A stretch of 64,000 nucleotides of DNA from contig BEHN01000003.1 of NCBI GenBank assembly GCA_002898535.1, forward strand, positions 192,952 to 256,951, given 5' to 3'. Positions within the stretch are counted from its first letter, which is position 1, and each line of letters opens with the position of its first letter. Origin of the DNA: a bacterium HR11 (GTDB lineage: Bacteria; Acidobacteriota; HRBIN11). Position numbers and translations under genes: made by a program. The notes under the pieces were generated by a model. The model worked only from the letters and a program-made list of their open reading frames with translations, was not told the origin of the DNA and searched no databases. Positions 1 to 64,000 of this stretch are shown in pieces.

Positions 1-1197
1 GAACGACCTGGGCGTGCTCGATGCGGAAGCGGCAGTCCCCGCAAGGTCTTTCCCGAAAGGCGGTCTCGAAGGCGTCCAGGACCATGCGGTTGGCCCGGTC
101 CCCGATGGCGTGCACGGCCAGTTGGACCCCGGCCTCCAGGGCCCGGCGGGCCAGCCGGACGAGCTCGTCGGGCTCGACCAGCAGGAGACCCGTCGAGTCC
201 GGTTCGTCCGCATAGGGCTCCAGCAGGGCCGCCCCTCGGGAGCCCAGGGCCCCGTCCGAGATGACCTTGATGGCCCGAAGCGTCAGGCGACCGTCGCCGA
301 GCCCGACGATGGGTCCCTCGGTCAGGAGCTGTTCGTCCAGCCCCGAGCGGTACATCGCCATCACGTAGACCCGGATCGGCAGGCGGCCCTGCTCGACCAG
401 CCGTACGTAAGCCGTCCAGGTCGCCGGTGAGACCCCGGCGTCGTGGACCTCCGTAAGGCCCGCCTCGACGCAGGCCCGGGCGCCGGCCTCCAGGTCGGCC
501 ATCAGGTCTTCGACCGTCGGCTCCGGCATGACCCGCTGGACCAGCTCGGCCGCCCGGTCGAGGAGGACGCCCGTCGGACTCCCGTCGGGCCGCCGCAGGA
601 TGCGGCCGCCCGGGGGATCCGGCGTGGCCGGGCCGATGCCGGCCCGCTCGAGGGCCTTCGTGTTGACCCAGGCGGCATGGCCGTCGATGCGGGTCAAGTA
701 CACGGGCCGGTCCGGGACGACCCGGTCGAGGTCGGCCCGGTCCGGCATGTGGGGGTCCGGCCAGTCGTTCTGGTCCCAGCCGCGGCCGACGATCCAGGAG
801 AGGTCCGGGTGCTTTCGGGCATAGTCTTGGAGCTTCTGCAGGACCTCTGCTTTACTTTGCGTGCCCGTCAGGACGAGTTGCCGCCGCAGGCGTCCCAGGC
901 CGGCCAAGTGCACGTGGGCATCCGTCAGGCCCGGCAGGACGGTCGCCCCCCGCAGGTCGATGACCCGGGTCCGGGGGCCCCGCCAGGCCCGGAGCTCTTC
1001 GTCCGACCCGAGGGCGGCGATCCGGCCCTGCCGGATGGCGACGGCCGAGACGACGGCGTCCGGCGTCGGCCACAGGGGATAGACCCGCCCGCCGACCAGC
1101 AGGACGTCGGCCGGCGGCGGGAGCAGATGCCGATCCGGTCCTCCGGCGGCGACCATGAGACCTCCCAAACTCAGGAATCCCAGGATCCATCGGTGCA
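1..1197 (-). CDS. Amidohydrolase-3 (YtcJ-like) metal-dependent hydrolase, N-terminal ~399 codons only; gene runs off the window start
   Basis: Minus-strand translation from ATG (complement 1197-1195) reads MHRWILGFLSLGGLMVAAG...LPGLTDAHVHLAGLG..., an amidohydrolase HxH metal site; frame is open to position 1. Plus-strand ORFs 14-430 and 443-1339 are its antisense shadow. Confidence 0.65.
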
Positions 1198-1226
1198 TAC
1201 GCCCCACCCCCTGTCCATCGGCCTCG

Positions 1227-1862
1227 TCATTCCGGAATCTCCGGGAGCCGTCCCGGGGTCGGCCCGACGCCCGGCCGGTGCCGGTGGCTCCACAGGATGG
1301 CCTCGATCGTCTCGACGGCCTCGTCCAGCACGTCGTTGACGACCCAGTAGTCATACATCCAGGCCCACCGGACCTCTCGGCGGGCCTGTCCGATGCGGCG
1401 GCGGACCTGTTCGTCCGTCAGGTCACCCCGTTGACGGAGGCGCTGTTCCAAGACCGTCCAGGAAGGCGGCAGGAGCATGATGAACAGACCGTGGGGCCAT
1501 CGCCTTTGAATCTGATAGGCCCCCTGCACGTCGATGTCCAGCAGAGGGGTCTTGCCGGCCTCCAGGATGCGGCGGAGCTCGGCTTGACTCGTCCCGTAGA
1601 AGTGCCCGTGGACGACGGCCCACTCGACGAAGGCACCCTGCCCGATGAGGTCCCGAAACTCGTCCGGCGTGACAAAATAATAATCCTGACCGTGGACCTC
1701 GTGAGGGCGGGGCGGCCGGGTCGTGTGAGATACGGCGAACTGGAGCTGGGGCTCCCGCTCCAAGAGGGCGCGCACGACGGTCGTCTTCCCGGCCCCGGAG
1801 GGGGCCGAGAGGACGACGATCCAGGACGGGGCCGGGACGACGGTCGCCTGCCGGGGATGCAT
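1227..1862 (-). CDS. gmk: Guanylate kinase
   Basis: P-loop SAPSGAGKTT, ...SHTTRPPR...GQDYYFV... typical of Gmk. Start moved to internal ATG (MHPRQATVVPAPSWIVVLSAPSGAGK); the upstream extension reads through a heptamer-repeat region. Confidence 0.85.
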   Translation of the reverse strand: MHPRQATVVPAPSWIVVLSAPSGAGKTTVVRALLEREPQLQFAVSHTTRPPRPHEVHGQDYYFVTPDEFRDLIGQGAFVEWAVVHGHFYGTSQAELRRILEAGKTPLLDIDVQGAYQIQRRWPHGLFIMLLPPSWTVLEQRLRQRGDLTDEQVRRRIGQARREVRWAWMYDYWVVNDVLDEAVETIEAILWSHRHRPGVGPTPGRLPEIPE

Positions 1863-2134
1863 ATCCGGTGCTGGGTCGTGAGTGTCCGGTATTGGGTCTT
1901 GGGTTACAATCAAACCCAACACCTGACGCCCAGCGCCTAACACCTAAGACCCGATACCTGACACCCAACACCGAGTTTATCGACTCTCAAGTGGGTCCAT
2001 TATAATGGGATGCGGGTCTCAGGGTAAGGGTGCAATCCGTATTCGGTGCCGGATGTTCGGGGCAGGGGACTCAGGTAGGCCCACTTTTACACCTCCTAAC
2101 CTGAACACCGGCTCTTCGTCCTGTGAGGAGGCGC

Positions 2135-3124
2135 ATGAAGCTGGAAGTCCCGCATTACATTCGAGTCCCGGCCAGCGTCGGGAACGTCGGACCCGGCTTT
2201 GACGCCCTGGGGTTAGCCCTGCAGTTTCACCTGACGGTCTTCGTCGAGCCGGCCTCTGAGTGGCAGGTCACCGTCGAGGGCGAGTCGGTCGAAGACCTGG
2301 CGGCCGACGAGACGAATCGAGTCGTCCAGATGGCCCGTCTGGCGGCGGAACGCTGGAAGGTCCAGCTCCCGCCGCTTCGGGTCGAGATTTTCAACGAGAT
2401 CCCCGTCCAGCGGGGCTTGGGCGGGAGTGGCGCATCGGCCCTGGCCGGATTCGCCCTGGCGAGCCTGTTCCGACGAGCCCAGACCCAGACTCAGGACTAC
2501 CTGAACCTGGCCGCTGAGGTCGAGGGCCATCTGGATAATGTGGCGGCGTCTCTCTTGGGCGGTCTGGTCGCCTGCTACTATGCCTCGGACGGTCGGCTGT
2601 ATGCGCTGTCCGGTCGCGTGCCCCGGCCCGTCCACGTGTTAAGTCTGTGGCCCCCGTGGAAGATGGAAACGGCGAAGATGCGGCGGGTCCTGCCGGAGAC
2701 GTATCCCCGGGACGTCGTCGTCCGCCAGCTTCAGCGGGTCACGGCCATCCTGGCCTACTGGCAGGAGCATGACGACGTGCCCCCGAAGGACTTCTTCTAC
2801 GACGAGGTCCACCAGCCGTATCGGCTGGAAAAGATGCCGGAGGTCCGGCGGGTCATCGACCTGGCTTCTTCGATGGGCCTGCCCGCCCTTCTGTCGGGGG
2901 CCGGGCCGGCCGTCGCCGTCCTGACGACAGACGCCGCCGCGGCGACGGCGCTCCTGGAGAGACTCGCCCGCGAGCGGACTTATCGGTCCTGGTCGTGGCG
3001 CTTCGTGCGTGTAGACCGCCGGGGCCTGGTCGTCCGGCCCTACCGGCCCCTCATGAAGAAACGCCTCCTGGAGGCCATCCAGACGTCTCGGCCCGTCACC
3101 GACACGAAGGTCCCGGCGGCCTGA
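2135..3124 (+). CDS. thrB: Homoserine kinase (GHMP kinase family)
   Basis: VPASVGNVGPGFDALGLAL motif and GHMP ATP-binding region. ATG at 2135 lies 5 nt after GAGGAGG; the tool's start at 2123 is a GTG. Confidence 0.8.
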   Translation: MKLEVPHYIRVPASVGNVGPGFDALGLALQFHLTVFVEPASEWQVTVEGESVEDLAADETNRVVQMARLAAERWKVQLPPLRVEIFNEIPVQRGLGGSGASALAGFALASLFRRAQTQTQDYLNLAAEVEGHLDNVAASLLGGLVACYYASDGRLYALSGRVPRPVHVLSLWPPWKMETAKMRRVLPETYPRDVVVRQLQRVTAILAYWQEHDDVPPKDFFYDEVHQPYRLEKMPEVRRVIDLASSMGLPALLSGAGPAVAVLTTDAAAATALLERLARERTYRSWSWRFVRVDRRGLVVRPYRPLMKKRLLEAIQTSRPVTDTKVPAA

Positions 3125-3137
3125 AGCTTGCGAAGTC

Positions 3138-4280
3138 TTACGGGGCCTCCAGGGCTTGGCGGAGGTCGGCGATCAGCGTTTCGGCCGGCTCGATGCCGAT
3201 GGACAGCCGTACCAGGTTGGGACCGATCCCGAGACGCTGTCGGATCGTATCGTCGACGTGCAGATGAGAGGTCGTCACTGGCTGGGTCACCAGCGAGTCC
3301 ACGCCGCCCAGGCTGGCGGCCCGGTGGAAGACCGAGAGACGGTCGATCAGGGCCTGGGTCGCCGCCATGTCGCCGTCATAAGCGAAGCTGACCATCGTGC
3401 CGAAGGCCCGCATCTGCGCCCGAGCGACGGTATGGTCCGGATGCGACGGCAGGCCGGGGTAGAAGACCTGCCGGACACGGGGGTGGTCGGCTAAGAAGCG
3501 GGCGACCTGAAGGGCCGTCTCGCACTGGTGGAAAACCCGCAGGGCCAAGGTCTTCAGGCCCCGGTGGACCATGAAGGCGACCATAGGGTCCATGACGCCG
3601 CCCAGGAGCTTCCGCATGTCCCATATCGGACGGAGCCAGTGACGAAGGCCGACGACAAAGCCGCCCATCACGTCGTGGTGCCCGCCGAGGGCCTTCGTGG
3701 CGCTGTGGACGACTAAGTCAAAGCCGAACATGAGGGGCTGTTGCAGGACGGGCGTGGCGAACGTGTTGTCGATGACGGCCAGGGCGCCGACCTGGTGGGC
3801 CGCCTCAGCGATCCGTCGGAGTGGCAGAACCCGTAAGGTCGGGTTCGTCGGCGACTCGACGTACACGACCTGCGGACGGGTCTCTCGGATCAGGTCCGGC
3901 GTCAGCTCGTCGGGGTCGGCGAAGGTGACCCGAATGCCCCACCGGGGGAGGACGTCGGTCAGGAGCTCGACGGTCCCGCCGTACAGGGTGCTCAAGGCCA
4001 AGACGTGGTCGCCCTGCCGGAGGAAAGCCAACAGCGTCGTCGAGATGGCGGCCATACCGGAGGCGAAGGCGAGGGCGTCTTCGCCGTTCTCGAGGGCCGC
4101 CACGGCTTCCTCGACGGCCCGGACGGTCGGGTTGTCCCACCGAGTATAGATCGGCTCGGCGGGTGTCCCTGTCTCAAACCGTCGGGTCGCCGCTCGGGCC
4201 GCCTCGACGAGTTCTTCGGACCGGTCGAACTCGAAGGTCGCCGACCACCAGACGGGTGGATGGAGTGGACGTCCAGCCAT
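3138..4280 (-). CDS. Cys/Met-metabolism PLP-dependent enzyme (cystathionine gamma-synthase / O-acylhomoserine sulfhydrylase family)
   Basis: ...VYVESPTNPTLRV...DNTFATP...VVHSATKALGGHHDVMGG... (PLP lysine in SATK). Real start MAGRPLHPP at 4280 follows GGAAGGAGGA; the 264 nt upstream in the ORF call is translation of a repeat element. Confidence 0.75.
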   Translation of the reverse strand: MAGRPLHPPVWWSATFEFDRSEELVEAARAATRRFETGTPAEPIYTRWDNPTVRAVEEAVAALENGEDALAFASGMAAISTTLLAFLRQGDHVLALSTLYGGTVELLTDVLPRWGIRVTFADPDELTPDLIRETRPQVVYVESPTNPTLRVLPLRRIAEAAHQVGALAVIDNTFATPVLQQPLMFGFDLVVHSATKALGGHHDVMGGFVVGLRHWLRPIWDMRKLLGGVMDPMVAFMVHRGLKTLALRVFHQCETALQVARFLADHPRVRQVFYPGLPSHPDHTVARAQMRAFGTMVSFAYDGDMAATQALIDRLSVFHRAASLGGVDSLVTQPVTTSHLHVDDTIRQRLGIGPNLVRLSIGIEPAETLIADLRQALEAP

Positions 4281-4301
4281 GGGGGATCCTCCTTCCCATA
4301 G

Positions 4302-4740
4302 CAGAGCCGTGCGGGAGGTGAGAAGTGCGATGGGAAGCGGAAAGGGCACCTCCACGAAAGCACGATTTTTCAAACATTCGGCAGATGGGCAAGTGGGCAG
4401 ATGGGCAGATAGGCAGGTGGGCAGGTCGGCAGATGGGCAGATGGGCATTTGGCAGGTGGGCAGGTCGGCAGATAGGCAGGTGGGCAGGTCGGCAGATGGG
4501 CAGGTCGAGAGACGGGCGTCGATCCTCGGAACACCGGCCGTCATGCCGGGGGCTTCCGGAGAGAGCCCGCCGTCCTGCGGGCGTCATCTTCATGAACCGC
4601 CCGTCCTGGCCGGGTCATCCGGAGGAAGCTTGAAACATCGAGATCGCCGGACCATCGTTTTCCCTGATAGCAACCGCATTTCTCCCACCCAAACAGCTCT
4701 GATAGCAGAGCCGTTCGGTTCGTGAAAACCCGCATGGATT
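4302..4740. mobile_element. Composite MITE-like repeat element, copy A (~440 bp), with ~24-bp imperfect terminal inverted repeats and an internal heptamer array (GGCAGAT/GCAGGTG)n at 4375-4515
   Basis: Inverted, ~85-90 % similar copy at 31739-32024. Ends cagagccgtgcgggaggtgagaa / tttctcccacccaaacagctctg are inverse complements. No ORF with transposase features. Confidence 0.6.
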
Positions 4741-4746
4741 CGGCTT

Positions 4747-4828
4747 TATTGGCTCATGGGTCATAGCTCATGGCTCATAGTCCCATGAGCTATCAGCCAT
4801 GAGCTATGAGCCAATAGGGGCCAGGACC
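4747..4828. repeat. Long imperfect palindrome built from (GCTCATG)n heptamers (family 4), upstream of clpC
   Basis: ttggctcatgggtcatagctcatggctcatag | catgagctatcagccatgagctatgagccaa; related copies at 12962-13130 and 43962-44050. Confidence 0.55.
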
Positions 4829-4973
4829 CATGAGGCGATGAGCCCATCTTCATTCCTGCATCCCGTATCCCGTGGCCCCGTCAAGTCGTCGGCCGACCGC
4901 CTGGGGACGGGTCGCGTCGTGGGTTCGGGGCCCAGCGTCTATGGGTCCGTCCCCTGCTCGTCGGCCGGGCAAC

Positions 4974-5002
4974 TTGACCTCTCGACCCGATGTGGCTATG
5001 TT
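4974..5002 (+). promoter_or_regulatory. Putative sigma-70 promoter of clpC (TTGACC-17-TATGTT)
   Basis: Hexamers at 4974-4979 and 4997-5002, 33 nt before the clpC ATG. Confidence 0.3.
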
Positions 5003-5035
5003 ATCCAGGGACATGGATATTGGGAAGCGGGCATC

Positions 5036-7444
5036 ATGGCAAATCGTTACACCGAACGGGTCGTTCGTATCCTGAACTTCGCTCGGCAGGAGGCCATCGA
5101 GGCGGGTAGCAACCTCATCGAGGTCGAGCACCTGCTCTTGGGGATGTTGAGAGACATGAGCGACCCGTTGATCGTCCTGCTCCGCCGCTTTCGTTTGGAA
5201 CCCCGCGAGATGTACGCCGAGATCCAGCGCCGCATTTCCCAGTCCTCGCCCTTCTACATCAACGAGCCCCGTCTGTCTTCCCGGGCCGAGCGGGCCCTGG
5301 ACTTTGCCGTGAAAGAAGCCGAGGCGATGGGGACGAAGACGCTGGGGCCCGAGCACATCCTGCTGGGGATCCTGCGGGTCGAGGACAGCTTTGCCTGCCG
5401 GTACTTGCGCTTGCGGGGCCTGACGCCCAACCGTGTCCGGCAGGAGCTGGTCCGGATGAGCAAAAACCGGGCCCTCGTCTTGAAGAACGCCCGCTTTCCG
5501 AAGGACTCGCCGATCCTGAACGAATTCTGTCGGGACCTGACGAGCTATGCCGAGAACAACCTCCTGGACCCGCTGATCGGCCGGGAGCGGGAGGTCGAGC
5601 GGGTCATCCAGGTCTTGTGCCGGCGGACGAAGAACAATCCCGTCCTGGTCGGCGAGCCGGGCGTCGGCAAGACGGCCATCGTCGAGGGCTTGGCCCAGCG
5701 CATCGTGGCCGGTCAGGTCCCGTCGGCCCTGGCCGAGCGGCGAATCCTGAGCCTGGACCTGGCGGCCCTCGTGGCCGGCACGAAGTACCGGGGCCAGTTT
5801 GAAGAACGCATGCGGGCCCTCATCCAGGAGCTCATCGAGAACCCGGAAGTCATCCTGTTTATCGATGAGGTTCACACCCTCGTGGGCGCCGGTTCGGCTG
5901 AGGGTTCCCTGGATGCGTCCAACATCTTGAAGCCGGCCTTGTCCCGTCGGGAGATTCAGTGTATCGGGGCGACGACGCCGGCCGAGTACCGGAAGTACTT
6001 CGAGCGGGACCGGGCTCTCGAGCGGCGGTTTCAGCCGATCTACGTGCGGCCCTCGACGGAAGAGGAGTCCTATCAGATCCTGCAGGGCATCAAGGCCCAG
6101 TACGAAGAGTACCATCACGTCCATTACACCGACGAGGCCCTCCGGACGATCGTGTATCTGGCCAGCCGTTACATCACCGAGCGGGTCCTGCCCGACAAGG
6201 CCATCGACCTGATGGACGAGTGCGGGGCCTACGTCAAGATCATGGCCGAAAACGAGGAGCTCGCCCGGCGGGGCCGGCCGGCGGACGTCGATACCGAGAC
6301 GTGGCTGGAGTCGGCCGAACGGGGCGGTGGGGCTGAGGGTGCCTCGAGCGAGGGAGAGGCCGAGGAGGCCGGCGACACGGCGGTCCGCTACGTCGTCACG
6401 GGCGACGTCGTGGCTGAGGTCGTGAGCCGTTGGACGGGCATCCCGGTCCAGACTTTACAGGAAGACGAAAAAGCCCGGCTCCAGCGGCTGGAGTCCGAGC
6501 TCCAACGCTGGATCGTCTCCCAGCGACACGCCATCTCGGCCATCGTCCGGGCCATCCGGCGGTCTCGGCTGGGCCTGAAGGACCCCCACCGGCCGGTCGG
6601 GTCTTTCGTATTTTTAGGCCCGACGGGGGTCGGCAAGACGGAGGTCGCCCGTCAGCTTAGCCGGGTCTTATTCGGCTCCGAACAGGCGATGGTCCGCTTC
6701 GACATGTCCGAGTTCATGGAGCCCCACTCGGTCTCCAAGCTCATCGGAGCCCCGCCGGGCTACGTCGGCTACGAGGAGGGCGGCCTGTTGACGGAACGGA
6801 TCCGGCGGAATCCCTACTGCGTGATCCTGCTGGACGAGATCGAAAAGGCCCATCCCCAGGTGTTTAACATCCTCTTGCAGATCCTGGACGACGGGCGCCT
6901 GAGTGACGCCCTCGGCCACACCGTCGACTTCCGGAACACGATCATCATCATGACGTCGAACCTGGGCACCCGGATCATCCAGCAGAAGCCCCGGATGGGC
7001 TTCCAGGCCCACGGGGACACGGCTTCGGACTATAAGGTCATTCGGGACCGGGTGCTCCAGGAGGTCAAACAGTACTTTTCCCCCGAGTTCATCAACCGCA
7101 TCGACGACTTCATCGTCTTCTACCCGTTGGACGAAGACGACCTGGCCCGGGTGCTGGACCTGATGGTCGAGCGCCTCAACCAGGAGCTTCGGGAACGGGG
7201 GAGCGGCTACTACCTGGTCCTGACCGAGGAAGCCCGCCGGTACCTCCTGGAGGTGACCCGCAAGGAGCGCCACTTTGGCGCCCGCCCCCTCAAGCGGGCC
7301 CTCCAGACCTACGTCGAAGACCCCCTCGTCGATTTCCTCCTTTCCGTGAGTGGGCCGGACGTCCGGGGCCCCATCGAAGTGACCGTCGACGAGCGTCGGC
7401 AGATTGCCTTCCGCGTGCGGGAGATGGAGCCGGCCTCGGTGTGA
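5036..7444 (+). CDS. clpC: ATP-dependent Clp protease ATP-binding subunit ClpC/ClpA-type (two Clp_N repeats, two AAA+ modules)
   Basis: [20 protein letters not shown] (Clp_N), Walker A GEPGVGKT and second GPTGVGKT, sensor/arginine-finger regions. Start moved from 4799 to ATG 5036; the upstream 79 codons are repeat read-through. Confidence 0.85.
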
Positions 7445-7452
7445 GGTGGGTC

Positions 7453-9798
7453 ATGAACGGGCGTCGTCTGTCCGGGTGGGTCCTGGGCCTGTGGGTCCTG
7501 GGAGCCGCCCTGGGATGGGCCCAAGAGGCCCGTCGCATCGCCCAGATTCGATTTGAGGGTCTGCATCGGGTCCCGGAGAGCACGGCTCGGTACTATATCC
7601 AGAGCCGGGAGGGGGACTTGTACGACCCGGCGATGGTCCGGCAGGACTTTCGCCGTCTCTGGGCGGCCGGCTTCTTTGAGGACCTGCGGGTCGAGACGGA
7701 AGAGGGCCCCGACGGAGTCCGCCTCGTCTTTCGGGTCCAGGAGAAGCCCGTCATCGAGCAGGTCGTGTGGCCCGAAAAGGTCAAGGGCCTCCGCATCGAG
7801 GACATCCATAGCAAGATGAACGAGAAGGGCCTGACGTTGTATGACGGGGACCTCTACGACGCTTACCGGGTCCATCGGGTCGAACAGCTCATTCGGCAGA
7901 TGCTGGCCGAGAAGGGCTACCGCTTCCCCGAGGTCCGGCCCGTCCGGACGCCGCTATCGGAGACGTCGGTCCGGCTGACGTGGCAAATCGACCCCGGCGA
8001 GAGTCTCCGGGTCGGGCGGGTCGTCTTCGACGGCAATCAAGCCTTTTCAGACGATAAACTCCGGGGGGTCGTCCCCATTAAGCCTTCATCGCTGTGGGCG
8101 CGCATCACGGGTAAGGACAAGTATGACCCTCAGAAGATCGAGAAGAGTCAGGAAGCGCTTCAGAACTTTTATTATGACCACGGGTATCTGGACTTTCGGG
8201 TCGGGGAACCGAGGGTCGAGGCCTATACGGGCCGCTCCTGGTGGAACGGGGCCCCGGTCCGTCGCCTGCAGGTCGTGTTCCCTGTCAGCGAGGGCCCGCC
8301 GTACCGCATCGGGGAGGTGCGGCTGACGGGCGTCCGGGCCTTTTCCGAGGCGGACCTCCGGAAGCTTCTGCGCTTCCGGTCCGGTCAATGGTTCCGACAG
8401 AGCGCCTTTCGCAAGAGCCTCCAAGATATCCAGGCTGCCTACGGTGAGAAGGGATACCTCTTTGTCGGAATCTATCCGGACCTCCAGCCCCGCGTGGAAG
8501 ACGGGACCCACTATGTGGACGTGAATCTACAGGTCCAGGAAGGGAAGCCTCAGGTCGTGCGCCGCATCGAGTTCCAGGGCAACACGTACACCCACGACCT
8601 GGTCGTCCGCCGGGAGCTGGAGACGCAGGAGGCCCACGTCATCAATACGAAGCTCTTCCGGCGGGACCTCCAGAAGATTTACCGGATCGGGTACTTCGAC
8701 AAGGTCGAGCCCGACATCCGGCCCGTCGCTGGCCGGGACGACCAGGTCGACGTCGTCATCAAGGTCAACGAAAACAAGCGGAACCAGATATCGGCCGGTG
8801 GCGGTTATAGCCAGCTGGACGGTCTGTTCGGGCAGTTGGGCTTTGCGACCCGGAACCTCTTCGGGACGGGCAAGTCCTTCGACTTCAGCCTCCAGTACGG
8901 CAAGCGGATCAAGACGTACTACCTGTCCGTCCTGGACCCCTACTTCCTGAACAGCGACTGGCAGGTCGGCCTCAGCGTGTACAACACGTGGAACAACTAC
9001 TTCATCTATGAACGGCGGGACCGGGGCGGGAGCCTCGTCATCGGCTGGCCCCTGACGAAGGACCTGGACTTTCGGGTGGGGTACAGCTACAGTCAGATCC
9101 GGCTGGAGAACGTGAATCCCCAGCTCCTGGCCAGCGGTCTCCTGGGGATTCGCCCTGAGGACTTAGTCCGGGCCCGGGACGACAGCCGCGTGACGCCTCA
9201 GCTCATTTACAACTCGCTGGGCGACCCCCTGGACCCGACGGAGGGGATTTACGCTACGGCGGCGGTGGCCTATGCCGGCGGACCCCTGGGCGGGAATGTC
9301 TACATCGTGGCACCCTCATTCCGGTGGCGGCAGTACTTCAAGGTCAACCGATGGTCCCATCGATTCGCTTACAACGTCGAGCTCGGCTGGGTCACTGGGT
9401 ACGGCGGCCGGCCCGTGCCCTTCTACGAGCGGTTCTTCCTGGGGGGCGACTTCACGATCCGGGGCTACGACTTCCGGACGGTCGGGCCCATCGACCCCCA
9501 GGTCAGTACCCGTTATACCGTCGGTGGGACGAAGTACGCCCTCTTTAATCTGGAGTACATCGTGCCCGTAGGGGAGTCGCCCCTTCGGTTGGTGGCGTTC
9601 TGGGACGGCGGCAACGCCTACGCCCCGGGGGAGGCCCTCGACCCCCTCAAGTTCCGTTTTTCGACGGGCCTGGAGCTCCGGATCGTGATCCCGATGCTCA
9701 TGCAACCGATCCGGTTTATCTTTGCCCGGAACTGGAATCGGGGCCCCGTTCAGGCCCCGGCGTGGAATTTCCGTTTCGGCTTCGGCCTCAACTTTTGA
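7453..9798 (+). CDS. bamA: Outer-membrane protein assembly factor BamA (POTRA repeats plus Omp85 barrel)
   Basis: Signal peptide, POTRA-like repeats, C-terminal barrel ending ...NFRFGFGLNF. ATG 7453 lies 4 nt after GAGGTGG; the alternative GTG 7441 overlaps the clpC stop. Confidence 0.85.
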   Translation: MNGRRLSGWVLGLWVLGAALGWAQEARRIAQIRFEGLHRVPESTARYYIQSREGDLYDPAMVRQDFRRLWAAGFFEDLRVETEEGPDGVRLVFRVQEKPVIEQVVWPEKVKGLRIEDIHSKMNEKGLTLYDGDLYDAYRVHRVEQLIRQMLAEKGYRFPEVRPVRTPLSETSVRLTWQIDPGESLRVGRVVFDGNQAFSDDKLRGVVPIKPSSLWARITGKDKYDPQKIEKSQEALQNFYYDHGYLDFRVGEPRVEAYTGRSWWNGAPVRRLQVVFPVSEGPPYRIGEVRLTGVRAFSEADLRKLLRFRSGQWFRQSAFRKSLQDIQAAYGEKGYLFVGIYPDLQPRVEDGTHYVDVNLQVQEGKPQVVRRIEFQGNTYTHDLVVRRELETQEAHVINTKLFRRDLQKIYRIGYFDKVEPDIRPVAGRDDQVDVVIKVNENKRNQISAGGGYSQLDGLFGQLGFATRNLFGTGKSFDFSLQYGKRIKTYYLSVLDPYFLNSDWQVGLSVYNTWNNYFIYERRDRGGSLVIGWPLTKDLDFRVGYSYSQIRLENVNPQLLASGLLGIRPEDLVRARDDSRVTPQLIYNSLGDPLDPTEGIYATAAVAYAGGPLGGNVYIVAPSFRWRQYFKVNRWSHRFAYNVELGWVTGYGGRPVPFYERFFLGGDFTIRGYDFRTVGPIDPQVSTRYTVGGTKYALFNLEYIVPVGESPLRLVAFWDGGNAYAPGEALDPLKFRFSTGLELRIVIPMLMQPIRFIFARNWNRGPVQAPAWNFRFGFGLNF

Positions 9799-9841
9799 GG
9801 CCCGACTTTAAGGGAGGGGGCGGTGGGGTCGCCCCAGCCCG

Positions 9842-9870
9842 TTGGGGAGGAGATGAACCTGCTATATAAT
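9842..9870 (+). promoter_or_regulatory. Putative sigma-70 promoter of the skp-fabZ-lpxA operon (TTGGGG-17-TATAAT)
   Basis: ttgggg 9842-9847, 17-nt spacer, tataat 9865-9870, about 125 nt before the skp ATG. Confidence 0.3.
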
Positions 9871-9996
9871 GGGAGGCCCCTATTTTGTCCCTGGCGGGTG
9901 AATCCCAACCGGCGTGCGAAAGGAGGGGGTCATCCCTGCCGGGACGGCGGTCCTGGGCGGTAGACCCAGGTCGATTTTGTCCAGGAGGTGATTCGT

Positions 9997-10569
9997 ATGT
10001 ATACCGCAGAGAAGCTCCGAGGGGCATCTATCGTTTTATTCTTACTCCTGTCGTCGTGGCTTCTGGCCCAACAGCCGGCGCCGCCGCCCGCCCCGACGCC
10101 CCCGGGCGGCACGCGGGTCGCCGTCATCGACCTCCAGCGGATCGTCCAGGAGTCCGTCGTCGGCCAGCGGCTCCAGAAGGAGATCCAGGCCTTTCAGGAG
10201 AAGCAGCAACAGGAGCTCCGGAAGAAGGAGACCGAGCTCCGTCAGCTCAATCAGAAGCTCCAGGAACAGGCGGCCGTGCTGGCCCCGGACGCCCTCCGGG
10301 ACCTGCAGGCCAAGCTTCGGGACAAACAGCGGGAGATCGACCGATTTCGGGAGGACGCCGTCGCCGAACTTCAGGAGAAGATCGAGGACGCCCAGGCTCA
10401 ACTGGAGAATCAGGTCCGGCCCATCATCGCCGAGGTCGCCCGGGAAAAGGGCTTCGACGTCGTCTTGAACCCGGCGGCCGTCGTGTTTGCCAGCCGGGCG
10501 GTGGACATCACCGACGACGTCATTAAGCGATTTAACGCCAAGGCCGCCCAGCCGACCAAGACTCCGTGA
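9997..10569 (+). CDS. skp: Periplasmic chaperone Skp/OmpH
   Basis: Signal peptide then coiled-coil Q/E/K-rich region (...QAFQEKQQQELRKKETELRQLNQKLQEQ...). AGGAGGTGA lies 6 nt before ATG 9997. Confidence 0.75.
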   Translation: MYTAEKLRGASIVLFLLLSSWLLAQQPAPPPAPTPPGGTRVAVIDLQRIVQESVVGQRLQKEIQAFQEKQQQELRKKETELRQLNQKLQEQAAVLAPDALRDLQAKLRDKQREIDRFREDAVAELQEKIEDAQAQLENQVRPIIAEVAREKGFDVVLNPAAVVFASRAVDITDDVIKRFNAKAAQPTKTP

Positions 10570-10584
10570 CCGGGGTAGGCTTCG

Positions 10585-11079
10585 ATGTGGGTCAAGCCGG
10601 AAGTCACGGCCGCGTGGGTCGCCTTGGACACCAATCAGGTCCAGGCCCTCCTACCCCACCGGTATCCCTTCCTGATGGTCGACCGGGCATTTCTACACCC
10701 GGACCGATGGGAGGCCCTGGGGTTGAAGGGCGTGACCTACAATGAGCCCTTCTTCCCGGGCCATTTCCCGCAGGAGCCGATTCTGCCAGGGGTCCTGATG
10801 GTCGAGGCCATCGCCCAAGTGGCGGCCCTGACGGTCTTGTGGCGTCACCCCGAGGCCCGGCATCGACCCATTTACTTATTGGGGATCGAGCAGGCCCGGT
10901 TCCGGCAGAAAGTCGTGCCGGGCCATCTCTTAGAAGTTCACGCATGGCTGGAGCGCCGGCGGGGCGTATTTGTGTGGTTCAAGGGCGTCATATGGGTCGG
11001 GGATCAAGTCGTCGCCGAGGCCCGTCTCTCGACGGGTACGCCGGTTATCGCTGAGGGGAGGGATGGGAGTGAGGATTGA
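10585..11079 (+). CDS. fabZ: 3-hydroxyacyl-ACP dehydratase FabZ
   Basis: [10 protein letters not shown]...[18 protein letters not shown] hot-dog fold signature. Confidence 0.85.
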
Positions 11080-11842
11080 TGCCACGGCCCGGGTCGCCCC
11101 GACGGCCGAGCTGGCCGATGGGGTCGTCGTGGGCCCGTATTGCATCATCGGCCCGCAGGTACGCATCGGGGAGGGGACCGAACTCCGGAGTCACGTCGTC
11201 ATCGACGGGGTCGTGACGATCGGACGGCAGAACGTCATCTATCCCTTTGTCACCATCGGCTTGGAACCCCAGGACGTCAAGTACGGGGGCGAACCGACCC
11301 GGGTCGAGATCGGCGACCACAACGTGATCCGGGAATTTGTGTCCATCCACCGGGGGACGCCTGGGGGCCGGGGGGTGACGACCGTCGGGAATCATGTATT
11401 CCTAATGGCGTATGCCCATGTCGCCCATGACTGTCAGGTCGGAGACTATGTCATCATGACGAATGCCGCCTCCCTGGCGGGGCACGTCGTCGTCGAAGAC
11501 CACGCCGTCATCGGGGCCTTCAGCGGCATCCATCAGTTTTGTCGGGTGGGCCAATATAGCTTTATCGGCGCCTTCTCGGCCGTCAGTCAGGACGTCCTCC
11601 CCTTTGCGAAGGTCGCCGGCAATCGGGCGCGCGTGTACGGGGTCAACACCCTCGGTCTCCGGCGGGGGGGCTTCCCGACCGAGGTCATCGACCTGATCAA
11701 GCGGGCGTTCATCCTCCTGCTACGGTCCCGTCTACCTATCCCGGAGGCCCTGCGACGGATCCGGACCGAGCTTCCGCCTCATCCGGAATTGGAGGCCTTG
11801 TGTCGCTTCGTCGAAACCTCCCAGCGAGGGATCGTGCAATGA
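11063..11842 (+). CDS. lpxA: Acyl-ACP--UDP-N-acetylglucosamine O-acyltransferase LpxA
   Basis: Left-handed hexapeptide repeats ([35 protein letters not shown]...). Start MGVRIDA at 11063 overlaps the fabZ 3' end by 17 nt. Confidence 0.85.
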   Translation: MGVRIDATARVAPTAELADGVVVGPYCIIGPQVRIGEGTELRSHVVIDGVVTIGRQNVIYPFVTIGLEPQDVKYGGEPTRVEIGDHNVIREFVSIHRGTPGGRGVTTVGNHVFLMAYAHVAHDCQVGDYVIMTNAASLAGHVVVEDHAVIGAFSGIHQFCRVGQYSFIGAFSAVSQDVLPFAKVAGNRARVYGVNTLGLRRGGFPTEVIDLIKRAFILLLRSRLPIPEALRRIRTELPPHPELEALCRFVETSQRGIVQ

Positions 11843-12816
11843 AAATTCGTGTGGCCGTCATCGGCGTCGGGTACCTGGGTCAACACCACGCCCGGGTCTT
11901 TGCCGGCTTGCCGGACGTCGAACTGCGGTACGTCGTGGATATCATTCCCGAGCGGGCGTATACCATCGCCGAGCAGTATGGCGCCATTCCCTTGGAGGAC
12001 TACCGGGCCGTCCCCGTCTCGGAGATCGACGCCGTCAGCATCGTGACCCCGACGACGACCCACTACGAGATCGCCCTTCACTTCCTTCGGTGTGGCGTGG
12101 CGACTTTCGTGGAGAAGCCCCTCACGATGACCTCCCAGCAGGCCCTCCACTTGGTCGAGGAATCCCAGCGGACCGAGACGCCCCTCTTCGTCGGGCACAT
12201 CGAGCGCTTTAACCCCGTGGGGTCCCGGTTTCCCGTCCTCCGAGACGCCGAGTCGCCGGTCTTCATCGAGATTCATCGGGTCCACCCCTTCGTCCCCCGG
12301 GGGACCGACGTCGACATCGTCATGGACCTCATGATCCACGACCTGGACCTCCTGCTGGCCCAAGTCGGCCGGCCGCCTCAGATTCTGGATGCCGTCGGCA
12401 TCCCTGTCGTCACCCACCAGATCGACGCCGCCAGCGTGCGCCTCCAATGGGACCACCTCCGGGTCAACCTCGTCGCCAGTCGGGTCAGCCACATGCACAC
12501 CCGGCGGTGGATGATCTTCGCCGCCGGCCGGTACGTCTCGTTGGATTTCCTCCACCGACAGGTCACCCAAATCCAGATGGACGAGACCCACCCGGGTCAC
12601 CTGGTCATCCAGGACGTCCGATGCGACAGTCCGAAAGAACTCCTATGGATGGAGCTTCAAGCCTTTGCGCAGGCTGTCCGACGGGGCTACGCCGTGCCGC
12701 CCCTGGCGACCGGTCCCGAGGGCCTGGCGGCCATCCGGCTGGCCGAGCAGATCCGGGCCTCGATGGAACAGGTCCGCCATCCGGACCTGACGCCCTGGGT
12801 CATGACGGCCGTATAG
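11839..12816 (+). CDS. Gfo/Idh/MocA-family NAD-dependent oxidoreductase, operonic with lpxA (GnnA-like candidate)
   Basis: MKIRVAVIGVGYLGQHHARVF... Rossmann N-terminus. ATG overlaps the lpxA stop (caATGAaa). Confidence 0.7.
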   Translation: MKIRVAVIGVGYLGQHHARVFAGLPDVELRYVVDIIPERAYTIAEQYGAIPLEDYRAVPVSEIDAVSIVTPTTTHYEIALHFLRCGVATFVEKPLTMTSQQALHLVEESQRTETPLFVGHIERFNPVGSRFPVLRDAESPVFIEIHRVHPFVPRGTDVDIVMDLMIHDLDLLLAQVGRPPQILDAVGIPVVTHQIDAASVRLQWDHLRVNLVASRVSHMHTRRWMIFAAGRYVSLDFLHRQVTQIQMDETHPGHLVIQDVRCDSPKELLWMELQAFAQAVRRGYAVPPLATGPEGLAAIRLAEQIRASMEQVRHPDLTPWVMTAV

Positions 12817-12895
12817 CAGAGCCGTTCGGTTCGTGAGAAGGGCGTCGGGACGGCCCTCTCCATCGCCCGGGAAGCACGATGTTTCAAAGGGATGA
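12817..12895 (+). repeat. Family-1 intergenic element (CAGAGCCGTTCGGTTCGTGAGAA core plus GGGAAGCACGATGTTTCAA module)
   Basis: Starts on the stop codon of the oxidoreductase. Same core at 4706, 25989(-), 31739, 35626, 35870, 41754, 43123, 43665(-), 43864, 44085(-), 49275(-). Confidence 0.6.
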
Positions 12896-12961
12896 AGGGA
12901 CGGAGTGACGAAGGAACGCAGTGACGAGCCACGGCCTTGGGCCGGTCGGCCGATAGACCCC

Positions 12962-13130
12962 TTCGCTCATATCAGCTCATGGCTCATGGCTCATAGCTCA
13001 TGGGCCATAGGAGCCCATGGGTCATAGCTCATGGCCCCTATTGGCTCATAGCTCATAGTCCCATGAGCCATCAGCCATGAGCCATGAGCCAATATGAGCT
13101 ATGAGCCATGAGCCAATAGGGGCCACGAGC
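12962..13130. repeat. Family-4 (GCTCATG)n long palindrome
   Basis: Tandem gctcatg/gagccat units symmetric about ctcatagtcccatgag. Confidence 0.55.
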
Positions 13131-13165
13131 GCATCTCACCGGGACCTGGCACCCGGAACTCGAAT

Positions 13166-13215
13166 CCATCTTGCATGTTGCATCCTTTATCCTGTATTTT
13201 GCATCTGCTATCTCT
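13166..13215 (+). repeat. Family-3 promoter-proximal heptamer array (CYTGCAT)n, same orientation as metG
   Basis: cttgcat gttgcat cctttat cctgtat tttgcat ctgctat, ending 23 nt before the metG ATG. Confidence 0.55.
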
Positions 13216-13237
13216 CTGACTTTCACCGTTGGACTCG

Positions 13238-15166
13238 ATGAGTGGGAAGACTTTCTACATCACGACGCCGATCTACTACGTCAACGACCTACCACACATC
13301 GGTCACACCTTTACGACGGTCCTGGCCGACGTCACGGCCCGCTATAAGCGGCTTCTGGGCTATGACGTCTTCTTCCTGACCGGCACGGACGAGCACGGCC
13401 AGAAGGCCGAGCGGGCGGCCCGCCAGCGAGGCATCACGCCCAAAGAGTTGGCCGACCGGGTCGTCGAAAATTACTACCGACTGTGGGAGCGTCTCGGGAT
13501 CCAGTACTCCCGCTTCATCCGGACGACCGATCCGGTCCATCGACGGGCCGTCCAGAGATTCTTCCAGCGATTGGTCGATCGGGGCGACATCTACAAGGGC
13601 GTCTACGAGGGCTGGTACTGCCCGGGTTGCGAGGCCTTTGTCCCGGAGGGGTCTGTCGCCGACGGCCGCCATACCGACTGCGGCCGGGCAGTCGAGCGGC
13701 TCCGGGAAGACAGCTACTTCTTCCGCCTGAGCCGCTACCAGAAGCCCCTGCTGGAACACTACCGGGCCCATCCGGAATTCATCCAGCCCGAGTCCCGCTA
13801 CAACGAGGTCGTGCGCTTCGTCGAGGCCGGCCTGAAAGACCTTTCCGTGAGCCGCCGGACCGTCCGGTGGGGCATTCCCGTCCCTGACGACCCGGACCAC
13901 GTCATCTACGTCTGGCTGGATGCCCTGACGAACTACATCTCCGCCCTCGGTTGGGCCGACGGCGACCCCCTGTACGAACGCTACTGGCCGGCCGACGTCC
14001 ACCTGGTCGGCAAGGACATCCTGCGGTTCCACTGCGTGTACTGGCCGGCCTTCCTGATGTCAGCCGGCCTGCCCCTGCCCCGGCAGGTGTTCGGCCACGG
14101 CTGGTGGCTCCGGGCCCAGAGCAAGATGTCCAAGTCCCTCGGCAACATCATCTCGCCGGAAGAGCTCCTCGAGTTCTCATCGCCCGACATGGTCCGCTAC
14201 TATCTGGTCCGGGAGGCGCCCCTGGACGTCGACAGCGACTTCAGCTACGAAGGCTATCAGACCCGGGTCAATGCCGACCTGGCCAACGATTACGGGAACC
14301 TGATCCACCGCCTGACGTCCATGCTGGCCCGCTTCTGCCAGGGCCGCGTCCCTGATTACAGCCGGCTCGATGGGGAGATGACCGCTGTCCGGGCGGACCT
14401 CGAGGCCTGGGTCGACCGCCTCGAGGTCTGGGTCGACCGCCTGGCCTATCCGGAACTCCTGCGGGAGGCGTGGGTGCATATCCAGCGCTTGAATGGACTC
14501 CTGGCCCGGCGGGAACCCTGGCGGCTCATGCGGGACGCGGCAACCCGCGTCGAGGCCCAGACCCTCCTGGGGTTTGTGACCGAGGCCCTCCGCCTGATCA
14601 CGGTCGGCGTCTGGCCCGTCATCCCCTTTGGGGCCGGGGCGTTCCTGGAACGCCTCGGCCAGCCGGTCCCGCCCCGCCGAGACCACTTGGCCTGGGGTGT
14701 CCTGCCGCCGGGGACCCCCGTGGCCCTGGGACCGGAATTGTATCCCCGGATCGAACTGCCCGAGGAGGTTCGGAGCGAGGTACCTTCGGCACCGGCCTCG
14801 CCTCCGACGTCGCCGGCGACATCATCGTCCGTGGAGGGGCTTGCGATGATCGACATCCAGACGTTCATGCAGGTCGACCTGCGAGTCGGTGAAGTCGTGA
14901 CGGCCGAGCCCATCGAGAAGTCCAAGAAGCTCCTGAAGCTCATCGTGGACCTGGGGACGGAGCGGCGCCAGGTCGTGGCCGGCATCGCCCAGTACTATCG
15001 GCCGGAGGAACTCCGGGGCCGGAAGGTCGTCGTGGTCGCCAACCTGGAGCCGGCCGTCCTGATGGGGACGGAGTCTCAGGGGATGATCCTGGCCGCCGAC
15101 GTCGATGGCCGGCCATATCTCTTGGAAGTCCCGGCCGAAGTCCCCAACGGGAGTCGGGTCCGATGA
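13238..15166 (+). CDS. metG: Methionine--tRNA ligase with C-terminal tRNA-binding (EMAP-like) domain
   Basis: Class I HIGH (YYVNDLPHIGH) and KMSKS (SKMSKSLGN); zinc knuckle CPGCEAF...; C-terminal ...DLRVGEVVTAEPIEKSKKLLKLIVDLG... Confidence 0.9.
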   Translation: MSGKTFYITTPIYYVNDLPHIGHTFTTVLADVTARYKRLLGYDVFFLTGTDEHGQKAERAARQRGITPKELADRVVENYYRLWERLGIQYSRFIRTTDPVHRRAVQRFFQRLVDRGDIYKGVYEGWYCPGCEAFVPEGSVADGRHTDCGRAVERLREDSYFFRLSRYQKPLLEHYRAHPEFIQPESRYNEVVRFVEAGLKDLSVSRRTVRWGIPVPDDPDHVIYVWLDALTNYISALGWADGDPLYERYWPADVHLVGKDILRFHCVYWPAFLMSAGLPLPRQVFGHGWWLRAQSKMSKSLGNIISPEELLEFSSPDMVRYYLVREAPLDVDSDFSYEGYQTRVNADLANDYGNLIHRLTSMLARFCQGRVPDYSRLDGEMTAVRADLEAWVDRLEVWVDRLAYPELLREAWVHIQRLNGLLARREPWRLMRDAATRVEAQTLLGFVTEALRLITVGVWPVIPFGAGAFLERLGQPVPPRRDHLAWGVLPPGTPVALGPELYPRIELPEEVRSEVPSAPASPPTSPATSSSVEGLAMIDIQTFMQVDLRVGEVVTAEPIEKSKKLLKLIVDLGTERRQVVAGIAQYYRPEELRGRKVVVVANLEPAVLMGTESQGMILAADVDGRPYLLEVPAEVPNGSRVR

Positions 15167-15792
15167 TCCCGAAGCGCTACTGGCTGGGGGTCCTGCTGTT
15201 TGTCGGCGCCGTTTACTTCGTGGCCCGATCGGGGACGCCCGAGCGGACGCCGTGGCCCAAATGGGCTCGGACGGCGCCGGTCCCGGTCCTCTGCGTGGGC
15301 CTCCGGGACGGTCGCTGTCGTGCCGTGCAGGCCCTGTGGCCCCTGGACGACCGTCGATGGGCGACGCCGCACGTCTCACCGCAGGCGCCGGTCGACGTCC
15401 TGTGGCGACGTCCCCTGAGCTGTGTCCGACGTTTGGCCGACGCCGGATGGGAACCCCTCTGGAGTCTCTGGGATTGTCCGACTGCCGAACGGCCCTCGAT
15501 GGAGCCCGCCACGTGGGAGGACCTGACCCCGGGCCGGCCCATCGCCGGCTACGGCCTCCGAGACGCCGACTGGCAAGAAATCCCCTTGACGGTCGTAACC
15601 TGGGAGTACCGGGACGCCCGGTGGTGGCTGGTCGTCCGGCCCACGGCGCCGGGCCTCCTCCCGGGGACGCCGGTCTGGACGGTCCCGACGCGTCGCCTGA
15701 TCGGGCTCGCCCTGCCGCCGACCCAGGCCGGCGAGGACTGGGCCGTGTGGGTCACCTCGCCCCACCTGACGATGGAACCCGGGACGCCCTGA
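15163..15792 (+). CDS. Hypothetical membrane-anchored Trp-rich protein, ATGA-coupled to metG
   Basis: N-terminal TM (YWLGVLLFVGAVYFV); no recognisable motif; start overlaps the metG stop. Confidence 0.45.
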   Translation: MIPKRYWLGVLLFVGAVYFVARSGTPERTPWPKWARTAPVPVLCVGLRDGRCRAVQALWPLDDRRWATPHVSPQAPVDVLWRRPLSCVRRLADAGWEPLWSLWDCPTAERPSMEPATWEDLTPGRPIAGYGLRDADWQEIPLTVVTWEYRDARWWLVVRPTAPGLLPGTPVWTVPTRRLIGLALPPTQAGEDWAVWVTSPHLTMEPGTP

Positions 15793-15854
15793 GGAAGCGA
15801 CCCCGCTCTCCGACGAGCGGGGCGGGGTGTCCATTCCGAATTCCCGCAGGCCTA

Positions 15855-15897
15855 TCTTGCATCCTGCATATTGCATCTTGTATCCTGCATCCTGTCG
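15855..15897 (+). repeat. Family-3 (CYTGCAT)n array upstream of the URO-D-like gene
   Basis: cttgcat cctgcat attgcat cttgtat cctgcat cctg, 28 nt before ATG 15925. Confidence 0.55.
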
Positions 15898-15924
15898 GAT
15901 TTTACCCTCTCACCTGGAAATCCC

Positions 15925-16926
15925 ATGTCCCCGAGAGCGTATTTAGAGAAGGTCCTGAGCGGCCGGGAACCCGCCGTCGGCGTCAGCCTGTGGCGGCACT
16001 TTTACGAGCATGAGTTCTCCCTGCCGGCCTACGTCCAGGCGATGGTCCTCTTCTACGAGACCTACCGGTGGGACTTCCTGAAGCTGAACCCCCGCTCGAC
16101 CTACTACGTCGAGGCCTGGGGCGCCCGCTTTGAGCCGTCCGGCGACCCACGGACGGGCCCCCGGATGGTCTCGACCCCGATTCAGTCCCTGGCCGACTGG
16201 CCCCGCGTGGTCCGCCCTATCCCGGCGACCGAGGGCGTCTGGGCCGAGCAGTTGGAGGCCATCCGCCAGGTCCGGGCCCGCCTGGGTCCGGAGGTCCCCC
16301 TCTTGCAAACCGTCTTCGCCCCCATCGAAGTCTGTAGCCGCTTCCTGCCCCGGAAAGAAGACCTGGCCCCTCTCCTGCGGGCGCATCCGTCCCTGTTCCA
16401 CGAGGTTTTCCAGGTCGTCACGGAGGTCCTGACGGGCTTTGCCCTGGCCTGCCTCGAAGCCGGTGCCGACGGCATCTTCTTCGCCACCCAGTGGGCGACC
16501 GAGTCCGTTCCCGACGAGGTCTTCCAGACCTTCGAGCGGCAGTACGACCTGGCCCTCTTGCGGGCGATTCGCCGGCGGGCCGAGTGGATCGTGCTTCATG
16601 TCTGTGGGGCCCAGACACGGGTCCTCGACATGCTGGATTACCCGACCGACCTGGTCCACTGGGACTGGGTCGGCGGCTCGAACCCGACGCCGGAGGTCGT
16701 CGAGCGCCGGACCTCGCAGGCCATCGTCGGGGGTCTCTTAAGCCGGGGGATCCTGCGGTTTGGCCCCCCGGACCGGATTTACGACTACATCCACCGGAGT
16801 CACCGGCCGCGCCGGTGGGTCGTCAGCGCCGAGTGCACGTTCCCGCCCGACGTCCCGGGCGCGCACCTGATGGCCGTCCGGCGGGCCGTCGCCGACCTGC
16901 GGGGCGAACGCTGGCCCCTTGCGTAA
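15925..16926 (+). CDS. Uroporphyrinogen-decarboxylase (URO-D)-like family protein (non-HemE, MtaA-like subgroup)
   Basis: Length and spacing of conserved blocks fit the URO-D/MtaA family; lacks the canonical HemE PVWxMRQAGR motif. Start MSPRAYLEK at 15925. Confidence 0.6.
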   Translation: MSPRAYLEKVLSGREPAVGVSLWRHFYEHEFSLPAYVQAMVLFYETYRWDFLKLNPRSTYYVEAWGARFEPSGDPRTGPRMVSTPIQSLADWPRVVRPIPATEGVWAEQLEAIRQVRARLGPEVPLLQTVFAPIEVCSRFLPRKEDLAPLLRAHPSLFHEVFQVVTEVLTGFALACLEAGADGIFFATQWATESVPDEVFQTFERQYDLALLRAIRRRAEWIVLHVCGAQTRVLDMLDYPTDLVHWDWVGGSNPTPEVVERRTSQAIVGGLLSRGILRFGPPDRIYDYIHRSHRPRRWVVSAECTFPPDVPGAHLMAVRRAVADLRGERWPLA

Positions 16927-16984
16927 CATAGCGGCGTCGGGGGTCTGGCCATCCCCGGTCTCTGCACCCGACACCGACCCTGCA

Positions 16985-17797
16985 CTACGTCTCGTCCCAG
17001 GGGAGGCGGTCGCTCCACATGTGGTGCAGGGGCCCGTGGCCCCGGCCGAGGCCCGGCGCCCGCTCAATGCTCCGGGTCACGAAGGTCTTGGCCTTTTCGA
17101 CAGCCGTCCGCAGGTCCCACCCCCGAGCGAGGCCGGCGGCGATGGCCGCCGAGAAGGTGCACCCCGTCCCGTGCGTATGCCGGGTCGCCACTCGCGGGGC
17201 CGTCAGCCATACAAAGGCCTCGCCGTCGTAGAACAGGTCGTCGGCCGTCGCCCCTTCCTCCAGATGTCCGCCCTTGACGACGACGGCCTGAGGCCCCAGG
17301 GCCTGAATCGCCCGGGCCGCCCGCTCCATGTCACTTCGGGTCTGGATCAGAAAGCCGGCCAGGCGCTCGGCCTCGGGCAGGTTCGGGGTCACGACCCAGG
17401 CCAGGGGCAGGAGGTGGTCGATCAAGGCCCGCTCGGCCTCAGGCCGCAGGAGGGGATCGCCGCTCTTGGCCCGCATGACGGGGTCGACGACCAGGCGCTC
17501 GATGCCGTTCCGACGGACGGCCTCGGCGACGGCCCGAACGATGTCGGCGTTCGCCAACATGCCCGTCTTGGCCGCGTCGACCCCGATGTCCCGGGCGACG
17601 ACGTCGATCTGGGCCGCCACGACGTCCGGCGGCAGTTCGACGACGCCGAAGACGCCCTCCGTGTTTTGGACCGTGATGGCCGTGATGGCCGTCATCCCGT
17701 AGACGCCATAGACGGTAAAGGTCTTCAGGTCGGCCTGAATGCCGGCCCCGCCGCCCGAGTCGCTTCCGGCGATGGTCAACGCCGTCGGCATGCGCAT
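16985..17797 (-). CDS. thiD: Hydroxymethylpyrimidine/phosphomethylpyrimidine kinase
   Basis: MRMPTALTIAGSDSGGGAGIQADLKTF...VVKGGHL... GGAGG lies 5 nt before the ATG; the ORF-track extension to 17908 is a heptamer-array read-through. Confidence 0.85.
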   Translation of the reverse strand: MRMPTALTIAGSDSGGGAGIQADLKTFTVYGVYGMTAITAITVQNTEGVFGVVELPPDVVAAQIDVVARDIGVDAAKTGMLANADIVRAVAEAVRRNGIERLVVDPVMRAKSGDPLLRPEAERALIDHLLPLAWVVTPNLPEAERLAGFLIQTRSDMERAARAIQALGPQAVVVKGGHLEEGATADDLFYDGEAFVWLTAPRVATRHTHGTGCTFSAAIAAGLARGWDLRTAVEKAKTFVTRSIERAPGLGRGHGPLHHMWSDRLPWDET

Positions 17798-17814
17798 GGC
17801 CGCCTCCGATGAAG

Positions 17815-17885
17815 GGGCAGGATACAAGACGCGAGATGCGGGATACAGGATGCAGGATGCAAGATGCAGGATGCAAGATGAGGGA
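17815..17885 (-). repeat. Family-3 (CYTGCAT)n array, oriented with thiD and ending ~20 nt before its start
   Basis: Minus-strand reading cttgcat cctgcat cttgcat cctgcat cctgtat cccgcat ... Confidence 0.55.
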
Positions 17886-18125
17886 GTCCCAGAGAGGTCA
17901 CAGACCATGGACTATAGACCATAGACCCTATCTGGAAGATCCGTCCCTCCCGTCTTGAGTCGATGAGACTCGGACAGCCCTAAACCCCGTCAAGGTCTAT
18001 AGTCCGTGGTCTATGGTCTGGGGTCTCTTCTCTGGGACCTCCGGAGCCTGCATCTTGTATCCCGCATCCTGCATCTTGTATCTTATACCGCCTGTGTCGG
18101 CAAGCTTCCTCGAGTCGGAACGACG

Positions 18126-19466
18126 ATGGAGTACCCGCACTGGTATGTGCCGTTTCTGACGGCTCCTATGTTGATTCCCCTGGTAGCGATTCCCCACGTC
18201 GTCGTCGCCCAGCTGGCCGTCGGCGGGGGATTTCTCCTGGCGGACCTCACGCGGCGAGCCTACCGGGCGTCGGACCCCGGGCTCCTGGCGTACTTGCGAC
18301 GGTTTGCCCGCTTCTTCATCCTCCTGACGGTCGTCTTCGGAGCCGTCACGGGGGTCGGCATCTGGTGGACCATCGGCTTGACGAGCCCGGAGGCAACCAG
18401 CGCCCTCATCCATGTCTTCGTGTTCGGCTGGGCGACCGAGTGGGTGTTCTTCGTCCTGGAGATCGTGTCGGCCTTTGCCTTCTATTACCTGTGGGACCGG
18501 CTCCCGCCCCGGGAGCACGTCGCCCTGGGCTGGGTCTATGCCTTCTCGGCCTGGATGAGCCTGGTCCTCATCACGGGCATCACGGCCTTCATGCTGACGT
18601 CGGGCTCGTGGACGCCCGAGAAGTCCTTCTTCGTGGCCTTTTTCAATCCGTCCTTCGTTCCCCAGGTCCTGATCCGCACGGGCGGGTCTTTGGCCATCGC
18701 CGCCCTGGGGGTTGGGCTCCACGCCGCCTTTCATGCGGACGGCGCCTGGAAGGACCGTCTTGTCCGGTGGGTCTCCCGGTGGGCGTTGGGCGGGATGGTC
18801 TGCATCGGCCTGGGGACCCTCGGGTATCTCCTGGTCTTGCCGGACCATGCTCGGTTGAATATGGTCCGGGCACCCATGCTTCTTACGATGACGGCCCTGA
18901 ACTTTGGGGTCACGCTGGTCGTCATCGCCGCCCTGGCCCTGGGCTACGTCGTCGGCCACCGGTGGGTCACGCCCCCGAGCGCCGTCCTGCTGTTCATGGC
19001 CGGCGTCTTGGCCATCACGACGGGGGAGTTCATCCGGGAGGGTTCCCGGAAGCCCTACCAAATCGAGCGGTACATCCTGTCGCCGGGGGTGCGGGTCTCG
19101 AACGTGCCGCTGTATCACGAGCAGGGCTTCATCGCCCGGACGCCCTGGCCGGCCTTCTACCTGCGTCAGCGGTGGCCGGACCTCGACCCGGGCCGGCCGG
19201 ACCGGTGGACGGACGACCAGCAGGTCCACGTCGGCGAGGCCATCTTTCGGTACCACTGCGCCGGTTGCCACGCCCTGACGGGCTACAACGGGATCCGACC
19301 CATTATCCGGCCCTGGACGCCCGAGCTCATCCGGGAGGCCGTCCGGCACCTGCACCGCACGAACCCGGCGATGCCGCCCTGGCTGGGCAACGAAGCCGAG
19401 CGGGAGGCCCTGGCGCGCTATCTGGTCCATCTCCAGGAAGCCTCCGCCGGGAGCATGGCCCCATGA
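18126..19466 (+). CDS. Polytopic membrane protein (~8 TM) with C-terminal mono-haem cytochrome c domain
   Basis: Multiple hydrophobic helices, then CxxCH (YHCAGCHALTGYNG). Start MEYPHWYVPF at 18126. Confidence 0.6.
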   Translation: MEYPHWYVPFLTAPMLIPLVAIPHVVVAQLAVGGGFLLADLTRRAYRASDPGLLAYLRRFARFFILLTVVFGAVTGVGIWWTIGLTSPEATSALIHVFVFGWATEWVFFVLEIVSAFAFYYLWDRLPPREHVALGWVYAFSAWMSLVLITGITAFMLTSGSWTPEKSFFVAFFNPSFVPQVLIRTGGSLAIAALGVGLHAAFHADGAWKDRLVRWVSRWALGGMVCIGLGTLGYLLVLPDHARLNMVRAPMLLTMTALNFGVTLVVIAALALGYVVGHRWVTPPSAVLLFMAGVLAITTGEFIREGSRKPYQIERYILSPGVRVSNVPLYHEQGFIARTPWPAFYLRQRWPDLDPGRPDRWTDDQQVHVGEAIFRYHCAGCHALTGYNGIRPIIRPWTPELIREAVRHLHRTNPAMPPWLGNEAEREALARYLVHLQEASAGSMAP

Positions 19467-20281
19467 TCGAGAAGGCCTTTGAGAACCGCCGTTTTCTCCA
19501 CAGTCGGGCCGCCCGGCCGATTCGGATCCTCGCCGAGTACCTGGAGCCCCTGAGCCGATTCGAGCACTATCAGGTCGCCAACACGGTCGTCCTCATGGGC
19601 TCTTCCCGTCTGCATCCCCCGGACGTCGCCCGGGCGCGCCTGCGGGAAGCCGAAGCGGCCTTGGCGGCCGACCCGACGGACCCGGGGCTTCGACACCGGT
19701 ACGAGGTCGCCCGGGTCCAGCTCGAGCTGGCCCATTACTATGACGAGGCGGTCGAGGTCGCCCGCCGGATCACCGAATGGAACCTTCAGCGGCCGCCGCA
19801 CCGGCGCTTCCTCGTCTGCACGGGCGCCGGCCCCGGCATCATGGAGGCCGCCAATCGGGGGGCGGCCCTGGCCGGGGGTCCCTCCGTCGGGCTGGGCATC
19901 GAACTGGACAACACGGCCGAGACGGCCAATCCCTACGTGTCTCCGGAACTCCTGTTCCTCTTCCACTACTTCTTCATGCGGAAGTTCTGGTTCGTCTACC
20001 TGGCCAAGGCCGTGATCATGTTCCCCGGCGGCTTCGGTACGCTGGACGAGCTGTTCGAGGTCCTGACCCTCAAGCAAACCGGCAAGCTGAAGAAGCAGTT
20101 GCCCCTCATCCTGTACGGTCGCCCCTTTTGGGATCGTCTGATCGACTGGGACCTCCTGACGTCCGCCGGCCTGATCGACCCGGCGGACCGGGGCCTGTTC
20201 GTGTACTGCGACTCGCCCGACGAGGTCACGCAGGTCCTCTTCCCCTGGCTCGAGTCCATCGAGCCCAATACATGGGATTGA
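19463..20281 (+). CDS. LOG-family (TIGR00730-type, long form) putative cytokinin riboside 5'-monophosphate phosphoribohydrolase
   Basis: GAGPGIMEAANRG and PGGFGTLDELFE motifs; start overlaps the upstream gene end. Confidence 0.8.
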   Translation: MIEKAFENRRFLHSRAARPIRILAEYLEPLSRFEHYQVANTVVLMGSSRLHPPDVARARLREAEAALAADPTDPGLRHRYEVARVQLELAHYYDEAVEVARRITEWNLQRPPHRRFLVCTGAGPGIMEAANRGAALAGGPSVGLGIELDNTAETANPYVSPELLFLFHYFFMRKFWFVYLAKAVIMFPGGFGTLDELFEVLTLKQTGKLKKQLPLILYGRPFWDRLIDWDLLTSAGLIDPADRGLFVYCDSPDEVTQVLFPWLESIEPNTWD

Positions 20282-20576
20282 AAAGGGTATTCGGGGTCAG
20301 GGTATCGGGGATCAAGCTTTTTCCCGCTCCATGAGCTCTAACACCTGACACCTCAGCACCCGGTCCCTGAGACCTGACACCGGTCTGTTGCAATTTCCGG
20401 AGAGGGTACGCTACGATGCTTTAGACATGGAGTTAGGGCGTCGGGTATATTTTTAGGACCCCGGTCATGACCGGCGGGGCCCGAGAGGAACTTGGGTGTT
20501 CGGTTTTCGGCCTTCAGGGGTTGAACGCCGGCTACCGGACACCGAGACCCCCGATACCTCGAGCCGAGACGGACGT

Positions 20577-22445
20577 ATGAAGAGCCGGGACGAGTACGTC
20601 CAGCAAATCCGGGCGGCCCTCCAGCGACGGGCCTTTCAGGAGGCCTTCCAAGTCGCCCAGGAGGCTCTGGAGATTTACGGCGGCGACGAGGAACTGGAGA
20701 CCCTCAGCCAGACGGCGCAGGACCGGATGGAGGCCGAGCCCTTCCTCCAGAGCTTCATGGCCAGCGGGATTTCCCTGTTCCAGAGCGGCCTGTACGCTGA
20801 CGCCCTCCGCCAGTTCGAAAAGGTCGTCGCCATCGACCCGGCCTATCCTGACGTCCAGGATTGGATTCAGAAGACGCGGGAACAATTAGGTCCGGCTCCG
20901 TCTCGGCGTCCGACGCCGCCGCCCTCGGACCCCGTCCGCCAGCTCATCCAGAAGGGCCAGGCCCTCTTCGACCAGGGTCGCTACCACGAGGCCATCCAGA
21001 CGTGGATGGACGTCTTCATGTACGACCTGACGAATGCAGAGGTCCAGGACCTCATCCAACAGGCCCAGCAGAAGATCGCTGAAGCCCGTTCCCAAAGCCA
21101 GGCTCGGGTCGAGGAAGCCCGGGCGGCCCTCCAGGCCGGTCAGCCCGACCGAGCCCGCCAGCTCCTCCTGCAGGTCCTCGGGGCCGACCCCCATCACGAG
21201 GAAGCGCGTCATTTGCTGGAATCCCTGGAGACGGCCGCCCCGGCGCCCGAAACGACGGCCGAGGCCGCCTACGGCGAACACCTGGTCGCCCAGGCTCTTC
21301 AGGCCCACCGGGAGGGCCGGTGGGAAGAGGCAGTCCGCCTGTGGCAACAGGTCCTTCAACAAGACCCCGAGAACCTGGGTGCCCAGACCAAGTACAGCGA
21401 GGCCCTCCGTCAGCTCCGCATCGAGGGCCAGTTCCACAAGCTTTTAGAAGATGCCCGGGCCTTTTGGCTTCAAAAGAAGCCCGACTCCGCCGTCCATGCC
21501 CTCCAGAAGGCCTATCGCCTTCGGCCGGATAGTCCGGAAGTCCGTCAGCTCGTCGAGGAATGGCACCTCGACCCGTCGGTCCTGGAGCCCGCGACCCCGC
21601 CCCCGGGGGTCGTGGCGAAGGCGGTCGTCCGGCCGTCGGCGCCTTCCCTCCGATGGACCCTCTGGGTCGGCCTGCTGGGTGGCCTGATAGTGCTGGCCGT
21701 CGGTGCCTTCGTCTTCCTCCGTTCTTCCGGCTCGGGTCGGCCGGTGCCCCCCGACGTCCGGGTGCGACCCGGCACCCGCCCCACGGCGTCGAAGGCCGTA
21801 CCGCCGTCAAAACCGGCGCCGCCCCCGTCGGCCGAACCGTCCTCGGCGGGGACGCCGAGCCCCGGCCCGGCACCGCCCGTCTCGACGGTCGAGCCGTCTC
21901 CGACGCCCGTCGAGTTGACGCCCGCCATGGTGCGCCGGCGGGACCAGCTCTTTCAAGAGGCCCGGCAGTTATACGCCAAGGGCGACTGGGAGCCGGCGTA
22001 TGCCAAACTCCAGGAAGCCCTCCAGATCGACCCGAACCATCCCGAGGTCCGTCGGCTGAGTGCCGAGGTCGCCGCCAAGATTCAGGAACAGAACCAGGCC
22101 ATCGCCGAACGGATGGCGGTCGTCGAGGGCTACTACCGGAGCTTCGACTTCGACGGAGCGGTCTTCGTCCTGAACAAGCTCCGGGAGGAATTCCCTCAAC
22201 GGCGAGACCTCCTGGAATTCCTGAAGCGTACGTATTACAATGCGGCGGTGTATTACCTCCGTCAGTACCGATGCGCCCTGGCGAAAGAGCGACTCGACGT
22301 GATTCCCCTGTTGGACCCCAAAGAAACCCGTTTTCAGGAACCCTATCCCCTGATCCGAAAGTGCTTGAAGGAAAACGGTCTGGCCTCCCCGGAAGACCGG
22401 GAGAGGGTGCAACAGCTCCCGTATCCCCTGCCGCTGAAGGATTGA
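20577..22445 (+). CDS. TPR-repeat protein with central TM segment and Pro-rich linker
   Basis: Repeated TPR-like 34-mers (AxxxYxxAL...DP.H...), TM WTLWVGLLGGLIVLAVGAFVFL, PAPPPS-rich spacer. Confidence 0.65.
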   Translation: MKSRDEYVQQIRAALQRRAFQEAFQVAQEALEIYGGDEELETLSQTAQDRMEAEPFLQSFMASGISLFQSGLYADALRQFEKVVAIDPAYPDVQDWIQKTREQLGPAPSRRPTPPPSDPVRQLIQKGQALFDQGRYHEAIQTWMDVFMYDLTNAEVQDLIQQAQQKIAEARSQSQARVEEARAALQAGQPDRARQLLLQVLGADPHHEEARHLLESLETAAPAPETTAEAAYGEHLVAQALQAHREGRWEEAVRLWQQVLQQDPENLGAQTKYSEALRQLRIEGQFHKLLEDARAFWLQKKPDSAVHALQKAYRLRPDSPEVRQLVEEWHLDPSVLEPATPPPGVVAKAVVRPSAPSLRWTLWVGLLGGLIVLAVGAFVFLRSSGSGRPVPPDVRVRPGTRPTASKAVPPSKPAPPPSAEPSSAGTPSPGPAPPVSTVEPSPTPVELTPAMVRRRDQLFQEARQLYAKGDWEPAYAKLQEALQIDPNHPEVRRLSAEVAAKIQEQNQAIAERMAVVEGYYRSFDFDGAVFVLNKLREEFPQRRDLLEFLKRTYYNAAVYYLRQYRCALAKERLDVIPLLDPKETRFQEPYPLIRKCLKENGLASPEDRERVQQLPYPLPLKD

Positions 22446-23092
22446 AACAGCGGCCCGTCATACGCTGTCCGCAGTGCTACGCCATCAACCGGCCGGAAGC
22501 CGCACGGTGCTTCCGCTGTGGCCGTCCCCTCGCCGGTTCGCCGATCGGGACGGCCGATACGCCCGCTTGGCTCTGGCACGAAAAGGCCGACTTATTGGAG
22601 CGTCTTCGGCGCGCAGGGGCTGAATGGCCGCCCTGGGTCCTGTGGGCCCGACGGGTCCTCGCGGCCGCCGTGGACCAATTGCTGGTCGCCGGGGTCTTCG
22701 GGTTGATCATGCTGGCGGCGGTCTTCCTGACGGACTTCCCCGTCGCCTCGGGCTGGCGGCGCCTATCGTTTCGCGTCCAGACGGGCCTCATTTTCCTGCT
22801 CCTCCACTTCCTGTACACTTTCGTCTTCCAGGTATTCCTTTCGGCTACGCCGGGCTACTGGATGATGGGCTTGGCCCTCGTACCGGCCGTAGGACCTCAT
22901 CTGTGGCTGTCGCCCGGGCGCGTAGCCGCTCGCTGGCTCGGCCTATGGGTCCTGACGGCCCTCGGGGGACTCGGCCTCTGGTGGTCCTTGCTGGACCGGC
23001 GACACTGGTTCCTCCATGACCGCCTGGCCGGTACCCGGCCGATCTCGCAGGCCGAGTACCAGCTCCGATGGGACCTCCTCCTGAAGGAGTGA
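22442..23092 (+). CDS. Zinc-ribbon plus RDD-family membrane protein (start uncertain; TTG overlapping the upstream stop)
   Basis: CPQCYAINRPEAARCFRCG zinc ribbon, then three TM helices typical of RDD proteins. Confidence 0.45.
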   Translation: MKQRPVIRCPQCYAINRPEAARCFRCGRPLAGSPIGTADTPAWLWHEKADLLERLRRAGAEWPPWVLWARRVLAAAVDQLLVAGVFGLIMLAAVFLTDFPVASGWRRLSFRVQTGLIFLLLHFLYTFVFQVFLSATPGYWMMGLALVPAVGPHLWLSPGRVAARWLGLWVLTALGGLGLWWSLLDRRHWFLHDRLAGTRPISQAEYQLRWDLLLKE

Positions 23093-23112
23093 GTCGGATT
23101 GCGTGTACAAGC

Positions 23113-23231
23113 GATCTCATATAAATCCGACCATAGACCCCAGACCATAGACCGGCTGGGGCCCAGGGGGTCGAGGGTCCATGGTCTGGGGTCGGATGTC
23201 GAGGGTCCGGTCCCGTCGGATTTATAAGACC
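23113..23231. mobile_element. Family-2 MITE-like element: TIR TCTCATATAAATCCGAC...GTCGGATTTATAAGA flanking (GGTCTAT/GGACCAT)n heptamers
   Basis: Near-identical architecture at 43319-43433 and 49289-49410. Confidence 0.55.
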
Positions 23232-23244
23232 GGTTCCAGAGGCC

Positions 23245-24471
23245 ATGCGACGCTTGCCCGTGGGAGTCGTCGTGTTCGTCATCGTCGCCGGGAGGGGATT
23301 CCCCGCCGGGGCCGGGATCGACGTCCTGCCCTGGTCGGCCATGTCGCTCCTGCCGATGGTCGGTCAGGACGGGGACCTCGGGGGGCGTTGGACGTCGGTC
23401 GCCTTCGCCGTCTCACCCCTCGGGACCACGGCCAATCCGGCCGTCCTGCTGAGTCGGCCCGGCGCTCGGACTGAGCTTCGATACCGCGTCGGCTACGCCG
23501 TCCCACGCACGGGCGAGCGTCTCGACCGGGATACGACCCAGGGCCTGGAAGCGTGGGCCCTCGCCCTCGGCGGGATGGGGAGCGGCTTGGCCCTGTTTTA
23601 CCACCGCCCCCTGGACGATGAAACGGTCCGCGTCCGTCCTGAGGGCCTCGGACCGGTCGGCCGCCTCTGGGCGGAGCAAACCGACGTCCGGGTCCGGTGG
23701 TCCGAGTGGGGCCTGGGCCTGGCCGTCCGCCTGGAGGCGGACTTCGTCGTCGGCGTCAGCGCCGCTCGAAGCACGCTCTCGGCGACCGGCGAGACCCGGA
23801 TGACGGCGGCCCGGCCGACGGACGCCCGCCGATGGCGCCTCCGGCAGGACGCCCGGGACCGGGCCTGGCACTGGGTCCTGGGCGCTCAATGGGCCGTCGA
23901 GCCTCACGTCGTCGTGGGCATCGCCTATCACTGGCTTCCGGCCTTTACCCTGCCCGTCGAGGTCGAGACGACGGAGCCGGACGGTTCGGCCCGGACCGAG
24001 ACGGCCGACCTCCGAGTCGCCTTTCCCAACGCCCTGACCCTGGGCCTCCACGTCGTTCAGGGCCGCTGGAACGTCGCCGTCGAGGGCTGGCGCTGGAAGA
24101 CCGGCCGTCTCAACGAGGGCCCCGACCTGTACCTCCAGTTGGGAGCTTCGGAGCGGCTCGTCTACGACACCCGCTGGGACTGGCGGGTGAGCGTCGCTTA
24201 CGACGCTCTGTGGCGAAAGCTCCGGGTCGTCCCCCAGGTCGGCCTGTGGTACCGGCCGGCCCTGCGACCCGTCTGGACGGGTCCCGACGAGGCCCCCCTG
24301 CGGGAGCTCTTTCGGTCCGTATGGCCGCTCGACCGGGCCCGGTGGCACGGGACGGCCGGCCTGACGCTCCGTCGGGGCGCTCTGAGCCTCTCGGTGGCCT
24401 ATGTCCACGGTCCTTACGTCCGGGACCTCCGCATCGCTGTATCATCGGCCTTTTCACAGGGAGGACCATAG
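23245..24471 (+). CDS. Hypothetical outer-membrane beta-barrel protein
   Basis: Signal-like N-terminus, alternating hydrophobic amphipathic strands rich in W/Y/R, no catalytic motifs. Confidence 0.4.
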   Translation: MRRLPVGVVVFVIVAGRGFPAGAGIDVLPWSAMSLLPMVGQDGDLGGRWTSVAFAVSPLGTTANPAVLLSRPGARTELRYRVGYAVPRTGERLDRDTTQGLEAWALALGGMGSGLALFYHRPLDDETVRVRPEGLGPVGRLWAEQTDVRVRWSEWGLGLAVRLEADFVVGVSAARSTLSATGETRMTAARPTDARRWRLRQDARDRAWHWVLGAQWAVEPHVVVGIAYHWLPAFTLPVEVETTEPDGSARTETADLRVAFPNALTLGLHVVQGRWNVAVEGWRWKTGRLNEGPDLYLQLGASERLVYDTRWDWRVSVAYDALWRKLRVVPQVGLWYRPALRPVWTGPDEAPLRELFRSVWPLDRARWHGTAGLTLRRGALSLSVAYVHGPYVRDLRIAVSSAFSQGGP

Positions 24472-24679
24472 ACCATGGACCATGGACCTTGGACTGAGGA
24501 CGGCATTTTCGGCATCCAGCGGATGGGGGGGACGCCGTCCTCTTCCCAGGGTCGGTTAGGCCGAGGCCATCCAGAAGCTCACGGACCGAAGGGCTATGCT
24601 CAACCGCCTACAACCGGTCTGCAGCCTAAGGTCCATGGTCCGTACACTTTTCACTTCCCGGACAGTTCTGCTATGTTAG

Positions 24680-25657
<978 letters not shown>

Positions 25658-25918
25658 GGCCATCCTGGGGGTCGGGCCCAGGAGATCCACACCCGTCCAC
25701 CACGACGCCCACGCCAGCCGCAATCGGATTCGGGCCTTCCAGCCCCGTGTGCGCTCGATCCTGGCGGCGATGGGGCCCTGTGCTTTGGATACGCCCGGGT
25801 CGGGGACGTCGCCGTGGCCCGGCCCGAGAAGGCGCTCTTGGACGAATTCTGGGCGGCCGAGCGGCTGGGCGTCGCCGTCCTGCGCGTCGCGGCGGCCTAT
25901 ACCTCCGCCGTCGGCCAC

Positions 25919-25989
25919 TTGGAAACATCGTGCTTCCCAGGGGATGGGCAAGGTCGTTCCGACGCCATTCTCACGAACCGAAGGGCTCT
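25919..25989 (-). repeat. Family-1 element (inverted orientation)
   Basis: gaaacatcgtgcttccc...ttctcacgaaccgaagggctctg. Confidence 0.55.
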
Positions 25990-26094
25990 GATAATTTCTA
26001 AGGCCTCTCTATCCTGACCCCGAACCCCTATTTCCACAGTCTTTCCACACGTTTTCCACATCTTGGGGGTCTTTTTTCAAAGAACCCCAATATC

Positions 26095-26123
26095 TTGACA
26101 CGTGGGTCTTTCAAGGGTATAAT
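26095..26123 (+). promoter_or_regulatory. Consensus sigma-70 promoter of nrdJ (TTGACA-17-TATAAT)
   Basis: ttgaca 26095-26100, 17-nt spacer cgtgggtctttcaaggg, tataat 26118-26123; about 150-nt leader to ATG 26279. Confidence 0.55.
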
Positions 26124-26278
26124 GGGGTCCGTCGGGTTGGGACGATGAACATGACCCATGAGTTTGGGGATATAAGATTTGGTGGCGAGGCGATAGGTCA
26201 CCATCCCTGCGGGTGGTGAATAGCGAGGGGTGATCCTGCGGAGCGATTCGCCACCCGCCATTATAGGAGGAGGGTCCT

Positions 26279-29200
26279 ATGAAGGACATGGAGGGCGTTG
26301 TCGTTTCCCGTGGCAACGGGACGGGTGGGGGCGTGGAGGAACGTCCGTGGGTCCCGGAGGTACCGGTGCCGGCGGACCTCTCTCGCCGGGAGCCCCTAAT
26401 TCGACGGTTTTATACCCAGCCGGGGCAGGACCCCTTTGAGACCGTCGAGTACGAGCTTCGGACGGTCCGGATCATGGACCCTGACGGAAAGGTCGTCTTC
26501 GAGATGAACGACGTCGAGGTCCCCAAGACGTGGTCCCAGTTGGCGACAGACATCGTGGCGTCCAAGTACTTCCGCAAGGCCGGCGTGCCCGGCCGGGGGC
26601 ACGAGTGGAGCGTCCGGCAGGTCATCCGGCGGGTCGTCCACACGATTCGTCTCGCCGGGGAGGAGCAGGGCGGTTACTTTGCGACGCCCGAGGAGGCCCA
26701 GGCCTTTGAGGACGAGCTGACATACATGCTTTTGCATCAGATCGGGGCCTTCAACTCGCCCGTCTGGTTCAACTGCGGTCTATGGCACGCCTATCGCATC
26801 GACGGGAGCGGGGGGAACTGGTACTGGAACGGGCGCACGAACCAGGTCGAGATGACCCAGACGGCTTACGAGCATCCCCAGTGTTCGGCCTGCTTCATCC
26901 AGTCCGTCGAAGACGACCTCATGTCCATTTTCGAGCTCGTCAAGAACGAGGCCCGTGTTTTTAAATATGGGTCCGGCACAGGGACTAATTATTCTAGAAT
27001 AAGAGGGCATATGGAAAAGCTGTCGGGCGGGGGGACGTCCTCGGGGCTGATGTCCTTCCTCGAAGTCTTCGACCGGGCCGCCGGTGCCACCAAGTCGGGC
27101 GGGACGACCCGCCGGGCCGCCAAGATGGTCATCCTCGACGTCGACCACCCCGAGATCGAGGACTTCATCCTCTGGAAGGTCCGGGAAGAAGAAAAGGCCT
27201 GGGCCCTCATTCGGGCCGGCTACCCGGCCGACTTCAACGGCGAGGCCTACCGGACCGTCTCGGGTCAGAATTCGAACAACTCCGTCCGGATCCCCGACGA
27301 GTTCATGCACGCCTACCTCAACGACGGGACGTGGTCGACCCGCCTCCGGACGACGGGCGAGGTCTGGAAGACCTACCGGGCCCGGGACCTCATGCGGATG
27401 ATCGCCTATGCGGCCTGGCGGTGCGCCGACCCCGGCGTCCAGTTTGACACGACCATCAACCGATGGAACCCCTGTCCGAACACGGGTCGCATCAACGCCA
27501 CGAATCCCTGCAGTGAGTTCATCTTCCTGGACGACACGGCCTGCAACCTGGCGTCGTTGAACCTGACGAAGTTTCTCCGGGACGACGGGACCTTCGACGT
27601 CGAGGCCTACCGGCACGCCATCCGGGTCTTCTTCCTGGCCCAGGAGATCCTCGTCGACTTTTCGTCGTACCCGACCCGGAAGATCGCCGAGAACAGTCAC
27701 CGCCTCCGACCCCTCGGCCTCGGCTATGCGAACCTCGGGACGCTCCTGATGCTCCTGGGAATTCCTTACGACAGTGACGAGGCCCGGGCCTGGGCCGGCG
27801 CCCTGACGGCCATCCTCACAGGTGAGGCCTACACCATGTCGGCCCGGATGGCCGCCCGTAAGGGCCCCTTTGAGGAGTTTTACAAGAACCGAGAGCCCTT
27901 CCTGCGGGTCATCCAGATGCACCGCCAGGCGGCTTACGGCATCGACCCGACGAAGGCCCCGGCGGACCTCGTCGAGGAAGCCCGCCGGGCGTGGGACACG
28001 GCCCTCGAGCTGGGTCGGGTCTACGGCTACCGCAACGCCCAGGCGACGGTCCTCGCTCCGACAGGCACGATCGGGTTACTCCTCGATTGTGACACGACGG
28101 GCATCGAACCGGACTTTGCCCTCGTCAAGTTCAAGAAGTTGGCCGGCGGCGGTTCCTTCAAGATCGTCAATCGGGCCGTCCCCGAGGCCCTTCGGCGGCT
28201 GGGTTATACGGAGGCCCAGGTCCAGGACATGCTGAAGTACCTCCTGGGCCACCTGACCTTCGAGGGAGCGCCCCACATCAACCGGGAGACGCTTCGGGCC
28301 AAAGGCTTCACCGACGAGGAGATCGCCCAACTTGAGGCCCGGCTCCCCCAGGTCCTGGACTTAGACGGCCTGTTCGTGCCCGGCATCGTCCCGGAGGCGA
28401 CGCTCCAGCGGCTGGGCTTTACGCCTGAGCAGTATCGGGCCCCCGGCTTTCGGCTCCTCGGGGCCCTCGGATGGACGCCTCACCAGATCCAGGAGGCCAA
28501 CGACTGGATCTGCGGCCGCCAGACCCTGGAGGGCGCCCCTCACCTGCGGCCCGAGCACCTGCCCGTCTTCGACTGCGCCAACAAGTGCGGCCCTTACGGC
28601 CAGCGGTACATCGAGCCGATGGGCCACGTCCGTATGCTGGCGGCCGTCCAGCCGTTCCTAAGTGGTGGAATCAGTAAGACGGTCAACCTGCCCAACGAGG
28701 CGACCGTCGAGGACATCGAGCGGATCTACGTCGAGGCCTGGCGGATGGGCATCAAGTGTATCTCCGTCTACCGAGACGGCTGTAAGGCCTCCCAGCCCCT
28801 GAACACGGGCCGCAAGGCCGAGGAGCCGGCCCCGGCCCGAACCGAAGTCCCGGCGGCCTCGACGCCCCAGGTCGAGGTCCCGACGTCGGAGTTCCCCCGC
28901 CTTCAGCGTCGGCGACTTCCGAAGAAGCGGTACGGCTTCACCCAGGAAGCCCGCGTGGCCGGCCAGAAGATCTACCTCCGGACGGGCGAATACGAAGACG
29001 GGACGCTCGGCGAAATCTTCATCGACATGCACAAGGAGGGCGCCGCCTTCCGGAGCATGCTGAACTGCTTCGCCATCGCCATCTCCCTGGGTCTCCAGTA
29101 CGGCGTCCCCCTCGAAGAGTTCGTCGACGCCTTCGTCTTCACGCGGTTCGAGCCCCAGGGCCCCGTCGAGGGCCATCCCCACGTGAAGTTCGCCACGTCG

Positions 29201-29527
29201 ATCATCGATTACATCTTTCGGGTCCTCGGCATCGAGTACCTCAAGCGGTACGACCTGGCCCACGTCCCGCCCGAGGAGGCCTTCAAGGAAGACTTGGGCG
29301 CCCGGTCCCCGGACCTCGAAGAAGAAGCCTCAAAAGAGACGTCCCCCTCGACGGGAGGCGTCTCAAAGGCTGGTCCGAGCGCGGCCGTCCATGGGGCCGC
29401 CATCAGCCAGCAGGCCCGGTCCTTCATGATGGACGCCCCGGCCTGCGACAAGTGCGGCCACATCACGGTCCGGAACGGTTCTTGCTACCGATGTCTGAAC
29501 TGCGGGAACTCGATGGGATGCTCATGA
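26279..29527 (+). CDS. nrdJ: Adenosylcobalamin-dependent (class II) ribonucleoside-diphosphate/triphosphate reductase
   Basis: NPCSEFIFLDDTACNLASLNL active-site region and C-terminal Cys-rich zinc ribbon CDKCGH...CYRCLNCGNSMGC; GGAGGAGGG before the ATG. Confidence 0.9.
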   Translation: MKDMEGVVVSRGNGTGGGVEERPWVPEVPVPADLSRREPLIRRFYTQPGQDPFETVEYELRTVRIMDPDGKVVFEMNDVEVPKTWSQLATDIVASKYFRKAGVPGRGHEWSVRQVIRRVVHTIRLAGEEQGGYFATPEEAQAFEDELTYMLLHQIGAFNSPVWFNCGLWHAYRIDGSGGNWYWNGRTNQVEMTQTAYEHPQCSACFIQSVEDDLMSIFELVKNEARVFKYGSGTGTNYSRIRGHMEKLSGGGTSSGLMSFLEVFDRAAGATKSGGTTRRAAKMVILDVDHPEIEDFILWKVREEEKAWALIRAGYPADFNGEAYRTVSGQNSNNSVRIPDEFMHAYLNDGTWSTRLRTTGEVWKTYRARDLMRMIAYAAWRCADPGVQFDTTINRWNPCPNTGRINATNPCSEFIFLDDTACNLASLNLTKFLRDDGTFDVEAYRHAIRVFFLAQEILVDFSSYPTRKIAENSHRLRPLGLGYANLGTLLMLLGIPYDSDEARAWAGALTAILTGEAYTMSARMAARKGPFEEFYKNREPFLRVIQMHRQAAYGIDPTKAPADLVEEARRAWDTALELGRVYGYRNAQATVLAPTGTIGLLLDCDTTGIEPDFALVKFKKLAGGGSFKIVNRAVPEALRRLGYTEAQVQDMLKYLLGHLTFEGAPHINRETLRAKGFTDEEIAQLEARLPQVLDLDGLFVPGIVPEATLQRLGFTPEQYRAPGFRLLGALGWTPHQIQEANDWICGRQTLEGAPHLRPEHLPVFDCANKCGPYGQRYIEPMGHVRMLAAVQPFLSGGISKTVNLPNEATVEDIERIYVEAWRMGIKCISVYRDGCKASQPLNTGRKAEEPAPARTEVPAASTPQVEVPTSEFPRLQRRRLPKKRYGFTQEARVAGQKIYLRTGEYEDGTLGEIFIDMHKEGAAFRSMLNCFAIAISLGLQYGVPLEEFVDAFVFTRFEPQGPVEGHPHVKFATSIIDYIFRVLGIEYLKRYDLAHVPPEEAFKEDLGARSPDLEEEASKETSPSTGGVSKAGPSAAVHGAAISQQARSFMMDAPACDKCGHITVRNGSCYRCLNCGNSMGCS

Positions 29528-29539
29528 GGACCACGAGAT

Positions 29540-29597
29540 GCAAACCCGATGTGTGGGTTTTGCGACGCCCGCATGACTGCGGGCGCTCGGTGTTTTC
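29540..29597 (+). terminator. Putative intrinsic terminator(s) after nrdJ
   Basis: Hairpin gcaaacccgatgtgtgggttttgc, then gcccgca-tgac-tgcgggc followed by gctcggTGTTTT. Confidence 0.35.
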
Positions 29598-30100
29598 CGA
29601 CGCCGCCATGACGGACGGCGCCAGGATGGAAGACGCCGGGATGACGCCCGGCGTCCCGCAGATCCTCTTACGGACGGTACGACCTTGGGCCCCAGCGCCC
29701 GGGACCTGCCTCTACCGCCCTCATTCACACCCGCTTCGCCACCCCCCTGAAGCCCCCTGACGGGTGGGCCCGCTTCTCTTCCCCCGGGCGGGCCCGCTCC
29801 TCTTCCTTTCCGGCCGTTCGGGAGTTCGGCAGTTCGGGAATTCGGGAGTTTGGGAATTTGGGCTTGACCCAGGTGGCGGCCCGCGTTCTCTGGGTGTATA
29901 CATATTGCACGATGTATGGTTTTAAGCCAGGCCGACCCGAGGAAGGTCGGGTAATCCCCGGCGTTTTGGTTTGGCATAGGAATTGTATACAGACCCCGCT
30001 ACGTATTGGATAGGCCCCGTATCCCTCCCCTCCGTCGTACGCCGGACCGAGGTACCGACTCGCATCGACTTCATGGGCAGTCCTTCTATATTCCAGGAGG

Positions 30101-31474
30101 TTGGACATGCGACGTTGGATAGGCGTCACCCTCATGGTCTTGGGGCTTGTCCCCTGGATGACGGGGTGCCAGTCAGCCCGACAGGTCGCCCTGCCGGATA
30201 ACGGGCCGACGACGGGCTTGGTCACCTTGAAAGGTCAGATTCTGCAGTGGGTCAACGAACAGGGCCAGTCCCTGGTCCCTTCGGGATCGGTGACGGTCCG
30301 AGAGACCCAAACGCAATCGAACATTAACCCCGACGGCTCCTTTCGTCTTCCCCTGCCCCAGACGGGGACGTTTCATCTGGTCTTCCGTCACACGCGGGGC
30401 TCGGAGGCCGAAGTCGAGGTGCAGGTCGAGGACTCCGGCGAGGTCGAGGTCCGCATCATGATCCAGGGCCGGGTCGGCGATCTGGTCGAAAAGATCCACA
30501 TCCACAACGGCAAGGCCGACCTCATGGGGAGGGTCGCGAACCCGAGCACCGGCCCGAATCAATTCACGCTCCAGGTGTTCGATCAGACCTATACGATCCA
30601 GTACGACAGTAGCACGAACTGGATCAACACGAGTCCGGCTCAGTTGAAGCCCGGCGACCCCCTGGAGGTGAAGGGTCAGTATACCGGGAATTCCACGGTG
30701 CTGGCCCGAAAGATTCGACTCCATGCCCCGCAGGGCCCGAAGCCGCCGGAATTTGAGGCGAAGGGGACGGTGGCGGGTCTCAGCGGGAATCCCTGCGGCG
30801 GTTCAGCTTCCTTCACCCTTCAGGTTCAGGGGGGCGGGTCGGTGACGATCCTGGTCGACGTACAAACCCGTTTTGAGCGGGGCACGTGCGCGAACCTGGT
30901 GGACGGGGCGTTCGTCGAAGTTAAGTCCCGACGGCCGGCGACCGGCGGCGGCTGGATTGCCGATGAAATCCAGTTTGAGCGTCAGGAAGCCGAGTTTGAG
31001 GCGAAGGGGACGGTGTCGAATCTCACCGGGAATCCGTGTGCCGGCTCTGCTTCCTTTATCCTTCAGGTTCAGGGGGGCGGGTCGGTGACGATCCTGGTCG
31101 ATGCCCAGACGCGGTTTAAGAAGGGGTCCTGCGGGAATCTGGTCAATGGGGCCTTCGTGGAGGTCAAGTCCCGGCGGCCGGCGGCGAATCCGCCGGGGGC
31201 GTGGATCGCCGACGAGATCGAGTTTGAGGGGCAGGAAGCCGAGTTTGAGGCGAAGGGGACGGTGACGAATGCGGCGGTAACCTGCAGTCCGACGCCGTCG
31301 GGGTCGTTCGTGTTGAATCATAACGGGGGTTCGACGACGATCCTGGTCGATGCCCAGACCCGCTTTGAGGACGGCACGTGTGCGAACTTGCAAAATGGGG
31401 TTCGTGTCGAGGTCAAGTCCCGGCGGCCTCAGAACGGCGCCTGGATCGCCGACAAGATTGAATTTGAAGACTAA
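30101..31474 (+). CDS. Lipoprotein with four DUF5666-like ~85-aa repeats
   Basis: Lipobox LVPWMTGC; repeats EFEAKGTV..GNPC.GSASF.LQVQGGGSVTILVD.QTRF..G.C.NL..GAFVEVKSRRP, copies 2 and 3 nearly identical at DNA level; AGGAGGT before the ATG. Confidence 0.65.
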   Translation: MDMRRWIGVTLMVLGLVPWMTGCQSARQVALPDNGPTTGLVTLKGQILQWVNEQGQSLVPSGSVTVRETQTQSNINPDGSFRLPLPQTGTFHLVFRHTRGSEAEVEVQVEDSGEVEVRIMIQGRVGDLVEKIHIHNGKADLMGRVANPSTGPNQFTLQVFDQTYTIQYDSSTNWINTSPAQLKPGDPLEVKGQYTGNSTVLARKIRLHAPQGPKPPEFEAKGTVAGLSGNPCGGSASFTLQVQGGGSVTILVDVQTRFERGTCANLVDGAFVEVKSRRPATGGGWIADEIQFERQEAEFEAKGTVSNLTGNPCAGSASFILQVQGGGSVTILVDAQTRFKKGSCGNLVNGAFVEVKSRRPAANPPGAWIADEIEFEGQEAEFEAKGTVTNAAVTCSPTPSGSFVLNHNGGSTTILVDAQTRFEDGTCANLQNGVRVEVKSRRPQNGAWIADKIEFED

Positions 31475-31528
31475 CGGGGGGCCCGGCCAGGGCACCACCC
31501 GTGACGACTGCCGGACGGCTGGTGTTCG

Positions 31529-31558
31529 GTAGGGGCGGGTTTGGAATCCCGCCCCTAC
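31529..31558. terminator. Perfect 11-bp-stem hairpin after the lipoprotein gene
   Basis: gtaggggcggg-tttggaat-cccgcccctac; no T-run. Confidence 0.3.
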
Positions 31559-31738
31559 GGACGCCGCCGTCATCGGTGGTGTGAGGAGACGGGAGCTCGG
31601 GACCCCGCCGGATATTGAGTCGGGGTGACCTATGTGTCGCCCTACCCAATAGGGCCATACGTGATGGGCTATGAGCCCATCTTCATCCCCCATCCCGCCT
31701 CACGGGGTAACCCCAAGGGTTGTCCCCTACCTCCCTAT

Positions 31739-32024
31739 CAGAGCCGTTCGGCTGGGAGAAATGGTGCTCCCATCCGGGAAAACGATGGTCCGGCGATCTC
31801 GATTTTTCAAGCTTCCTCCGGATGAACCGGCCAGGACGGGCGGTTTATGAGGATGACGCCCGCAGGACGGCCGGTGTTCCGAGGATAGACGCCCGTCGCC
31901 CGACCGGCCCATCGGCCGACCTGCCGACTGCCCATCTGCCGAATGCTTGAAACAGCGTGCTTTCGCGGAGGTGCCCTTTCCACTCTCCATCTCACTTCTC
32001 ACCTCCCGAACCGCTCTGCTATTT
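31739..32024. mobile_element. Composite MITE-like element, copy B (inverted relative to copy A at 4302-4740), with a shorter heptamer array
   Basis: Its reverse complement aligns end-to-end with 4302-4705 (same TIRs, same internal gaagcttgaaacatcgagatcgccggaccatcgttttccc block). Confidence 0.6.
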
Positions 32025-32026
32025 GC

Positions 32027-32668
32027 CTATCTGCCCAATCCACTCTCGACAGCCTGCAAGGCCACTTCCTTTTCCCGACAGCCTTCGCATCGGCCGCAGG
32101 GCGTCGGACCGTCCCAGTAACAACTCCACGTCCGGTCGAGGGGTGCCCCCAGGTCGAGGCCCAGCCGGACGATGGCCGCCTTGGTCATATCCAGGAAAGG
32201 GAGCTCCAGGTGGGGACGGCGGCTGTACAGGCCTTCGGTGATCAGGCCGCCCAGACGGGCGAAGTAGGCGGCCGAGGCGTCCGGGAAGCGGGTCCCGTCG
32301 TGTCGGTAGTGGCCGCCGACGATGCGGGTCGCCCCGAGGACCTCGGCGTAGTAAGCGGCGATGGCGTAAAACAGCAGGTTCTTGGCCGGCAGGTATACGG
32401 GATTCGCCTCGGCCAGGTCGGCCGGAAGAGGACCGTCTTGACGCCATCCCTGGAGGTCCCGATAAAAGGGCAGGGGGACTTCCAGAAGCTCGGCTCGGGC
32501 GAGGGCCGCGATCTGGCGAGCCGCTTCCCGTTCGCCCCCGGGGCGGCCTTTGTAGTCGATGCTCAGGGGGATGGCGTTCCAGCCCTGACGGAGGGCCCAC
32601 CAGAGGGCGACCGTCGAGTCGAGCCCGCCGGAAAATAGGACGACGACCAGTTCCCGCATCTTTGGCAC
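32027..32668 (-). CDS. queC: 7-cyano-7-deazaguanine synthase
   Basis: PP-loop VVLFSGGLDSTV and C-terminal zinc site CGRCEGCREK. Confidence 0.85.
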   Translation of the reverse strand: MPKMRELVVVLFSGGLDSTVALWWALRQGWNAIPLSIDYKGRPGGEREAARQIAALARAELLEVPLPFYRDLQGWRQDGPLPADLAEANPVYLPAKNLLFYAIAAYYAEVLGATRIVGGHYRHDGTRFPDASAAYFARLGGLITEGLYSRRPHLELPFLDMTKAAIVRLGLDLGAPLDRTWSCYWDGPTPCGRCEGCREKEVALQAVESGLGR

Positions 32669-32835
32669 CTACTTAGCACCGGGTGATCGGCGTTGGGTCT
32701 TGAGTGGGGGGCCACCGACGCCAGACCTCCGACGATAGACCCGACCGCACCGCGTCATCGGCAAACCTCGTCTCAAGATGGAGCGAATCCACCTCTAAGA
32801 CAGGTCTATAGTCCATGGTCTTTAGTCTCTTTCCC

Positions 32836-35628
32836 TCAGAAAGGCAACAGCAAAGCGATGTATGCCCGGCGCCGGCGCTGGCCCCCGACCTCGACGGCCC
32901 AGCCGACCCGGCCGGTCGCCCGAAGGCCGGCGGCGCTCACGTGGAGACGGACCTCGGCGCCGACGGCGTGGACCGTCTGAGACGAGCCGGCCCCGCCATA
33001 AAACGGCGTGAAATGGGCGCCGTCATAAAACACGGCCACGCTGAGCCGCTCCATGAATAGGGGGAACAGGCCCAAACTCCGTTGGATTTCATATACGGGC
33101 CATCGGTACTCGACGTTCCAGACGAGGCCCCGCCGGACGAGGACCGGCTCGACGCGAGCCCGGACGGGTCCGAGGTCGTCGGATTCAAGGCCCAGCGTGA
33201 GGGCCTCGGGTTCGGGTCCCGTCGAGAAGGCGCCCGTCAGCCGCAGGGCCAGGACATGGTGACGCCGCCACCCCGGGGCATACCACCGGAAGTCGCCGCC
33301 CAGGGTCACGAACCGCCGGCCCCGGAAGCCCCAGCGGCCCCACCCGATGGCCGTCCATCCGTCTTCGGGGCTGACCGAATAGGGGAAGCTTAGGGCGCGG
33401 GAGTAAACCAGCGTCCACAGAACGGACCACCGGTCCCGAAGCTTCCGGAAGCGGCCCGTCCGGTCGACCGTCCACAGAGGCTCGTACCGAAGTCCGACGG
33501 ACCCGGCGGCTACAGCGCGCGTGCGTCGCCAGGGGACTTGCAGGGTCGTTTCGTAAGTGTCCGTGGCCAGAGAGACGCCCTCCCGAAACGGTGCGATTTC
33601 CCGTCGGGCCCGCAGGGCCAGGGTCGGATACCATCGGTCCCAGCGGTATAGGACGTCGTAGCGGACGAGACGGTCGTCGAGGCCATAGTCGATGACGGCC
33701 TGATAGGACGAGTAGCCCCAGCGGTCGGCTCCGAGCAGGGCGATGCCGACGCGCCGGCTCGATTCGTCGGACAGCACGACGGGGAACCACGTGAAGGGCC
33801 GTACGACGGGGAAGGCCGGGGACCGGCGGTTTTGACGAATCTCCGGCGGCGGGGGCGTCGGGGTGTGCGCTTCCGGGGGGCGGAGAGCGCACTGATCCTG
33901 CGGGGCTTCCGGGGATTCCGGGCTCGGTCGGTCTCCGACCCGGAGCATCTCGGCCGGGTCTGAAGGCTTCGGACGCAGGATAGCGTTGAAATCGCCCGGG
34001 AGGGGCACGCGGGCGGGATGGTAACCGTCGGCCGCATAGACGGCCACGAAAAGGGCGTCGGGCGTCAGCCACGGCGACCGGAAGCCGGCGCCGGACAGGG
34101 CCACCCACGCCGTCCGGCCGGCCCCCGGGTCCCAGGCCCATACCTCCAGCTTGCCTGCGTAGTCGGCCACAAACAGAAGCCATCGTCCGTCAGGCGACCA
34201 GGCGGGGTCCATCTTGCGGGCCCGGTCCCGGAGCCATTCGGCCTCCCGGCGGCCGTCGGCCGTCCACAGCTCGAGGGCCCATGTGGCATCGGGATGATGG
34301 GCGACGACGACAAAGGTCGGACTCCTGCCGGGCCGCCATCGGGGCTGGCTCCACCGGACGGTCGGGTCGCGAGCCAGGACCCGAAGCGAGCCGTCGGGTT
34401 CGAGGACGACCAGAGCCGTGCTCCCGCCGTCTTCATGACGGACGGCCGCGATGCGGCCCTCGGGGTCGACGTCCGGGTCCTTCAGGCGCAGGCCGACTTT
34501 CAGCCACGCCCGCCGGCCCGTCCGGGGGTCGACCCGGACGAGGCCGCTTCGAAGCCAGAACGAACGTCGCCATTCCAGGACGCTCGCCACGATGCGGCCC
34601 TGGGGGTCGACCCCAAACTGGCCGGCGGGGACGCCTTCCAGGACCCGCCGGGTCCGACCCGCTCGGGGATCGCTACAGAAAATGCCGGGAAACTCATGGG
34701 CCCGTTCGTTGACATAACAGACTTCGTCGCCGACCGTCCGGAGACCCGATAGGAAGTACCCCCGGCGGGCGACGATTTCCGGACGGCCGCTACCGGAGTC
34801 CCCGAGGGGTTCTGGCGAGAGTCGGGCCCAACGGGTCCAGAGACGACTGAACCGGTCGCCCAGATAGCGGGCCTCCCGGCCGTCGAGGAAAAAGGGCCAC
34901 AGGGACTCGTTTTTGGCCCGTATCGCCGACCAGAACGTGTCGGGGTGATCTCGGTACAGTTGATTGAGGAAAGCGGCCCCGAAGTGATAGGCCGTCAGGC
35001 CGGCCGGCCAGGGGGCCCGGGCGAGCCAGGCCTGGTCGGGTCCCGGAAATGCCTGCGCATGGCGGGCGACCGACTCCATCATGTGGGTTTCGGCGCTACA
35101 AGCTCGGCCGCCCCGGGTCCATCGAGTTTCCTCGAACGTGGCGAGGCCCTCCGTGAACCAGTCGGGGGCCAGGAGGTTGGGGAACAGCAGGGGCGACCGA
35201 CCGAACACAAAACGCAGGCCCCGGTACAGGGGATGAGCCCGTTCCAAGTGGAACAGGTGGGTCAGTTCGTGGACGAGGACGGTCTTCAGCCAGTCGTCGT
35301 AGTCGCCGATCGTCTCGGCGCTATCGGGCGGCGGCAGGAAGACGACGACCAGGCGTTCGGGGACGACCGTCGTGAAGCCGTTGGCGACGTCCGCATGGTC
35401 GGTCAGGATGAGCCGAATTCGGCCGGGGCGGTCGCCGAAGTCGCCGGCCAAGCGCTCGTAGGCCCATTCGGCCCAGGCGGCGGCCCGCTCGGCGGCGGCG
35501 TTCATCCCCTCGGGGTAGAAGACCGAAAAGTGGGGCGTCTCCAGACGCCACCACCGGATACCGGGCGGAAACAGCGTGGCCGCCGAGGCGCTCGGACCGA
35601 AGGCAAGGTACAGGACGAAGAAGTACAA
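32836..35628 (-). CDS. Outer-membrane protein: N-terminal HExxH zincin-like domain, TolB/PD40-like beta-propeller, C-terminal beta-barrel ending in Phe (start uncertain, TTG inside a family-1 repeat core)
   Basis: VLVHELTHLFH...WFTEGLATFEE (HExxH...E), PD40-like AWSPDGRWLLFVADYAGKLEVWAWD, C-terminal alternating strands ...AYIALLLPF. Signal peptide YFFVLYLAFGPSASAA. Confidence 0.55.
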   Translation of the reverse strand: MYFFVLYLAFGPSASAATLFPPGIRWWRLETPHFSVFYPEGMNAAAERAAAWAEWAYERLAGDFGDRPGRIRLILTDHADVANGFTTVVPERLVVVFLPPPDSAETIGDYDDWLKTVLVHELTHLFHLERAHPLYRGLRFVFGRSPLLFPNLLAPDWFTEGLATFEETRWTRGGRACSAETHMMESVARHAQAFPGPDQAWLARAPWPAGLTAYHFGAAFLNQLYRDHPDTFWSAIRAKNESLWPFFLDGREARYLGDRFSRLWTRWARLSPEPLGDSGSGRPEIVARRGYFLSGLRTVGDEVCYVNERAHEFPGIFCSDPRAGRTRRVLEGVPAGQFGVDPQGRIVASVLEWRRSFWLRSGLVRVDPRTGRRAWLKVGLRLKDPDVDPEGRIAAVRHEDGGSTALVVLEPDGSLRVLARDPTVRWSQPRWRPGRSPTFVVVAHHPDATWALELWTADGRREAEWLRDRARKMDPAWSPDGRWLLFVADYAGKLEVWAWDPGAGRTAWVALSGAGFRSPWLTPDALFVAVYAADGYHPARVPLPGDFNAILRPKPSDPAEMLRVGDRPSPESPEAPQDQCALRPPEAHTPTPPPPEIRQNRRSPAFPVVRPFTWFPVVLSDESSRRVGIALLGADRWGYSSYQAVIDYGLDDRLVRYDVLYRWDRWYPTLALRARREIAPFREGVSLATDTYETTLQVPWRRTRAVAAGSVGLRYEPLWTVDRTGRFRKLRDRWSVLWTLVYSRALSFPYSVSPEDGWTAIGWGRWGFRGRRFVTLGGDFRWYAPGWRRHHVLALRLTGAFSTGPEPEALTLGLESDDLGPVRARVEPVLVRRGLVWNVEYRWPVYEIQRSLGLFPLFMERLSVAVFYDGAHFTPFYGGAGSSQTVHAVGAEVRLHVSAAGLRATGRVGWAVEVGGQRRRRAYIALLLPF

Positions 35629-35945
35629 CAGAGCCGTTCGGTTCGTGAGAATCCTGATGGACTCGAATTTTTCGACTCTTCGAGAAAGACGATTTTTCGG
35701 GCATTCGGCAGATAGGCAGGTCGGCAGGTCGGCAGATGGGCCTGGGGGAGGTGAGGTAGATACGGGATACGAGATACGGGATAGTAGAGGATACAGGATG
35801 CGAGACGCGGGATACCGGGTTCCAAGCCATCTGCCGATTATCGACCTGCCCATCTGCTGACCTGCCTGTCAGAGCCCTCCGGTTCGTGAGAATGTCGTCC
35901 GATCCATTTTTCCCGTCGCCCGGGAAGCACGATTTTTCAAGGATA
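35626..35945. repeat. Composite repeat block: family-1 cores (35626, 35870), GGCAGAT-type heptamers, and a family-3 (GATACGG/CAGGATG)n array oriented toward the OMP gene
   Basis: cagagccgttcggttcgtgagaatcc...ggcagataggcaggtcggcaggtcggcagatggg...gatacgggatacgagatacgggata... Confidence 0.55.
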
Positions 35946-36049
35946 CGGGGTGCGAGATACGGGATACAGAGAAGCTGGAAGCCTCGGTGACGACTTTTGC
36001 TCGATCCCTGGCCCTATCTGCCGACCTGCCGACTGCCCATCTGCCGTAT

Positions 36050-38641
36050 TTAGGAGACGACGAAGTTCAGCAGGCGGTTCGGGACGTAGACGACCTTTTG
36101 CACCCGACGGCCCTCGAGGTAGCGGGCCACGTTCGGATGGGATCGGGCCATCGCCTCGACCGCCGCCGGGTCGGCGTCGACGGGGACCCGGAGCGTCGCC
36201 CGGACCCGACCGTTGACCTGGACGGGGATCTCGACGACCGCCTCGAACAGGTAGTCGGGATTTTCGACGGGGAAGGCCTCCCGGAACACGGTGGTCGAAT
36301 GCCCGAGCCGGTGCCACAGTTCTTCCGCCAGGTGAGGGGCGAAGGGTGCCAGGAGTCGGGCGTACACGTGCCAGGCGTGGCGGAAGACCGGGTGGCTTCG
36401 GTCGGGGAACTCATACATGGTGTTCAAGAAGGCCATGAGTTGAGCGACGGCCGTGTTAAACCGAAATTGGGCCACGTCTTCCCGGACGGTCCGTATAGTC
36501 TGCTGGAGGCGGACATAAAACGATCGGGCTTCGCCGTCCAGGGCGGCGGGGTCGACCTCGGCCGGGGCCGTCACGGTCGGGGTCTCCAGGAAGAGCCGCC
36601 AGATGCGATTCAGGAAGTTACGGCCGCCCTCGACGATGGCGTCCGTCCACTCGAAGTCCTTCTCGGGCGGGCCGGCAAACAGGATGGCGATGCGGGCCAC
36701 GTCCGCGCCGTGCTTCTCGACGAAAGGCCCGACGGGGACGACGTTGCCCCGGGACTTACTCATCATCTCCAGGCGGGATTCCAGGGTCGTCTCGCAGACC
36801 GTGTGGAGATACGTCTCCTCGTTGACCTTTCGGGCCTCGGCCTCCTCGACGGGCCGGAGGCACTGACCGCACCACCAGAAGCGCTTGAGGACGAGGCCCT
36901 GCGTGAACAGGTGCTCGAAGGGCTCGTCGAACTGAAGCAGGCCGCCATCGTAAAGGACCTTCGTGATGAAGCGGGCATAGATGAGGTGTTTCGTAGCATG
37001 CTCGGCCCCGCCGATGTACTGGTCGACGGGCATCCAGGCATTCGCCTTGGCCGGGTCAAAGGGCGCCCGGTCGTTGTGAGCGTCGATGAAGCGCAGGAAG
37101 TACCAGGACGAATCGACGAAGGTGTCCATCGTGTCGGGGTCCCGACAGGCCGGACCGGCGCATCGGGGACACGTCGTTTCGATGAACTCCGGGACGTCCT
37201 CCAGGGGGGAGCGGCCCGTCGGCAGGAAGTTCTGGACGTTCTCCGGCAGGTAGACCGGGAGCTGGTCCTCCGGGACGGGCACGATGCCGCACCGGGAACA
37301 GTGGACGACGGGGATCGGAGCGCCCCAGTACCGCTGGCGGCTGATCAGCCAGTCCCGCAGGCGGTACGAGACGGCCGGCCCCCCTAAGCCCCGGGCCCGG
37401 AGGTCTTCTTGAATGCGGCGGATGCCCTCATCGGAGGGCAGGCCGCTGAAGGGACCCGAATGCTCCATGACGCCTTTTTCGACCCAGGCGGCGTCCATCG
37501 TCCCGGGGTCGGCCAGGGTGCCGTCGGCCGGACGGACGACGGGTCGGACGGGGAGGCCGTACTGACGGGCGAACTCAAAGTCCCGTTCGTCGTGGGCCGG
37601 GACGCCCATGACGATGCCCGTCCCGTAGGAGGCCAGGACGTAGTCGCTGACCCACAGGGGCAGGGCCTCCCCCGTGTACGGATGGACGACGCTCAGGCCC
37701 GTCGGGACGCCCGTCTTGGACCGGCCGGCGGCCGTCCGCTCGACGTCGGTCTTCTGAAGGGCCGCCTGCCGGTAGGCCTCGACGGCCGCCCGGTGGGCTC
37801 CGTCCATGTCGCCGAGGAGGGCGTCCAGGAGCTCGTGCTCGGGGGCGATCGTCAGGAAGGTCACGCCGAACAGCGTGTCGGCCCGGGTCGTGAAGACGGG
37901 CAGGCGGACGTCCGGCCGATGGGCCAGGGGGAAGTGAATCTCCGTCCCCTCCGAGCGGCCGATCCAGTTGACCTGCTGGCGGATGATGTGGTCCGGCCAC
38001 TTGCCCTCCAGCTTCCGGAGGTCCGTCAGGAGGCGGTCCGCATAGGCCGTGATGCGGAAGAACCACTGCTCCAGGGCCTTCTTAATGACCGGGGTCTTGC
38101 AACGCTCGCAGAGGCCGTTGATGACCTGCTCGTTGGCGAGGACCGTCTTGCAGTTCGGACAAAAGTTGACGTACTCGCTGGCCCGGTAGGCCAGGCCCCG
38201 GTGGTAGAGGTACAGGAACAGCCACTGGGTCCACCGATAGTAGTCGGGCCAGCAGGTCGCCAGCTCCCGGGACCAGTCGTAGGAGATGCCCAGGAGTTGC
38301 AGGTGATGACGGTAGGCGGCGATGTTCTGGTCCGTCCAGGTCTTCGGGTGGATGCCGTACTTGATGGCGGCGTTTTCAGCCGGCAGGCCAAAGGCGTCCC
38401 ACCCCATCGGGTGGAGGACGTCGTAGCCCTGCATGAGGGCCCATCGGGCGACGACGTCCCCGATGGCATAGTTCTTGAGGTGGCCCATATGGAGGTCGCC
38501 CCCCGAGGGGTAGGGGAACATCTCGAGGACGTAAAACTTGGGTCGCTGAGGTCGGTCCGGCGCCCGGTACAGGCCGATGTCCTGCCAGAAGGCCTGCCAC
38601 CGGGGTTCGACTTCGTGGAAGGGATAATACCGTTCCTCCAT
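36050..38641 (-). CDS. leuS: Leucine--tRNA ligase
   Basis: HMGH (class I HIGH), KMSKS (MMSKSRGN), CP1 editing-domain blocks. Start MEERYYPFHEVEPRWQ at 38641; the tool's 38761 start is an N-terminal overextension. Confidence 0.9.
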   Translation of the reverse strand: MEERYYPFHEVEPRWQAFWQDIGLYRAPDRPQRPKFYVLEMFPYPSGGDLHMGHLKNYAIGDVVARWALMQGYDVLHPMGWDAFGLPAENAAIKYGIHPKTWTDQNIAAYRHHLQLLGISYDWSRELATCWPDYYRWTQWLFLYLYHRGLAYRASEYVNFCPNCKTVLANEQVINGLCERCKTPVIKKALEQWFFRITAYADRLLTDLRKLEGKWPDHIIRQQVNWIGRSEGTEIHFPLAHRPDVRLPVFTTRADTLFGVTFLTIAPEHELLDALLGDMDGAHRAAVEAYRQAALQKTDVERTAAGRSKTGVPTGLSVVHPYTGEALPLWVSDYVLASYGTGIVMGVPAHDERDFEFARQYGLPVRPVVRPADGTLADPGTMDAAWVEKGVMEHSGPFSGLPSDEGIRRIQEDLRARGLGGPAVSYRLRDWLISRQRYWGAPIPVVHCSRCGIVPVPEDQLPVYLPENVQNFLPTGRSPLEDVPEFIETTCPRCAGPACRDPDTMDTFVDSSWYFLRFIDAHNDRAPFDPAKANAWMPVDQYIGGAEHATKHLIYARFITKVLYDGGLLQFDEPFEHLFTQGLVLKRFWWCGQCLRPVEEAEARKVNEETYLHTVCETTLESRLEMMSKSRGNVVPVGPFVEKHGADVARIAILFAGPPEKDFEWTDAIVEGGRNFLNRIWRLFLETPTVTAPAEVDPAALDGEARSFYVRLQQTIRTVREDVAQFRFNTAVAQLMAFLNTMYEFPDRSHPVFRHAWHVYARLLAPFAPHLAEELWHRLGHSTTVFREAFPVENPDYLFEAVVEIPVQVNGRVRATLRVPVDADPAAVEAMARSHPNVARYLEGRRVQKVVYVPNRLLNFVVS

Positions 38642-38654
38642 CGTCGGCACCGTA

Positions 38655-39536
38655 TCACCCCACTTGCTCCGGCCGGTCGGCCTCGGCGGGAAGCTCCGAC
38701 GGGGCCGGAGGGACGGGTCGGAAGTCAGGTCCGACCGAGAAGACCTGCGGCAGGGCCGCATAGGCTTCCGGCCAGTAATGCTTCAGGACCTCGACGTCGT
38801 CAAAGATTTCGGTCTGAAACCCGCCTTGCTGACTGGAAAACCAGGTTCGGGAAAGGCCCAGCCAGGGCGTCCGTTCCGCCGACTGCGGGACCAGCTCCAT
38901 TCGGATGAACTGGGGACGGTCCTTGTGGGGCATCTGGCAGAAGTCGATCCACCGCCAGGCCCACCGGGCCAGCAGGATCTGGGTCGCCAGGTAGTACCGG
39001 CGCCAGTAGGGGTAGACCATGAAGAGCGTCCCGGAGGGCTTGACGACATAGCGGGCCGCCTTCAGGAAGTCGTAGAGGCGCCCGCTGATCTCGTGCCGGG
39101 CGATGGCCCGCTCGGTCGTCGGACTGAGCTGGCCCTGCGTCGCCGGACGGTACGGCGGGTTCGTCACGACGACGTCGGCCACGCTGGCCGGCAGGTACCG
39201 CCGGATGCGCCGTACGTCCCCGTGAATCCACTGGAGGGTCTCCTTCAGACGCCACTGGTGGGCATTCCGCTTGGCCAAGCGAAGCAGAGAAGCCTGGATC
39301 TCGATGCCGATGGCCCGCCGGAGGCTCAGGTTCTGGAGCGCCAGCGTGATGAGCAGGACGCCGCACCCCGTCCCCAGGTCGACGACCGTGGCGTCCGCCG
39401 GCAGACGGACCATCTGCGCCAGCAGGACCGTATCGACCGAAAACCGATAGCCCTTGGGATTCTGGACCAGGGGCGGGATCTCCATCGGGCGGCACAGCCA
39501 CTGGGCCTGCTGAAGGACGTTCCAGTCGACCGCCAT
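38655..39536 (-). CDS. N6-adenine-specific methyltransferase, tRNA m6A37 (TrmN6/YfiC)-like small-domain methylase
   Basis: VVDLGTGCGVLLI SAM-binding motif and catalytic VVTNPPY. Confidence 0.7.
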   Translation of the reverse strand: MAVDWNVLQQAQWLCRPMEIPPLVQNPKGYRFSVDTVLLAQMVRLPADATVVDLGTGCGVLLITLALQNLSLRRAIGIEIQASLLRLAKRNAHQWRLKETLQWIHGDVRRIRRYLPASVADVVVTNPPYRPATQGQLSPTTERAIARHEISGRLYDFLKAARYVVKPSGTLFMVYPYWRRYYLATQILLARWAWRWIDFCQMPHKDRPQFIRMELVPQSAERTPWLGLSRTWFSSQQGGFQTEIFDDVEVLKHYWPEAYAALPQVFSVGPDFRPVPPAPSELPAEADRPEQVG

Positions 39537-39570
39537 GGCACCTCCCCCAGTCGGCGTCGGGCGTCCACCC

Positions 39571-39615
39571 CTGAGGTGCAGGATATAGGATGCAAGATGC
39601 GAGATACAAGATGCA
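39571..39615 (-). repeat. Family-3 (CYTGCAT)n array oriented with, and ~35 nt upstream of, the methyltransferase gene
   Basis: Minus reading catcttgcatcttgtatctcgcatcttgcatcctatatcctgcac. Confidence 0.5.
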
Positions 39616-39675
39616 AGATGCGAGTTGAACTATGGCTACGACTTCGGCAGGCCGCTCCTATCTTACATCACAGTG

Positions 39676-40770
39676 CTACTCACCCGCGCGCCAGAGGGCG
39701 ACGAGGGCTTCGACCAAAGCCGCTTGCGTCGCATACTCGGCTTGGGCGTGGACGGGCCAGCTCGCTTGAAGGAGAGCCTCTGCCGTCACCGGCCCGATGA
39801 CAGCGATCCGGCGGGTATACGGCCACCAGAGGAACTCTTCCGGCGGGTAGGCTGAACGCAGAAAGTCCAGGAAGCTTCGGAACGTGGAAGGGCTCGTGAA
39901 GGCGACCCAACGGACCCGGTCCAGCCAGGGCCGAAGCCGACGCAGGCGGTCGGCGGGGTAGGCCACGGTCCGATACAGCCGCCATTCCCAGACCTCGGCG
40001 CCCATCGACCGCAGGGCCTCGGCCAAGACGGGTCGGCCCTCGGCCCGAGCCAGGAGGACCCGACGCCCGGCCACGTCGACTTTGCGAAAAGCCTCGATGA
40101 GGCCCTCCGCTTGATAGACGTCGGACGGTACTAAGTCCGGCTCGATCCCCCACGCCCGCAGACGGTCGGCTGTGGCCGGCCCGATGGCGGCCCATCGCAG
40201 GTTCCGGAGACGGTCCGGGCCCCATCCGTGGGCTTCTGCCCAAGTCCGCAAGAAGTCCACGCCCCGGACGCTCGTCAACACGACCCAGGCGAACGTCTCC
40301 GGGGCTTGGACCCAGGCATCCGGCGGTTCGTCCCCCGCCTCGAAGGCGATCGTCGGGAAGGGGACCGTCGGGACCCCCCGGGCCTCCAGGGCCTCGCTCA
40401 TCTCCCATGCCTCCGGCCAGGGTCGCGTGACGAGGACCCAGCCCTTGTCGACGGCCGCCGGGGCGGCCCGCTCCGGCGAATCGAGGACGGTGACGTCCTC
40501 GGCCCCGACCTGCCGGAGCCGCTCGACGGCCCCGTCTGGTTCCACTGCCAGCCACAGGACCCGGTCGTAAGTCGCCAGCATGGCCGCCAGGCCGGCGGCC
40601 TCCGCCGGGGCCTCGACCCAGGGGACGTCCAGGGGGCTCCCCAGGGCCTCGACAGGCGGCGGCACCGACTCACCGATCAGGAGTCGGGCTGCTTGAAAAT
40701 AAGGCATGGCCCATGCACCCAGACGGTGCGACCGACCGTCCCATGGGACGACCCACACGCGTGCGCTCAT
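39676..40770 (-). CDS. hemD: Uroporphyrinogen-III synthase with ~110-aa N-terminal extension
   Basis: C-terminal ~250 aa show HemD two-lobe pattern (WVLVTRP..., VVLTSVRGV..., VAFTSPST...). ATG overlaps the hemC stop (ATGA). Confidence 0.65.
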   Translation of the reverse strand: MSARVWVVPWDGRSHRLGAWAMPYFQAARLLIGESVPPPVEALGSPLDVPWVEAPAEAAGLAAMLATYDRVLWLAVEPDGAVERLRQVGAEDVTVLDSPERAAPAAVDKGWVLVTRPWPEAWEMSEALEARGVPTVPFPTIAFEAGDEPPDAWVQAPETFAWVVLTSVRGVDFLRTWAEAHGWGPDRLRNLRWAAIGPATADRLRAWGIEPDLVPSDVYQAEGLIEAFRKVDVAGRRVLLARAEGRPVLAEALRSMGAEVWEWRLYRTVAYPADRLRRLRPWLDRVRWVAFTSPSTFRSFLDFLRSAYPPEEFLWWPYTRRIAVIGPVTAEALLQASWPVHAQAEYATQAALVEALVALWRAGE

Positions 40771-41699
40771 GCGTCGATTGCCTCCTGCCAGTAGCGAAAG
40801 GCCGGCTCCGCCCGAAGCCGGCGGACGACCTCGTCGGCGGCCACTTCCGGAGACGGGCCCACGGCTTCGGCCCATAGGGATCGGGTTCCGTCCTGCGTCC
40901 AGAGGCGGGCGACGACACGAATGACGTATTCGTCCCCGCCGTCTCGGACCGGCCGGGCCTCGGCGTATACCCCGGCCGGCGAATGGCACCCGCCGCCCAA
41001 GAGGCGGACGACCCGCCGCTCCGTCTGAAGGGCCAGCTCCGTGGGCCGGTCGTTGATCCGCTCGACCCACGGGCGCCACGGGCTGTCCTGTCGAATTTCA
41101 ACGACGATGACGCCCTGCCCGGCCGCCGGGACGAAGTCGGGCGGCCGCAAGACCTGCACGACCCGGTCCGACCATCCCATACGTTCCAGGCCGGCGACGG
41201 CCATGACGACGGCGTCGTACTCGCCCGCCTCCAGCTTACGGAGACGGGTATCGACGTTGCCCCGAATCGGAAGGAGCTCCAGGTCGGGCCGCCGATGACG
41301 GATCATCGCCATCCGACGGAGGCTGGACGTGCCGACGCGCGCCCCGGCGGCGATGGACTCCAACGTATCGGCCGGGCTGACCCAGGCGTCCCAAGGCTCG
41401 TCCCGAGGCAAGCAGGCCCCGATCGTGAGGCCCTCGGGCAGTTCCGTCGGCAGGTCTTTGGCCGAGTGGACGGCGACGTCGATGTCGCCCGCCAGGAGAG
41501 CCTCCTCGATTTCCTTCACGAAGACGCCCTTGACGCCCATCCCGTACAGGGGCTGATGAAAGCGGTCGCCGTGCGTGCGGATGATGACTTCTCGGGTCTC
41601 CAGGCCCAGGGCACGCAGACGCCGGGCGACCATCTCGGTCTGGCGGCGGGCCAGGGCCGATCCCCGGGTGCCGATACGAAGCATGCGTTCGGTAGACAT
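40767..41699 (-). CDS. hemC: Hydroxymethylbilane synthase (porphobilinogen deaminase)
   Basis: LRIGTRGSALARRQTEMV...dipyrromethane cofactor Cys region. Start MSTERMLRIG after GAAGGGG. Confidence 0.85.
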   Translation of the reverse strand: MSTERMLRIGTRGSALARRQTEMVARRLRALGLETREVIIRTHGDRFHQPLYGMGVKGVFVKEIEEALLAGDIDVAVHSAKDLPTELPEGLTIGACLPRDEPWDAWVSPADTLESIAAGARVGTSSLRRMAMIRHRRPDLELLPIRGNVDTRLRKLEAGEYDAVVMAVAGLERMGWSDRVVQVLRPPDFVPAAGQGVIVVEIRQDSPWRPWVERINDRPTELALQTERRVVRLLGGGCHSPAGVYAEARPVRDGGDEYVIRVVARLWTQDGTRSLWAEAVGPSPEVAADEVVRRLRAEPAFRYWQEAIDA

Positions 41700-41753
41700 C
41701 CCCTTCAGGCCCCAGGTGCCAGCCGAAGACCCCAAACCTTAGAGCTACCTCCA

Positions 41754-41852
41754 CAGGGTCGTTCGGTTCGGGAGAATGGCGCTGGATCGACCTTTCCCGG
41801 TAAGGTCGGAGAAGCCGATCCCCTCGGGATTCTCCCGGACCAAACGGCTATG
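41754..41852. repeat. Family-1 palindromic element (~100 bp)
   Basis: cagggtcgttcggttcgggagaatgg...attctcccggaccaaacggctatg. Confidence 0.55.
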
Positions 41853-41938
41853 TTCAACGAGTCAGGGTCTATAGCCTGTGGTCTGCGGTCTGGGGTCTTT
41901 CTCCTGGGACCTGGCACCTGAGACCGGGACCCACGTTC

Positions 41939-42535
41939 CTACGGGTCGATGGTGTACATCTTCTGCAGACGGTCCGGCGGGGCGACGACGATGACCTTCC
42001 CCTCGACTCGATAGGCCAAGTGATACATGCGAGTGAGCAGGTCGAAGAGCTGGTCCCAAGGCACGTCCTTGACCCGGAGGGTGACTTTCCCCTGGACGTC
42101 CGGGGCCATCAGGACGTTGAAGCCGCCCGTCTGGCCCAACATTTCCAAGAGGTCCCGGAGGTCGGCATCGGCGACCTCCAGGGATACCGGTGAACCCCGG
42201 AAAGTCGGCTGTACCGACAGGGTCCGGGGCTTCGCCTCGGCGGTCTGCCCGTCTTCCGGATAGTCGGCCGCCGCCCGGTCCGCCGGCCCTCCCGCCGACG
42301 CTCGCCCGTCCGTCCCGTCACAGGGCCGATCCCACAGGACAGCCGTTACCTCGGAGACTCGAAAGAAGAGGGTCGGTCGGCCGGTCCGATCCAACCGGTA
42401 GCCGCCGGAGACCCTCTGCAGGGTTCCCTCCAAGGCCCGGCCGTCCGAGCGGATCAGACAGTCCCGGGCCCATGCGGTCACGCCCAGGCTCAAAGAGAGC
42501 CCGGCCATCAGGCCGAGTCGTACGATAGACCGCAT
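41939..42535 (-). CDS. Stand-alone secretin N-terminal (N0/STN-like) domain protein with signal peptide
   Basis: VSLEVADADLRDLLEMLGQTGGFNVLMAPDVQGKVTLRVKDVPWDQLFDLLTRMYHLAYRVEGKVIVVAP resembles the PilQ/GspD N0 block; no secretin pore domain follows. Confidence 0.5.
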   Translation of the reverse strand: MRSIVRLGLMAGLSLSLGVTAWARDCLIRSDGRALEGTLQRVSGGYRLDRTGRPTLFFRVSEVTAVLWDRPCDGTDGRASAGGPADRAAADYPEDGQTAEAKPRTLSVQPTFRGSPVSLEVADADLRDLLEMLGQTGGFNVLMAPDVQGKVTLRVKDVPWDQLFDLLTRMYHLAYRVEGKVIVVAPPDRLQKMYTIDP

Positions 42536-42601
42536 GACCCCTCCATTCGGCCCTGCCCGACGGCGAGGGCCTCTCCCGGGGGTGTAGCTTCGGAGAGGCC
42601 T

Positions 42602-42925
42602 TCAGACGGAGAAGGAATGGCCACAGCCGCAAGTCGCCGTGGCGTTCGGATTCCGGACGGTGAACCCGCGTCCCATCAGGCCGTCGACGAAGTCGATCTC
42701 GGCCCCCTGCACGAACTGATAGCTCACGGGGTCGACGACGACCTTGATGCCGTGGAGCTCAAAGACCTGGTCGTCCTGCTTGATTTCGTCGTCGAACAGC
42801 ATTTGGTACTGGAAGCCGGAGCATCCGCCGGGGACGATCATCAGTCGAAGGGCAAAGTCCTTGTCGGGGTACTCCTTCAGCATCTCCCGGATGACGGAAG
42901 CCGCTTTTTCGGTGACCTGAATCAT
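42602..42925 (-). CDS. erpA: Iron-sulfur cluster insertion protein (HesB/IscA/ErpA family)
   Basis: MIQVTEKAASVIREML...GGCSGFQY...C-terminal CGCGHSF; GGAGGTGA 5 nt before the ATG. The tool's longer ORF is repeat read-through. Confidence 0.8.
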   Translation of the reverse strand: MIQVTEKAASVIREMLKEYPDKDFALRLMIVPGGCSGFQYQMLFDDEIKQDDQVFELHGIKVVVDPVSYQFVQGAEIDFVDGLMGRGFTVRNPNATATCGCGHSFSV

Positions 42926-42984
42926 GCGCTCACCTCCATGCCGGGGGCTCGGTCGGCATTCAGTGTTGGATATTGGGTGTTCGG

Positions 42985-43198
42985 TATGTTGAAAAGCATA
43001 GAGCGTATTTCCAAACCTCCATTCCACCGCTGAGACGCCGAGAACGCAGAGAAGAATCGAAGAAACACCCTCGTCCTCCGCGTCCTCCGCGCCCCGGCGG
43101 TGCGTTTTGCAACAGGCTCTAACAGGGCCGTTCGGTTCGTGAGAATGACGTCGGAGCCACCTTTCCCATCGCACTTCTTACCTCCCGAACGGCTCTGG
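42985..43198 (+). repeat. Composite: module 5 (CCATTCCACCGCTGAGACGCCGAGAA...GGCGGTGCGTTTTGCAACAG) plus a family-1 palindromic unit
   Basis: Module 5 recurs at 43665-43790 (inverted) and 49043-49125. Confidence 0.55.
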
Positions 43199-43318
43199 TA
43201 TCAAAGATAGGATAAGTTCCTGCGGACGGCCCGTCAATGGAATTGGGGGATTCACGGCCGTCAGGTGTCGGATTTTGGGCAGGGGGGATTGCGAATTGTG
43301 ACTCGGTCTTGAGAACCA

Positions 43319-43433
43319 GTCTCATAAATCCGACGGGACCGGGATCGGACCCTTAGATATTAGACCTCAGACCATGGACCCCCTGGGCCCAAGCGAGTCT
43401 ATGGTCTGTGGTCTATGGTCGGATTTATGAGAC
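43319..43433. mobile_element. Family-2 MITE-like element (TCTCATAAATCCGAC TIRs)
   Basis: gtctcataaatccgac...gtctatggtctgtggtctatggtcggatttatgagac. Confidence 0.55.
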
Positions 43434-43469
43434 CGCTTGGGGAAAGACGGTTTTTCAAGCCAAGGGCCA

Positions 43470-43790
43470 TTCGGGAGCTCGGGAGTTCGGGAATCCGGGA
43501 ATTCGGCAGGTCGGCAGGTGGGCCGGTGGGCAGGTCGGCCGGGGGGCCGGTCGACCGACCTGCCTATCGGCCGACTGCCCATCTGCCGAATGCTTGAAAC
43601 ATCGTACTTCCCGGGGGATGGGAAAGGTGGTCCCGACATCATTCTCACGAACCGAAGGGCCCTGTTAGAGCCTGTTTCAAAACGCACCGCCGGGGCGCGG
43701 AGGCCGCAGAGGCCGAGGGTTTTTCTTCGATTTTTCTTTGCGTTCTCGGCGTCTCGGCGGTGAAATGGAGTTTTTGAAATACGCTTTGAT
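43470..43790. repeat. Composite: CCGAATTC-type octamers, GGCAGGT heptamers, family-1 core (inverted) and module 5 (inverted)
   Basis: ttcgggagctcgggagttcgggaatccgggaattcggcaggtcggcaggtgggcc...ttctcacgaaccgaagggccctg... Confidence 0.5.
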
Positions 43791-43807
43791 ATCCGACACC
43801 GGACGTC

Positions 43808-44085
43808 TCGCATCCCCCATCTTGCATCCTGCGTCCTGCATCTTGCATCATAAGGATGTTAGCAGAGCCGTTCGGTTCGTGAGAATGGGGTCGGAACCAC
43901 CTTTCCCATCCCCCGGAAAGTACGATGTTTCAAAGGGACGGGGGGACGCGCCGGGGTGATGGATTATTGGCTCATGGCTCATGGCTGATGGCTCATGGGA
44001 CTATGAGCCATGAGCTATGAGCCAACATGGGCCATGAGCCAATAAGGCCGAGTCCATGCGGGTTTTCACGAACCGAACGGCTCTG
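43808..44085 (+). repeat. Composite upstream region of the TPR-HD operon: family-3 array (43808-43850), family-1 element (43864-43940), family-4 palindrome (43962-44050), family-1 core (44055-44085)
   Basis: All four modules abut each other and end 18 nt before the TPR gene ATG. Confidence 0.5.
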
Positions 44086-44103
44086 TCAGGGGAGGTCGGT
44101 GCG

Positions 44104-44559
44104 ATGGCCGGGGCGATGGCGCAACGGATCGCTGAGGCGCAGGTGGCCATTCAGCAGAAGGCCTTCTACACGGCACGGGACTACCTGCAGGAAGTCCTGG
44201 AGGAGGACCCCGATCATCCCCAAGCCTTGGCTCTCTATGGCTATGTGTTAGCCCTCGGGTTCCGGGAATACGAACGGGGCCTGGATTGCATCCGGCAGGC
44301 CATCGAGCGGGAGATGTACCGTCCCGAGTGGTACGTCTGGATGGCTGAGATTTACCTCCGCCTCGGAGACCGGAAGTCGGCGGTCGAGGCCGTCGAGACG
44401 GCGCTCCGGTGGGACCCCCATCACAGGGGCGCCTTGGCCCTGCGCTCCAAGATGGGGTTCCGCCGCCGACCGGTCCTGCCCTTCCTGCCCCGGTCCCATC
44501 CCCTGAACGTCTGGCTCGGGAAGCTCCGGCACCGCCTCCTGGAACGGAATCGACGATGA
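44104..44559 (+). CDS. Small TPR-like protein, ATGA-coupled to the downstream HD gene
   Basis: MAGAMAQRIAEAQVAIQQKAFYTARDYLQEVLEEDPDHPQALALYGYVLA... two or three TPR-like helices; GGAGG 10 nt upstream. Confidence 0.5.
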   Translation: MAGAMAQRIAEAQVAIQQKAFYTARDYLQEVLEEDPDHPQALALYGYVLALGFREYERGLDCIRQAIEREMYRPEWYVWMAEIYLRLGDRKSAVEAVETALRWDPHHRGALALRSKMGFRRRPVLPFLPRSHPLNVWLGKLRHRLLERNRR

Positions 44560-45980
44560 AGACGACCTGGGCCCCCTATGCGGGGGTCGGGATATTCAAC
44601 GACCCGATCCACCGGACGGTCCGCTTCACGGTCCCCGTCGCTGGCCGGGACGAGGTGACCGAGAAGGACCTCATCGACCATCCGTGGCTTCAACGGCTCC
44701 GGTCCATCTTTCAGCTCCAGAGTGCCCGCTGGGTGTACCCCTCGGCCGAGCACACGCGATTTCAGCACAGTTTGGGTTCGATGGCCGTCGCCAGCCTGTG
44801 GGCCCATCAGGTCTATCCGACGCTCCGGCAGGCCGCGCCCGACACGCCGTCGCCGGGCCTCGTCGAGGCCCTCCTTCGGGTGGCGGCCCTGTGCCACGAC
44901 ATCGGCCACGGTCCCTTTTCCCACTTTTTCGAGGAGAACTACCTGCGACCCCGTGGGTTGACCCACGAGCAGATGGGGGCTCGCATCGTTCTGGAGGTCC
45001 TGGCCGAGGCCATTCGGGGCATCCGGCGGACGCCGGCGTATGAACTCGAACCGGGGGAAGTCCTGGACCCCCGGTGGGTCGCCTTTCTGATCCAGAAAGG
45101 CCGGGTGGCGGATCCCGAGGTTCCCCTATGGGTCCGGCTCCTGGCGCCCGTGTTCGGCGGCGTCTACACGGCCGACAACATGGACTATGTCTTGCGGGAC
45201 TCCTACATGTGCGGGGTCGCCGCGGGTCCCGTCGACATCCATCGTCTCCTGTACTACACCTTTTTTACGTCGGAGGGCCTGACCGTCCATCGGGCCGGGA
45301 CCCAGGCCCTGTATATGTTCCTGGCGGCCCGGCTCTATTTATACCAGAACGTGTATTATCACCGGACGGCCCGGGCCATCGACTTGCAGATGCGGGAGAT
45401 TTTCCCCGAGACGATGGCGTCCCTGGAGACGGAACTCCCGGGGCCACCCGAACAAGACTTGACGGCCTATTACCGGTTGACGGATTGGTTTATCTTTGAG
45501 ACCGTCCGACGGTGGCAAGGGGAGCGGTCCGGTTCGACACGACATCGCATCGCCCAGGCGTGGCAGAGGCTGATAGACCGGCAGATCGAATGGAAGGCCG
45601 TCTTCGAAACGACGTTGACGTTGGCCTCGGCCGACCACCTGCGGGCCGTCGACGTCGGGAGCGAACGTCTGGAGGCATACATCCGGGAGGCCCTCCCGCC
45701 GTCGCTTCGGTCGCTGGACCTGCGGGTCGATATGGCGATGAAGGACGCCCGGCCGCTCAACCCCTTGCAGATGGGTTCCCAGCAGGTCTACGTCTATGAC
45801 CCGGCGACCCGGACGGTCGGCAAGGAGGCCCTATCTCGCCTCTTGGAATGGCTCCCGGCCCGCATCGTGCAGTTCAGGGTCTTCGCCCGGAGCTACGAAC
45901 ACGCCTCGGAGGTCGGCCGGGCCGTCGAGCGAGTCCTTCGTCACCTGATAGGGGAGGGCGGTAAGGCGATGAAGCAGTAG
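44556..45980 (+). CDS. HD-domain dNTP triphosphohydrolase (SAMHD1/dGTPase-like)
   Basis: EHTRFQHSLGSMAVA...ALCHDIGHGPFSHFFEE matches the SAMHD1/Dgt signature HD(L/I)GHGPFSH. Confidence 0.75.
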   Translation: MKTTWAPYAGVGIFNDPIHRTVRFTVPVAGRDEVTEKDLIDHPWLQRLRSIFQLQSARWVYPSAEHTRFQHSLGSMAVASLWAHQVYPTLRQAAPDTPSPGLVEALLRVAALCHDIGHGPFSHFFEENYLRPRGLTHEQMGARIVLEVLAEAIRGIRRTPAYELEPGEVLDPRWVAFLIQKGRVADPEVPLWVRLLAPVFGGVYTADNMDYVLRDSYMCGVAAGPVDIHRLLYYTFFTSEGLTVHRAGTQALYMFLAARLYLYQNVYYHRTARAIDLQMREIFPETMASLETELPGPPEQDLTAYYRLTDWFIFETVRRWQGERSGSTRHRIAQAWQRLIDRQIEWKAVFETTLTLASADHLRAVDVGSERLEAYIREALPPSLRSLDLRVDMAMKDARPLNPLQMGSQQVYVYDPATRTVGKEALSRLLEWLPARIVQFRVFARSYEHASEVGRAVERVLRHLIGEGGKAMKQ

Positions 45981-45991
45981 GGCCGTTTCCC

Positions 45992-47742
<1,751 letters not shown>

Positions 47743-47761
47743 GGGCGCAGACGTCCCGTCT

Positions 47762-48439
47762 GTGGGAGCGCAGGCCTCTGGCCTGCCGAGAAGATACGCC
47801 GTGAGGGACCATCGCTACTGGCGCTTTAACTTGGCCCGGACGCCGATCCGGCTCCGGGCCTCGACCGTGAGCCTGTGGCTTCTGGTCGCCCTGGGCGCTG
47901 TCGCTTTCTTTTTAACGGACCTGGCCCTTCTGGCGGTAGAAGCCCAGCGGACGTACCAGGCGTACCAGCGCCGTCAGTCCCTCCGGCAGGCCGCCGCCCG
48001 CCAGCAGGCGACCATCGACCGGATCCGCCGTCAGATCCAACAGGCCGACACGCCGACCTTCCGTCAGGAGTGTGCCTTTCTGGGTCAACAGCTCCAGGCC
48101 CGGAACTTCTCGTGGTCCGACCTTCTGCGACACCTGGAGGAGGTCCTGCCGCCGAACGTCCGCATGCAGGCCATCACGCCGAATCCCCGGGAGTCGTCGC
48201 CGGGGTCGCCCACGCAGGCCGCCGGGACGATTCCGGTCGCCCTAATCGTGGAAGCCCGCCGGCTCCAGGACTTTACCGAGATGTTCCACCGGATGTATCA
48301 GAGCGGTCTGTTTTCGGACATCCGCGTCCGTCGGGAGGAGCGAGACGCCCAAACGCAGACGATCCGCTTTGACATGACCGTCCTGTATCGGACCCGCCCC
48401 GAGGTCCTGTCGGCCCTGGCCGGTGAGCGAGGACCATGA
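47762..48439 (+). CDS. pilN: PilN-like type IV pilus / T2SS inner-membrane platform protein (GTG start)
   Basis: Short cytoplasmic N-terminus, one TM (LWLLVALGAVAFFLTDLALLAV), then coiled-coil and PilN-type periplasmic domain. Confidence 0.55.
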   Translation: MGAQASGLPRRYAVRDHRYWRFNLARTPIRLRASTVSLWLLVALGAVAFFLTDLALLAVEAQRTYQAYQRRQSLRQAAARQQATIDRIRRQIQQADTPTFRQECAFLGQQLQARNFSWSDLLRHLEEVLPPNVRMQAITPNPRESSPGSPTQAAGTIPVALIVEARRLQDFTEMFHRMYQSGLFSDIRVRREERDAQTQTIRFDMTVLYRTRPEVLSALAGERGP

Positions 48440-49041
48440 ACTGGCGGACCTTTGAGCGGCTCGAAACGATCTGGCAGTGGATGGAGCGCCGACACTTCGC
48501 CCGGTGGGTCCTGACTCTGCTGATCATCGACCTCGCCCTGCTGGTCGTCGGATACGGCCCCCTACGGTGGATGGACACGCGCCTGCGGGCTGACATGCAA
48601 GCCGCCGAGCAGGACGTGCGGGCGACCCGTCAGGCCCTCCTGGAATGGCACTCGGCGCTCCAACGGGTCCAGCGGGCCCAACGGACGCGGGATGACCTCC
48701 TCTATCGTCAGTTCCTTCCGGAGGACCGGGGCTTCCCGGCCGTCCGGGACGCCCTCGAGACGATGGCCATGCAAGCCGGTCTGCGGGTCCAGAACTTCAC
48801 ATATGCTTATGAAGCCGTGAAGGTCCCCCCCGTGCAGAGCCTCGGCGTCCAATTTTCTCTTACCGGTGGCTACGAGCAGATTCGACGGTTCATCCAGAGC
48901 ATCGAGACGGCGCCCCAATTCCTGATCTTGGAATCGATTCGACTCCGCTCCTCCCAGCAGGGCGGCGGCGTCGAGCTGGAGTTGACCCTCCGGACTTTCT
49001 TGGTCCGGGGCGCGGCGGGTAGGGAGAAAGGGACGGAGTGA
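48436..49041 (+). CDS. pilO: PilO-like platform protein
   Basis: TM (WVLTLLIIDLALLVVGY), coiled-coil, PilO/GspM C-terminal fold; ATGA overlap with pilN. Confidence 0.55.
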   Translation: MNWRTFERLETIWQWMERRHFARWVLTLLIIDLALLVVGYGPLRWMDTRLRADMQAAEQDVRATRQALLEWHSALQRVQRAQRTRDDLLYRQFLPEDRGFPAVRDALETMAMQAGLRVQNFTYAYEAVKVPPVQSLGVQFSLTGGYEQIRRFIQSIETAPQFLILESIRLRSSQQGGGVELELTLRTFLVRGAAGREKGTE

Positions 49042-49042
49042 C

Positions 49043-49280
49043 GAGAGCGTTCCATTCCACTGCTGAGACGCCGAGAAAAATCGAAGAAAACCCTCGTCCT
49101 CTGCGCCTCGGCGGTGCGTTTTGCAACAGACCCGACCTGCCGACCTGCCGACCTGCCGAATTCCCGAATTCCCGAATTCCCGAACTCCCGAATGGCTCTT
49201 GGCTTGAAAAACCGTCCTCTCCGAATGGTCGGAAAAGCCGGATCCATGCGGGTTTTTACGAACCGAACGGTTCCGTTCTA
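49043..49280. repeat. Composite: module 5, GGCAGGT heptamers, (CCGAATTC)n octamers, family-1 core (inverted)
   Basis: ...gacctgccgacctgccgacctgccgaattcccgaattcccgaattcccgaactcccgaatgg...catgcgggtttttacgaaccgaacgg. Confidence 0.5.
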
Positions 49281-49288
49281 TGACAAAC

Positions 49289-49410
49289 GATCTCATAAAT
49301 CCGACCATAGACCCCAGACCATAGACCTGCTTGGACCCAGGGGTCTATGGTCCATGGTCTGAGGTCTAATATCTAAGGTCCGATCCCAGTCCCGTCGGAT
49401 TTATGAGACT
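49289..49410. mobile_element. Family-2 MITE-like element
   Basis: gatctcataaatccgaccatagaccccagaccatagacc...ggtctatggtccatggtctgaggtc...gtcggatttatgagac. Confidence 0.55.
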
Positions 49411-49492
49411 GGTTGTAAGACACAAGATAAGCCCCGATTCGCCATCGGGCCGTTCCGCCATTCGGCAATCCGCCATCCGATAGGTCATCCCC

Positions 49493-49981
49493 ATGTCGGA
49501 GACCCGTTTCAAAATCGGTGAACTCGCCCGGCACGCGGGCGTGACGCCCCGGACGATTCACTACTACGTCCACATCGGCCTCTTGCCGCCGCCCAAGGGA
49601 GGGGGCCGGTACAGCTACTACACCGAGGAGCACCTCCGGCGTCTCCGCATCATCCGTCAACTCCAGCGTTACTTCATCCCCCTCCGTCGCATCAAGGAGG
49701 CCCTGCGTCTGAAGTCTTTAGAAGAACTCGAAGAAGAAGTCGCCCGGGCCCACCGCGTGGCCCACGAGTACCGGGATGCCCTGCGGACCGCCATACCGAT
49801 GACGCCCGAGCGGACGACCTGGGAACGCATCGTCCTCCAGGACGGCCTGGAGCTTCACTACCGTCTCCCGATGGCCACGGGCGTCCAGCAGTTCATCGAG
49901 TTCATCCTCCAGCACGCCCGGACGTGGCCCCCGGCGGAGCCGTCGGAAGGACCCGATGCAGGCGGGGGAGTCAGGGGGTAG
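49493..49981 (+). CDS. MerR-family transcriptional regulator
   Basis: FKIGELARHAGVTPRTIHYYVHIGLLPPP HTH and coiled-coil dimerisation helix. Confidence 0.75.
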   Translation: MSETRFKIGELARHAGVTPRTIHYYVHIGLLPPPKGGGRYSYYTEEHLRRLRIIRQLQRYFIPLRRIKEALRLKSLEELEEEVARAHRVAHEYRDALRTAIPMTPERTTWERIVLQDGLELHYRLPMATGVQQFIEFILQHARTWPPAEPSEGPDAGGGVRG

Positions 49982-50054
49982 GGATGGGGAATGGGAATTA
50001 GGCATTGGGAATGAGGAATGGGGAATGGGGGATGGGGAGTGGGATGAGGCATCG

Positions 50055-50082
50055 GGGGAAGTCGGGGCTCTCCGACTTCCCC
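50055..50082. terminator. Bidirectional terminator hairpin between convergent merR-like and roadblock genes
   Basis: ggggaagtcgg-ggctct-ccgacttcccc (perfect 11-bp stem), preceded by a (GGGAATG)n heptamer run at 49980-50045. Confidence 0.45.
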
Positions 50083-50084
50083 GT

Positions 50085-50432
50085 CTACCCTGGCCGCAGG
50101 CCCAAGGTGCGCCACAGGCGGGGCCAGTCGGTCGTCCGGGGGTCGAGGAGGACGCCCCGGAAGCCGCCCTGGGTCATGACGATGCCGACGTCGCCGCCGA
50201 CGTAGACCCAGAAGTCCTGGGGGAGCCAGTTGTGGTCCGTCAGGGCCGTCAGGTTGCTGGCCAGGGTGTGGAGGGTCATGGTGACGGTGGCGCAGTACTG
50301 GGCCAGCGTGGCCAGGAGTTGGGGGCTGACGGGTTGTCGGGTCCGGTAGGCCGTGTACTGGCCGTCGGGCGTGAAGACGAAGGCGACCTGGACGCCGGGG
50401 ATGTCCATCAATTCATCCAAGGAGTCGGTCAT
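50085..50432 (-). CDS. Roadblock/LC7 (MglB-like) domain protein
   Basis: 115 aa, MTDSLDELMDIPGVQVAFVFTPDGQ... alpha-beta-beta-alpha-beta-beta pattern typical of Roadblock/LC7. Confidence 0.6.
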   Translation of the reverse strand: MTDSLDELMDIPGVQVAFVFTPDGQYTAYRTRQPVSPQLLATLAQYCATVTMTLHTLASNLTALTDHNWLPQDFWVYVGGDVGIVMTQGGFRGVLLDPRTTDWPRLWRTLGLRPG

Positions 50433-50681
50433 GGGGCCTCCCTGCCGGGCGGGGGGAGATGCGGGCCGGGTCCCCGGGGAGGGGTTCCCGGCCCCGCTCG
50501 TCCGGGCGGGCGCTCCGCTCCGAACCCCGCTCGTCAGAGCGGGGTCCCAGGAATCCCCCCTCCGCTCCGGCCCCCGCTCGTCCGGGCGGGGGTCGGGAAG
50601 ATGCAGGATGGGGCGTCGGGGGGGACCCGGCTTCCCTCATCGCTGGATGGGGCGCGGGCCCCGACCCCCACGCCGGGGTGT

Positions 50682-53600
50682 TCACGGTCCGTACAGCAAC
50701 AGGTTAAAGGCCCGGGTGATGAAGACGGCCATCTGGGCCCGGTTGACGGGGTCCAGCGGACAGTAGGTCGTCGCCGTGCACCCGCCGGTGACATTGTTCG
50801 CCCACATCCAGTGCACATGCCGACAGTAGAACACCCCGTCGGGCACGTCCGTGAAGTGGTTGGGCGCGCTGTCGGTGCAGTCCCAGCTCCCGCCCGGGCC
50901 GCTCCCGGACAGCGGCGGGTCCGTCCCCAAGACGGCCCGGCTGATAAAGATGGCCATCTGGGCCCGGTTGACGGGGTCCAGCGGACAGTAGGTCGTCGCC
51001 GTGCACCCGCCGGCGATGTTGTTGGCCCACATCCAATGGACATGGGGACAGTAGAACACCCCGTCGGGCACGTCCGTGAAGTGGTTGGTCGCATTGTCCG
51101 TGCAGTCCCAGCTCCCGCCCGGACCGCTCCCGGACAGCGGCGGGTCCGTCCCCAAGACGGCCCGGCTGATAAAGATGGCCATCTGGGCCCGATTGACCGT
51201 CTGAAGCGGGCAGTAGTCGCTGGCCGTACAGCCGCCCGTCACGCCCCGGTGCAACAGCGTCTCCACCGCCTTGTAGTAAAACACATTCGGCGCCACGTCG
51301 GCAAAGCTCGGCCCGATGTGGAGCGTCCACGTCTTGGGCGGCTGGCTTCCGCTTCCTACGACGCTCACTGTCTCATCGAACGTCACGTCCCTGTGGCCCG
51401 TCCCCGTCCGGGTCCCCGTGATGGCGTAGCAGTCGCCCGTAGCCGTCTGGCAGTCGGCCGTCCCCCCGGCCGGGATCGTCCCGTAGGCGGCCGCCGCGTC
51501 CGTCAGCGACGCCACGACCCCCGGCGGGTCCACCACGTTGGAAGCATTGCCATTCAATATATGTGAGGTGTTGTCGTTATTCCTCCAGGCCGGCACGACC
51601 GTCACGGCTTCGCCCGAGTCCCACACGCCGTTGCCGTCGGGGTCCCCCGCGATCGCCAGGCCCGTCCCCGCCAGCGGAGGGGGCGCCTCATAAGAGCCGA
51701 TGTCGCACACGGCGACGCCGTCGCCATCGCCATCCTGGGGGCGGGTGACGCCGTTTTGCGATTGGTTGTTCACAGGTACGTTATTACAGGTGGTGTTATC
51801 GCCGGCATCAATCGCCGGGCTATCGGGATTAAGCGGGAAGTAGGCCGGCGAGCCGGTCGGTGTGCCAAGCATAGGGTCCACGCCGATGACGTTGCCGTTG
51901 ACGCCGTTGACAAGGCCGCAGGCGTGGGCGCTGTCTTCGATGAGGTTGTTCTTGGAGGTAGGGTCGACAGTTCCGCCGAGCTGCCCGCAGTCCCCACCGC
52001 TCGTGCTGTTGGCGATGATGGTGTTCTTGAGCGTGACCATACCCGAAGTAAGGTCGATGCCGCCGCCGCGGATGCCGGCGCTATTTCCACTCACCGTACA
52101 ATTCGTCATCCTGAGGGTGGCCCAACTACCAAAGCCGGTCTTGGCATTGGCAATGCCGCCGCCGTAGCCGCCGGCGCTATTTCCACTCACCGTGCAGTTT
52201 GTCATCGTGAGCACGCCTGAATTCGAAATGCCGCCGGCGACGTAGACGACGCTATTTCCACTCACCGTACAATTTTCCATCGTGAGCGTGCCTTTATTAT
52301 TCGAAATGCCGCCGCTGCCACCGCCGGCGCTATTTCCACTCACCGTGCAATTTTTCATCGTGAGCGTGCCGTCATTGTAAATGCCGCCGCCCCCGCCGCC
52401 GCTGCCGGTGCCATTTTCACTTACCGTGCAGTTTGTCATCGTGAGCGTGCCTGAATTCGAAATGCCGCCGCCGGCGCCGCCGGCGATATTTCCACTCACC
52501 GTGCAGTTTGTCATCGTGAGCGTGCCTGCATTCAAAATGCCGCCGCCGGAGTCAAAGCTGGTGAGACCGTTTGCTATCGTCAGGCCAGATATCTGCACCG
52601 TCTTACCGCTGCTTATGTTGAACACCCTCGTCGCATTATTCCCGCTCACGGTCAACTGATCCGCACCAGGCCCAACGATCGCCAGATTCTTGTCTATCAA
52701 AAGCTCGCCCAGCGTGGAATCAAGCGTGATCGTGCCGGTCACGGTGATCTGAATCGTGTCCCCATCACCGGCAGCAGCTATCTCTCCCCTCAGGCATTGC
52801 GAGCAATTACTCGCATCCGATGTACTACTCACCGTACGCAAATTCCCTACCCCCAAAACATATTCATAAGAACCTACAAAACCTCCCTGGTCCTTCGCAA
52901 CAACCGTGAAAACAAATATACCTGCCTGATCAGGTGTCCCCGAGATCACCCCACCCGTGGAAAGGCTCAGCCCATTCGGCAGGTTAGAGCCAGAAGCCAG
53001 TGAAAAATTGTATGGAGAAGTACCCCCAACTGCAGAGATGCTCTGGTTGTAATTCTGACCAATGATCGCAAATGGCAGTGAGGTCGGGGAAAGGAAAATA
53101 TTTGCCTCCGACGCCCCCATGTCAACCGTGTTGTTGACTACTCTCGCAGAGCCGCGCTGGTCCGTCGTGAGCGGGTTCCCGTCGGGGTCTTTGGCCAGAT
53201 CGTTGCTACCGCGATCAATTGCAGGGCTATTACCCAGCAAGGCGTGTGTCTGTGTGGGCCCACCGTAGTTCCCCAGCGGCAGCAGCTTGGGATCTTGCCC
53301 CGTGATGTAATGGGTTGAGCCTGGTGGAAGCGATGTACCGGTTGTGTCCTTGATCAGGTTGAAGTCGCCGGAGCTGACCGGCCCATCGATGTCTGGATGA
53401 CCGCCGTTTGACACGTTGTTTGCCACTATGCTGTTGTTGAGGTTGAGCGTGCCTACATTGTGAATGCCGCCGCCGCCGCTGGATGTATTTCCACTCACTG
53501 TGCAGTTTGTCATCGTGAGCGTGCCTGCATTGAGAATGCCGCCGCCGGCGCCGGCGCTATTTCCACTCACCGTGCAATTTGTCATCGTAATCGTGCCAAC

Positions 53601-54263
53601 GTTTTCAATGGCGCCGCCGCTACCGGCGCTGTTGCCGGCGAAGGTGCTGTTGATAACGGTCAGTATGCTGTTGTTTCGGATGGCGCCGCCGCCGGTGGCG
53701 CTATTGCCGGCGAAGGTGCTGTTGATGATCTTCATAACGCCGACGTTATAGATGCCGCCGCCGAGGATGTGGGCGCTGTTACCGGCGAAGGTGCTGTTGG
53801 TGACCGTCACCGTGCCGGCGTTGGAGATGCCGCCGCCGTAATCGAAGGAGCTACCCTTTCCATTTGCTATGGTGATGTTTTGCAGGGTAAGATTTGCGCC
53901 GCTGTTTACAACCATGACCCGCACGCTGCCCCCGCCGCTGATAGCGATCGTCCCACCGCCGTTAATCGTCAGCGTTCCCGCGCCGCTCACGATGTTTGGT
54001 AAGGTGGAGCCAAGCGTAATCGTCCCACCCCCTGTGATGAAGATGATGGTATCGTCGTCGGGGCTTCCGGCGAAGCAGTCCGCGTTGGCAGGCGTGTTGT
54101 TTGCCGCCAGGATGGCCTCGCGCAGGGTGCACTGGAAGTCGTTGTTGGTGTTATCCGCCAGCGAGGTGACGATGTAGACCGCCGCATAGGCCGACCGCAT
54201 GCTTTGCCCGGACAGCCACAGTGACACGACGAGCAGAGTGAGAAGAGAGAAAGTTCTTTTCAT
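50682..54263 (-). CDS. Secreted 1193-aa surface protein: signal peptide, long right-handed parallel beta-helix (PbH1) repeat region, Ig/lectin-like middle, three C-terminal SLH-like Cys-containing repeats
   Basis: Start MKRTFSLLTLLVVSLWLSG after GAGGTGA; the tool's start at 54638 would lie upstream of the promoter. PbH1 motifs GGGIxNxGTLTMTNCTVSGNSAGG repeat more than 15 times. C-terminal repeats FTDVPDGVFYCPHVHWMWANN..GGCTATTYCPLDPVNRAQMA.FI.RA occur three times. Confidence 0.7.
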   Translation of the reverse strand: MKRTFSLLTLLVVSLWLSGQSMRSAYAAVYIVTSLADNTNNDFQCTLREAILAANNTPANADCFAGSPDDDTIIFITGGGTITLGSTLPNIVSGAGTLTINGGGTIAISGGGSVRVMVVNSGANLTLQNITIANGKGSSFDYGGGISNAGTVTVTNSTFAGNSAHILGGGIYNVGVMKIINSTFAGNSATGGGAIRNNSILTVINSTFAGNSAGSGGAIENVGTITMTNCTVSGNSAGAGGGILNAGTLTMTNCTVSGNTSSGGGGIHNVGTLNLNNSIVANNVSNGGHPDIDGPVSSGDFNLIKDTTGTSLPPGSTHYITGQDPKLLPLGNYGGPTQTHALLGNSPAIDRGSNDLAKDPDGNPLTTDQRGSARVVNNTVDMGASEANIFLSPTSLPFAIIGQNYNQSISAVGGTSPYNFSLASGSNLPNGLSLSTGGVISGTPDQAGIFVFTVVAKDQGGFVGSYEYVLGVGNLRTVSSTSDASNCSQCLRGEIAAAGDGDTIQITVTGTITLDSTLGELLIDKNLAIVGPGADQLTVSGNNATRVFNISSGKTVQISGLTIANGLTSFDSGGGILNAGTLTMTNCTVSGNIAGGAGGGISNSGTLTMTNCTVSENGTGSGGGGGGIYNDGTLTMKNCTVSGNSAGGGSGGISNNKGTLTMENCTVSGNSVVYVAGGISNSGVLTMTNCTVSGNSAGGYGGGIANAKTGFGSWATLRMTNCTVSGNSAGIRGGGIDLTSGMVTLKNTIIANSTSGGDCGQLGGTVDPTSKNNLIEDSAHACGLVNGVNGNVIGVDPMLGTPTGSPAYFPLNPDSPAIDAGDNTTCNNVPVNNQSQNGVTRPQDGDGDGVAVCDIGSYEAPPPLAGTGLAIAGDPDGNGVWDSGEAVTVVPAWRNNDNTSHILNGNASNVVDPPGVVASLTDAAAAYGTIPAGGTADCQTATGDCYAITGTRTGTGHRDVTFDETVSVVGSGSQPPKTWTLHIGPSFADVAPNVFYYKAVETLLHRGVTGGCTASDYCPLQTVNRAQMAIFISRAVLGTDPPLSGSGPGGSWDCTDNATNHFTDVPDGVFYCPHVHWMWANNIAGGCTATTYCPLDPVNRAQMAIFISRAVLGTDPPLSGSGPGGSWDCTDSAPNHFTDVPDGVFYCRHVHWMWANNVTGGCTATTYCPLDPVNRAQMAVFITRAFNLLLYGP
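50704..51330. repeat. Three ~222-bp near-identical tandem repeats encoding the C-terminal SLH-like modules
   Basis: gataaagatggccatctgggcccggttgacggggtccagcggacagtaggtcgtcgccgtgcacccgccgg recurs at ~50716, ~50943, ~51163. Confidence 0.75.
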
Positions 54264-54267
54264 GGTT

Positions 54268-54477
54268 TCACCTCGTCTGCGCCGGACCTGGACAGCCGGG
54301 AGGGCCAGCGACCGTCCATGTCGGGGGGATGCCGCCGACCTTGAAATCCTCCTGCAGGAGGGTGTCAGGCGCCATCGTGGCGACCGCCATGAAGCCGGCA
54401 TGGCCGGCCATGACCAGGGCCAGGAGGCTCGCCAGGCTCCATGGGGTCCATGGATGGCATCGGAGGTGGATGCGCAT
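54268..54477 (-). CDS. Putative 69-aa membrane protein between the sigma-54 promoter and the beta-helix gene
   Basis: ATG 54477 after ACGAGGTCGG; hydrophobic WSLASLLALVMAGHAGFMAVATMA; its TGA overlaps the RBS of the downstream gene. Confidence 0.35.
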   Translation of the reverse strand: MRIHLRCHPWTPWSLASLLALVMAGHAGFMAVATMAPDTLLQEDFKVGGIPPTWTVAGPPGCPGPAQTR

Positions 54478-54621
54478 GGTCCGACCTCGTGACGGGCGGG
54501 ATGCGGGGCATCCAGCCCGGGTGGGGTTGGGTCCATGCGGTTTCCCCGGATGGGGGAGTGACCCACCGACCGCGATTCACTCCTCTTGGGTGTGGGGGAT
54601 GGGGGGCGGCGGGGGGATTCA

Positions 54622-54637
54622 AGCAAGAGGCGTGCCA
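54622..54637 (-). promoter_or_regulatory. Sigma-54 (-24/-12) promoter
   Basis: Minus strand reads ttTGGCACGcctcTTGCTtgaa = TGGCACG-N4-TTGCT, an exact match to the sigma-54 core consensus. Confidence 0.65.
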
Positions 54638-54693
54638 AAGGGCGGGGGTGGGGTGGGGAGCGGAGGCGGGCGGGGGGCGGGGGCGGTCCCGGT

Positions 54694-54745
54694 TGTCACG
54701 GTGACAGGGGGTGTGACGTCACATGGGACAGCCTGTGACATGTCA
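54694..54745. promoter_or_regulatory. Three palindromic candidate EBP-binding sites (upstream activator sequences)
   Basis: TGTCAC-g-GTGACA (54694-54706), TGTGACGTCACA (54712-54723), TGTGACATGTCA (54734-54745); 60-110 bp upstream of the -24 element; the last overlaps the regulator stop codon. Confidence 0.5.
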
Positions 54746-57700
54746 TTCGGCGTGGGGGTCGGGGGGTTTGTCTTTTCCGCGCAGGCCCCAGCGGGCCAGT
54801 TTGCGGTAGAGGGTCATGCGGCTGAGGCCGAGGCGGCGGGCGGCCTGGGAGATATTGCCGTGGGTTTCTTCCAGGGCGGCCAGGAGGCGACGCTTTTCGG
54901 CGTCGGGGTCGGGTTCGCCGGGGGCGGCGGGGGCCGGGGGCCGCAGGTAGGCCGGGAGGTCCTCGACCCGGAGGACGGGGCCGGGGCAGTGGACGAGGGC
55001 GGACTCGACGACGTTGCGGAGTTCCCGGACGTTGCCGGGCCATGGATAGTCGAGCAGGGCGTCCAGGACGGCGCGGCTGATCTCGACGGGCGGGCGGTCC
55101 CGCTGTTGGGTCCATTCTCGGGCGAAGTGGACGGCCAGGAGGGGGATGTCGGTGCGGCGTTCCCGCAGGGGCGGCAGGTGGATTTCGGCGACCCGGATGC
55201 GGTACAGGAGGTCCTGTCGGAAGCGGCCGGCGATGACTTCCTGGTCGAGGTCTCGATGGGTGGCGGCGAGGATGCGCACGTCGATCTTCCGGGGGCGGGT
55301 CTCGCCGAGGCGGATGATTTCTCGTTCCTGGAGGGTCCGGAGGAGGTTCCGTTGGACGTCCAGGGGCATGTCGCCGATTTCATCCAGGAAGAGGGTCCCC
55401 CCGTGGGCCGATTCGAAGAAGCCGACCTGGTCGGTGACGGCGCCCGTGAAGGCGCCCTTGCGGTGGCCGAAGAGCTGGCTACTCAGGACGGATTCGGTCA
55501 GGCCCCCGCAGTTGAGGGCGATGAAGGGACGGTCCCGGCGGGGGCTGAGGTCGTGGAGGGCGCGGGCGACGAGTTCCTTGCCCGTGCCGGTCTCGCCGAC
55601 GATGAGGACGGTCGTGTCGAAGGGGCCGAGTTCTTCGATCTGGCGGTAGACCTGGAGCATCGGGGGGCTCTGGCCGACGAGGCCGTAGCGGGCGTAGGTG
55701 GCCTCCGACATGCGGTAGGGGTCGTAAATTTCGGAGATGTCGTAGAGGAAGAGGAGGTGTCCCCCGGGGTGGGTCGGGTCGGCCTGGATTTCGATGTCGG
55801 TCCAGTAGCGGTGGCCGTCGGGGCCGACGAAGCTGACGGAGGTCCTGGGAGCCGCCTCGGCGGGCGACGTGAGGAGGTGCCGCAGGGCCCGCAAGTCCTC
55901 GGGGGCGAAGGGGAGGGCGGTCTCCCAAGCTTGACCCTGGAGGGCCTCGGCGGATCGGCCGAGGAGTCGTTCGGCGACTCGGTTGGCGAAGACGACGCGG
56001 CCTTGGGCGTCGAGGGTCAGGACGCCGACCCGGAGGCGATGGAAGACCATGAGCAGGTCTTCATGGGATTGACGGAGGTCGGCGTGGGCCTGGGTGAGTT
56101 CTTCATGGGATTGAGTGAGCCGGACGTTCATCTCGGCGAGGGCTTCCTTTTGAGCCTGGACCTCGGCCGTGCGTTGGGCCACCGTGGTTTCCAGGAGGCG
56201 GGCCCGGCGCGTGAGGGCATGCAGGCGCCATCGAATCAGGCCGGTGATGAGGCCGGTCAGGCCGAGGGCGCACAGGACATAGAAGTAGCCGGTCTGGTAC
56301 AGGTAGGGCCGCAGGGTGAGGTCCAGGGCGGCCCCGGTTTCGTTCCAGAGGCCGTCGTCGTTGCTGGCCTGGACCCGGAAGCGGTAACGGCCGGGGGGCA
56401 CGTGAGTGTAGTAAGCGGACCGTCGGGTCCCGGCCTCGACCCAGTCGGCGTCGTAGCCCTCCAGGCGATAGCGGAAGCGGACTTTCAGGGGGTTCCGCAG
56501 GCTCAGGGCGGTATAGCGGACCTCCAGGTCGTTTTGGCCCGGCGGGAGGACGACGGCCCCGTTAGGGGGGACGGAGAGGCCCCGGGCCGTCCGGAGGGCC
56601 TCGATGTAGACGGGCGGGGGAACGGGATTGTCGGCCCGGGGGTCGATACGGGCCAGGCCCCGAAGGGTCGGGAACCAGAGGATGCCGTCGGGGGTCTTCG
56701 CGCCGGCGGGTTGACTGCCGCCGGCGCATTCGGCCAGGGTCAGGCCGTCCTGGGTGTCGTACAGCACGGCCGGGACGGTCGGAGCGGCGCCCGTGGCGAC
56801 GGCCTCCAGGGCCGATGGGTCGACCCGGAAGATGCCCTTGTTGCTACAGACCCAGAGGCGGCCCCGGTCGTCTTCGAGGACCTGGGTGATGAAGTCGTCG
56901 GGCAGGCCCGTGGCCGTCGTAAAGGCGTACCAGCGGCCGTTCCGGTAGAGGTCCAGGCCGCCGCCGTAGGTGCCGACCCAGACCCGACCGGCGGCGTCGA
57001 CGTGGACGGCCCGGACGTGGTCGTGGGAGAGCCCGTTCCGGGTCGTGAAGTTCTCGAAGCGGCCGTCGGCCCATCGGCTGAGGCCCCCGCGGGTCCCGAC
57101 CCAGAGGGCGCCGGTGCGGTCCTGGGTGATGAAACGGACCCAGTCATGGACGAGGCCGTCCGACGTCCGATAGACCCGGCGGACGGCATCGTTTTCGAGG
57201 ACGGCCAGACCCGCCTCGGTCCCGACCCAGATTCGGCCGGCCGTGTCTTCGTAGAGGGCCAGGACGGCATCGCTGGGGAGGCCCTGCCGCATCGTCAGAC
57301 GAACGATTTCGAAGGCGGCGGTCCGACCCCCGCCGGCGGGGCGGGCTGGACGGGGACGAAGCCGGACGAGGCCCAGGCCGCCAACCCAGAGGTCGCCCGA
57401 GCGGGTCCGCAAGAGGGACCATATACATCCGCCGGGCAGGCCGTCCCGTTCGGTCCAGTGCTCGCTACGGCCGTCGGGCCTCCAATGGACCAACCCCCCG
57501 CAGGTCAGGCCCAACCAGAGGCCGTCCTCGTCGTCGCTGACGACGGGGACGAAGACGTCGCCCGGGAGGCCGTCCGCCTGCCCAAAGGTCCGTACACGGG
57601 GGACCCGTCCCTGATAGAGGCCCTCGCCGTCGGTCCCGACCCAGAGGTTACCCTCCCGGTCTTCCAAGAGGGCTCGGACGGTCCGACGGCGAACGCGGTC

Positions 57701-58654
57701 GTCGGGGCTCGCGGGTTCCCATCGGCCGTCGGTCCAGCGGAACAGGCCGGCCTGCCATGCCCCGGCCCAGAGACGGCCCCGGCGGTCCTCATAGACGGTC
57801 CGGACCAAGGCCGGGAGACCCTGCTCGGGACCGTAGCGAGTCCACCGACCCTCGTGATAGCGGAGGAGGCCGAGGCCCTCGGTAGCGAACCACCAGGCCC
57901 CGGCCCGGTCCTGGTAGATCTGCCATACGAGGGGCGCCGGGCCATAGGGGAAGGGCAGGACCGTCCATTGGCCGTCCCGATAGACATACAGACGGTCGCC
58001 GACGCCCCACCAGAGGCCGCCCGCCGTATCGAGGTTCTGAAATCCGATGGGGCCTTGCCGGATTTCCGGCCGGATCGGGAGGGCGTGAAAACGGCCCTGC
58101 CGATAGTAGGCCGGCCCCTGGGCGGTCATGACCCAGACCGTCCCTCGAGGGTCGACGGCGACGGCGTAAGCGTTCCTATCGGGGAGGCCCTCGGTCGTCG
58201 AGAAGGCCTCGAAGCGGCCGGCGGCATAGCGGTAGAGGCCGGCATCCAGGGTGGTCACCCAGAGGGCGCCCGTCGGGTCTTCCACCAGGGCCAGGACTTG
58301 GGTCCCCCGCAGGACCGGCGTGTTCGTCGGGCGGAAGACGGTAAACTGTACGCCGTCAAAGCGGGCTAAGCCCCCGAAGGTCCCGACCCAGAGGTAGCCG
58401 TCGCGGGTCTGCAGGAGGGCCGTGACCGAATTCTGGGGCAGGCCAGCGCCGGTCCCCCAAGCGGTCCAGAGGTAGCGGTCCGGTGCGACGTCGCCGTCTG
58501 ACGGGGGCCGGGGGATCGGGGCCGCCGCGATGCCCGAGGATAGAAGGAGTCCCTGCCCCAGCCAGGCGTACAAGACAACAAAAATGATCCGAGGGGTGAC
58601 GGGTCCAGTGTACCGGTGGGCGGTCCCACCAGTGTCAGACTCTGCGGGGCCCAT
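54743..58654 (-). CDS. Membrane-anchored sigma-54-dependent transcriptional activator with extracytoplasmic double beta-propeller (Reg_prop) plus Y_Y_Y sensor, TM, coiled-coil, PAS, AAA+ (GAFTGA) and Fis-type HTH
   Basis: N-terminal TM RIIFVVLYAWLGQGLLL; repeated ...DGYLWVGTFGGLARFDG... propeller blades; Y_Y_Y block VRFRYRLEGYDADW...GRYRFRVQA; second TM; sigma-54 module VGETGTGKE...RKGAFTGA...GTLFLDEIGD; C-terminal ISQAARRLGLSRMTLYRKL. No HisKA/REC. Confidence 0.85.
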   Translation of the reverse strand: MGPAESDTGGTAHRYTGPVTPRIIFVVLYAWLGQGLLLSSGIAAAPIPRPPSDGDVAPDRYLWTAWGTGAGLPQNSVTALLQTRDGYLWVGTFGGLARFDGVQFTVFRPTNTPVLRGTQVLALVEDPTGALWVTTLDAGLYRYAAGRFEAFSTTEGLPDRNAYAVAVDPRGTVWVMTAQGPAYYRQGRFHALPIRPEIRQGPIGFQNLDTAGGLWWGVGDRLYVYRDGQWTVLPFPYGPAPLVWQIYQDRAGAWWFATEGLGLLRYHEGRWTRYGPEQGLPALVRTVYEDRRGRLWAGAWQAGLFRWTDGRWEPASPDDRVRRRTVRALLEDREGNLWVGTDGEGLYQGRVPRVRTFGQADGLPGDVFVPVVSDDEDGLWLGLTCGGLVHWRPDGRSEHWTERDGLPGGCIWSLLRTRSGDLWVGGLGLVRLRPRPARPAGGGRTAAFEIVRLTMRQGLPSDAVLALYEDTAGRIWVGTEAGLAVLENDAVRRVYRTSDGLVHDWVRFITQDRTGALWVGTRGGLSRWADGRFENFTTRNGLSHDHVRAVHVDAAGRVWVGTYGGGLDLYRNGRWYAFTTATGLPDDFITQVLEDDRGRLWVCSNKGIFRVDPSALEAVATGAAPTVPAVLYDTQDGLTLAECAGGSQPAGAKTPDGILWFPTLRGLARIDPRADNPVPPPVYIEALRTARGLSVPPNGAVVLPPGQNDLEVRYTALSLRNPLKVRFRYRLEGYDADWVEAGTRRSAYYTHVPPGRYRFRVQASNDDGLWNETGAALDLTLRPYLYQTGYFYVLCALGLTGLITGLIRWRLHALTRRARLLETTVAQRTAEVQAQKEALAEMNVRLTQSHEELTQAHADLRQSHEDLLMVFHRLRVGVLTLDAQGRVVFANRVAERLLGRSAEALQGQAWETALPFAPEDLRALRHLLTSPAEAAPRTSVSFVGPDGHRYWTDIEIQADPTHPGGHLLFLYDISEIYDPYRMSEATYARYGLVGQSPPMLQVYRQIEELGPFDTTVLIVGETGTGKELVARALHDLSPRRDRPFIALNCGGLTESVLSSQLFGHRKGAFTGAVTDQVGFFESAHGGTLFLDEIGDMPLDVQRNLLRTLQEREIIRLGETRPRKIDVRILAATHRDLDQEVIAGRFRQDLLYRIRVAEIHLPPLRERRTDIPLLAVHFAREWTQQRDRPPVEISRAVLDALLDYPWPGNVRELRNVVESALVHCPGPVLRVEDLPAYLRPPAPAAPGEPDPDAEKRRLLAALEETHGNISQAARRLGLSRMTLYRKLARWGLRGKDKPPDPHAE

Positions 58655-58814
58655 CGTCCGGCTCCGGCCATCGGAACGCAGGCCACATCCTTGACCCCGC
58701 CCCGGTGGGTGCGCCGATAGCATAAGGGGAATGGCGGACGGGAGCAAGATGCGAGATGCGACCCCTCAGGGCGGGGTCCCGGCAGGGGTCCCAGGTCCCG
58801 AGTCCGGCAACGGA

Positions 58815-60128
58815 CTATCGACCTGTTTCGGTTGTAGGCAGGGGCGCCTGCACTCCTGGAGTCAGCCGTTCCAAGCCGTCCAGGTAGGGCCGCAGGGCCG
58901 GCGGGATGAGGACCGAGCCGTCGGCCTGCTGGTAGTTCTCCAGGAGGACGACGATAGTCCGTCCGACGGCCAGGCCCGAGCCGTTCAGCGTGTGGACGTA
59001 CCGGGCCTTGCCGCCCCCGGCCGGACGGTACCGCAGGCCCATCCGCCGGGCCTGAAAGTCCCCGCAGTTCGAGCAAGACGAGACCTCCAGCCACCGCTGT
59101 TGGCTCGGGAGCCACGCCTCGATGTCGTACGTCTTGGCCGCCGCAAAGCCCATGTCGCCCGTGCACAGGAGCATGACCCGGTAGGGGATGCCCAGCCGCT
59201 GGAGGACCGTCTCGGCGTGCCGGGTCAGCGTCTCCAGGTCGTCGTAGGACCGCTCCGGCGTCGTGATGTGGACGAGCTCGACCTTATCGAACTGATGCTG
59301 ACGGATGAGGCCCTTGCTTTCCTGGCCGTACGTACCGGCCTCCCGTCGGAAGCAGGGGCTCCAGCAGACGAGCCGGATCGGTAGGTCCTTCTCCGACAGC
59401 GTCTCCTCCCGGAAGAGGTTCGTCACGGGGACCTCGGCCGTCGGGATCAAAAACAGGTCGTCAGACGGGACGGCGTAGAGGTCCGCCTCGAACTTCGGGA
59501 GCTGGCCCGTGCCGGTCATCGTCGCCCGGTTGACGAGATAGGGGACCCAGACTTCGTGGTAGCCGTGTTCCCGGATGTGGAGGTCCAGCATGAACTGGGC
59601 GAGGGCCCGGACGAGTCGGGCGCCCCAGCCCTTGAACAGGGGGAAACGGGCGGCGGCGACCTTGGCCGCCCGCTCCAGGTCTAAGATCCCTAAGAAGCGG
59701 CCGAGGTCCACGTGGTCCCGGACGGGAAACGAAAAGGACGGGATCTCCCCCCAGCGGCGGACCTCGACGTTATGCGAGGCGTCCGGTCCGACGGGGACGG
59801 ACTCATGGGGGACGTTGGGGACCCGCAGGAGCCAGGCCTCGACCCAGGCGTCCAGCTCGGCGACGCGGGCGTCCAGCTCCTCGATGCGGGCGCTGATGCG
59901 CTGATTCTCCTCCAGGAGGTCCGTCGGGTCCTGGCCGGCCTGCTTGAGGCGACCAATCTGACGGGTCAGTTCGTTTCGACGGTGCTTGAGGGCCTCGACC
60001 TCTTGAAGGAGCGACCGGCGACGGGCGTCCTTCTCGAGGAATTCGTCGAGGCCGACGTCCACGCCCCGTTCGGCCATCTTGCGGCGGACGTATTCGACGT
60101 TTTCCCGGACCCACCGGAGGTCTAACAT
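58815..60128 (-). CDS. serS: Serine--tRNA ligase
   Basis: N-terminal coiled-coil MLDLRWVRENVEYV...; class II motifs (...FRREAGTYGQ...GLIRQHQFDKVE...); GGTGG before the ATG. The tool's 60227 start is repeat read-through. Confidence 0.9.
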   Translation of the reverse strand: MLDLRWVRENVEYVRRKMAERGVDVGLDEFLEKDARRRSLLQEVEALKHRRNELTRQIGRLKQAGQDPTDLLEENQRISARIEELDARVAELDAWVEAWLLRVPNVPHESVPVGPDASHNVEVRRWGEIPSFSFPVRDHVDLGRFLGILDLERAAKVAAARFPLFKGWGARLVRALAQFMLDLHIREHGYHEVWVPYLVNRATMTGTGQLPKFEADLYAVPSDDLFLIPTAEVPVTNLFREETLSEKDLPIRLVCWSPCFRREAGTYGQESKGLIRQHQFDKVELVHITTPERSYDDLETLTRHAETVLQRLGIPYRVMLLCTGDMGFAAAKTYDIEAWLPSQQRWLEVSSCSNCGDFQARRMGLRYRPAGGGKARYVHTLNGSGLAVGRTIVVLLENYQQADGSVLIPPALRPYLDGLERLTPGVQAPLPTTETGR

Positions 60129-60147
60129 CGTCCACCACCCAGGCAGG

Positions 60148-60200
60148 CGATAGGGAAGAGGATGCAGGATGCAAGATACAAGATGCAAGATACGGGATGC
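60148..60200 (-). repeat. Family-3 (CYTGCAT)n array oriented with serS, ending ~20 nt before its RBS
   Basis: Minus reading catcttgcatcccgtatcttgcatcttgtatcttgcatcctgcatcc. Confidence 0.55.
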
Positions 60201-60377
60201 AAGATGAGACCATGGACCATAGACCATGGACCATGGACTCTGGGATAGCCTCGGAAGATTCTCTTTGCCTCACCCCGAGGGGAGGAAATCCAGCGGGCCT
60301 GGATGCCCTCGGAGCTCCAGCCCGGTCTATCGTCCGTGGTCCGTGGTCCATGGTCTACTTATCCATGAGGCCACGCG

Positions 60378-61106
60378 ATGTGGGGGTTTCTCAAGCGGCG
60401 GTGGTGGGAGCTTCGGTCCCTCGTCGTGTACCTGTACGTCGCCTTGGCGCTCCTCCTGGTCGGTCCGCCGATGATCGTCTACCTGCTCCTCACGCGGGAC
60501 TTCCCGCGCGCCTACCGCTGGGGGCGCCGACTCCTTCGATGGGGCCTTCGACTGGCCGGGATTCGGGTCGAGGTCACCTTTCGGGCCGAGCCGCCCGACC
60601 CGCCGGTATTGTTCGTGGCGAATCATCAGAGTCTTCTGGACCCGCCCATCCTGCTGGCGTACCTTCCCCACGACGTGCGGGTCTTCCCGAAGGTCCAGCT
60701 GTTCCGGGTGCCCATCATGGGGACGCTGATGCGCATCGCCGGTTTCGTGCCCGTCGACCGGGAGCGGCCGGAGGTCGCCCGGCGGGAACTCCGGAAGGCA
60801 TTGGACCGTTTGCGTCAGCAGGTCAGCTTCCTTATATTCCCCGAGGGCACCCGGAGCCCGACGGGGCGTCTGCAGGCGTTCCGGCGGGGCGGTTTTGTAC
60901 TGGCCATCGAGGCCGGCGTGCCCATCGTGCCGGTCAGCCTCTGGGGGACTTACGGGGCGCTTCCGAAGGGCGCATGGCGGATTCGGCCGGGGCTTGTGCG
61001 GGTCGTCGTCCATCCGGCGGTTTCGACCCAGGGCCTCACGTGGGACGACCGACATACCCTGAGTGCCCGGGTGTGGGCGCAGATCCGGGAGGCCCTGCCG
61101 GAGTAG
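60378..61106 (+). CDS. plsC: 1-acyl-sn-glycerol-3-phosphate acyltransferase
   Basis: N-terminal TM, HxxxxD motif (ANHQSLLD), FPEGTRS motif block III. Confidence 0.8.
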   Translation: MWGFLKRRWWELRSLVVYLYVALALLLVGPPMIVYLLLTRDFPRAYRWGRRLLRWGLRLAGIRVEVTFRAEPPDPPVLFVANHQSLLDPPILLAYLPHDVRVFPKVQLFRVPIMGTLMRIAGFVPVDRERPEVARRELRKALDRLRQQVSFLIFPEGTRSPTGRLQAFRRGGFVLAIEAGVPIVPVSLWGTYGALPKGAWRIRPGLVRVVVHPAVSTQGLTWDDRHTLSARVWAQIREALPE

Positions 61107-61165
61107 GGGCAGGCCTTGGGCTCTCTCCAAGCCTCGGGCCTGTGCCTTTACGGTGAGGTTATCGG

Positions 61166-62134
61166 ATGGAACGTCGAGGCACGTGGTCCGCCGTCGGCTT
61201 GTTGTTACTCACGACGACGGTGTGGGCCGGCACATTTCCGGTCTACAAAATCCTCCTGACCGTCTGGACGCCCGTCCAGGTGCAGTTCTGGCGCTACACC
61301 CTGGGGACGGTCTGGATGCTCCTGCTGGGCCGCCTCCGGTTCGGCTCGCGGGACCTCCGGGACGTGGGCCGGGGCATCGGCATCGGCGCCGTCCTCTGGG
61401 GGGGCTTCACGGCCCAGGTTTACGGGATTCGCCACACGACGGCCTCCAAGGCGGCCTTCCTGATCGCCCTGCTGGTCCTCTTTGGTCCCCTGCTTTACTT
61501 CGGGATGGCCCGGCTGGACCCCCGGCGGCCGGTCCGGCAGGTGCCCCGCGGGTACGGCCTCTACTGGGCCCTGGCCCTGGTCGGGGTCAGCCTCCTGACC
61601 CTGCGGGACTGGACGTGGGATTGGAATCGGGGCGATACCTTCTCCGTGATGGCCGCCCTGGCCTTCGCCGTCCAGATGGTTTTGGTCGACCGATGGGTCG
61701 ACCCGACGGACGGCCGTTGGTACGCCTTCCTGCAGGTCGCCGCCGTGGCCGCGGGGACGGCCCTGTGGGCCCTGGTCCTCGGGGAGCCCCTGGTCGCTAA
61801 CTCGAACCCCCCGTGGGCCTGGGTGACGGCGGGGGCCCTCGGGCTCCTCCCCTCGTGGCTGGCCTTCGAGTGGCAGATGCGGGCCCAGCCCCGGCTTCAG
61901 ACGCCGATCGCCAGCTTCATCTATGCGATGGAGCCCCTCGAGGCGGCCTTCCTGTCGTGGGTCCTCCTGGGGGAGCGTCTGACGGCCAGCCAGTGGCTGG
62001 GCGGGTGTCTCATCGTCGGCGCCCTGCTGGGGACGTCCCTCTGGGCGACCGAGCCGATGGGACAAGGGATAGAAGGGGGTCGCGGGCGTCGGCGGCCCGT
62101 CGAGGCCCCGGTCCCGCGACCCCGCGTCGAGTAG
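61166..62134 (+). CDS. EamA/DMT-family transporter (10 TM)
   Basis: Two EamA half-domains of hydrophobic helices; GGTGAGG 8 nt before the ATG. Confidence 0.7.
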   Translation: MERRGTWSAVGLLLLTTTVWAGTFPVYKILLTVWTPVQVQFWRYTLGTVWMLLLGRLRFGSRDLRDVGRGIGIGAVLWGGFTAQVYGIRHTTASKAAFLIALLVLFGPLLYFGMARLDPRRPVRQVPRGYGLYWALALVGVSLLTLRDWTWDWNRGDTFSVMAALAFAVQMVLVDRWVDPTDGRWYAFLQVAAVAAGTALWALVLGEPLVANSNPPWAWVTAGALGLLPSWLAFEWQMRAQPRLQTPIASFIYAMEPLEAAFLSWVLLGERLTASQWLGGCLIVGALLGTSLWATEPMGQGIEGGRGRRRPVEAPVPRPRVE

Positions 62135-62146
62135 TATAAAGGGCTC

Positions 62147-62184
62147 TCCCCTGACCCTTCTTGCCCGGGGAAGGGAGAGACGTG
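62147..62184. terminator. Nested hairpin between convergent EamA and FN3-protein genes
   Basis: ctctccc...cccttc-ttgcccgg-ggaaggg-agag. Confidence 0.3.
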
Positions 62185-62219
62185 TTTCCGTCTCAGAAGC
62201 CCGCGCCTACTCTACTCCA

Positions 62220-64000
62220 TCAAGGTACTTGGAAAGCCAGGTCATCCCGGTCGTTGTAGGAGCCGGAGGTGCAGGCGGAGGCGGAGCCGCCGTAACGTTC
62301 CTGGACGCGGACGGCGTGGAGGCCCGAGACGTTCGCCAGGGTCATCGTCACCGAGAAGGTCTTGGCCTGACCGCTGACGTTGCACTGGAGGCCCGTCGCC
62401 ACGGCCGTCCAGGTCGGGCTGTTAGCGTTGGACGTGTAGTAGATGTCGACGTAGTCGCTGGTCCCCCAGCACCAGACGGTGGCGTCGATGCGGACCTGCT
62501 TGCCGGGGCCCAGGGCCGTCCCGTCGGTCGTCTGGACGACGATGCGGTCGACGCTCTCGTCGTTGTGGTAAGTGCCGCTGGTGCCGTCGGCGCAGGAGTT
62601 GTTGATCGTGTTGGGCTGATTCAGCTCGGCCTTGCCGGCGATGTTGTCCCGGCTGTCGATGAGGCTTCCCGTGTCACACCCGCAGATGTTGGACGCCCCG
62701 CACTTGGGAGCCTTCAGGGTCGCATCATAGGTCGCCCCCGTCGGCGTACAGGCGGCAGTGGTACCGACCTGGAAGATCAGGTCATCCCGGTCGTTGTAGG
62801 AGCCGGAGGTGCAGGCGGAGGCGGAGCCGCCGTAACGTTCCTGGACGCGGACGGCGTGGAGGCCCGAGACGTTCGCCAGGGTCATCGTCACCGAGAAGGT
62901 CTTGGCCTGACCGCTGACGTTGCACTGGAGGCCCGTCGCCACGGCCGTCCAGGTCGGGCTGTTAGCGTTGGACGTGTAGTAGATGTCGACGTAGTCGCTG
63001 GTCCCCCAGCACCAGACGGTGGCGTCGATGCGGACCTGCTTGCCGGGGCCCAGGGCCGTCCCGTCGGTCGTCTGGACGACGATGCGGTCGACGCTCTCGT
63101 CGTTGTGGTAAGTGCCGCTGGTGCCGTCGGCGCAGGAGTTGTTGATCGTGTTGGGCTGATTCAGCTCGGCCTTGCCGGCGATGTTGTCCCGGCTGTCGAT
63201 GAGGCTCCCCGTGTCACACCCGCAGATGTTGGACGCCCCGCACTTGGGAGCCTTCAGGGTCGCATCGTAGGTCGCCCCCGTCGGCGTACAGGCGCCGCCG
63301 CTGGCCGTCGTGAAGCTCCACGTCGCCGACCACGCGCTGGCGCCGCAGGAATTGACGGCCCGGGCTCGCCAGTAGTAGGTCGTGGCACTATTCAGGGCCG
63401 GCGAGACCGTCCATTGGCTGGCCGTCAGGCCCGTCTGGGACCGGACGACGGTCGCGCAGGCGCTGTCGGAACAGACCTGGACGTCGTAGGACGTGGCGCC
63501 CGTCACGTCGCTCCAGTCCAGCGTCGGGGTCGTGGACACGCCCGTCGCCCCGTTGGCCGGGCTGACCAGGGTCGGGGCCGACGGTGCCGTGCAACTCCCG
63601 GGGCTCGGCGTCACGCACGTGCACGTGCTGGCCGGGCCGAAACAGGCGTTGGAAGACCCGACGGCCATGACGACGTAGCAGTACGGACGACCGTTGGCGA
63701 CCTCCGTGTCGGTGAAGCTCGTCGACGTAACCGTCCCGATGAGGGTCTTCCCGAAATTACAGCCGGCGTGGCCCTCGGTCCGAAAGACCCAGTACTTGGC
63801 GGCGTTCGCGACAGAAGTCCACGAGAGGCCGACCTGATTGTCGCCCGGCGTGGCCGTCAGGGACGGGGCGCCCGTGGGGCCCGTCGAGCAACCGCTGTTC
63901 TGAGGGGTCGGCGTCGAGCAGGCGATGTTGTGGCGGTTGAAGGCCGCATAGATGGCCGTCATGTGGGGCGTCCCGTCGTTGAGGTTGCCGTTGTCGTCGT
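62220..64000 (-). CDS. Secreted repeat protein with fibronectin-type-III-like modules and two copies of a ~180-aa Cys-rich domain; N-terminus beyond window end
   Basis: FN3-like VGLSWTSVANAAKYWVFRTEG...GRPYCYVVMAV; frame stays open upstream of the tool's Met at 63962 (...DDNGNLNDGTPH-M...), so the gene probably continues past 64000. Confidence 0.55.
   Translation of the reverse strand, partial: DDNGNLNDGTPHMTAIYAAFNRHNIACSTPTPQNSGCSTGPTGAPSLTATPGDNQVGLSWTSVANAAKYWVFRTEGHAGCNFGKTLIGTVTSTSFTDTEVANGRPYCYVVMAVGSSNACFGPASTCTCVTPSPGSCTAPSAPTLVSPANGATGVSTTPTLDWSDVTGATSYDVQVCSDSACATVVRSQTGLTASQWTVSPALNSATTYYWRARAVNSCGASAWSATWSFTTASGGACTPTGATYDATLKAPKCGASNICGCDTGSLIDSRDNIAGKAELNQPNTINNSCADGTSGTYHNDESVDRIVVQTTDGTALGPGKQVRIDATVWCWGTSDYVDIYYTSNANSPTWTAVATGLQCNVSGQAKTFSVTMTLANVSGLHAVRVQERYGGSASACTSGSYNDRDDLIFQVGTTAACTPTGATYDATLKAPKCGASNICGCDTGSLIDSRDNIAGKAELNQPNTINNSCADGTSGTYHNDESVDRIVVQTTDGTALGPGKQVRIDATVWCWGTSDYVDIYYTSNANSPTWTAVATGLQCNVSGQAKTFSVTMTLANVSGLHAVRVQERYGGSASACTSGSYNDRDDLAFQVP
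62241..63293. repeat. Direct tandem duplication, 2 x 540 bp, ~99.6 % identical, inside the FN3-protein gene
   Basis: 62241-62753 matches 62781-63293 with 2 mismatches seen (62675 t/c, 62733 a/g). Confidence 0.85.

Follow-up and report, generated by a model that had tools for sequence, protein, structure and literature searches.

The non-coding DNA of the window, a 64,000-nucleotide stretch from the bacterium HR11, carries a genuine 7- or 8-nt periodicity that is confined to this non-coding fraction. The sequence probably belongs to an extreme case of a bacterial genome that abounds in long simple repeats, chiefly heptamers, and whose spacers combine three types of element in a mosaic. When lags 1 to 30 were scanned, arrays were found only at lags 7, 8, 14, 16, 21, 24 and 28, and none arose in dinucleotide-preserving shuffles (n = 10). 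Pooled intergenic autocorrelation gives z = 16.9 at lag 7, 7.0 at lag 8 and 9.5 at lag 14, and the coding DNA of the window shows 3-base periodicity and nothing else. Strict arrays occupy 1186 of the 9083 non-coding bases versus 73 of the 54,917 coding bases.

All of the arrays listed in a preliminary description of this DNA are present at or near the positions reported. TRF recovers, for example, 4380-4505 (15.9 copies), 20341-20381, 29816-29862, 35705-35741, 36018-36046, 41876-41931, 43469-43593, 49132-49193 and 49984-50043 (8.7 copies), and the array at 1905-1980, which is too degenerate for TRF, is supported by its lag-7 identity (0.381 versus a background of 0.254 ± 0.03). The same description held that arrays fill the intergenic space. 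They are indeed present in 17-18 of the 23 spacers that measure 100 bp or more, but they cover 13-24% of intergenic DNA, depending on the threshold, and repeats of all sorts combined reach 37%. Two of its readings require revision: (GGCAGAT)n is not a heptamer but the octamer GGCAGRTN (TRF period 8), and many of the supposedly unrelated families belong to common composite dispersed elements, in which they occur as inverted pairs.

The source had been judged non-cyanobacterial from a GC content above 65% (65.9% measured in the window) and the presence of sigma-54. This assignment is borne out by MetRS, which is 97% and 92% identical to its counterparts in hot-spring Acidobacteriota MAGs, with the next relatives at about 54%; the host genome is that of a thermophilic Acidobacteriota lineage. 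At 54743-58654 lies a gene for a sigma-54-dependent activator; sigma-54 itself is not encoded in the window. Because only housekeeping genes and no transposase gene are found within the window, the dispersed elements would be non-autonomous.

Family A arrays at gene starts

Family A, (CYTGYAT)n, is oriented toward gene starts and conserved at orthologous sites. All seven strict arrays are intergenic and face a gene start (binomial p = 0.016), ending 27-39 nt from the ATG with one exception, where a 232-bp composite is interposed. Five units at 13170-13204 (plus strand) end 33 nt before the metG ATG, in the same position and orientation as in the related loci L002 and L003. Six units at 15856-15897 (plus strand) end 27 nt before the hemE (URO-D) ATG, compared with about four in L002 and about three in L003. 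Seven units at 39576-39624 (minus strand; TRF) end 39 nt before the ATG of a methyltransferase gene (38655-39536).

Arrays upstream of metG, hemE, thiD, cydA and a clpB-like gene also occur in L002 and/or L003, where the flanking genes are 84-97% identical. Within the thiD/cydA spacer, the gene-adjacent family A units and the Shine-Dalgarno site are identical in L002, the difference of 23 nt (about three units) lying in the distal part. Gene-proximal units are conserved like coding sequence, with the remaining spacer unalignable, and array copy number differs between relatives by whole units. Related MAGs also carry the (CYTGYAT)n family.

TTGYAT and TATCYT stand 18 nt apart in the 7-nt register, an arrangement that arrays from high-GC sources contain more often than shuffles do (19 versus 11.6 ± 2.3, p = 0.001). 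TAT-bearing units cluster at the gene-proximal end. For 13 arrays on high-GC metagenome contigs the only flanking gene start is on the sense side, and for two it is on the antisense side, whereas the same motif in low-GC contigs shows no sense bias and, if anything, the reverse (about 13 antisense versus 6 sense). No canonical sigma-70 consensus was found in or beside the family A arrays, and their function is putative.

Dispersed composites and other families

The composites that contain families B, C, G and H and the element X are dispersed, palindromic and either present or absent as a whole. X, a dispersed element of about 80 nt, occurs on both strands in at least 17 copies, complete or partial. 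Its inverted terminal pairs are 96% complementary, and its first ~25 nt double as terminal inverted repeats. Octamer arrays of family G (GGCAGRTN) and family H (TTCGGGAR) begin exactly at its 3′ end. On the plus strand, X at 4299-4379 runs into 16 family G units at 4378-4507 (TRF period 8, 15.9 copies; nhmmer E = 3e-16 for X); L003 lacks this entire composite (4299-4507) in its orthologous spacer (755 bp versus 238 bp). On the minus strand, family G at 31900-31942 is joined to X at 31941-32021 (TRF; family D20). Family H at 29808-29865 (plus strand; TRF period 8) includes a G-quadruplex motif match at 29836-29862. Family G (CCGACCTG, 3.5 units) followed by family H (CCGAATTC, 4.8 units) at 49127-49197 on the minus strand (TRF, 100% and 93% matches) is the H-G composite of 43447-43545 in reverse.

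Two larger mosaics combine these parts. The nested mosaic at 35627-36046 (TRF; inverted repeat I21) consists of X (35627-35706), G (35703-35744), GATACGR and A-like heptamers (35756-35830), G′ (~35835-35870), X (35868-35946), A-like units (35940-35970) and G′ (36006-36046). The mosaic at 43318-44087 (TRF; alignment of C-type copies; inverted repeats I1 and I22) contains the third copy of the C-type element described below (43318-43445), H (43469-43509), G (43486-43593), X on the minus strand (43588-43667), A (43821-43848), X (43860-43939), a B hairpin (43959-44042) and X′ (44047-44087). The X-B-X′ unit separates this A array from the gene start at 44104. Elsewhere, X was found at one other searched locus only, L002, the closest relative.

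Small palindromic MITE-like elements with conserved terminal inverted repeats have arms made of family B (ATGAGCY) or family C (GACCATR) arrays. The B hairpin at 4747-4816 (inverted repeat I13) opposes (GCTCATR)n to (ATGAGCY)n in 32-nt arms that are 84% complementary, ends in TATTGG/CCAATA and folds with z = -12. At 12814-13131, X (12814-12894), whose first bases provide the gene upstream with its stop codon, is followed by an octamer array (12894-12927) and a long B hairpin (12965-13131); L002 and L003 have no counterpart of this composite. C-type elements at 23105-23240 (copy 1; three-copy alignment A1) and 49283-49420 (copy 2; alignment, inverted repeat I12 and fold) align end to end with the third copy and share its terminal inverted repeats. 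Copy 1 carries TCTCATAAATCCGAC/GTCGGATTTATRAGA at its termini and (GACCATR)n arms, and its spacer holds an X element instead in L002. A (GGACCAT)n array at 24460-24503 (plus strand; TRF 24463-24494, 88% matches) overlaps the stop codon of the gene at 23245-24471.

Families A and C also occur together in divergent spacers. The palindromic thiD/cydA spacer (17821-18088; inverted repeats I3, I8 and I15; fold z = -11) comprises minus-sense A (17836-17884), C with unit GACCATR (17899-17931), a 66-nt loop, C′ (17994-18026) and plus-sense A (18047-18088). In L002 the outer A arrays are kept and the inner arms are swapped for another heptamer pair, GGATTGC. Between serS and an acyltransferase gene (60162-60360; inverted repeat I14; TRF), an A array (60162-60203) that stops 33 nt short of the serS ATG is followed by C (60205-60246), a spacer and C′ (60324-60360). 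All of the composites fold as hairpins of very high stability (z = -5 to -13).

Of the other families, E forms a hairpin in a divergent spacer (1868-1975; fold z = -6.4), in which about eight degenerate CYRAYAC heptamers (1910-1975) face their complement (1868-1905). A degenerate CTRAYAC-type E array at 20341-20381 (plus strand; TRF period 7, 62% matches) lies in a spacer that is conserved in L002. At 41869-41931 (TRF), (GGTCTNN)n and then (CCTGRGA)n adjoin an X-type terminal repeat pair (41753-41854). Family D, (GGGGAAT)n, has about nine units at 49984-50046 (plus strand; TRF) in a convergent spacer, with a GC-rich hairpin after the array and G-quadruplex motif matches at 49964-49995 and 50020-50043.

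Orthologous spacers of relatives lack or replace whole composites. In 27 kb of syntenic sequence from relatives, family A is found but none of families B, C, G and H, although these relatives are short-read MAGs, which tend to break at hairpins, and hairpin-bearing spacers may be under-sampled. Arrays with 7- or 8-nt units are present in 18 of 37 unselected Acidobacteriota loci versus 7 of 40 loci from other phyla (p = 0.007), and their density in the window is about seven times that of the unselected Acidobacteriota loci. Other metagenome contigs likewise carry several families and inverted pairs, with lag 7 far ahead of lag 8 and lag 8 far ahead of the rest.

Relation to known repeats

Repeats of this kind are already known in bacteria. 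The cyanobacterial STRR sequences had been proposed as the only precedent, but heptamers are published from Xanthomonas, Nostoc, Beggiatoaceae, Chloroflexus (the GATAGRA family) and Vibrio. According to the accounts in PMC4679880 and PMC4692102, Mrazek, Guo and Shah (2007) found that heptanucleotides outnumber every other class of long simple repeat in most prokaryotic genomes; their repeats (5-11-nt units) are, like those of the window, intergenic and lineage-specific in unit, with 7 nt commonest. The window differs in its phylum, in a strong octamer class beside the heptamers, and in that most arrays stand in inverted pairs or are attached to dispersed elements. STRR and the mixed arrays of Microcystis and Nostoc share with the window several intergenic heptamer families per genome, often near start codons or promoters, but phylum and units differ, and the STRR1-3 units have no tandem occurrence in the window.

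Families D and H, both of which match G-quadruplex motifs, resemble the G-tract arrays GGGAATC of Xanthomonas and GGGGAYT of Nostoc, and the Xanthomonas repeats also form convergent inverted pairs (PMC4692102); the window units differ, however, and most families are not G-rich. Family A recalls TAACTGA of marine Beggiatoaceae, an orientation-specific heptamer just upstream of start codons (PMC4679880). Its unit is different, and a single family dominates in Beggiatoaceae; family A ends ~30 nt from the ATG and could as plausibly act in a promoter as in a leader. The (TTTTGAT)n heptads of Vibrio cholerae ctxAB lie inside the promoter, and their copy number is tied to its activity; that case concerns one locus with a known bound activator, whereas the window arrays concern many housekeeping genes, and no factor is known to bind them.

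Like MITE, REPIN and BIME/NIME elements, the composites are short non-coding palindromes that are dispersed and nested and whose presence varies between relatives, but their stems are made of tandem heptamers. Since neither a target-site duplication nor a cognate or partner transposase was identified for them, their mobility is read from copy number, terminal repeats and presence or absence. Our literature search returned no published description of heptamer or octamer repeats in Acidobacteria, and for this phylum the repeats appear to be undescribed.

Origin of the arrays

The arrays might be mainly functional sites for a protein or the ribosome, serving as promoters, leaders or nucleoid-protein sites, with their abundance due to selection instead of mutation or mobility. 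The polarity and positional conservation of family A, the 18-nt arrangement, the gene-proximal TAT-bearing units and the sense bias in high-GC contigs are in keeping with this, as are the Vibrio and Beggiatoaceae heptads and the repeats upstream of Nostoc recF and recO. We nevertheless regard it as unlikely for the arrays at large. Families B, C, G and H come and go between close relatives and occupy every spacer type, convergent included; family A lacks a canonical promoter consensus; and the i/i+3 correlation could stem from 21-nt super-repeats made by slippage.

Equally improbable is that the arrays are neutral, immobile and functionless by-products of slippage in place, their polarity and inverted pairing being side effects. 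The prevalence of heptamers across prokaryotes, the low-GC contigs, the unit-number differences among relatives and a transition-biased decay (119 transitions versus 79 transversions between neighbouring units) all fit neutral turnover, but the single orientation and 27-39-nt ATG distance of the seven A arrays and the conservation of their gene-proximal units do not. Moreover, in-place slippage cannot make identical ~125-bp composites with conserved non-repeat ends at three loci.

We give very little weight to a dedicated templated synthesis, by reverse-transcriptase-like or telomerase-like tailing, that adds 7-8-nt repeats at X-type 3′ ends. GGCAGRTN, GGGAYGNA and GGATACG arrays do share the X 3′ junction TTTCAA(A/G) with variable copy number; however, the window encodes no reverse transcriptase or other candidate enzyme, one X copy is flanked by arrays on both sides, which fits insertion into pre-existing arrays, and A arrays are unattached to X. 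An assembly or sequencing artefact, suggested by short-read contig ends inside arrays and hairpins (both ends of L001 lie in hairpin centres), is effectively refuted by independent short-read contigs (L001, L202-L206) that are 100% identical to the window, internal arrays included, and by orthologous arrays in related MAGs.

A heptamer-dominated genome with mosaic spacers is the explanation that we favour. Its arrays would expand and contract by one to three units per step through replication slippage or unequal exchange, and ordinary point mutation would then diverge the units. Four sequencing runs of the same strain are identical, with no slippage seen between them. TRF scores periods of 14, 21 and 24 above 7 or 8, as expected if several units duplicate together. 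The amplification mechanism had been called possibly unexplored, yet slippage on a polymerase contact of ~7 nt was put forward in 2007 by Mrazek et al. (as reported in PMC4679880 and PMC4692102), and this is the sole published proposal for the 7-nt register. Composites would spread through non-autonomous transposition or recombination, bringing arrays to new spacers and producing nested palindromes. Family A would represent old gene-proximal elements that are retained through speciation while their distal units are gained or lost in whole-unit steps. This persistence may reflect a role within a promoter or leader, and the (CYTGYAT)n arrays are candidate promoters.

Short-period arrays in the intergenic DNA

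Tandem Repeats Finder (TRF) reports 135 rows for the window, and the non-coding rows are dominated by periods of 7 and 8 nucleotides and by the multiples 14, 16, 21 and 24. A separate scan of lags 1-30, which required at least 80% self-identity in 35-nt windows, detects arrays at lags 7, 8, 14, 16, 21, 24 and 28 only. These arrays are head-to-tail repeats with units within 5-11 nt and are longer than expected by chance, with none detected in 10 dinucleotide-preserving shuffles of the window. Coding regions were defined by 44 genes called with a codon-usage model, and the calls are consistent with independent calls on L001, a short-read contig of the same strain, and with Pfam. In pooled intergenic DNA, identity at lag 7 is 0.344 (z=16.9 relative to shuffles), and there are further excesses at lag 8 (z=7.0), lag 14 (z=9.5), lag 21 (z=5.1) and lag 24 (z=5.4). 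The autocorrelation of the coding DNA in the window contains a 3-base signal alone, with no excess at 7 or 8.

At the strict threshold, arrays take up 1186 of 9083 non-coding bases (13%) versus 73 of 54917 coding bases (0.13%), indicating that coding DNA excludes units with lengths not divisible by three. By non-coding coverage, 7 nt is the commonest unit length (774 nt at lag 7 and 412 nt at lag 8, compared to 116 nt for lags 5, 6, 9, 10 and 11 together). The 7-bp periodicity proposed in the preliminary description is therefore real, and the array positions listed there agree with TRF. However, the arrays do not fill the intergenic space as was claimed, because their share rises to only 24% at looser thresholds and they are present in about 17-18 of the 23 spacers that measure 100 bp or more. 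Repeats of all kinds account for 37% of the intergenic sequence, a share that rises to 72-86% in some of the largest spacers. Also, the supposed heptamer (GGCAGAT)n has a period of 8 and is better written GGCAGRTN.

The MetRS protein encoded in the window is 97% identical to that of the Acidobacteriota MAG JZ-1.bins.94 (locus L002) and 92% identical to that of SKYB104 (L003). Identity is 75% for a third MAG (L004) and then falls to about 54% for Thermoanaerobaculia and other Acidobacteriota, in agreement with the earlier view that the host is not a cyanobacterium. The gene content is of the housekeeping type, including bamA, skp, fabZ, lpxA, metG, hemE, thiD, cydA, a class II ribonucleotide reductase gene, leuS, hemCD, gap and serS, together with one gene for a sigma-54-dependent activator. 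Neither a transposase nor a reverse transcriptase is present among the gene calls and Pfam matches of the 64-kb window.

Independent contigs assembled from short reads of four runs match the window with 100% identity, also across internal arrays, and the repeats are real rather than an artefact. The four runs of the strain are identical to each other. The contigs L001 (window 13065-23150), L202 (60210-62267) and L203, which ends at 4341, terminate at hairpin centres, arrays or X elements (dispersed elements of ~80 nt). Short same-strain contigs matched via exact proteins are also 100% identical and all end in repeats. Because short-read assemblies are interrupted at the centres of hairpin arrays, such genomes will be fragmented in MAG collections and their repeats are likely under-represented. 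The phenomenon is probably under-reported for this reason.

Several longer repeats reside within genes. A minus-strand gene at 50682-54200 for a large beta-helix/SLH-domain protein carries in-frame tandem repeats of 225 nt and 72-75 nt at 50709-51197 and 52152-53838, and the GC content of this region (0.57) is below the window average (65.9%). A 243-nt tandem repeat (2.1 copies) is located at 30752-31270 inside a gene for a DUF5666 protein, and an Ig-like-domain protein gene has a 300-nt segment duplicated at 62227-62526 and 62767-63066 with 99% identity and 540 nt apart. GC skew reaches +0.24 at 54001-56000, compared to absolute values of at most 0.09 elsewhere, and this jump overlaps a spacer of high G content with GGGG runs (54580-54690) as well as the 3ˊ end of the sigma-54 activator gene.

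A polar array family upstream of gene starts

Family A, (CYTGYAT)n, is represented by seven arrays in a strict scan. All seven are intergenic, and all seven have a gene start downstream on the same strand. The distance from the array end to the ATG is 27-39 nt in six cases, and in the seventh a 232-bp composite of repeat elements intervenes. Family A arrays are retained in L002 and L003 at orthologous positions upstream of metG, hemE, thiD, cydA and a clpB-like gene, while the remainder of these spacers is unalignable with the window. Unit numbers differ between these genomes. The hemE array has about six units in the window, four in L002 and three in L003. For thiD, L002 matches the window exactly in the gene-proximal units and the Shine-Dalgarno site, and its distal part is shorter by 23 nt (about three units). 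Family A arrays are probably retained as part of a promoter or leader.

The 7-nt register of family A places TTGYAT and TATCYT 18 nt apart, and this pair can be read by eye near the gene-proximal end of five of six window arrays. In a set of 72 arrays whose sources have a GC content of 0.55 or more, the two motifs are paired 19 times versus 11.6 +/- 2.3 in within-array shuffles (p=0.001), and TAT-bearing units are concentrated in the last two units. Judging from sequence, this pairing signal is suggestive only, and slippage that produced a 21-nt super-repeat would lead to an identical correlation. Scanning the surroundings of the family A arrays with a sigma-70 consensus yields zero matches and no canonical promoter. 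It seems rather unlikely, although conceivable, that (CYTGYAT)n arrays are self-contained promoters built from a microsatellite, with TTGYAT serving as a -35-like and TATCYT as a -10-like element. If this were true, slippage would add or remove whole promoter units with spacing unchanged, and C/T variation at unit positions 2 and 5 would toggle the -35 and -10 elements. The arrays would then constitute a general promoter architecture across a group of high-GC bacteria, and the other families could owe their 7/8-nt register to a common dedicated process instead of generic slippage.

A conserved GGGACCTGGCAC segment containing TGGCAC (window 13125-13165; L002 about 1835-1860) closely precedes the metG array, whose units contain TTGCA, and resembles a sigma-54 -24 element. 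This is probably a coincidence, given that the spacing exceeds the required length by one base in L002 and by far more in the window, and that the other family A arrays, inspected by eye, lack TGGCAC.

Promoter-like sites devoid of arrays are found at 4974-5002 (conserved in L003), about 9850-9880, 26089-26120 and 24672-24685, with the motifs TTGAC(A/C)-N17-TAT(A/G)(A/T)T or CTGCTAT(G/A)T(T/A). These sites may indicate the local -10 consensus.

Hairpin mosaics and the X element

The repeat units had been described as unrelated, but the families are not independent. Families B (ATGAGCY) and C (GACCATR) occur as inverted pairs that are abutting or nested. Family B hairpins have common ends TATTGG/CCAATA. 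Family C forms the stems of a MITE-like palindromic element of ~125 bp with three copies (23105-23240, 43318-43445 and 49283-49420) that share the conserved terminal inverted repeats TCTCATAAATCCGAC and GTCGGATTTATGAGA. The octamer families G (GGCAGRTN) and H (TTCGGGAR) begin exactly at the 3ˊ end of X.

The X element is ~80 nt in length, reads TAGCAGAGCCGTTCGGTTCGTGAGAA...GGGAAGCACGATGTTTCAAAGG, and occurs on both strands of the window, with full and partial copies numbering at least 17. These include 4299-4379, 12814-12894, 25918-25993(-), 31941-32021(-), 35627-35706, 35868-35946, 43120-43200, 43588-43667(-), 43860-43939, 44047-44087(-) and 49202-49275(-). Structurally, the first ~25 nt of X double as inverted terminal pairs that flank hairpins and arrays, as in the pair 43863-85/44063-85 (96% complementary). 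At some copies, different arrays begin at the same 3ˊ junction. X often provides the stop codon of the upstream gene. Many X ends read TA(G/A)CAG...CTG(T/A)TA, where the TA might be either a target-site duplication or part of the terminal repeat.

Composites of B, C, G, H and X form very stable predicted hairpins on either strand (fold z = -5 to -13). The C-type and X composites have MITE-like traits in that they are short, non-coding and dispersed, carry terminal inverted repeats, and are present or absent at orthologous sites. For example, the spacer at 4281-5035 is 755 bp in the window versus 238 bp in L003, and the C-type element of 23093-23244 is replaced in L002 by an X element. Across 27 kb of syntenic DNA from relatives, family A is present and families B, C, G and H are not. 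Among the other loci searched, X appears only in L002, the closest relative (11769-11838(-)).

Two structural readings were rejected. X is unlikely to be a structured RNA, because its consensus fold is weak (-3.35 kcal/mol) and lacks compensatory pairs. The strand asymmetry of G-U pairs in the hairpins is inconsistent, such that RNA and DNA structure are indistinguishable by this sign. No Rfam family reaches its gathering score anywhere in the window, and a relaxed threshold at 42900-44200 returns only chance-level hairpin matches (miRNA precursors, and Chloroflexi-1 with 26 bits versus an 80-bit cut-off). G-quadruplex formation (four or more G3+ tracts, loops no longer than 7 nt) is predicted for family D (GGGGAAT) and family H and not for A, B, C or E (CYRAYAC-type heptamers). 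As an explanation for all arrays it was rejected, since the motif excess is modest (24 versus 16 +/- 3) and limited to D, H and E.

Distribution, origin and significance

Among unselected loci picked via MetRS, arrays of 7/8-nt units are found in 18 of 37 from Acidobacteriota versus 7 of 40 from other phyla (Fisher p=0.007), at about one seventh of the density in the window. A metagenome scan for four (YTGYATC) units yielded more than 120 contigs among the matches listed, with GC contents of 33-69%. In 533 kb of such contigs, again among the matches listed, there are 251 lag-7 arrays, 58 lag-8 arrays and at most 24 at any other lag. The contigs L117, L099, L151 and L092 exhibit the multi-family, inverted-pair pattern of the window. 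For high-GC contigs among the matches listed, a hand tally gave 13 arrays with a gene start on the sense side only and two on the antisense side only. Low-GC contigs (GC <0.5, in the range L083-L161) have no sense bias or the reverse, with gene starts on the opposite (GATACAA) side of (CTTGTAT)n-type arrays in about 13 versus 6 cases among the matches listed. The polarity of family A is thus not universal, but is lineage-specific rather than inherent in the motif.

Other Acidobacteriota and Armatimonadota MAGs have recurring heptamer families of their own (L006, L008, L010 and L013; L009, L022 and L033; L018, L027 and L036; L064 and L068), with units such as CCTTCTM, GGGGWCC, GTYGACA, CAGCTGW and a AACCCTAT octamer. 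These families are often found directly upstream or downstream of metG and often as inverted pairs.

The cyanobacterial repeats STRR1-3 have the units CCCCAGT, TTGGTCA and CAACAGT. No tandem copies of these units, or of TAACTGA, GGGAATC, GGGGAYT, GATAGRA or TTTTGAT, are found in the window. This window differs from cyanobacterial STRR in these units and in its host, whose closest genomes are Acidobacteriota MAGs rather than heterocystous cyanobacteria. STRR had been named as the only similar phenomenon, but comparable heptamers are not confined to it. Besides the STRR and the Nostoc and Microcystis heptamers located near start codons and promoters (PMC4679880), examples include GGGAATC in Xanthomonas, sometimes as inverted pairs (PMC4692102), TAACTGA upstream of start codons in Beggiatoaceae (PMC4679880), GATAGRA in Chloroflexus and TTTTGAT heptads in the Vibrio ctx promoter. 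As summarised in PMC4679880 and PMC4692102, Mrazek et al. 2007 identified heptanucleotides as the commonest class of long simple repeat in the majority of prokaryotic genomes. The same authors reportedly proposed slippage connected with a polymerase contact of ~7 nt, so this mechanism is not unexplored as had been suggested. The window shares 7-nt dominance, exclusion from coding DNA and whole-unit variation between relatives with such repeats, and family A shares fixed orientation and a short distance to the start codon with the TAACTGA and ctx types. Our literature search found no report of such repeats for Acidobacteria.

We infer a two-layer picture from the periodicity, the polarity and conservation of family A, the whole-unit differences and the variably present composites. 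Arrays would grow and shrink through slippage or unequal exchange, and would afterwards decay via ordinary mutation. The higher TRF scores of periods 14, 21 and 24 relative to 7 or 8 suggest that two or three units are often gained or lost at a time. Differences between neighbouring array units comprise 119 transitions and 79 transversions. Small non-autonomous palindromic elements might ferry arrays into new spacers and nest inside each other, which would create long palindromes between divergent genes with no need for co-evolution of the arms. In the thiD-cydA spacer, L002 retains the outer family A arms and has another heptamer pair in place of the inner ones.

The window adds a new and dense case to a known class of repeats that is still unexplained, with the additional features of a strong octamer class, arrays inside hairpin-forming mosaics, and a polar, conserved promoter-proximal family. 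The source strain has apparently been sequenced in four runs, and direct experiments on its arrays are therefore feasible. For the question of heptamer dominance, standing since 2007, this genome is a test case dense in arrays of several families, in which the housekeeping genes metG, hemE, thiD, cydA and serS lie directly downstream of polar arrays.

Follow-up and report, generated by a model that had tools for sequence, protein, structure and literature searches.

Bacterial MITEs are small, non-coding elements with terminal inverted repeats (TIRs) and a short target-site duplication (TSD), which occur in multiple copies in intergenic DNA. The BOX elements of Streptococcus pneumoniae carry boxA and boxC ends and an internal unit of ~45 bp in variable copy number, and we know of no description of a 4-bp NTAN duplication for them. 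REP/BIME repeats are imperfect palindromes of 20-40 nt with a GTAG/CGTC head and a link to RAYT genes, and the foldback (FB) elements of Drosophila and other eukaryotes are kilobase-sized. IS200/IS605-type PATEs have no TIRs and no duplication, contain subterminal hairpins and insert 3' of a fixed tetra- or pentanucleotide, in MITEs of the IS630/Tc1-mariner type a TA duplication directly abuts the TIR, and the IS5 group has G-rich ends and a YTAR target with a 4-bp duplication. IS701 generates a duplication of exactly 4 bp and has the terminal consensus ---YACT-Y--YR, and ISH3, with ends CRGT and a 4-5 bp duplication, has been reported only from archaea (PMC2266710). A function has been proposed for the intergenic heptamer arrays, single or as inverted pairs, of Xanthomonas and Nostoc (PMC4692102).

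The repeats considered here, copies A and B, lie in inverted orientation 27 kb apart in a 64-kb stretch of DNA, analysed as a whole and hereafter called the window, of 'bacterium HR11', an uncultured thermophilic MAG of the 'Ca. Fischerbacteria'/Acidobacteriota with a genome of 66% GC. They very probably go back to two separate insertion events of a non-autonomous DNA transposon (MITE) from a superfamily that occupies the intergenic DNA of HR11 and its relatives. Their classification as MITEs is supported by small size, absence of coding capacity, TIRs, a TSD of fixed length, filled vs. empty sites and dispersed copies.

Structure and insertion sites of copies A and B

Copy A (4302-4701, plus strand, 400 bp) and copy B (31739-32018, minus strand, 280 bp), delimited by their alignment to each other, inverted-repeat blocks and ATAG flanks, share 89.6% identity over 280 aligned columns in a global alignment (251 matches, 29 mismatches, 120 gap columns). 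A repeat search of the window returned three inverted blocks, namely 4298-4391 vs. 31929-32022 (94 nt, 89%), 4480-4557 vs. 31851-31928 (78 nt, 86%) and 4566-4705 vs. 31735-31874 (140 nt, 90%). At a divergence of ~10%, neither was recently copied from the other. The original prediction had aligned 4302-4740 over its whole length with the reverse complement of 31739-32024: the homology holds, but in copy A it stops at 4705 and not at 4740, since the sequence from 4706 onward is the terminus of another, adjacent family member.

The difference in length between the copies consists of 88 nt of a period-8 tandem array and a 32-nt indel. The array (4380-4505, plus strand; GGCAGRTS, TRF consensus GGCAGGTG, 15.9 copies) coincides with a gap in the A/B alignment and lies on one arm only in both copies. 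Its unit is therefore an octamer and not the heptamer (GGCAGAT/GCAGGTG)n initially proposed, and the surplus of units in copy A, estimated at ~100 bp, measures 88 nt. The short insert expected in addition was found at 4533-4564 (plus strand), in the alignment with copy B, with the direct repeat GCCGTC at its bounds; as 32 nt is not a multiple of three, it shifts any reading frame. The TIRs are imperfect, as anticipated, but measure ~27 nt rather than ~24 nt in the A/B alignment, and at 60-75 nt from both ends there is a further conserved block in subterminal position, CGATkTTTCAAGC. The left end module of copy A, of type E (4302-4378, plus strand), comprises the terminus CAGAGCCGTGCGGGAGGTGAGAAGTG and the subterminal GAAAGCACGATTTTTCAA; it was detected by nhmmer (4299-4381, E=1.6e-8) and by motif searches, and is conserved in L031, from another species. 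The right end module (4623-4701, minus strand), recognised by nhmmer (4704-4623, minus strand) and TIR alignment, carries the inverted terminus CAGAGCTGTTTGGGTGGGAGAAATG plus CGATGTTTCAAGC. The termini of copy B pair with each other in the DNA fold. A direct repeat ATAG borders copy A on both sides (4298-4301 and 4702-4705), as it does copy B when read on the minus strand (32019-32022 and 31735-31738); the similarity between the two copies ends exactly at these flanks on all four sides.

The terminal CAG of copy A (4302) is 9 nt from the Shine-Dalgarno (SD) core GGAGG (4288-4292) and 21 nt from the ATG (4280-4278) of a metB-like gene (3138-4280, minus strand; cystathionine gamma-synthase-like, Pfam Cys_Met_Meta_PP, E=1e-119). 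Copy A had been predicted to supply the whole upstream region of this gene, with the TIR ending 16 nt before the ribosome-binding site (RBS); it does cut metB off from all sequence above its SD, while the distance has to be corrected to 9 nt from the SD core. Copy B, for its part, abuts the 3' end of queC (32027-32659, minus strand; Pfam QueC) as predicted, its terminus being 8 nt past the stop codon (32027-32029), and it is inserted into an intergenic array of heptamer/octamer type. The QueC translated from the ATG start matches the QueC of 'bacterium HR11' at 100% identity, while exact protein searches with the GTG-start version and with a GHMP kinase ORF gave no match. A sigma-70-like clpC promoter (TTGACC-17-TATGTT; 4974-5002, plus strand), identified by a promoter scan, is conserved in the element-free relatives L043, L045 and L046, and the insertions therefore lie upstream of it. 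Apart from this pre-existing promoter, neither a sigma-70-like promoter nor an intrinsic terminator was found in or around either copy, and the TTGAAA conserved in outward orientation lacks a -10 partner 16-18 nt away.

Both copies are absent from related genomes with the same gene order, whose flanking genes have 85-89% nucleotide identity. At site B, L038 and L041 keep the synteny LeuRS-PD40-QueC><DUF5666 and are ~85% identical to the window at the nucleotide level; the alignment breaks exactly at 32021|31734, with 25 nt there vs. 286 nt in the window. A single ATAG stands in these genomes where HR11 has ATAG-element-ATAG, and HR11 aligns across the junction once the element and one ATAG are removed. 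The empty site has small octamer-unit indels on its flanks. At site A, L043-L046, with a MetB 95% identical, lack copy A and have a clpC-metB spacer of 173 bp, with 90 nt against 670 nt in the window, this spacer being too diverged for a precise empty site. The empty sites suggested as a check by the original prediction are thus found for both copies, the precise one (single ATAG) at the queC site alone. Related MAG loci were unusable as orthologous sites, since tblastn revealed no shared synteny with the window ORFs. As the relatives without elements at both sites keep the same genes, the elements are dispensable there.

The superfamily in the window and in other genomes

Within the window, nhmmer detected 18 end modules with the common terminus CAGAGCCGTTCGGTTCGTGAGAA, and a 23-nt terminal motif occurs 10 times at ≤3 mismatches vs. 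0.01 expected, which excludes chance. The A/B subtype is represented by only two copies in the window, plus one in L031. It had been foreseen that the pair might be the only copies and lack TSDs, a situation indicative of a segmental remnant; instead, both have ATAG/ATAG duplications and their termini are common to at least 16 other end modules of the window. Superfamily units measure 69-400 bp and have the head CAGRGCC.

The member adjacent to copy A is partial (4706-4816, plus strand), consists of a type-A terminus and a palindromic GCTCATG heptamer array, has the ATAG at 4702-4705 in common with copy A and, by inverted repeats, is 93-95% matched to 43965-44085. The latter is part of a canonical 223-bp member (43863-44085, plus strand) with a type-G end, palindromic heptamer arrays and an inverted type-A end, which forms one long hairpin (DNA fold -76.2 kcal/mol, z=-11.7); foldback structure is found in this member and not in copies A (z=-0.4) and B (z=-4.1). 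A type-G end module (12817-12888, plus strand), with the flank ATAG, directly follows the TAG stop (12814-12816) of the upstream oxidoreductase gene, and there are two mini-elements, one of 75 bp (43123-43197, plus strand), made up solely of one G-type and one E-type terminus, and one of 99 bp (41754-41852, plus strand) with two diverged termini. The LeuRS-PD40 spacer (35627-35948, plus strand) contains two end modules (35627-35708 and 35868-35948) with octamer/heptamer arrays. On the minus strand, nhmmer recovered a solo type-G module (25915-25994, also by motif search), a type-A module (49199-49277) with octamer arrays adjoining at 49132-49193 (TRF), a type-G module (43586-43667) with a GGCAGATG-type octamer array on its inner side and a diverged module (24532-24601). 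Several array unit types coexist in HR11, and many arrays sit between MITE termini.

A scan of 185,579 species-representative genomes retrieved the terminus almost only from one related Acidobacteriota MAG, and in MITE-sized contexts only. About 60 termini are present in loci of the related MAG JZ-1.bins.94, and 81 in the window and related loci together. End modules of ~80 nt are conserved across species: L031 has both ends of A/B type and a different interior, and conserved ends with a free interior look like a transposase substrate. In Logan, the contigs of this strain are broken within elements, as expected for multi-copy repeats. A metagenome scan with the E-type end pattern gave one unrelated chance match only (L036), viral contigs gave 0 matches to the termini, and a literature search on MITEs with tandem repeats in Acidobacteria yielded nothing relevant. 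The termini (CAGRGCCGTTCGG...) match no family that could be identified, and the elements form a new MITE superfamily with foldback-like relatives.

As originally predicted, the elements contain no transposase ORF: the ORFs across A and B have no conserved frame, being in different frames before and after the 32-nt indel, Pfam gave no match in the elements, and a protein-database search returned no homologue of the spurious ORF of copy B. No transposase, including RAYT/Y1, was found among the tested ORFs of the window either, and no autonomous element with matching termini in the TIR-bounded intervals checked (~200 kb of the related MAG). The intervals between distant plus and minus termini that could have enclosed a transposase contained only housekeeping genes, namely hypC/hypD (from the translation) and, by Pfam, those for trigger factor, ClpP, a sigma factor, MnmE and ATP synthase.

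Mode of spread and alternative explanations

Flanks of 27 paired elements read NTAN on either side, and the target is a palindromic 4-bp [not G]-T-A-[not C], duplicated, which is ATAG for A and B. Insertion would occur by staggered cleavage of this target, probably through DDE-type cut-and-paste by a transposase encoded elsewhere, with the elements thus being presumably mobilised in trans. Each element end comprises a TIR of ~23-27 nt (CAGRGCCGTTCGG...GAGAA), a spacer of ~35-40 nt and the conserved subterminal box CGATkTTTCAAG, most simply read as putative transposase-binding sites. The interior is unconstrained and carries 7-8-nt tandem arrays that presumably grow and shrink by slippage, which would account for the 88 nt by which the arrays of A and B differ; an origin of the same kind would apply to the 32-nt indel, with its GCCGTC repeats. 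TA-containing targets in a 66% GC genome probably cluster at stop codons and at TAAGGAGG-type RBSs, and this would account for the position of copy A at the metB SD and of copy B at the queC stop.

The restriction of the termini to MITE-sized contexts across 185,579 species genomes is also what underlies a different reading, in which the superfamily is an orphan, mobilised by a transposase that is without these termini or of unrecognised type, and the subfamily-specific 7-8-nt arrays, rather than being passive microsatellites, derive from the transposition or repair mechanism of the element itself or were exapted by the host (as G-quadruplexes or hairpins in a 65-70 °C thermophile). We consider this unlikely; if true, the elements would be a bacterial counterpart of the eukaryotic foldback elements, remodelling most promoter-proximal DNA.

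It is decidedly improbable that the elements propagate in the manner of REP/BIME or ERIC intergenic repeats, or were adopted by the host, and persist through a function, their transposon-like features being secondary. Under this explanation they might act as hairpin terminators, mRNA stabilisers, promoter modules near RBSs or G-quadruplex octamer arrays at 65-70 °C, and several observations are in agreement with it: the canonical members form very stable hairpins (z=-11.7), ~16 of the 22 apparent spacers of at least 100 bp carry ends and/or arrays, 7 of 77 termini are within ~35 nt of a start codon plus SD vs. 3% at random positions, copy A isolates metB from the sequence above its SD, and heptamer arrays have been proposed as functional in Xanthomonas and Nostoc (PMC4692102). 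However, no sigma-70-like promoter or intrinsic terminator was found in or around either copy except the pre-existing one of clpC, copy A as a whole is not structured beyond chance (z=-0.4), relatives without elements at both sites retain the same genes, and the duplicated 4-bp targets point to spread by transposition.

Parents of IS200/IS605 type (PATEs, with a Y1 HUH transposase) or IS630/Tc1 type (MITEs with a TA-specific DDE transposase), towards which the original prediction had directed the search, are highly improbable, although the flanks centre on TA (T at -3 in 20 and A at -2 in 18 of 27), the termini start with CAG as in Tc1 and the elements are hairpin-rich. The 4-bp NTAN duplication argues against both. 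PATEs are without TIRs or duplication, whereas the HR11 elements have both and thus do not belong with them. An IS630/Tc1 origin would give a TA duplication with complementary outer bases, but such complementarity was observed in only 3 of 27 elements, so that a TA duplication plus one element base is rejected. The outer flank bases match instead as direct repeats at 30 of 54 positions vs. 17.4 in shuffles (p=0.0002), an excess indicating a 4-bp duplication and not the TA duplication of IS630/Tc1, and perfect 4-bp repeats number 5 vs. 1.4 expected (p=0.008). On both sides one variable base separates TA from CAG, at odds with the abutting TA of IS630/Tc1-mariner MITEs, and it behaves as part of the 4-bp direct repeat; moreover, neighbouring elements are spaced by exactly 4 bp (4702-4705 in the window; 3948-3951 in L009).

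The conservation of the ~80-nt end modules across species could also suggest genes for a structured non-coding RNA family, an explanation to which we give very little credence: with Rfam 15 no family reached the gathering threshold and only generic hairpin (miRNA) matches appeared below it, RNAalifold on 24 type-G ends gave -5.8 kcal/mol, a covariation term of -0.39 and one compensatory pair, on which a conserved fold of the end module was rejected, and the orientation of the end modules relative to neighbouring genes is inconsistent. Finally, an origin of A and B as remnants of an inversion or a segmental inverted duplication, as their inverted orientation at 27 kb and the presence of only two copies of the exact subtype in the window might indicate, is practically untenable and refuted by flank and orthologous-site data, because the similarity stops exactly at ATAG on four sides with no longer flanking homology found, each site on its own is empty in relatives that keep the gene order, the same ends surround a different interior in another species (L031) and the termini are common to dozens of other elements.

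Significance and relation to known systems

As mobile DNA, the pair is well documented but of an ordinary kind, and current understanding is not overturned. Nonetheless, the elements explain the fragmented assemblies of the HR11 lineage, since Logan contigs break inside them, as well as gene callers running ORFs through spacers (e.g., the 1005-aa PD40 call) and the wholly different spacers of strains with 98-99% identical genes. For a thermophile lineage without cultures they provide a marker system that is dated and polymorphic, and also a natural test of how metB copes with a 400-bp insertion 9 nt from its SD and with its former upstream region cut off. What they add to work on mobile DNA is the definition of a 4-bp [not G]TA[not C] target together with an ~80-nt composite end.

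The HR11 elements resemble the known bacterial MITEs (Correia/NEMIS of Neisseria, Nezha and other cyanobacterial MITEs, Chunjie of Geobacter) in their small size (69-400 bp), absence of coding sequence, TIRs and short TSD, and in their many intergenic copies, often near gene starts or stops and varying in presence between related genomes. They differ from them in the composite ~80-nt end modules, in the interiors dominated by subfamily-specific 7-8-nt arrays and in that no parent IS was found in the window or the related loci examined. Compared with described insertion sequences, the TA-centred palindromic 4-bp target fits the IS5 group, whose G-rich ends the HR11 termini do not fit; the exact 4-bp duplication fits IS701, with whose consensus the terminus CAG(A/G)GCC disagrees; and the CAG(A/G) terminus loosely resembles the CRGT of ISH3, which is archaeal only. 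With units of 69-400 bp, a CAGRGCC head and no RAYT/Y1 in the tested window ORFs, the elements are not REP/BIME. The canonical members (e.g., 43863-44085) are, like FB elements, almost wholly a long inverted repeat with arms of short tandem repeats in variable number, while FB elements are eukaryotic, kilobase-sized and have other termini. The modular build of BOX, with conserved ends around an internal module of variable copy number, is found in HR11 as well, with 7-8 nt in place of the ~45-bp unit and unrelated sequence. The cyanobacterial STRR and the GGGAATC repeats of Xanthomonas and Nostoc (PMC4692102) are, like the HR11 arrays, G-rich intergenic tandems of 7-8 nt near ORF ends, single or in inverted pairs, and one HR11 unit (CGGGAATC/CGGGAATT, 43487-43506) nearly equals GGGAATC; in contrast to those repeats, several unit types occur side by side in HR11, and many of its arrays are embedded between MITE termini.

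Copies A and B and the superfamily to which they belong

Positions 4298-4705 (+) and 31735-32022 (-) were read and aligned and proved homologous from end to end, and global alignment of copy A (4302-4701) with copy B (31739-32018) gave 89.6% identity (251 matching columns, 29 mismatched and 120 gapped), bearing out the original prediction of inverted homologous copies; a repeat search returned three inverted blocks of 94, 78 and 140 nt with 86-90% identity. At about 10% divergence, neither was copied from the other recently. Copy A had been drawn as far as 4740, but homology ends at 4705, and 4706-4740 is part of an adjoining element. The gaps come from the tandem array (88 nt) and from a single 32-nt indel (4533-4564) bordered by GCCGTC direct repeats, so that the surplus array and short insert expected in copy A are both present, the former at 88 nt instead of about 100 bp. 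The array itself, first described as heptameric, has a period of 8 according to Tandem Repeats Finder (4380-4505, 15.9 copies of the unit GGCAGGTG). Slippage or microhomology, acting as usual in an interior free of constraint, probably produced both the difference in array length and the indel. An imperfect TIR was correctly anticipated, its length being about 27 nt and not 24, and a second conserved box, CGATkTTTCAAGC, lies 60-75 nt inward at both ends. Because the array sits on one arm only, the fold of copy A is not structured (z=-0.4) and that of copy B moderately so (z=-4.1).

The superfamily has the termini CAGRGCCGTTCGG. With ≤3 mismatches allowed, its terminal 23-mer, CAGAGCCGTTCGGTTCGTGAGAA, has 10 occurrences in the window vs. 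0.01 expected, and a profile built from 76 ends located 18 end modules (TIR, spacer and subterminal box) within the 64 kb. They are of type G (...GAGAATGGCGTCGG...CGCCCGGGAAGCACGAT), type A (...GAAAACCCGCATGGATTCGGC...) or type E (...GGGAGGTGAGAAGTGCGATGG), the last being used by copies A and B, and all share one layout: TIR, spacer of ~35-40 nt, TTTCAAG box and then, inward, tandem arrays of 7-8 nt, whose unit varies by subfamily (GGCAGATG, GCTCATG, CGTGACG, GGTGTTGG, GGCAGTTC, GATACGG). Typical complete members are near-perfect palindromes of 215-260 bp; the element at 43859-44088 folds at -76 kcal/mol (z=-11.7), and mini-elements of 69-99 bp are also present. About 16 of the 22 spacers of at least 100 bp apparent in the window, on an approximate gene map, carry ends and/or arrays. 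Logan contigs (DRR101361, DRR101362) that are 100% identical to 31989-35937 stop inside copy B and a further element, the kind of break that multi-copy repeats cause in assembly.

Other repeats share these spacers. A second, unrelated MITE-like family has three copies (23121-23230, 43320-43440 and 49284-49410), with inverted termini (G)TCTCATAAATCCGAC around palindromic GACCATA/GGTCTAT heptamer arrays. Two long palindromes (17817-18085 and 60152-60355), built as (GCAGGAT)n (GACCATG)n ... (GGTCTAT)n (ATCCTGC)n, consist of heptamer arrays only and lack CAGAGCC termini; arrays therefore also occur independently of MITE ends. A 784-bp composite at 43002-43785 (repeat pair I1) has 169-nt inverted arms with 91% identity that reach ~120 nt beyond two family termini, and encloses a mini-element, a second-family copy and octamer arrays; part of its arm sequence recurs at 49050-49130, and nesting, or membership of a larger element, is the probable explanation. 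The octamer units CGGGAATC/CGGGAATT (43469-43506, 49156-49193) are a near match to the GGGAATC heptamer, a G-quadruplex-forming intergenic repeat reported in Xanthomonas and Nostoc (PMC4692102). Gene callers that carried the frame on across a family element plus an octamer array (35626-35853; contig L001, 85-3102) stretched a PD40-repeat protein to 1005 aa, with the extended N-terminus '...PSADLPTCLSAECPKNR...ILTNRTALL', where 'TNRTALL' is the translated MITE terminus, which recurs in spurious ORF extensions. Coding repeats were found as well: a 300-nt direct repeat with 99% identity in an unannotated 580-aa ORF (62227-62526, 62767-63066), a 225-nt tandem repeat in a beta-helix/SLH protein (50709-51197) and a 243-nt tandem repeat corresponding to repeated DUF5666 domains (30752-31270).

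Target sites and insertion positions

Target-site duplications, which had been named as a check on mobility, are present at both copies, each having ATAG on either side. Both termini could be recognised in 27 elements, and in these the tetranucleotide outside CAG...CTG has the form N-T-A-N at either end. As direct repeats, its outer bases agree at 30 of 54 positions, where 100,000 shuffles gave 17.4 (p=0.0002); a perfect 4-bp repeat is seen in five pairs, where 1.4 were expected (p=0.008). Duplication of TA together with one element-encoded base was rejected, as it predicts complementary outer bases, found in only 3 of the 27 pairs. Since C never stands at position -1 and G is rare at +1, the target can be written as the palindrome [not G]TA[not C]. 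Neighbouring elements are separated by exactly one NTAN tetranucleotide (4702-4705; locus L009, 3948-3951). The TA core notwithstanding, these flanks argue against the IS630/Tc1 or IS200/IS605 parent that had been suggested: IS630/Tc1 elements duplicate TA and not 4 bp, while IS200/IS605 elements have neither duplication nor TIR. A 4-bp duplication fits the IS5 group, IS701 and ISH3 (PMC2266710), yet the termini show no convincing match to any of them.

Copy A lies between a Cys/Met-metabolism PLP enzyme gene (metB-like; 3138-4280, -) and a ClpC-type AAA+ protein gene (5036-7444, +), and copy B between genes for a DUF5666 protein (30101-31474, +) and QueC (32027-32659, -), all assigned by Pfam. 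A distance of 9 nt separates the terminus of copy A (CAG at 4302) from the metB SD core GGAGG (4288-4292), less than the 16 nt first estimated, and 21 nt separate it from the ATG; copy B, correctly placed against the 3' end of queC, begins 8 nt past its stop codon. Outer flanks end in a stop triplet in 35 of 77 cases, and 7 of 77 termini fall within ~35 nt of a start codon and SD, vs. 3% for random positions. With 66% GC in the genome, TA-centred tetranucleotides would be concentrated at TAA/TAG stops and TAAGGAGG-type SD contexts, and we infer that this target preference explains why the elements adjoin stop codons and ribosome-binding sites. At 12813-12817, the TAG stop of a GFO/IDH/MocA oxidoreductase gene (ends 12816) is inside the ATAG directly flanking an element terminus at 12817, and this element may have supplied or preserved the stop.

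Unoccupied sites and distribution in other genomes

Empty sites had been named as a further check, and relatives were found without copy B and without copy A, with a precise junction at the queC site only. QueC homologues with 82% identity (P0003) occur on four Logan contigs (L038-L041) in the same synteny, LeuRS-PD40-QueC><DUF5666, where the match to the window is interrupted at precisely 32021|31734 and 25 nt replace 286 nt: relatives read ...GGCGAATAG|GAAGGTAGG..., HR11 ...GCAAATAG[element]ATAGGGAGGTAGG.... Deleting the element with one ATAG from HR11 lets the alignment run through the junction save for small octamer-unit indels, and the comparison points to insertion of copy B into a short octamer array already present. 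The last queC codons and the post-stop sequence are themselves GGCAGATA-type octamer units (GGGCAGATAGGCAAATAG; 32019-32034), and relatives carry two to three more units at the queC end (L038, 5625-5690), the array overlapping the end of the coding sequence. JGI and Logan contigs (L043-L046) encode MetB homologues with 95% identity (P0049), in the arrangement clpC<-173 bp->metB; 90 nt of their spacer correspond to 670 nt in the window, and copy A, the adjacent half-element and ~140 nt more are missing. The clpC promoter TTGACC-17-TATGTT (4974-5002) is conserved there, the spacer being too diverged for a precise empty site. Identity of 85-89% between relatives and HR11 in flanking genes indicates that both insertions are younger than their split. 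In the LeuRS-PD40 spacer (35600-36050), two strains with identical QueC protein and flanks 97-99% identical have wholly different spacers (L041, 980-1400; L039, 1360-1462), one with two family end modules and arrays, the other only with GGTCTATGG-type arrays; the intergenic repeats turn over fast.

'Bacterium HR11', whose QueC in the NCBI entry is 100% identical to that of the window, is a thermophilic MAG assigned to 'Ca. Fischerbacteria' that came from a bioreactor at 65-70 °C (Kato et al., 2018; PMC5877337). A degenerate pattern covering all three end types matched 33 stretches among one genome per species for 185,579 species; HR11 lies outside these representatives, and the matches include no motif copy from the window itself, which has ten. 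Acidobacteriota bacterium JZ-1.bins.94.201901, a fragmented, low-coverage MAG from a hot-spring sample and the only rich relative, accounted for 28 matches. A Blastocatellia MAG (L031) contributed one element, in which both A/B-type ends are conserved (~85 and 75 nt) around an unrelated interior without octamer array, an appearance suggestive of a transposase substrate. The remaining four, isolated in unrelated MAGs, were not counted as family; three have no end-module sequence and match the terminal 23-mer only at the limit of 5 mismatches. A scan of viral contigs gave no match, and a metagenome scan one, judged to be chance.

Origin of the elements

A transposase ORF had been reported absent, and none was found in the elements or among the sizeable window ORFs tested, all of which are housekeeping genes. 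ORFs crossing copies A and B have no Pfam match and no homologue among 5.8 billion proteins, and their frame is broken by the 32-nt indel. Distant plus and minus termini in the MAG loci were considered as transposase borders and rejected, as the genes inside are not transposases; they are hypC/hypD (from translation) and those for trigger factor, ClpP, sigma factor, MnmE and ATP synthase (Pfam).

It is very probable that copies A and B arose as two insertions of a MITE belonging to a superfamily, hitherto undescribed, of the thermophilic Acidobacteriota/'Fischerbacteria' lineage; a putative transposase that cuts [not G]TA[not C] with a 4-bp stagger would be the mobilising enzyme. The competing explanations are unlikely even when pooled: a functional exapted repeat, a segmental duplication, IS630- or IS605-type elements, or an ncRNA family. 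No sigma-70-like promoter or intrinsic terminator was found within copy A or B; Rfam returned nothing at the gathering score and, below it, only generic hairpin (miRNA) noise, while RNAalifold on 24 type-G ends gave no conserved fold (-5.8 kcal/mol, one compensatory pair).

MITEs are a well-known kind of mobile DNA. The superfamily, its termini and its 4-bp target appear to be undescribed, literature searches having returned no relevant find. It is unusual in bacteria for members to be foldback-like and to carry 7-8-nt arrays specific to a subfamily; the closest parallels are the foldback elements of eukaryotes and, in Xanthomonas and Nostoc, intergenic arrays of heptamers.

Follow-up and report, generated by a model that had tools for sequence, protein, structure and literature searches.

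The stretch of DNA considered here, a 64 kb window from an uncultured hot-spring Acidobacterium, carries on one strand an activator gene, three palindromes that begin at its stop codon, a -24/-12 promoter element, a short open reading frame, the gene of a large secreted beta-helix protein and a DUF2173 gene (Table 1). All sequence features named in a preliminary description of this DNA are present, in place or a few bases off; its observation is confirmed, and the evidence below supports most of its interpretation. An identical activator gene has also been called on the Logan contigs L081 and L082.

Table 1. Features of the locus, with positions in the 64 kb window (residue numbers are those of the activator)
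Feature	Position	Strand	Evidence
Activator gene, 1303 aa	54743-58654	minus	ORF and translation, Pfam and NCBIfam domains
N-terminal hydrophobic segment, residues 23-42 (IIFVVLYAWLGQGLLLSSGI)	58529-58588	minus	Kyte-Doolittle 19-residue mean 1.71
Sensor, residues 43-788: two Reg_prop beta-propellers and Y_Y_Y Ig-like domain	56291-58528	minus	Pfam, phmmer, AlphaFold/Foldseek
Y_Y_Y of sensor	56315-56494		
Transmembrane helix, residues 789-807 (GYFYVLCALGLTGLITGLI), then basic residues	56234-56290	minus	Hydropathy 1.77
Cytoplasmic linker, residues 808-975: helix-rich heptad-like segment, then PAS	55730-56233	minus	Pfam and sequence
AAA+ sigma-54 interaction domain and lid, residues 992-1244	54923-55681	minus	Pfam
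GAFTGA, residues 1067-1072	55439-55456		
Fis-type HTH_8 DNA-binding domain, residues 1251-1289	54788-54904	minus	Pfam, C-terminal alignment
Probable enhancer (UAS), three palindromes	54694-54745	minus	Sequence, repeat and palindrome scans, local enrichment
Palindrome 1, TGACATGTCA, overlapping the TGA stop of the activator	54736-54745		
Palindrome 2, TGTGACGTCACA	54712-54723		
Palindrome 3, TGTCACCGTGACA (TGTCAC-C-GTGACA)	54694-54706		
-24/-12 element, TGGCACGCCTCTTGC (GG 54635-54636, GC 54623-54624)	54623-54637	minus	Exact-match scan
69-aa ORF, HRbin11_00764, in a ~350-nt leader	54268-54477	minus	ORF
Beta-helix/SLH target gene, 1193 aa, secreted	50682-54263	minus	Pfam, NCBIfam
DUF2173 (Roadblock/LC7-like) gene, 115 aa	50085-50432	minus	Pfam E 1.4e-15

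Domain content and topology of the activator

In Pfam searches, the activator matched Reg_prop with 170 bits in total (five repeats being significant individually), Y_Y_Y (residues 721-780), PAS_4, PAS_9 and PAS (residues 870-975), Sigma54_activat (residues 992-1159, E 2.9e-66), AAA_lid_14 (E 4.7e-25) and HTH_8 (E 8.4e-16). A cryptic histidine kinase or receiver domain was also sought, and no match to HisKA, HATPase_c or Response_reg was obtained at E<=0.01, so that the domain content is the one that had been predicted, namely, that of a GAFTGA-bearing activator with neither kinase nor receiver. The protein falls below every NCBIfam equivalog cut-off. Its AAA+ domain, matched by the ZraR structure 1OJL with E 7.8e-88 in a search against the PDB, has the Walker A (GETGTGKE), Walker B (FLDEIGDM) and GAFTGA motifs all intact. 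This bears on the possibility that the protein is a sigma-54-independent homologue acting as a conventional repressor or as a sigma-70 activator. Such defectors exist within the family, TyrR, NtrX and the NtrC of Rhodobacter being members that no longer work with sigma-54, but the known ones carry a degenerate GAFTGA, whereas the motif is intact here and is kept as GAFTGA or GSFTGA in 11 of 11 relatives checked; given, in addition, the near-perfect -24/-12 element at the expected distance, we consider this possibility extremely improbable.

Two hydrophobic segments flank the sensor. The first is a signal peptide or signal anchor and has a counterpart in nearly all relatives; the second belongs to a motif following Y_Y_Y, 'YQT.(W/Y)F(Y), about 20 hydrophobic residues, R.R', that is kept in 18 of 18 family members examined. 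Since the sensor is joined to the remainder of the protein via this transmembrane helix, the activator would be an integral membrane protein. The linker that follows has a coiled-coil character as read from the sequence by eye rather than by computed prediction.

The claim that the sensor is of the type found in the hybrid two-component systems (HTCS) of Bacteroides is borne out by structure prediction. A phmmer search of the PDB with the sensor returned 4A2L (E 2.5e-51) and 3V9F (E 2.1e-49), and the AlphaFold model (pLDDT 90.7, pTM 0.88) has as its best PDB matches in Foldseek the periplasmic domains of BT4663 (4A2M, TM 0.73) and BT3049 (3V9F, TM 0.74-0.75), over the full length. BT4663 (PDB 4A2L and 4A2M) is the heparin/heparan sulphate sensor of Bacteroides. 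Reg_prop/Y_Y_Y sensors attached to other outputs are 35-43% identical to the one described here over 60-70% of the query, an identity across different outputs that points to the sensor being a mobile input module.

Palindromes, promoter and the genes beyond

Palindrome scans recovered the three TGTGAC/GTCACA palindromes that had been noticed from the stop codon onward. The pentamer GTCAC/GTGAC occurs five times in the 61 bp of this region, as compared to 110 times in the 64 kb, and the corresponding enrichment P of ~1e-7 is optimistic, as are the enrichment P values for half-sites generally, since the motif was picked after looking, and the half-site motifs as well as the windows used for them were selected by visual inspection. 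The palindromes are probably the upstream activating sequence for the adjoining activator, judging from their sequence, their local enrichment and the equivalent arrays of relatives. About 57 bp past the last palindrome, and ~60-110 bp from the palindromes as a group, as the preliminary description had it, lies the promoter element, which is oriented toward the beta-helix/SLH gene and is the sole exact TGGCAC-N5-TTGC in the window (0.09 expected); transcription from it is predicted to start near 54608-54612. No rpoN turned up in the 64 kb window when it was searched for the RpoN box.

Could the palindromes and the promoter match be non-functional, that is, a product of chance, the terminator of the activator gene or the sites of some other regulator, with the beta-helix gene read from an ordinary promoter? 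Palindromes behind a stop codon can be terminators, but the loops of 0-1 nt make hairpins impossible here, and in several relatives the corresponding array consists of direct repeats at intervals of about one helical turn. A simple scan found no sigma-70-like site between the activator and beta-helix genes, other promoter types being outside the reach of such a scan. As for chance, at least one exact promoter match appeared in 7 of 100 shuffled windows; relatives, though, carry the element at the same relative position even where their intergenic DNA is otherwise unalignable, and in all 11 arrays compared the half-site changes together with the adjoining recognition helix (see below). We therefore hold a non-functional origin of these sites to be very improbable.

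The product of the beta-helix gene begins with a signal peptide and a CSLREA N-terminal domain, continues with two beta-helix modules that have a choice-of-anchor-Q domain at the end of each (NCBIfam choice_anch_Q, CSLREA_Nterm), and closes with an SLH region. The Pfam matches to Beta_helix (E 1.2e-15) and, over the protein as a whole, to SLH (E 7.7e-8, with no individual repeat significant) agree with its description as a giant secreted PbH1/SLH surface protein. The 69-aa hydrophobic reading frame in the leader fares differently: it is present as an ORF, with GAGG 7 nt before the ATG and a GC3 of 0.80, but it matched no Pfam or NCBIfam family, and in a search of 5.8 billion proteins its own entry was the sole match. 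Its status as a gene is doubtful, and, on this sequence evidence, it is probably no conserved part of the module, contrary to the membrane component once envisaged.

It had also been suggested that the activator is dedicated to a single surface protein. This is not established: the DUF2173 gene follows here, 250 bp past the beta-helix gene and on the same strand, and ankyrin or DUF2173 genes belong to the units of relatives. The DUF2173 protein of the window shares 28% identity (E 7e-19) with its counterpart in one relative, L091, whose gene comes first behind the sigma-54 promoter there. The DUF2173 gene here may close the unit and would then be co-transcribed. A leader of ~350 nt, and three GC-rich hairpins ahead of DUF2173, make the limits of the operon uncertain.

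The layout in relatives

Is this arrangement peculiar to the window? Eleven homologous loci were compared, with activators 38-48% identical, all from metagenomic assemblies and from Acidobacteriota where named, and the succession of stop codon, half-sites, -24/-12 element and secreted protein gene was seen to recur. All but one of the 11 loci have repeated half-sites directly behind the activator stop, in arrays of 3-7 half-sites spaced by ~10-12 bp that start within ~100 bp of the stop, with other sequence intervening before the array in L083 and L090. A GG-N10-GC element that agrees with the consensus in 9 or more of 11 positions follows the stop by 120-660 bp in six loci. In three others the -12 part is weaker, and in the remaining two, L092 and L174, no -24/-12 element could be recognised. 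The locus without an array is L174, where a trehalose gene begins 49 bp downstream.

Apart from the trehalose genes of L174, the downstream genes (10/11 loci) encode proteins that are secreted, adhesin-like or without a family match, with signal peptides in most of those checked. Specifically, choice-of-anchor-Q beta-helix proteins similar to that of the window occur in L086 (twice) and L087, a 2173-aa protein with CSLREA, HYR and faint FG-GAP matches in L090, and elsewhere proteins of 1744-1920 aa with FG-GAP/HYR/PKD or faint Big_6 matches and a collagen-like protein. In place of the 69-aa ORF, relatives have a small ankyrin protein (8 of 11), whose gene occupies the position of the ORF, or DUF2173. 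The same layout in the relatives shows that these features do not stand together by chance.

A further regularity connects the DNA-binding domain with the arrays. A four-residue motif in the recognition helix (which is LSRMTLYRKL in the window) tracks the half-site in four classes, with concordance in 11 of 11 cases, namely, the window and the 10 loci with arrays: SRAT goes with AGACAC (L086, L087, L092 and L175), SRST with GGACAC (L083 and L088), GRTT with GAACAC (L089, L090 and L173) and (S/T)RMT with TGT[A/G/C]AC (the window and L091). L173 and L175 were examined only after the rule had been formed. In a rough tree the helix classes are not clades, and two proteins that share 62% identity, P0003 and P0007, have different helices and different sites.

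Known systems and a possible mechanism

Three kinds of known regulators invite comparison. Like the bacterial enhancer-binding proteins NtrC, ZraR, NifA and PspF, the activator has an AAA+ domain with Walker A, Walker B and GAFTGA, a C-terminal Fis-type HTH and binding sites ~60-110 bp upstream of a -24/-12 promoter; unlike them, it receives its input from a ~745-residue periplasmic double propeller with Y_Y_Y rather than from a receiver or a cytoplasmic GAF, PAS-only or V4R domain. The preliminary description had set it against activators that are normally cytoplasmic and depend on a separate kinase, a contrast that is overstated, since one-component activators of sigma-54 that sense through a cytoplasmic GAF or PAS domain are common (PMC4641369). 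What is unusual here is that the protein spans the membrane and has its sensor in the periplasm. With the Bacteroides HTCS exemplified by BT4663 it shares two seven-bladed propellers and Y_Y_Y in the same fold and order, hydrophobic segments flanking the sensor, a 'YQT.WF' motif entering the membrane and the union of sensor and DNA-binding domain on one polypeptide. It differs from them in lacking HisKA, HATPase, receiver and AraC-type HTH, so that signal transfer by phosphorelay is impossible, in having as output an ATP-driven sigma-54 activator instead of a sigma-70-type one, and in belonging to Acidobacteriota, not Bacteroidota. ToxR and CadC are likewise single polypeptides that sense in the periplasm, cross the membrane once and bind DNA in the cytoplasm, and cadC adjoins cadBA, so that there, as here, the regulator gene lies beside its target promoter. 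Unlike in ToxR/CadC, the DNA-binding domain is C-terminal (the opposite orientation) and is a Fis-type HTH, not an OmpR-type winged helix, and the requirement for an AAA+ motor and sigma-54 implies an oligomer higher than a dimer.

The sequence-level tests all support a central reading in which a single membrane-spanning polypeptide with an HTCS-type extracytoplasmic sensor would act as a sigma-54 activator whose own enhancer, promoter and surface-protein target adjoin its gene. At the level of sequence or model we have the domain content, the topology motifs, the sensor fold, the promoter and palindromes with their conservation, and the match of HTH helix to half-site; the function of the whole unit we infer. 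An envelope-spanning one-component sigma-54 switch appears to us the likely mechanism. The activator would reside in the inner membrane with the double propeller and Y_Y_Y facing the periplasm, a single transmembrane helix tethering this sensor to the cytoplasmic coiled coil, PAS, AAA+ ATPase and Fis-type HTH. By analogy with BT4663, the ligand would be extracytoplasmic, with a glycan or some other constituent of the envelope or matrix as the likeliest candidate; its binding would alter the geometry of the sensor dimer, and the change, passed via the transmembrane helices and the coiled coil, would free the AAA+ domain from repression. The dimers that occupy the three palindromes by way of their HTH, which amount to six subunits, could then assemble into a hexamer that, with ATP hydrolysis and the GAFTGA loops, would open the sigma-54 holoenzyme complex at -24/-12, so that transcription would enter the secreted SLH beta-helix gene and perhaps DUF2173 beyond. 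The ligand, the transmembrane signalling, the assembly of a tethered hexamer, the reach of the operon and the dependence on sigma-54 in vivo are what we infer.

For an AAA+ hexamer of membrane-tethered subunits, no characterised precedent was found in the literature searched. A soluble protein would hexamerise and loop DNA more easily, and the sigma-54 activator RedR2 is inactivated by membrane sequestration (PMC10084136), both of which would suit a proteolytic release, in which a signal causes the activator to be cut at or near the transmembrane helix and a soluble PAS-AAA+-HTH fragment diffuses to the palindromes, hexamerises and activates. We regard such a release as rather unlikely: no protease gene was found in the conserved neighbourhood of the relatives, the Bacteroides HTCSs, with the same layout of sensor and transmembrane segment, are regarded as dimers that stay intact, their DNA-binding domains being tethered (PMC11253607), and binding sites that adjoin the activator gene in 10/11 relatives fit a tethered regulator more naturally. 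Indeed, under the envelope-spanning switch, the tethering itself is proposed as the reason for this proximity in nearly all relatives: a regulator that does not diffuse would gain from being synthesized and inserted beside its own target DNA.

Searches of the literature pairing the propeller sensor with sigma-54 terms retrieved no description of such an arrangement, and the sigma-54 literature examined for transmembrane, propeller or periplasmic sensors described none, in agreement with the earlier view that the arrangement is uncharacterised. Within the same phylum, Reg_prop/Y_Y_Y sensors are fused to HisKA_3 kinases, hybrid kinases, GGDEF cyclases and Ser/Thr kinases, the sensor being shared and the output different, and among the fusions listed the sigma-54 activator output is much the rarer. 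Of 120 clusters listed at 90% identity, at least 34 (33 top-ranked and one lower) have the sigma-54 fusion, the others having kinase or cyclase outputs or none recorded; a PAS-less subtype of the architecture also exists. The architecture is, accordingly, rare but not unique, and its layout recurs in a small, unstudied protein family.

A predicted membrane-spanning sigma-54 activator

When the translated product of the activator gene is compared with Pfam, the domain set that the preliminary description had led us to expect is recovered in full: Reg_prop repeats totalling 170 bits, Y_Y_Y (residues 721-780), PAS (residues 870-975), Sigma54_activat (residues 992-1159, E 2.9e-66) together with AAA_lid_14, and HTH_8 (residues 1251-1289, E 8.4e-16). 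The Walker A (GETGTGKE) and Walker B (FLDEIGDM) motifs are intact, and so is GAFTGA, which had been singled out as diagnostic and lies at residues 1067-1072; GAFTGA or GSFTGA is kept in all 11 relatives checked. The protein matches the ZraR structure 1OJL with an E value of 7.8e-88, and the NtrC/NifA/ZraR-like models of NCBIfam cover only its C-terminal third, from residue 983 at the earliest, none of them reaching its cut-off. As had been claimed, kinase and receiver domains are missing: Pfam detects no HisKA, HATPase_c or Response_reg at E<=0.01, nor any AraC-type HTH, and no kinase gene adjoins the activator gene, which is flanked by serS upstream and the targets downstream. At the level of sequence, the activator is a sigma-54 enhancer-binding protein. 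An NtrC-type response regulator is ruled out by the lack of a REC domain, and a Bacteroides hybrid two-component system (HTCS) protein by the lack of kinase, REC and AraC domains, despite the HTCS-like sensor. No RpoN box was matched in the six reading frames of the 64-kb window.

The propeller and Y_Y_Y part is flanked by hydrophobic segments (residues 23-42 and 789-807), and both its sequence and its predicted structure point to the sensor type of Bacteroides HTCSs, as proposed before. Specifically, the sequence matches the periplasmic domains of the HTCS proteins BT4663 (4A2L, E 2.5e-51) and BT3049 (3V9F, E 2.1e-49), and a model of residues 43-790, built from a 45-sequence alignment (pLDDT 90.7, pTM 0.88), has as its best full-length PDB matches the same two proteins (4A2M, TM 0.73; 3V9F, TM 0.74-0.75). 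The modelled part is predicted to be a periplasmic double beta-propeller with Y_Y_Y between membrane segments, as in HTCSs. With these the activator shares the sensor and the flanking membrane segments, whereas the kinase core, the receiver and the AraC HTH are absent. It works like the membrane one-component regulators ToxR and CadC, but differs from them in its DNA-binding fold, its opposite orientation and its AAA+ motor.

The propeller and Y_Y_Y sensor is a widely reused input module. Its mobility can be judged from the lower-ranked matches, which keep the sensor and carry other outputs, namely HisKA_3 kinases, hybrid kinases, GGDEF cyclases, Ser/Thr kinases, or none recorded. In four proteins (P0034, P0038, P0099 and P0103) the same sensor, 37-42% identical, is fused to Ser/Thr kinase domains.

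The architecture of the activator is rare, though other cases exist. A word-indexed search yielded, among the matches listed, 34 clusters at 90% identity with the full-length architecture, all of them at most 48% identical to the window activator, with only generic annotations and, where named, assigned to Acidobacteriota, Blastocatellia or Thermoanaerobaculia. An exhaustive HMMER search of 1.84 billion representatives (clusters at 50% identity), for which residues 560-1303 served as the query, revealed about 14 proteins that align over the entire Y_Y_Y-TM-PAS-AAA+-HTH junction. A second subtype, confirmed for six other long proteins among these matches (P0190, P0191, P0229, P0250, P0254, P0267), has the same sensor and output, no PAS domain and a shorter linker, the distance from the TM helix to GAFTGA being about 150-158 residues vs 259-277 in the subtype of the window. 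Common to all 18 members examined is a motif after Y_Y_Y that consists of YQT.WF, some 20 hydrophobic residues and basic residues. A scan of genomes with the activator was dominated by the generic FLDEIGDM pattern: it brought up 80 conventional sigma-54 activators of many phyla, with no orthologue among them. As judged from these comparisons, the activator appears to represent a rare, uncharacterised subfamily of membrane-spanning sigma-54 activators, for which the comparative support is unusually clear.

The putative promoter region and the predicted surface protein

All relevant genes within 50085-58654 lie on the minus strand (see the table). The intergenic DNA between activator and target contains, as the preliminary description had it, three palindromes beginning at the activator stop codon and a perfect -24/-12 element; the latter is the sole exact match to TGGCAC-N5-TTGC in the 64 kb, with 0.09 expected, and a search of the same intergenic DNA for sigma-70-like sites gave no match. 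The activator is accordingly provided with candidate cognate sites and a putative sigma-54 promoter. A terminator is ruled out as an explanation of the palindromes by their loops of 0-1 nt and by the direct-repeat arrays that take their place in some relatives. Between the last palindrome and the -24 element, about 50 nt of the minus strand (54640-54690) are C-rich almost throughout, with no IHF-like AT-rich site visible.

The leader folds slightly better than its shuffled versions (z = -1.9), and Rfam offers nothing credible as an RNA element between 49900 and 54800. The small ORF noted earlier in this leader, HRbin11_00764, is present and preceded by a plausible ribosome-binding site; as to its identity, it matches no family in Pfam or NCBIfam, and among 5.8 billion proteins only its own entry matches.

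Positions of the features discussed
Feature	Locus	Position	Strand	Sequence or remark
Activator ORF	window	54743-58654	minus	1303 aa
Palindrome 1	window	54736-54745	minus	TGACATGTCA; includes activator stop codon
Palindrome 2	window	54712-54723	minus	TGTGACGTCACA; directly 3' of activator CDS
Palindrome 3	window	54694-54706	minus	TGTCAC-C-GTGACA; directly 3' of activator CDS
-24/-12 element (putative)	window	54623-54637	minus	TGGCACGCCTCTTGC; exact TGGCAC-N5-TTGC
ORF HRbin11_00764	window	54268-54477	minus	69 aa; in leader
Target gene	window	50682-54263	minus	1193 aa; start about 350 nt downstream of promoter
DUF2173 (Roadblock/LC7-like) gene	window	50085-50432	minus	115 aa; 250 bp beyond target, same strand
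-24/-12 element (putative)	L083			CGGCACAGCGGTTGCA
-24/-12 element (putative)	L086			TGGTACGCCTCTTGCA
-24/-12 element (putative)	L087			TGGCACATTGCTTGCA
-24/-12 element (putative)	L088			CGGCACACCGGTTGCC
-24/-12 element (putative)	L090			CGGCACGCTGGTTGCA
-24/-12 element (putative)	L091			TGGCATCATTATTGCT
Ankyrin gene	L083	14539-14919		
Ankyrin gene	L086	13915-14283		
Ankyrin gene	L087	14026-14394		
Ankyrin gene	L088	16381-16779		
Ankyrin gene	L089	15852-16235		
Ankyrin gene	L090	14246-14668		
Ankyrin gene	L092	14047-14445		
Ankyrin gene	L175	14069-14461		
DUF2173 gene	L091	14073-14471		first gene, in ankyrin's place

The target had been described as a secreted beta-helix/SLH protein, and its translation agrees with this: it starts with a signal peptide (MKRTFSLLTLLVVSLWLSGQSMRSAYA), followed by a CSLREA N-terminal domain (CSLREA_Nterm, E 3.1e-9), two beta-helix modules (Beta_helix, E 1.2e-15), each ending in a choice-of-anchor-Q domain (choice_anch_Q, two copies, E 3.2e-29), and a C-terminal SLH region (E 7.7e-8, weak for any single repeat). 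These are the features of SLH-anchored choice-of-anchor-Q surface proteins, among which the target can be provisionally placed. Its G+C content is 0.50-0.62 over the first 800 codons, as compared to a window mean of 0.66, with GC3 falling to 0.45 around codons 400-500, and positions 52324-52404 within it form an internal repeat with 53551-53631 at 84% identity. The low G+C and the repeat could stem from a foreign origin or from recombination between modules.

Between the target stop and the DUF2173 start, a GC-rich hairpin unit with the core CCCCGCTCGTC[C/A]G[G/A]GCGGG is repeated three times in tandem (50480-50591); elsewhere in the window there is one weaker copy only (15804-15822). These units are not a classical terminator, since no T-tract follows them. 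Short heptamer-like simple repeats (CCCATTC/CCTCATT) flank the activator-target unit at 49985-50060 on the minus strand.

As for the wider setting, the window also encodes BamA, ClpB and several tRNA synthetases, which points to an ordinary chromosomal region of an outer-membrane bacterium; HRBIN11 has been treated as a class of Acidobacteriota (PMC11778308). The adjoining SerRS has three matches at 95%, 78% and 67% identity, its other best matches being at about 57-66% and, where named, from several phyla; the 90% cluster of its top match includes GBC84341.1 of bacterium HR11. Window positions 53551-60204 are matched at 100% identity by Logan contigs from runs DRR101361 and DRR101362, and one of these contigs, L081, stops at 53551, the edge of the target's internal repeat. 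A 580-aa ORF at 62220-63962 (minus strand) probably encodes just an Ig-like surface protein; its match to phage tail tip protein J, in the second Ig-like domain, is weak and falls short of the Pfam cut-off (E 3e-5).

Homologous loci and the match of helix and half-site

Eleven metagenomic loci with full-length activator homologues were retrieved by exact-protein look-ups. An array of 3-7 half-sites, palindromic or direct and typically spaced by 10-12 bp, is located at or shortly after the activator stop in 10 of them, with other sequence intervening between stop and array in L083 and L090. A GG-N10-GC element with at least 9 of 11 consensus positions follows 120-660 bp past the stop in six of the 11; in L089, L173 and L175 the -24 element is good and the -12 element weaker, and in L092 and L174 no -24/-12 element was found downstream of the activator homologue. 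The locus without an array is L174 (4220-5690), with the Thermoanaerobaculia homologue P0026 and a trehalose-phosphate synthase gene 49 bp past the activator; the recognition helix of P0026, SRRT, falls outside the four helix classes described below.

The intervening sequence in L083 includes an antitoxin-like gene (Unstab_antitox, 13976-14209), which shifts the promoter to 660 bp past the stop with the array-to-promoter distance kept, and heptamer-like repeats, GAGGCAATG and CATTGACC, at 14270-14350. In L090 it contains inverted CGAAATC/GATTTCG arrays (13810-13990).

The genes downstream encode secreted or adhesin-like proteins or proteins with no family match in 10 of the 11 loci, L174 being the exception, and most of the downstream proteins checked have signal peptides. 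Choice-of-anchor-Q beta-helix proteins like the target are encoded in L086 (two) and L087 (one, cut by the contig end). The products in other loci are, in L090, a protein of 2173 aa that matches CSLREA, HYR and, faintly, FG-GAP; in L083, two FG-GAP/HYR/PKD proteins (1780 and 1920 aa); in L091, two proteins (1744 and about 1650 aa); in L092, a collagen-like protein; and in L173 and L175, two secreted proteins (466 and 403 aa) that are related to each other. In addition, a small ankyrin protein (122-140 aa, three repeats, no signal peptide) is encoded downstream of the activator in eight of the 11 loci, usually by the first gene past the promoter; these proteins are 42-58% identical to each other. 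A tblastn search of the window found no ankyrin gene. In L091, a DUF2173 gene occupies the ankyrin position, and its product shares 28% identity (E 7e-19) with the DUF2173 protein of the window. A metagenome scan with a single ankyrin protein gave 80 loci, and in none of them is a propeller or AAA+ protein related to the activator encoded: as consensus-like ankyrin repeats are similar everywhere, sequence alone defines no activator-linked ankyrin subfamily, only the conserved position does.

The layout of activator, array and secreted protein is thus a recurrent one, and the conserved order of the cassette appears to be activator, array, sigma-54 promoter, a small cytoplasmic protein of the ankyrin or DUF2173 kind, and then one or more secreted proteins, often very large. 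The small ankyrin or DUF2173 protein could exert feedback on the activator or serve as a secretion helper.

The half-sites of the arrays vary with the HTH_8 recognition helix of the adjacent activator. Helix SRAT goes with AGACAC (L086, L087, L092, L175), SRST with GGACAC (L083, L088), GRTT with GAACAC (L089, L090, L173), and (S/T)RMT with TGT[A/G/C]AC (the window and L091), with TGTGACGTC present in both members of the latter class. All 11 loci show this correspondence of helix and half-site, with the motifs defined by eye and the loci not fully independent; L173 and L175, which were looked at after the rule was set, both fit. The helix classes do not form clades in a rough neighbour-joining tree. 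P0003 (SRAT), at 62% identity to P0007 (SRST), departs from it in helix as well as in site; P0030 (SRAT) shares its class with P0002 and P0003 at an identity of only 48-49%. Of all the evidence that the adjacent activators bind the arrays, the match of helix and half-site is the strongest.

In one JGI sample (3300037479), P0003 (L086), P0001 (L083) and P0007 (L088) are encoded on three long contigs, and each of these paralogues has a different half-site class or variant, a pattern consistent with several non-cross-reacting copies within one genome or community.

A possible mode of action

Textbook sigma-54 activators are soluble and assemble as hexamers on enhancer DNA. An integral-membrane activator poses the question of how an AAA+ ring forms and reaches the polymerase with every subunit tethered. 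The following sequence of events can be envisaged. An extracytoplasmic ligand, probably a glycan or a matrix component by analogy with BT4663, would bind the dimer of propeller sensors, and the conformational change, passed on via the TM helix, the coiled coil and PAS, would free the AAA+ domain. A hexamer would then form out of three dimers bound by their HTH domains to the three palindromes; it would remodel the sigma-54 closed complex at the -24/-12 element, so that the surface protein is produced. With the sites adjoining the activator gene, the target DNA would stay near the point of membrane insertion; in our view, this proximity to the inserted membrane protein is why the site-next-to-gene layout is conserved.

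In the main rival explanation, the signal would lead to proteolysis of the activator, and its cytoplasmic part, once released, would act away from the membrane. Two known systems bear on the choice: membrane sequestration inactivates the sigma-54 activator RedR2 (PMC10084136), and Bacteroides HTCSs are regarded as acting as intact dimers with tethered DNA-binding domains (PMC11253607). A joint reading of the family, which we put forward tentatively and hold to be rather more doubtful than probable, presumes tethering: its members would be mutually orthogonal, envelope-spanning sigma-54 switches that work without leaving their membrane anchorage. The AAA+ hexamer would be assembled at the membrane out of three dimers, still tethered and seated on three neighbouring sites; the location of the sites at the activator's own stop codon would mean that the protein is inserted beside its target DNA; the SRAT/SRST/GRTT/RMT helix code would prevent cross-talk between paralogues in one cell; and the ankyrin or DUF2173 protein would act back on the activator or else accompany the very large protein that is secreted.

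Taken together, the data confirm the original observation and support its interpretation, with corrections. The arrangement was not known to have been characterised, and, within the open-access literature searched, in part by titles and abstracts, no paper on a propeller-sensor sigma-54 activator was found.

Acidobacteriota are abundant in the environment, and their regulation is almost unstudied. The locus ties sigma-54 directly to the sensing of the exterior and to the production of a large surface or matrix protein in this phylum, in line with the proposed control of the bacterial exterior by sigma-54 (PMC3162934). With gene, sites, promoter and target within 8 kb, it is a compact test system, and the match of helix and half-site suggests non-cross-reacting sensor-promoter pairs that could be exploited given known ligands. 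Should these proteins indeed be orthogonal switches that work from within the membrane, the activator would be the first membrane-embedded enhancer-binding protein, and its family would constitute a natural programmable sensor-to-promoter toolkit.
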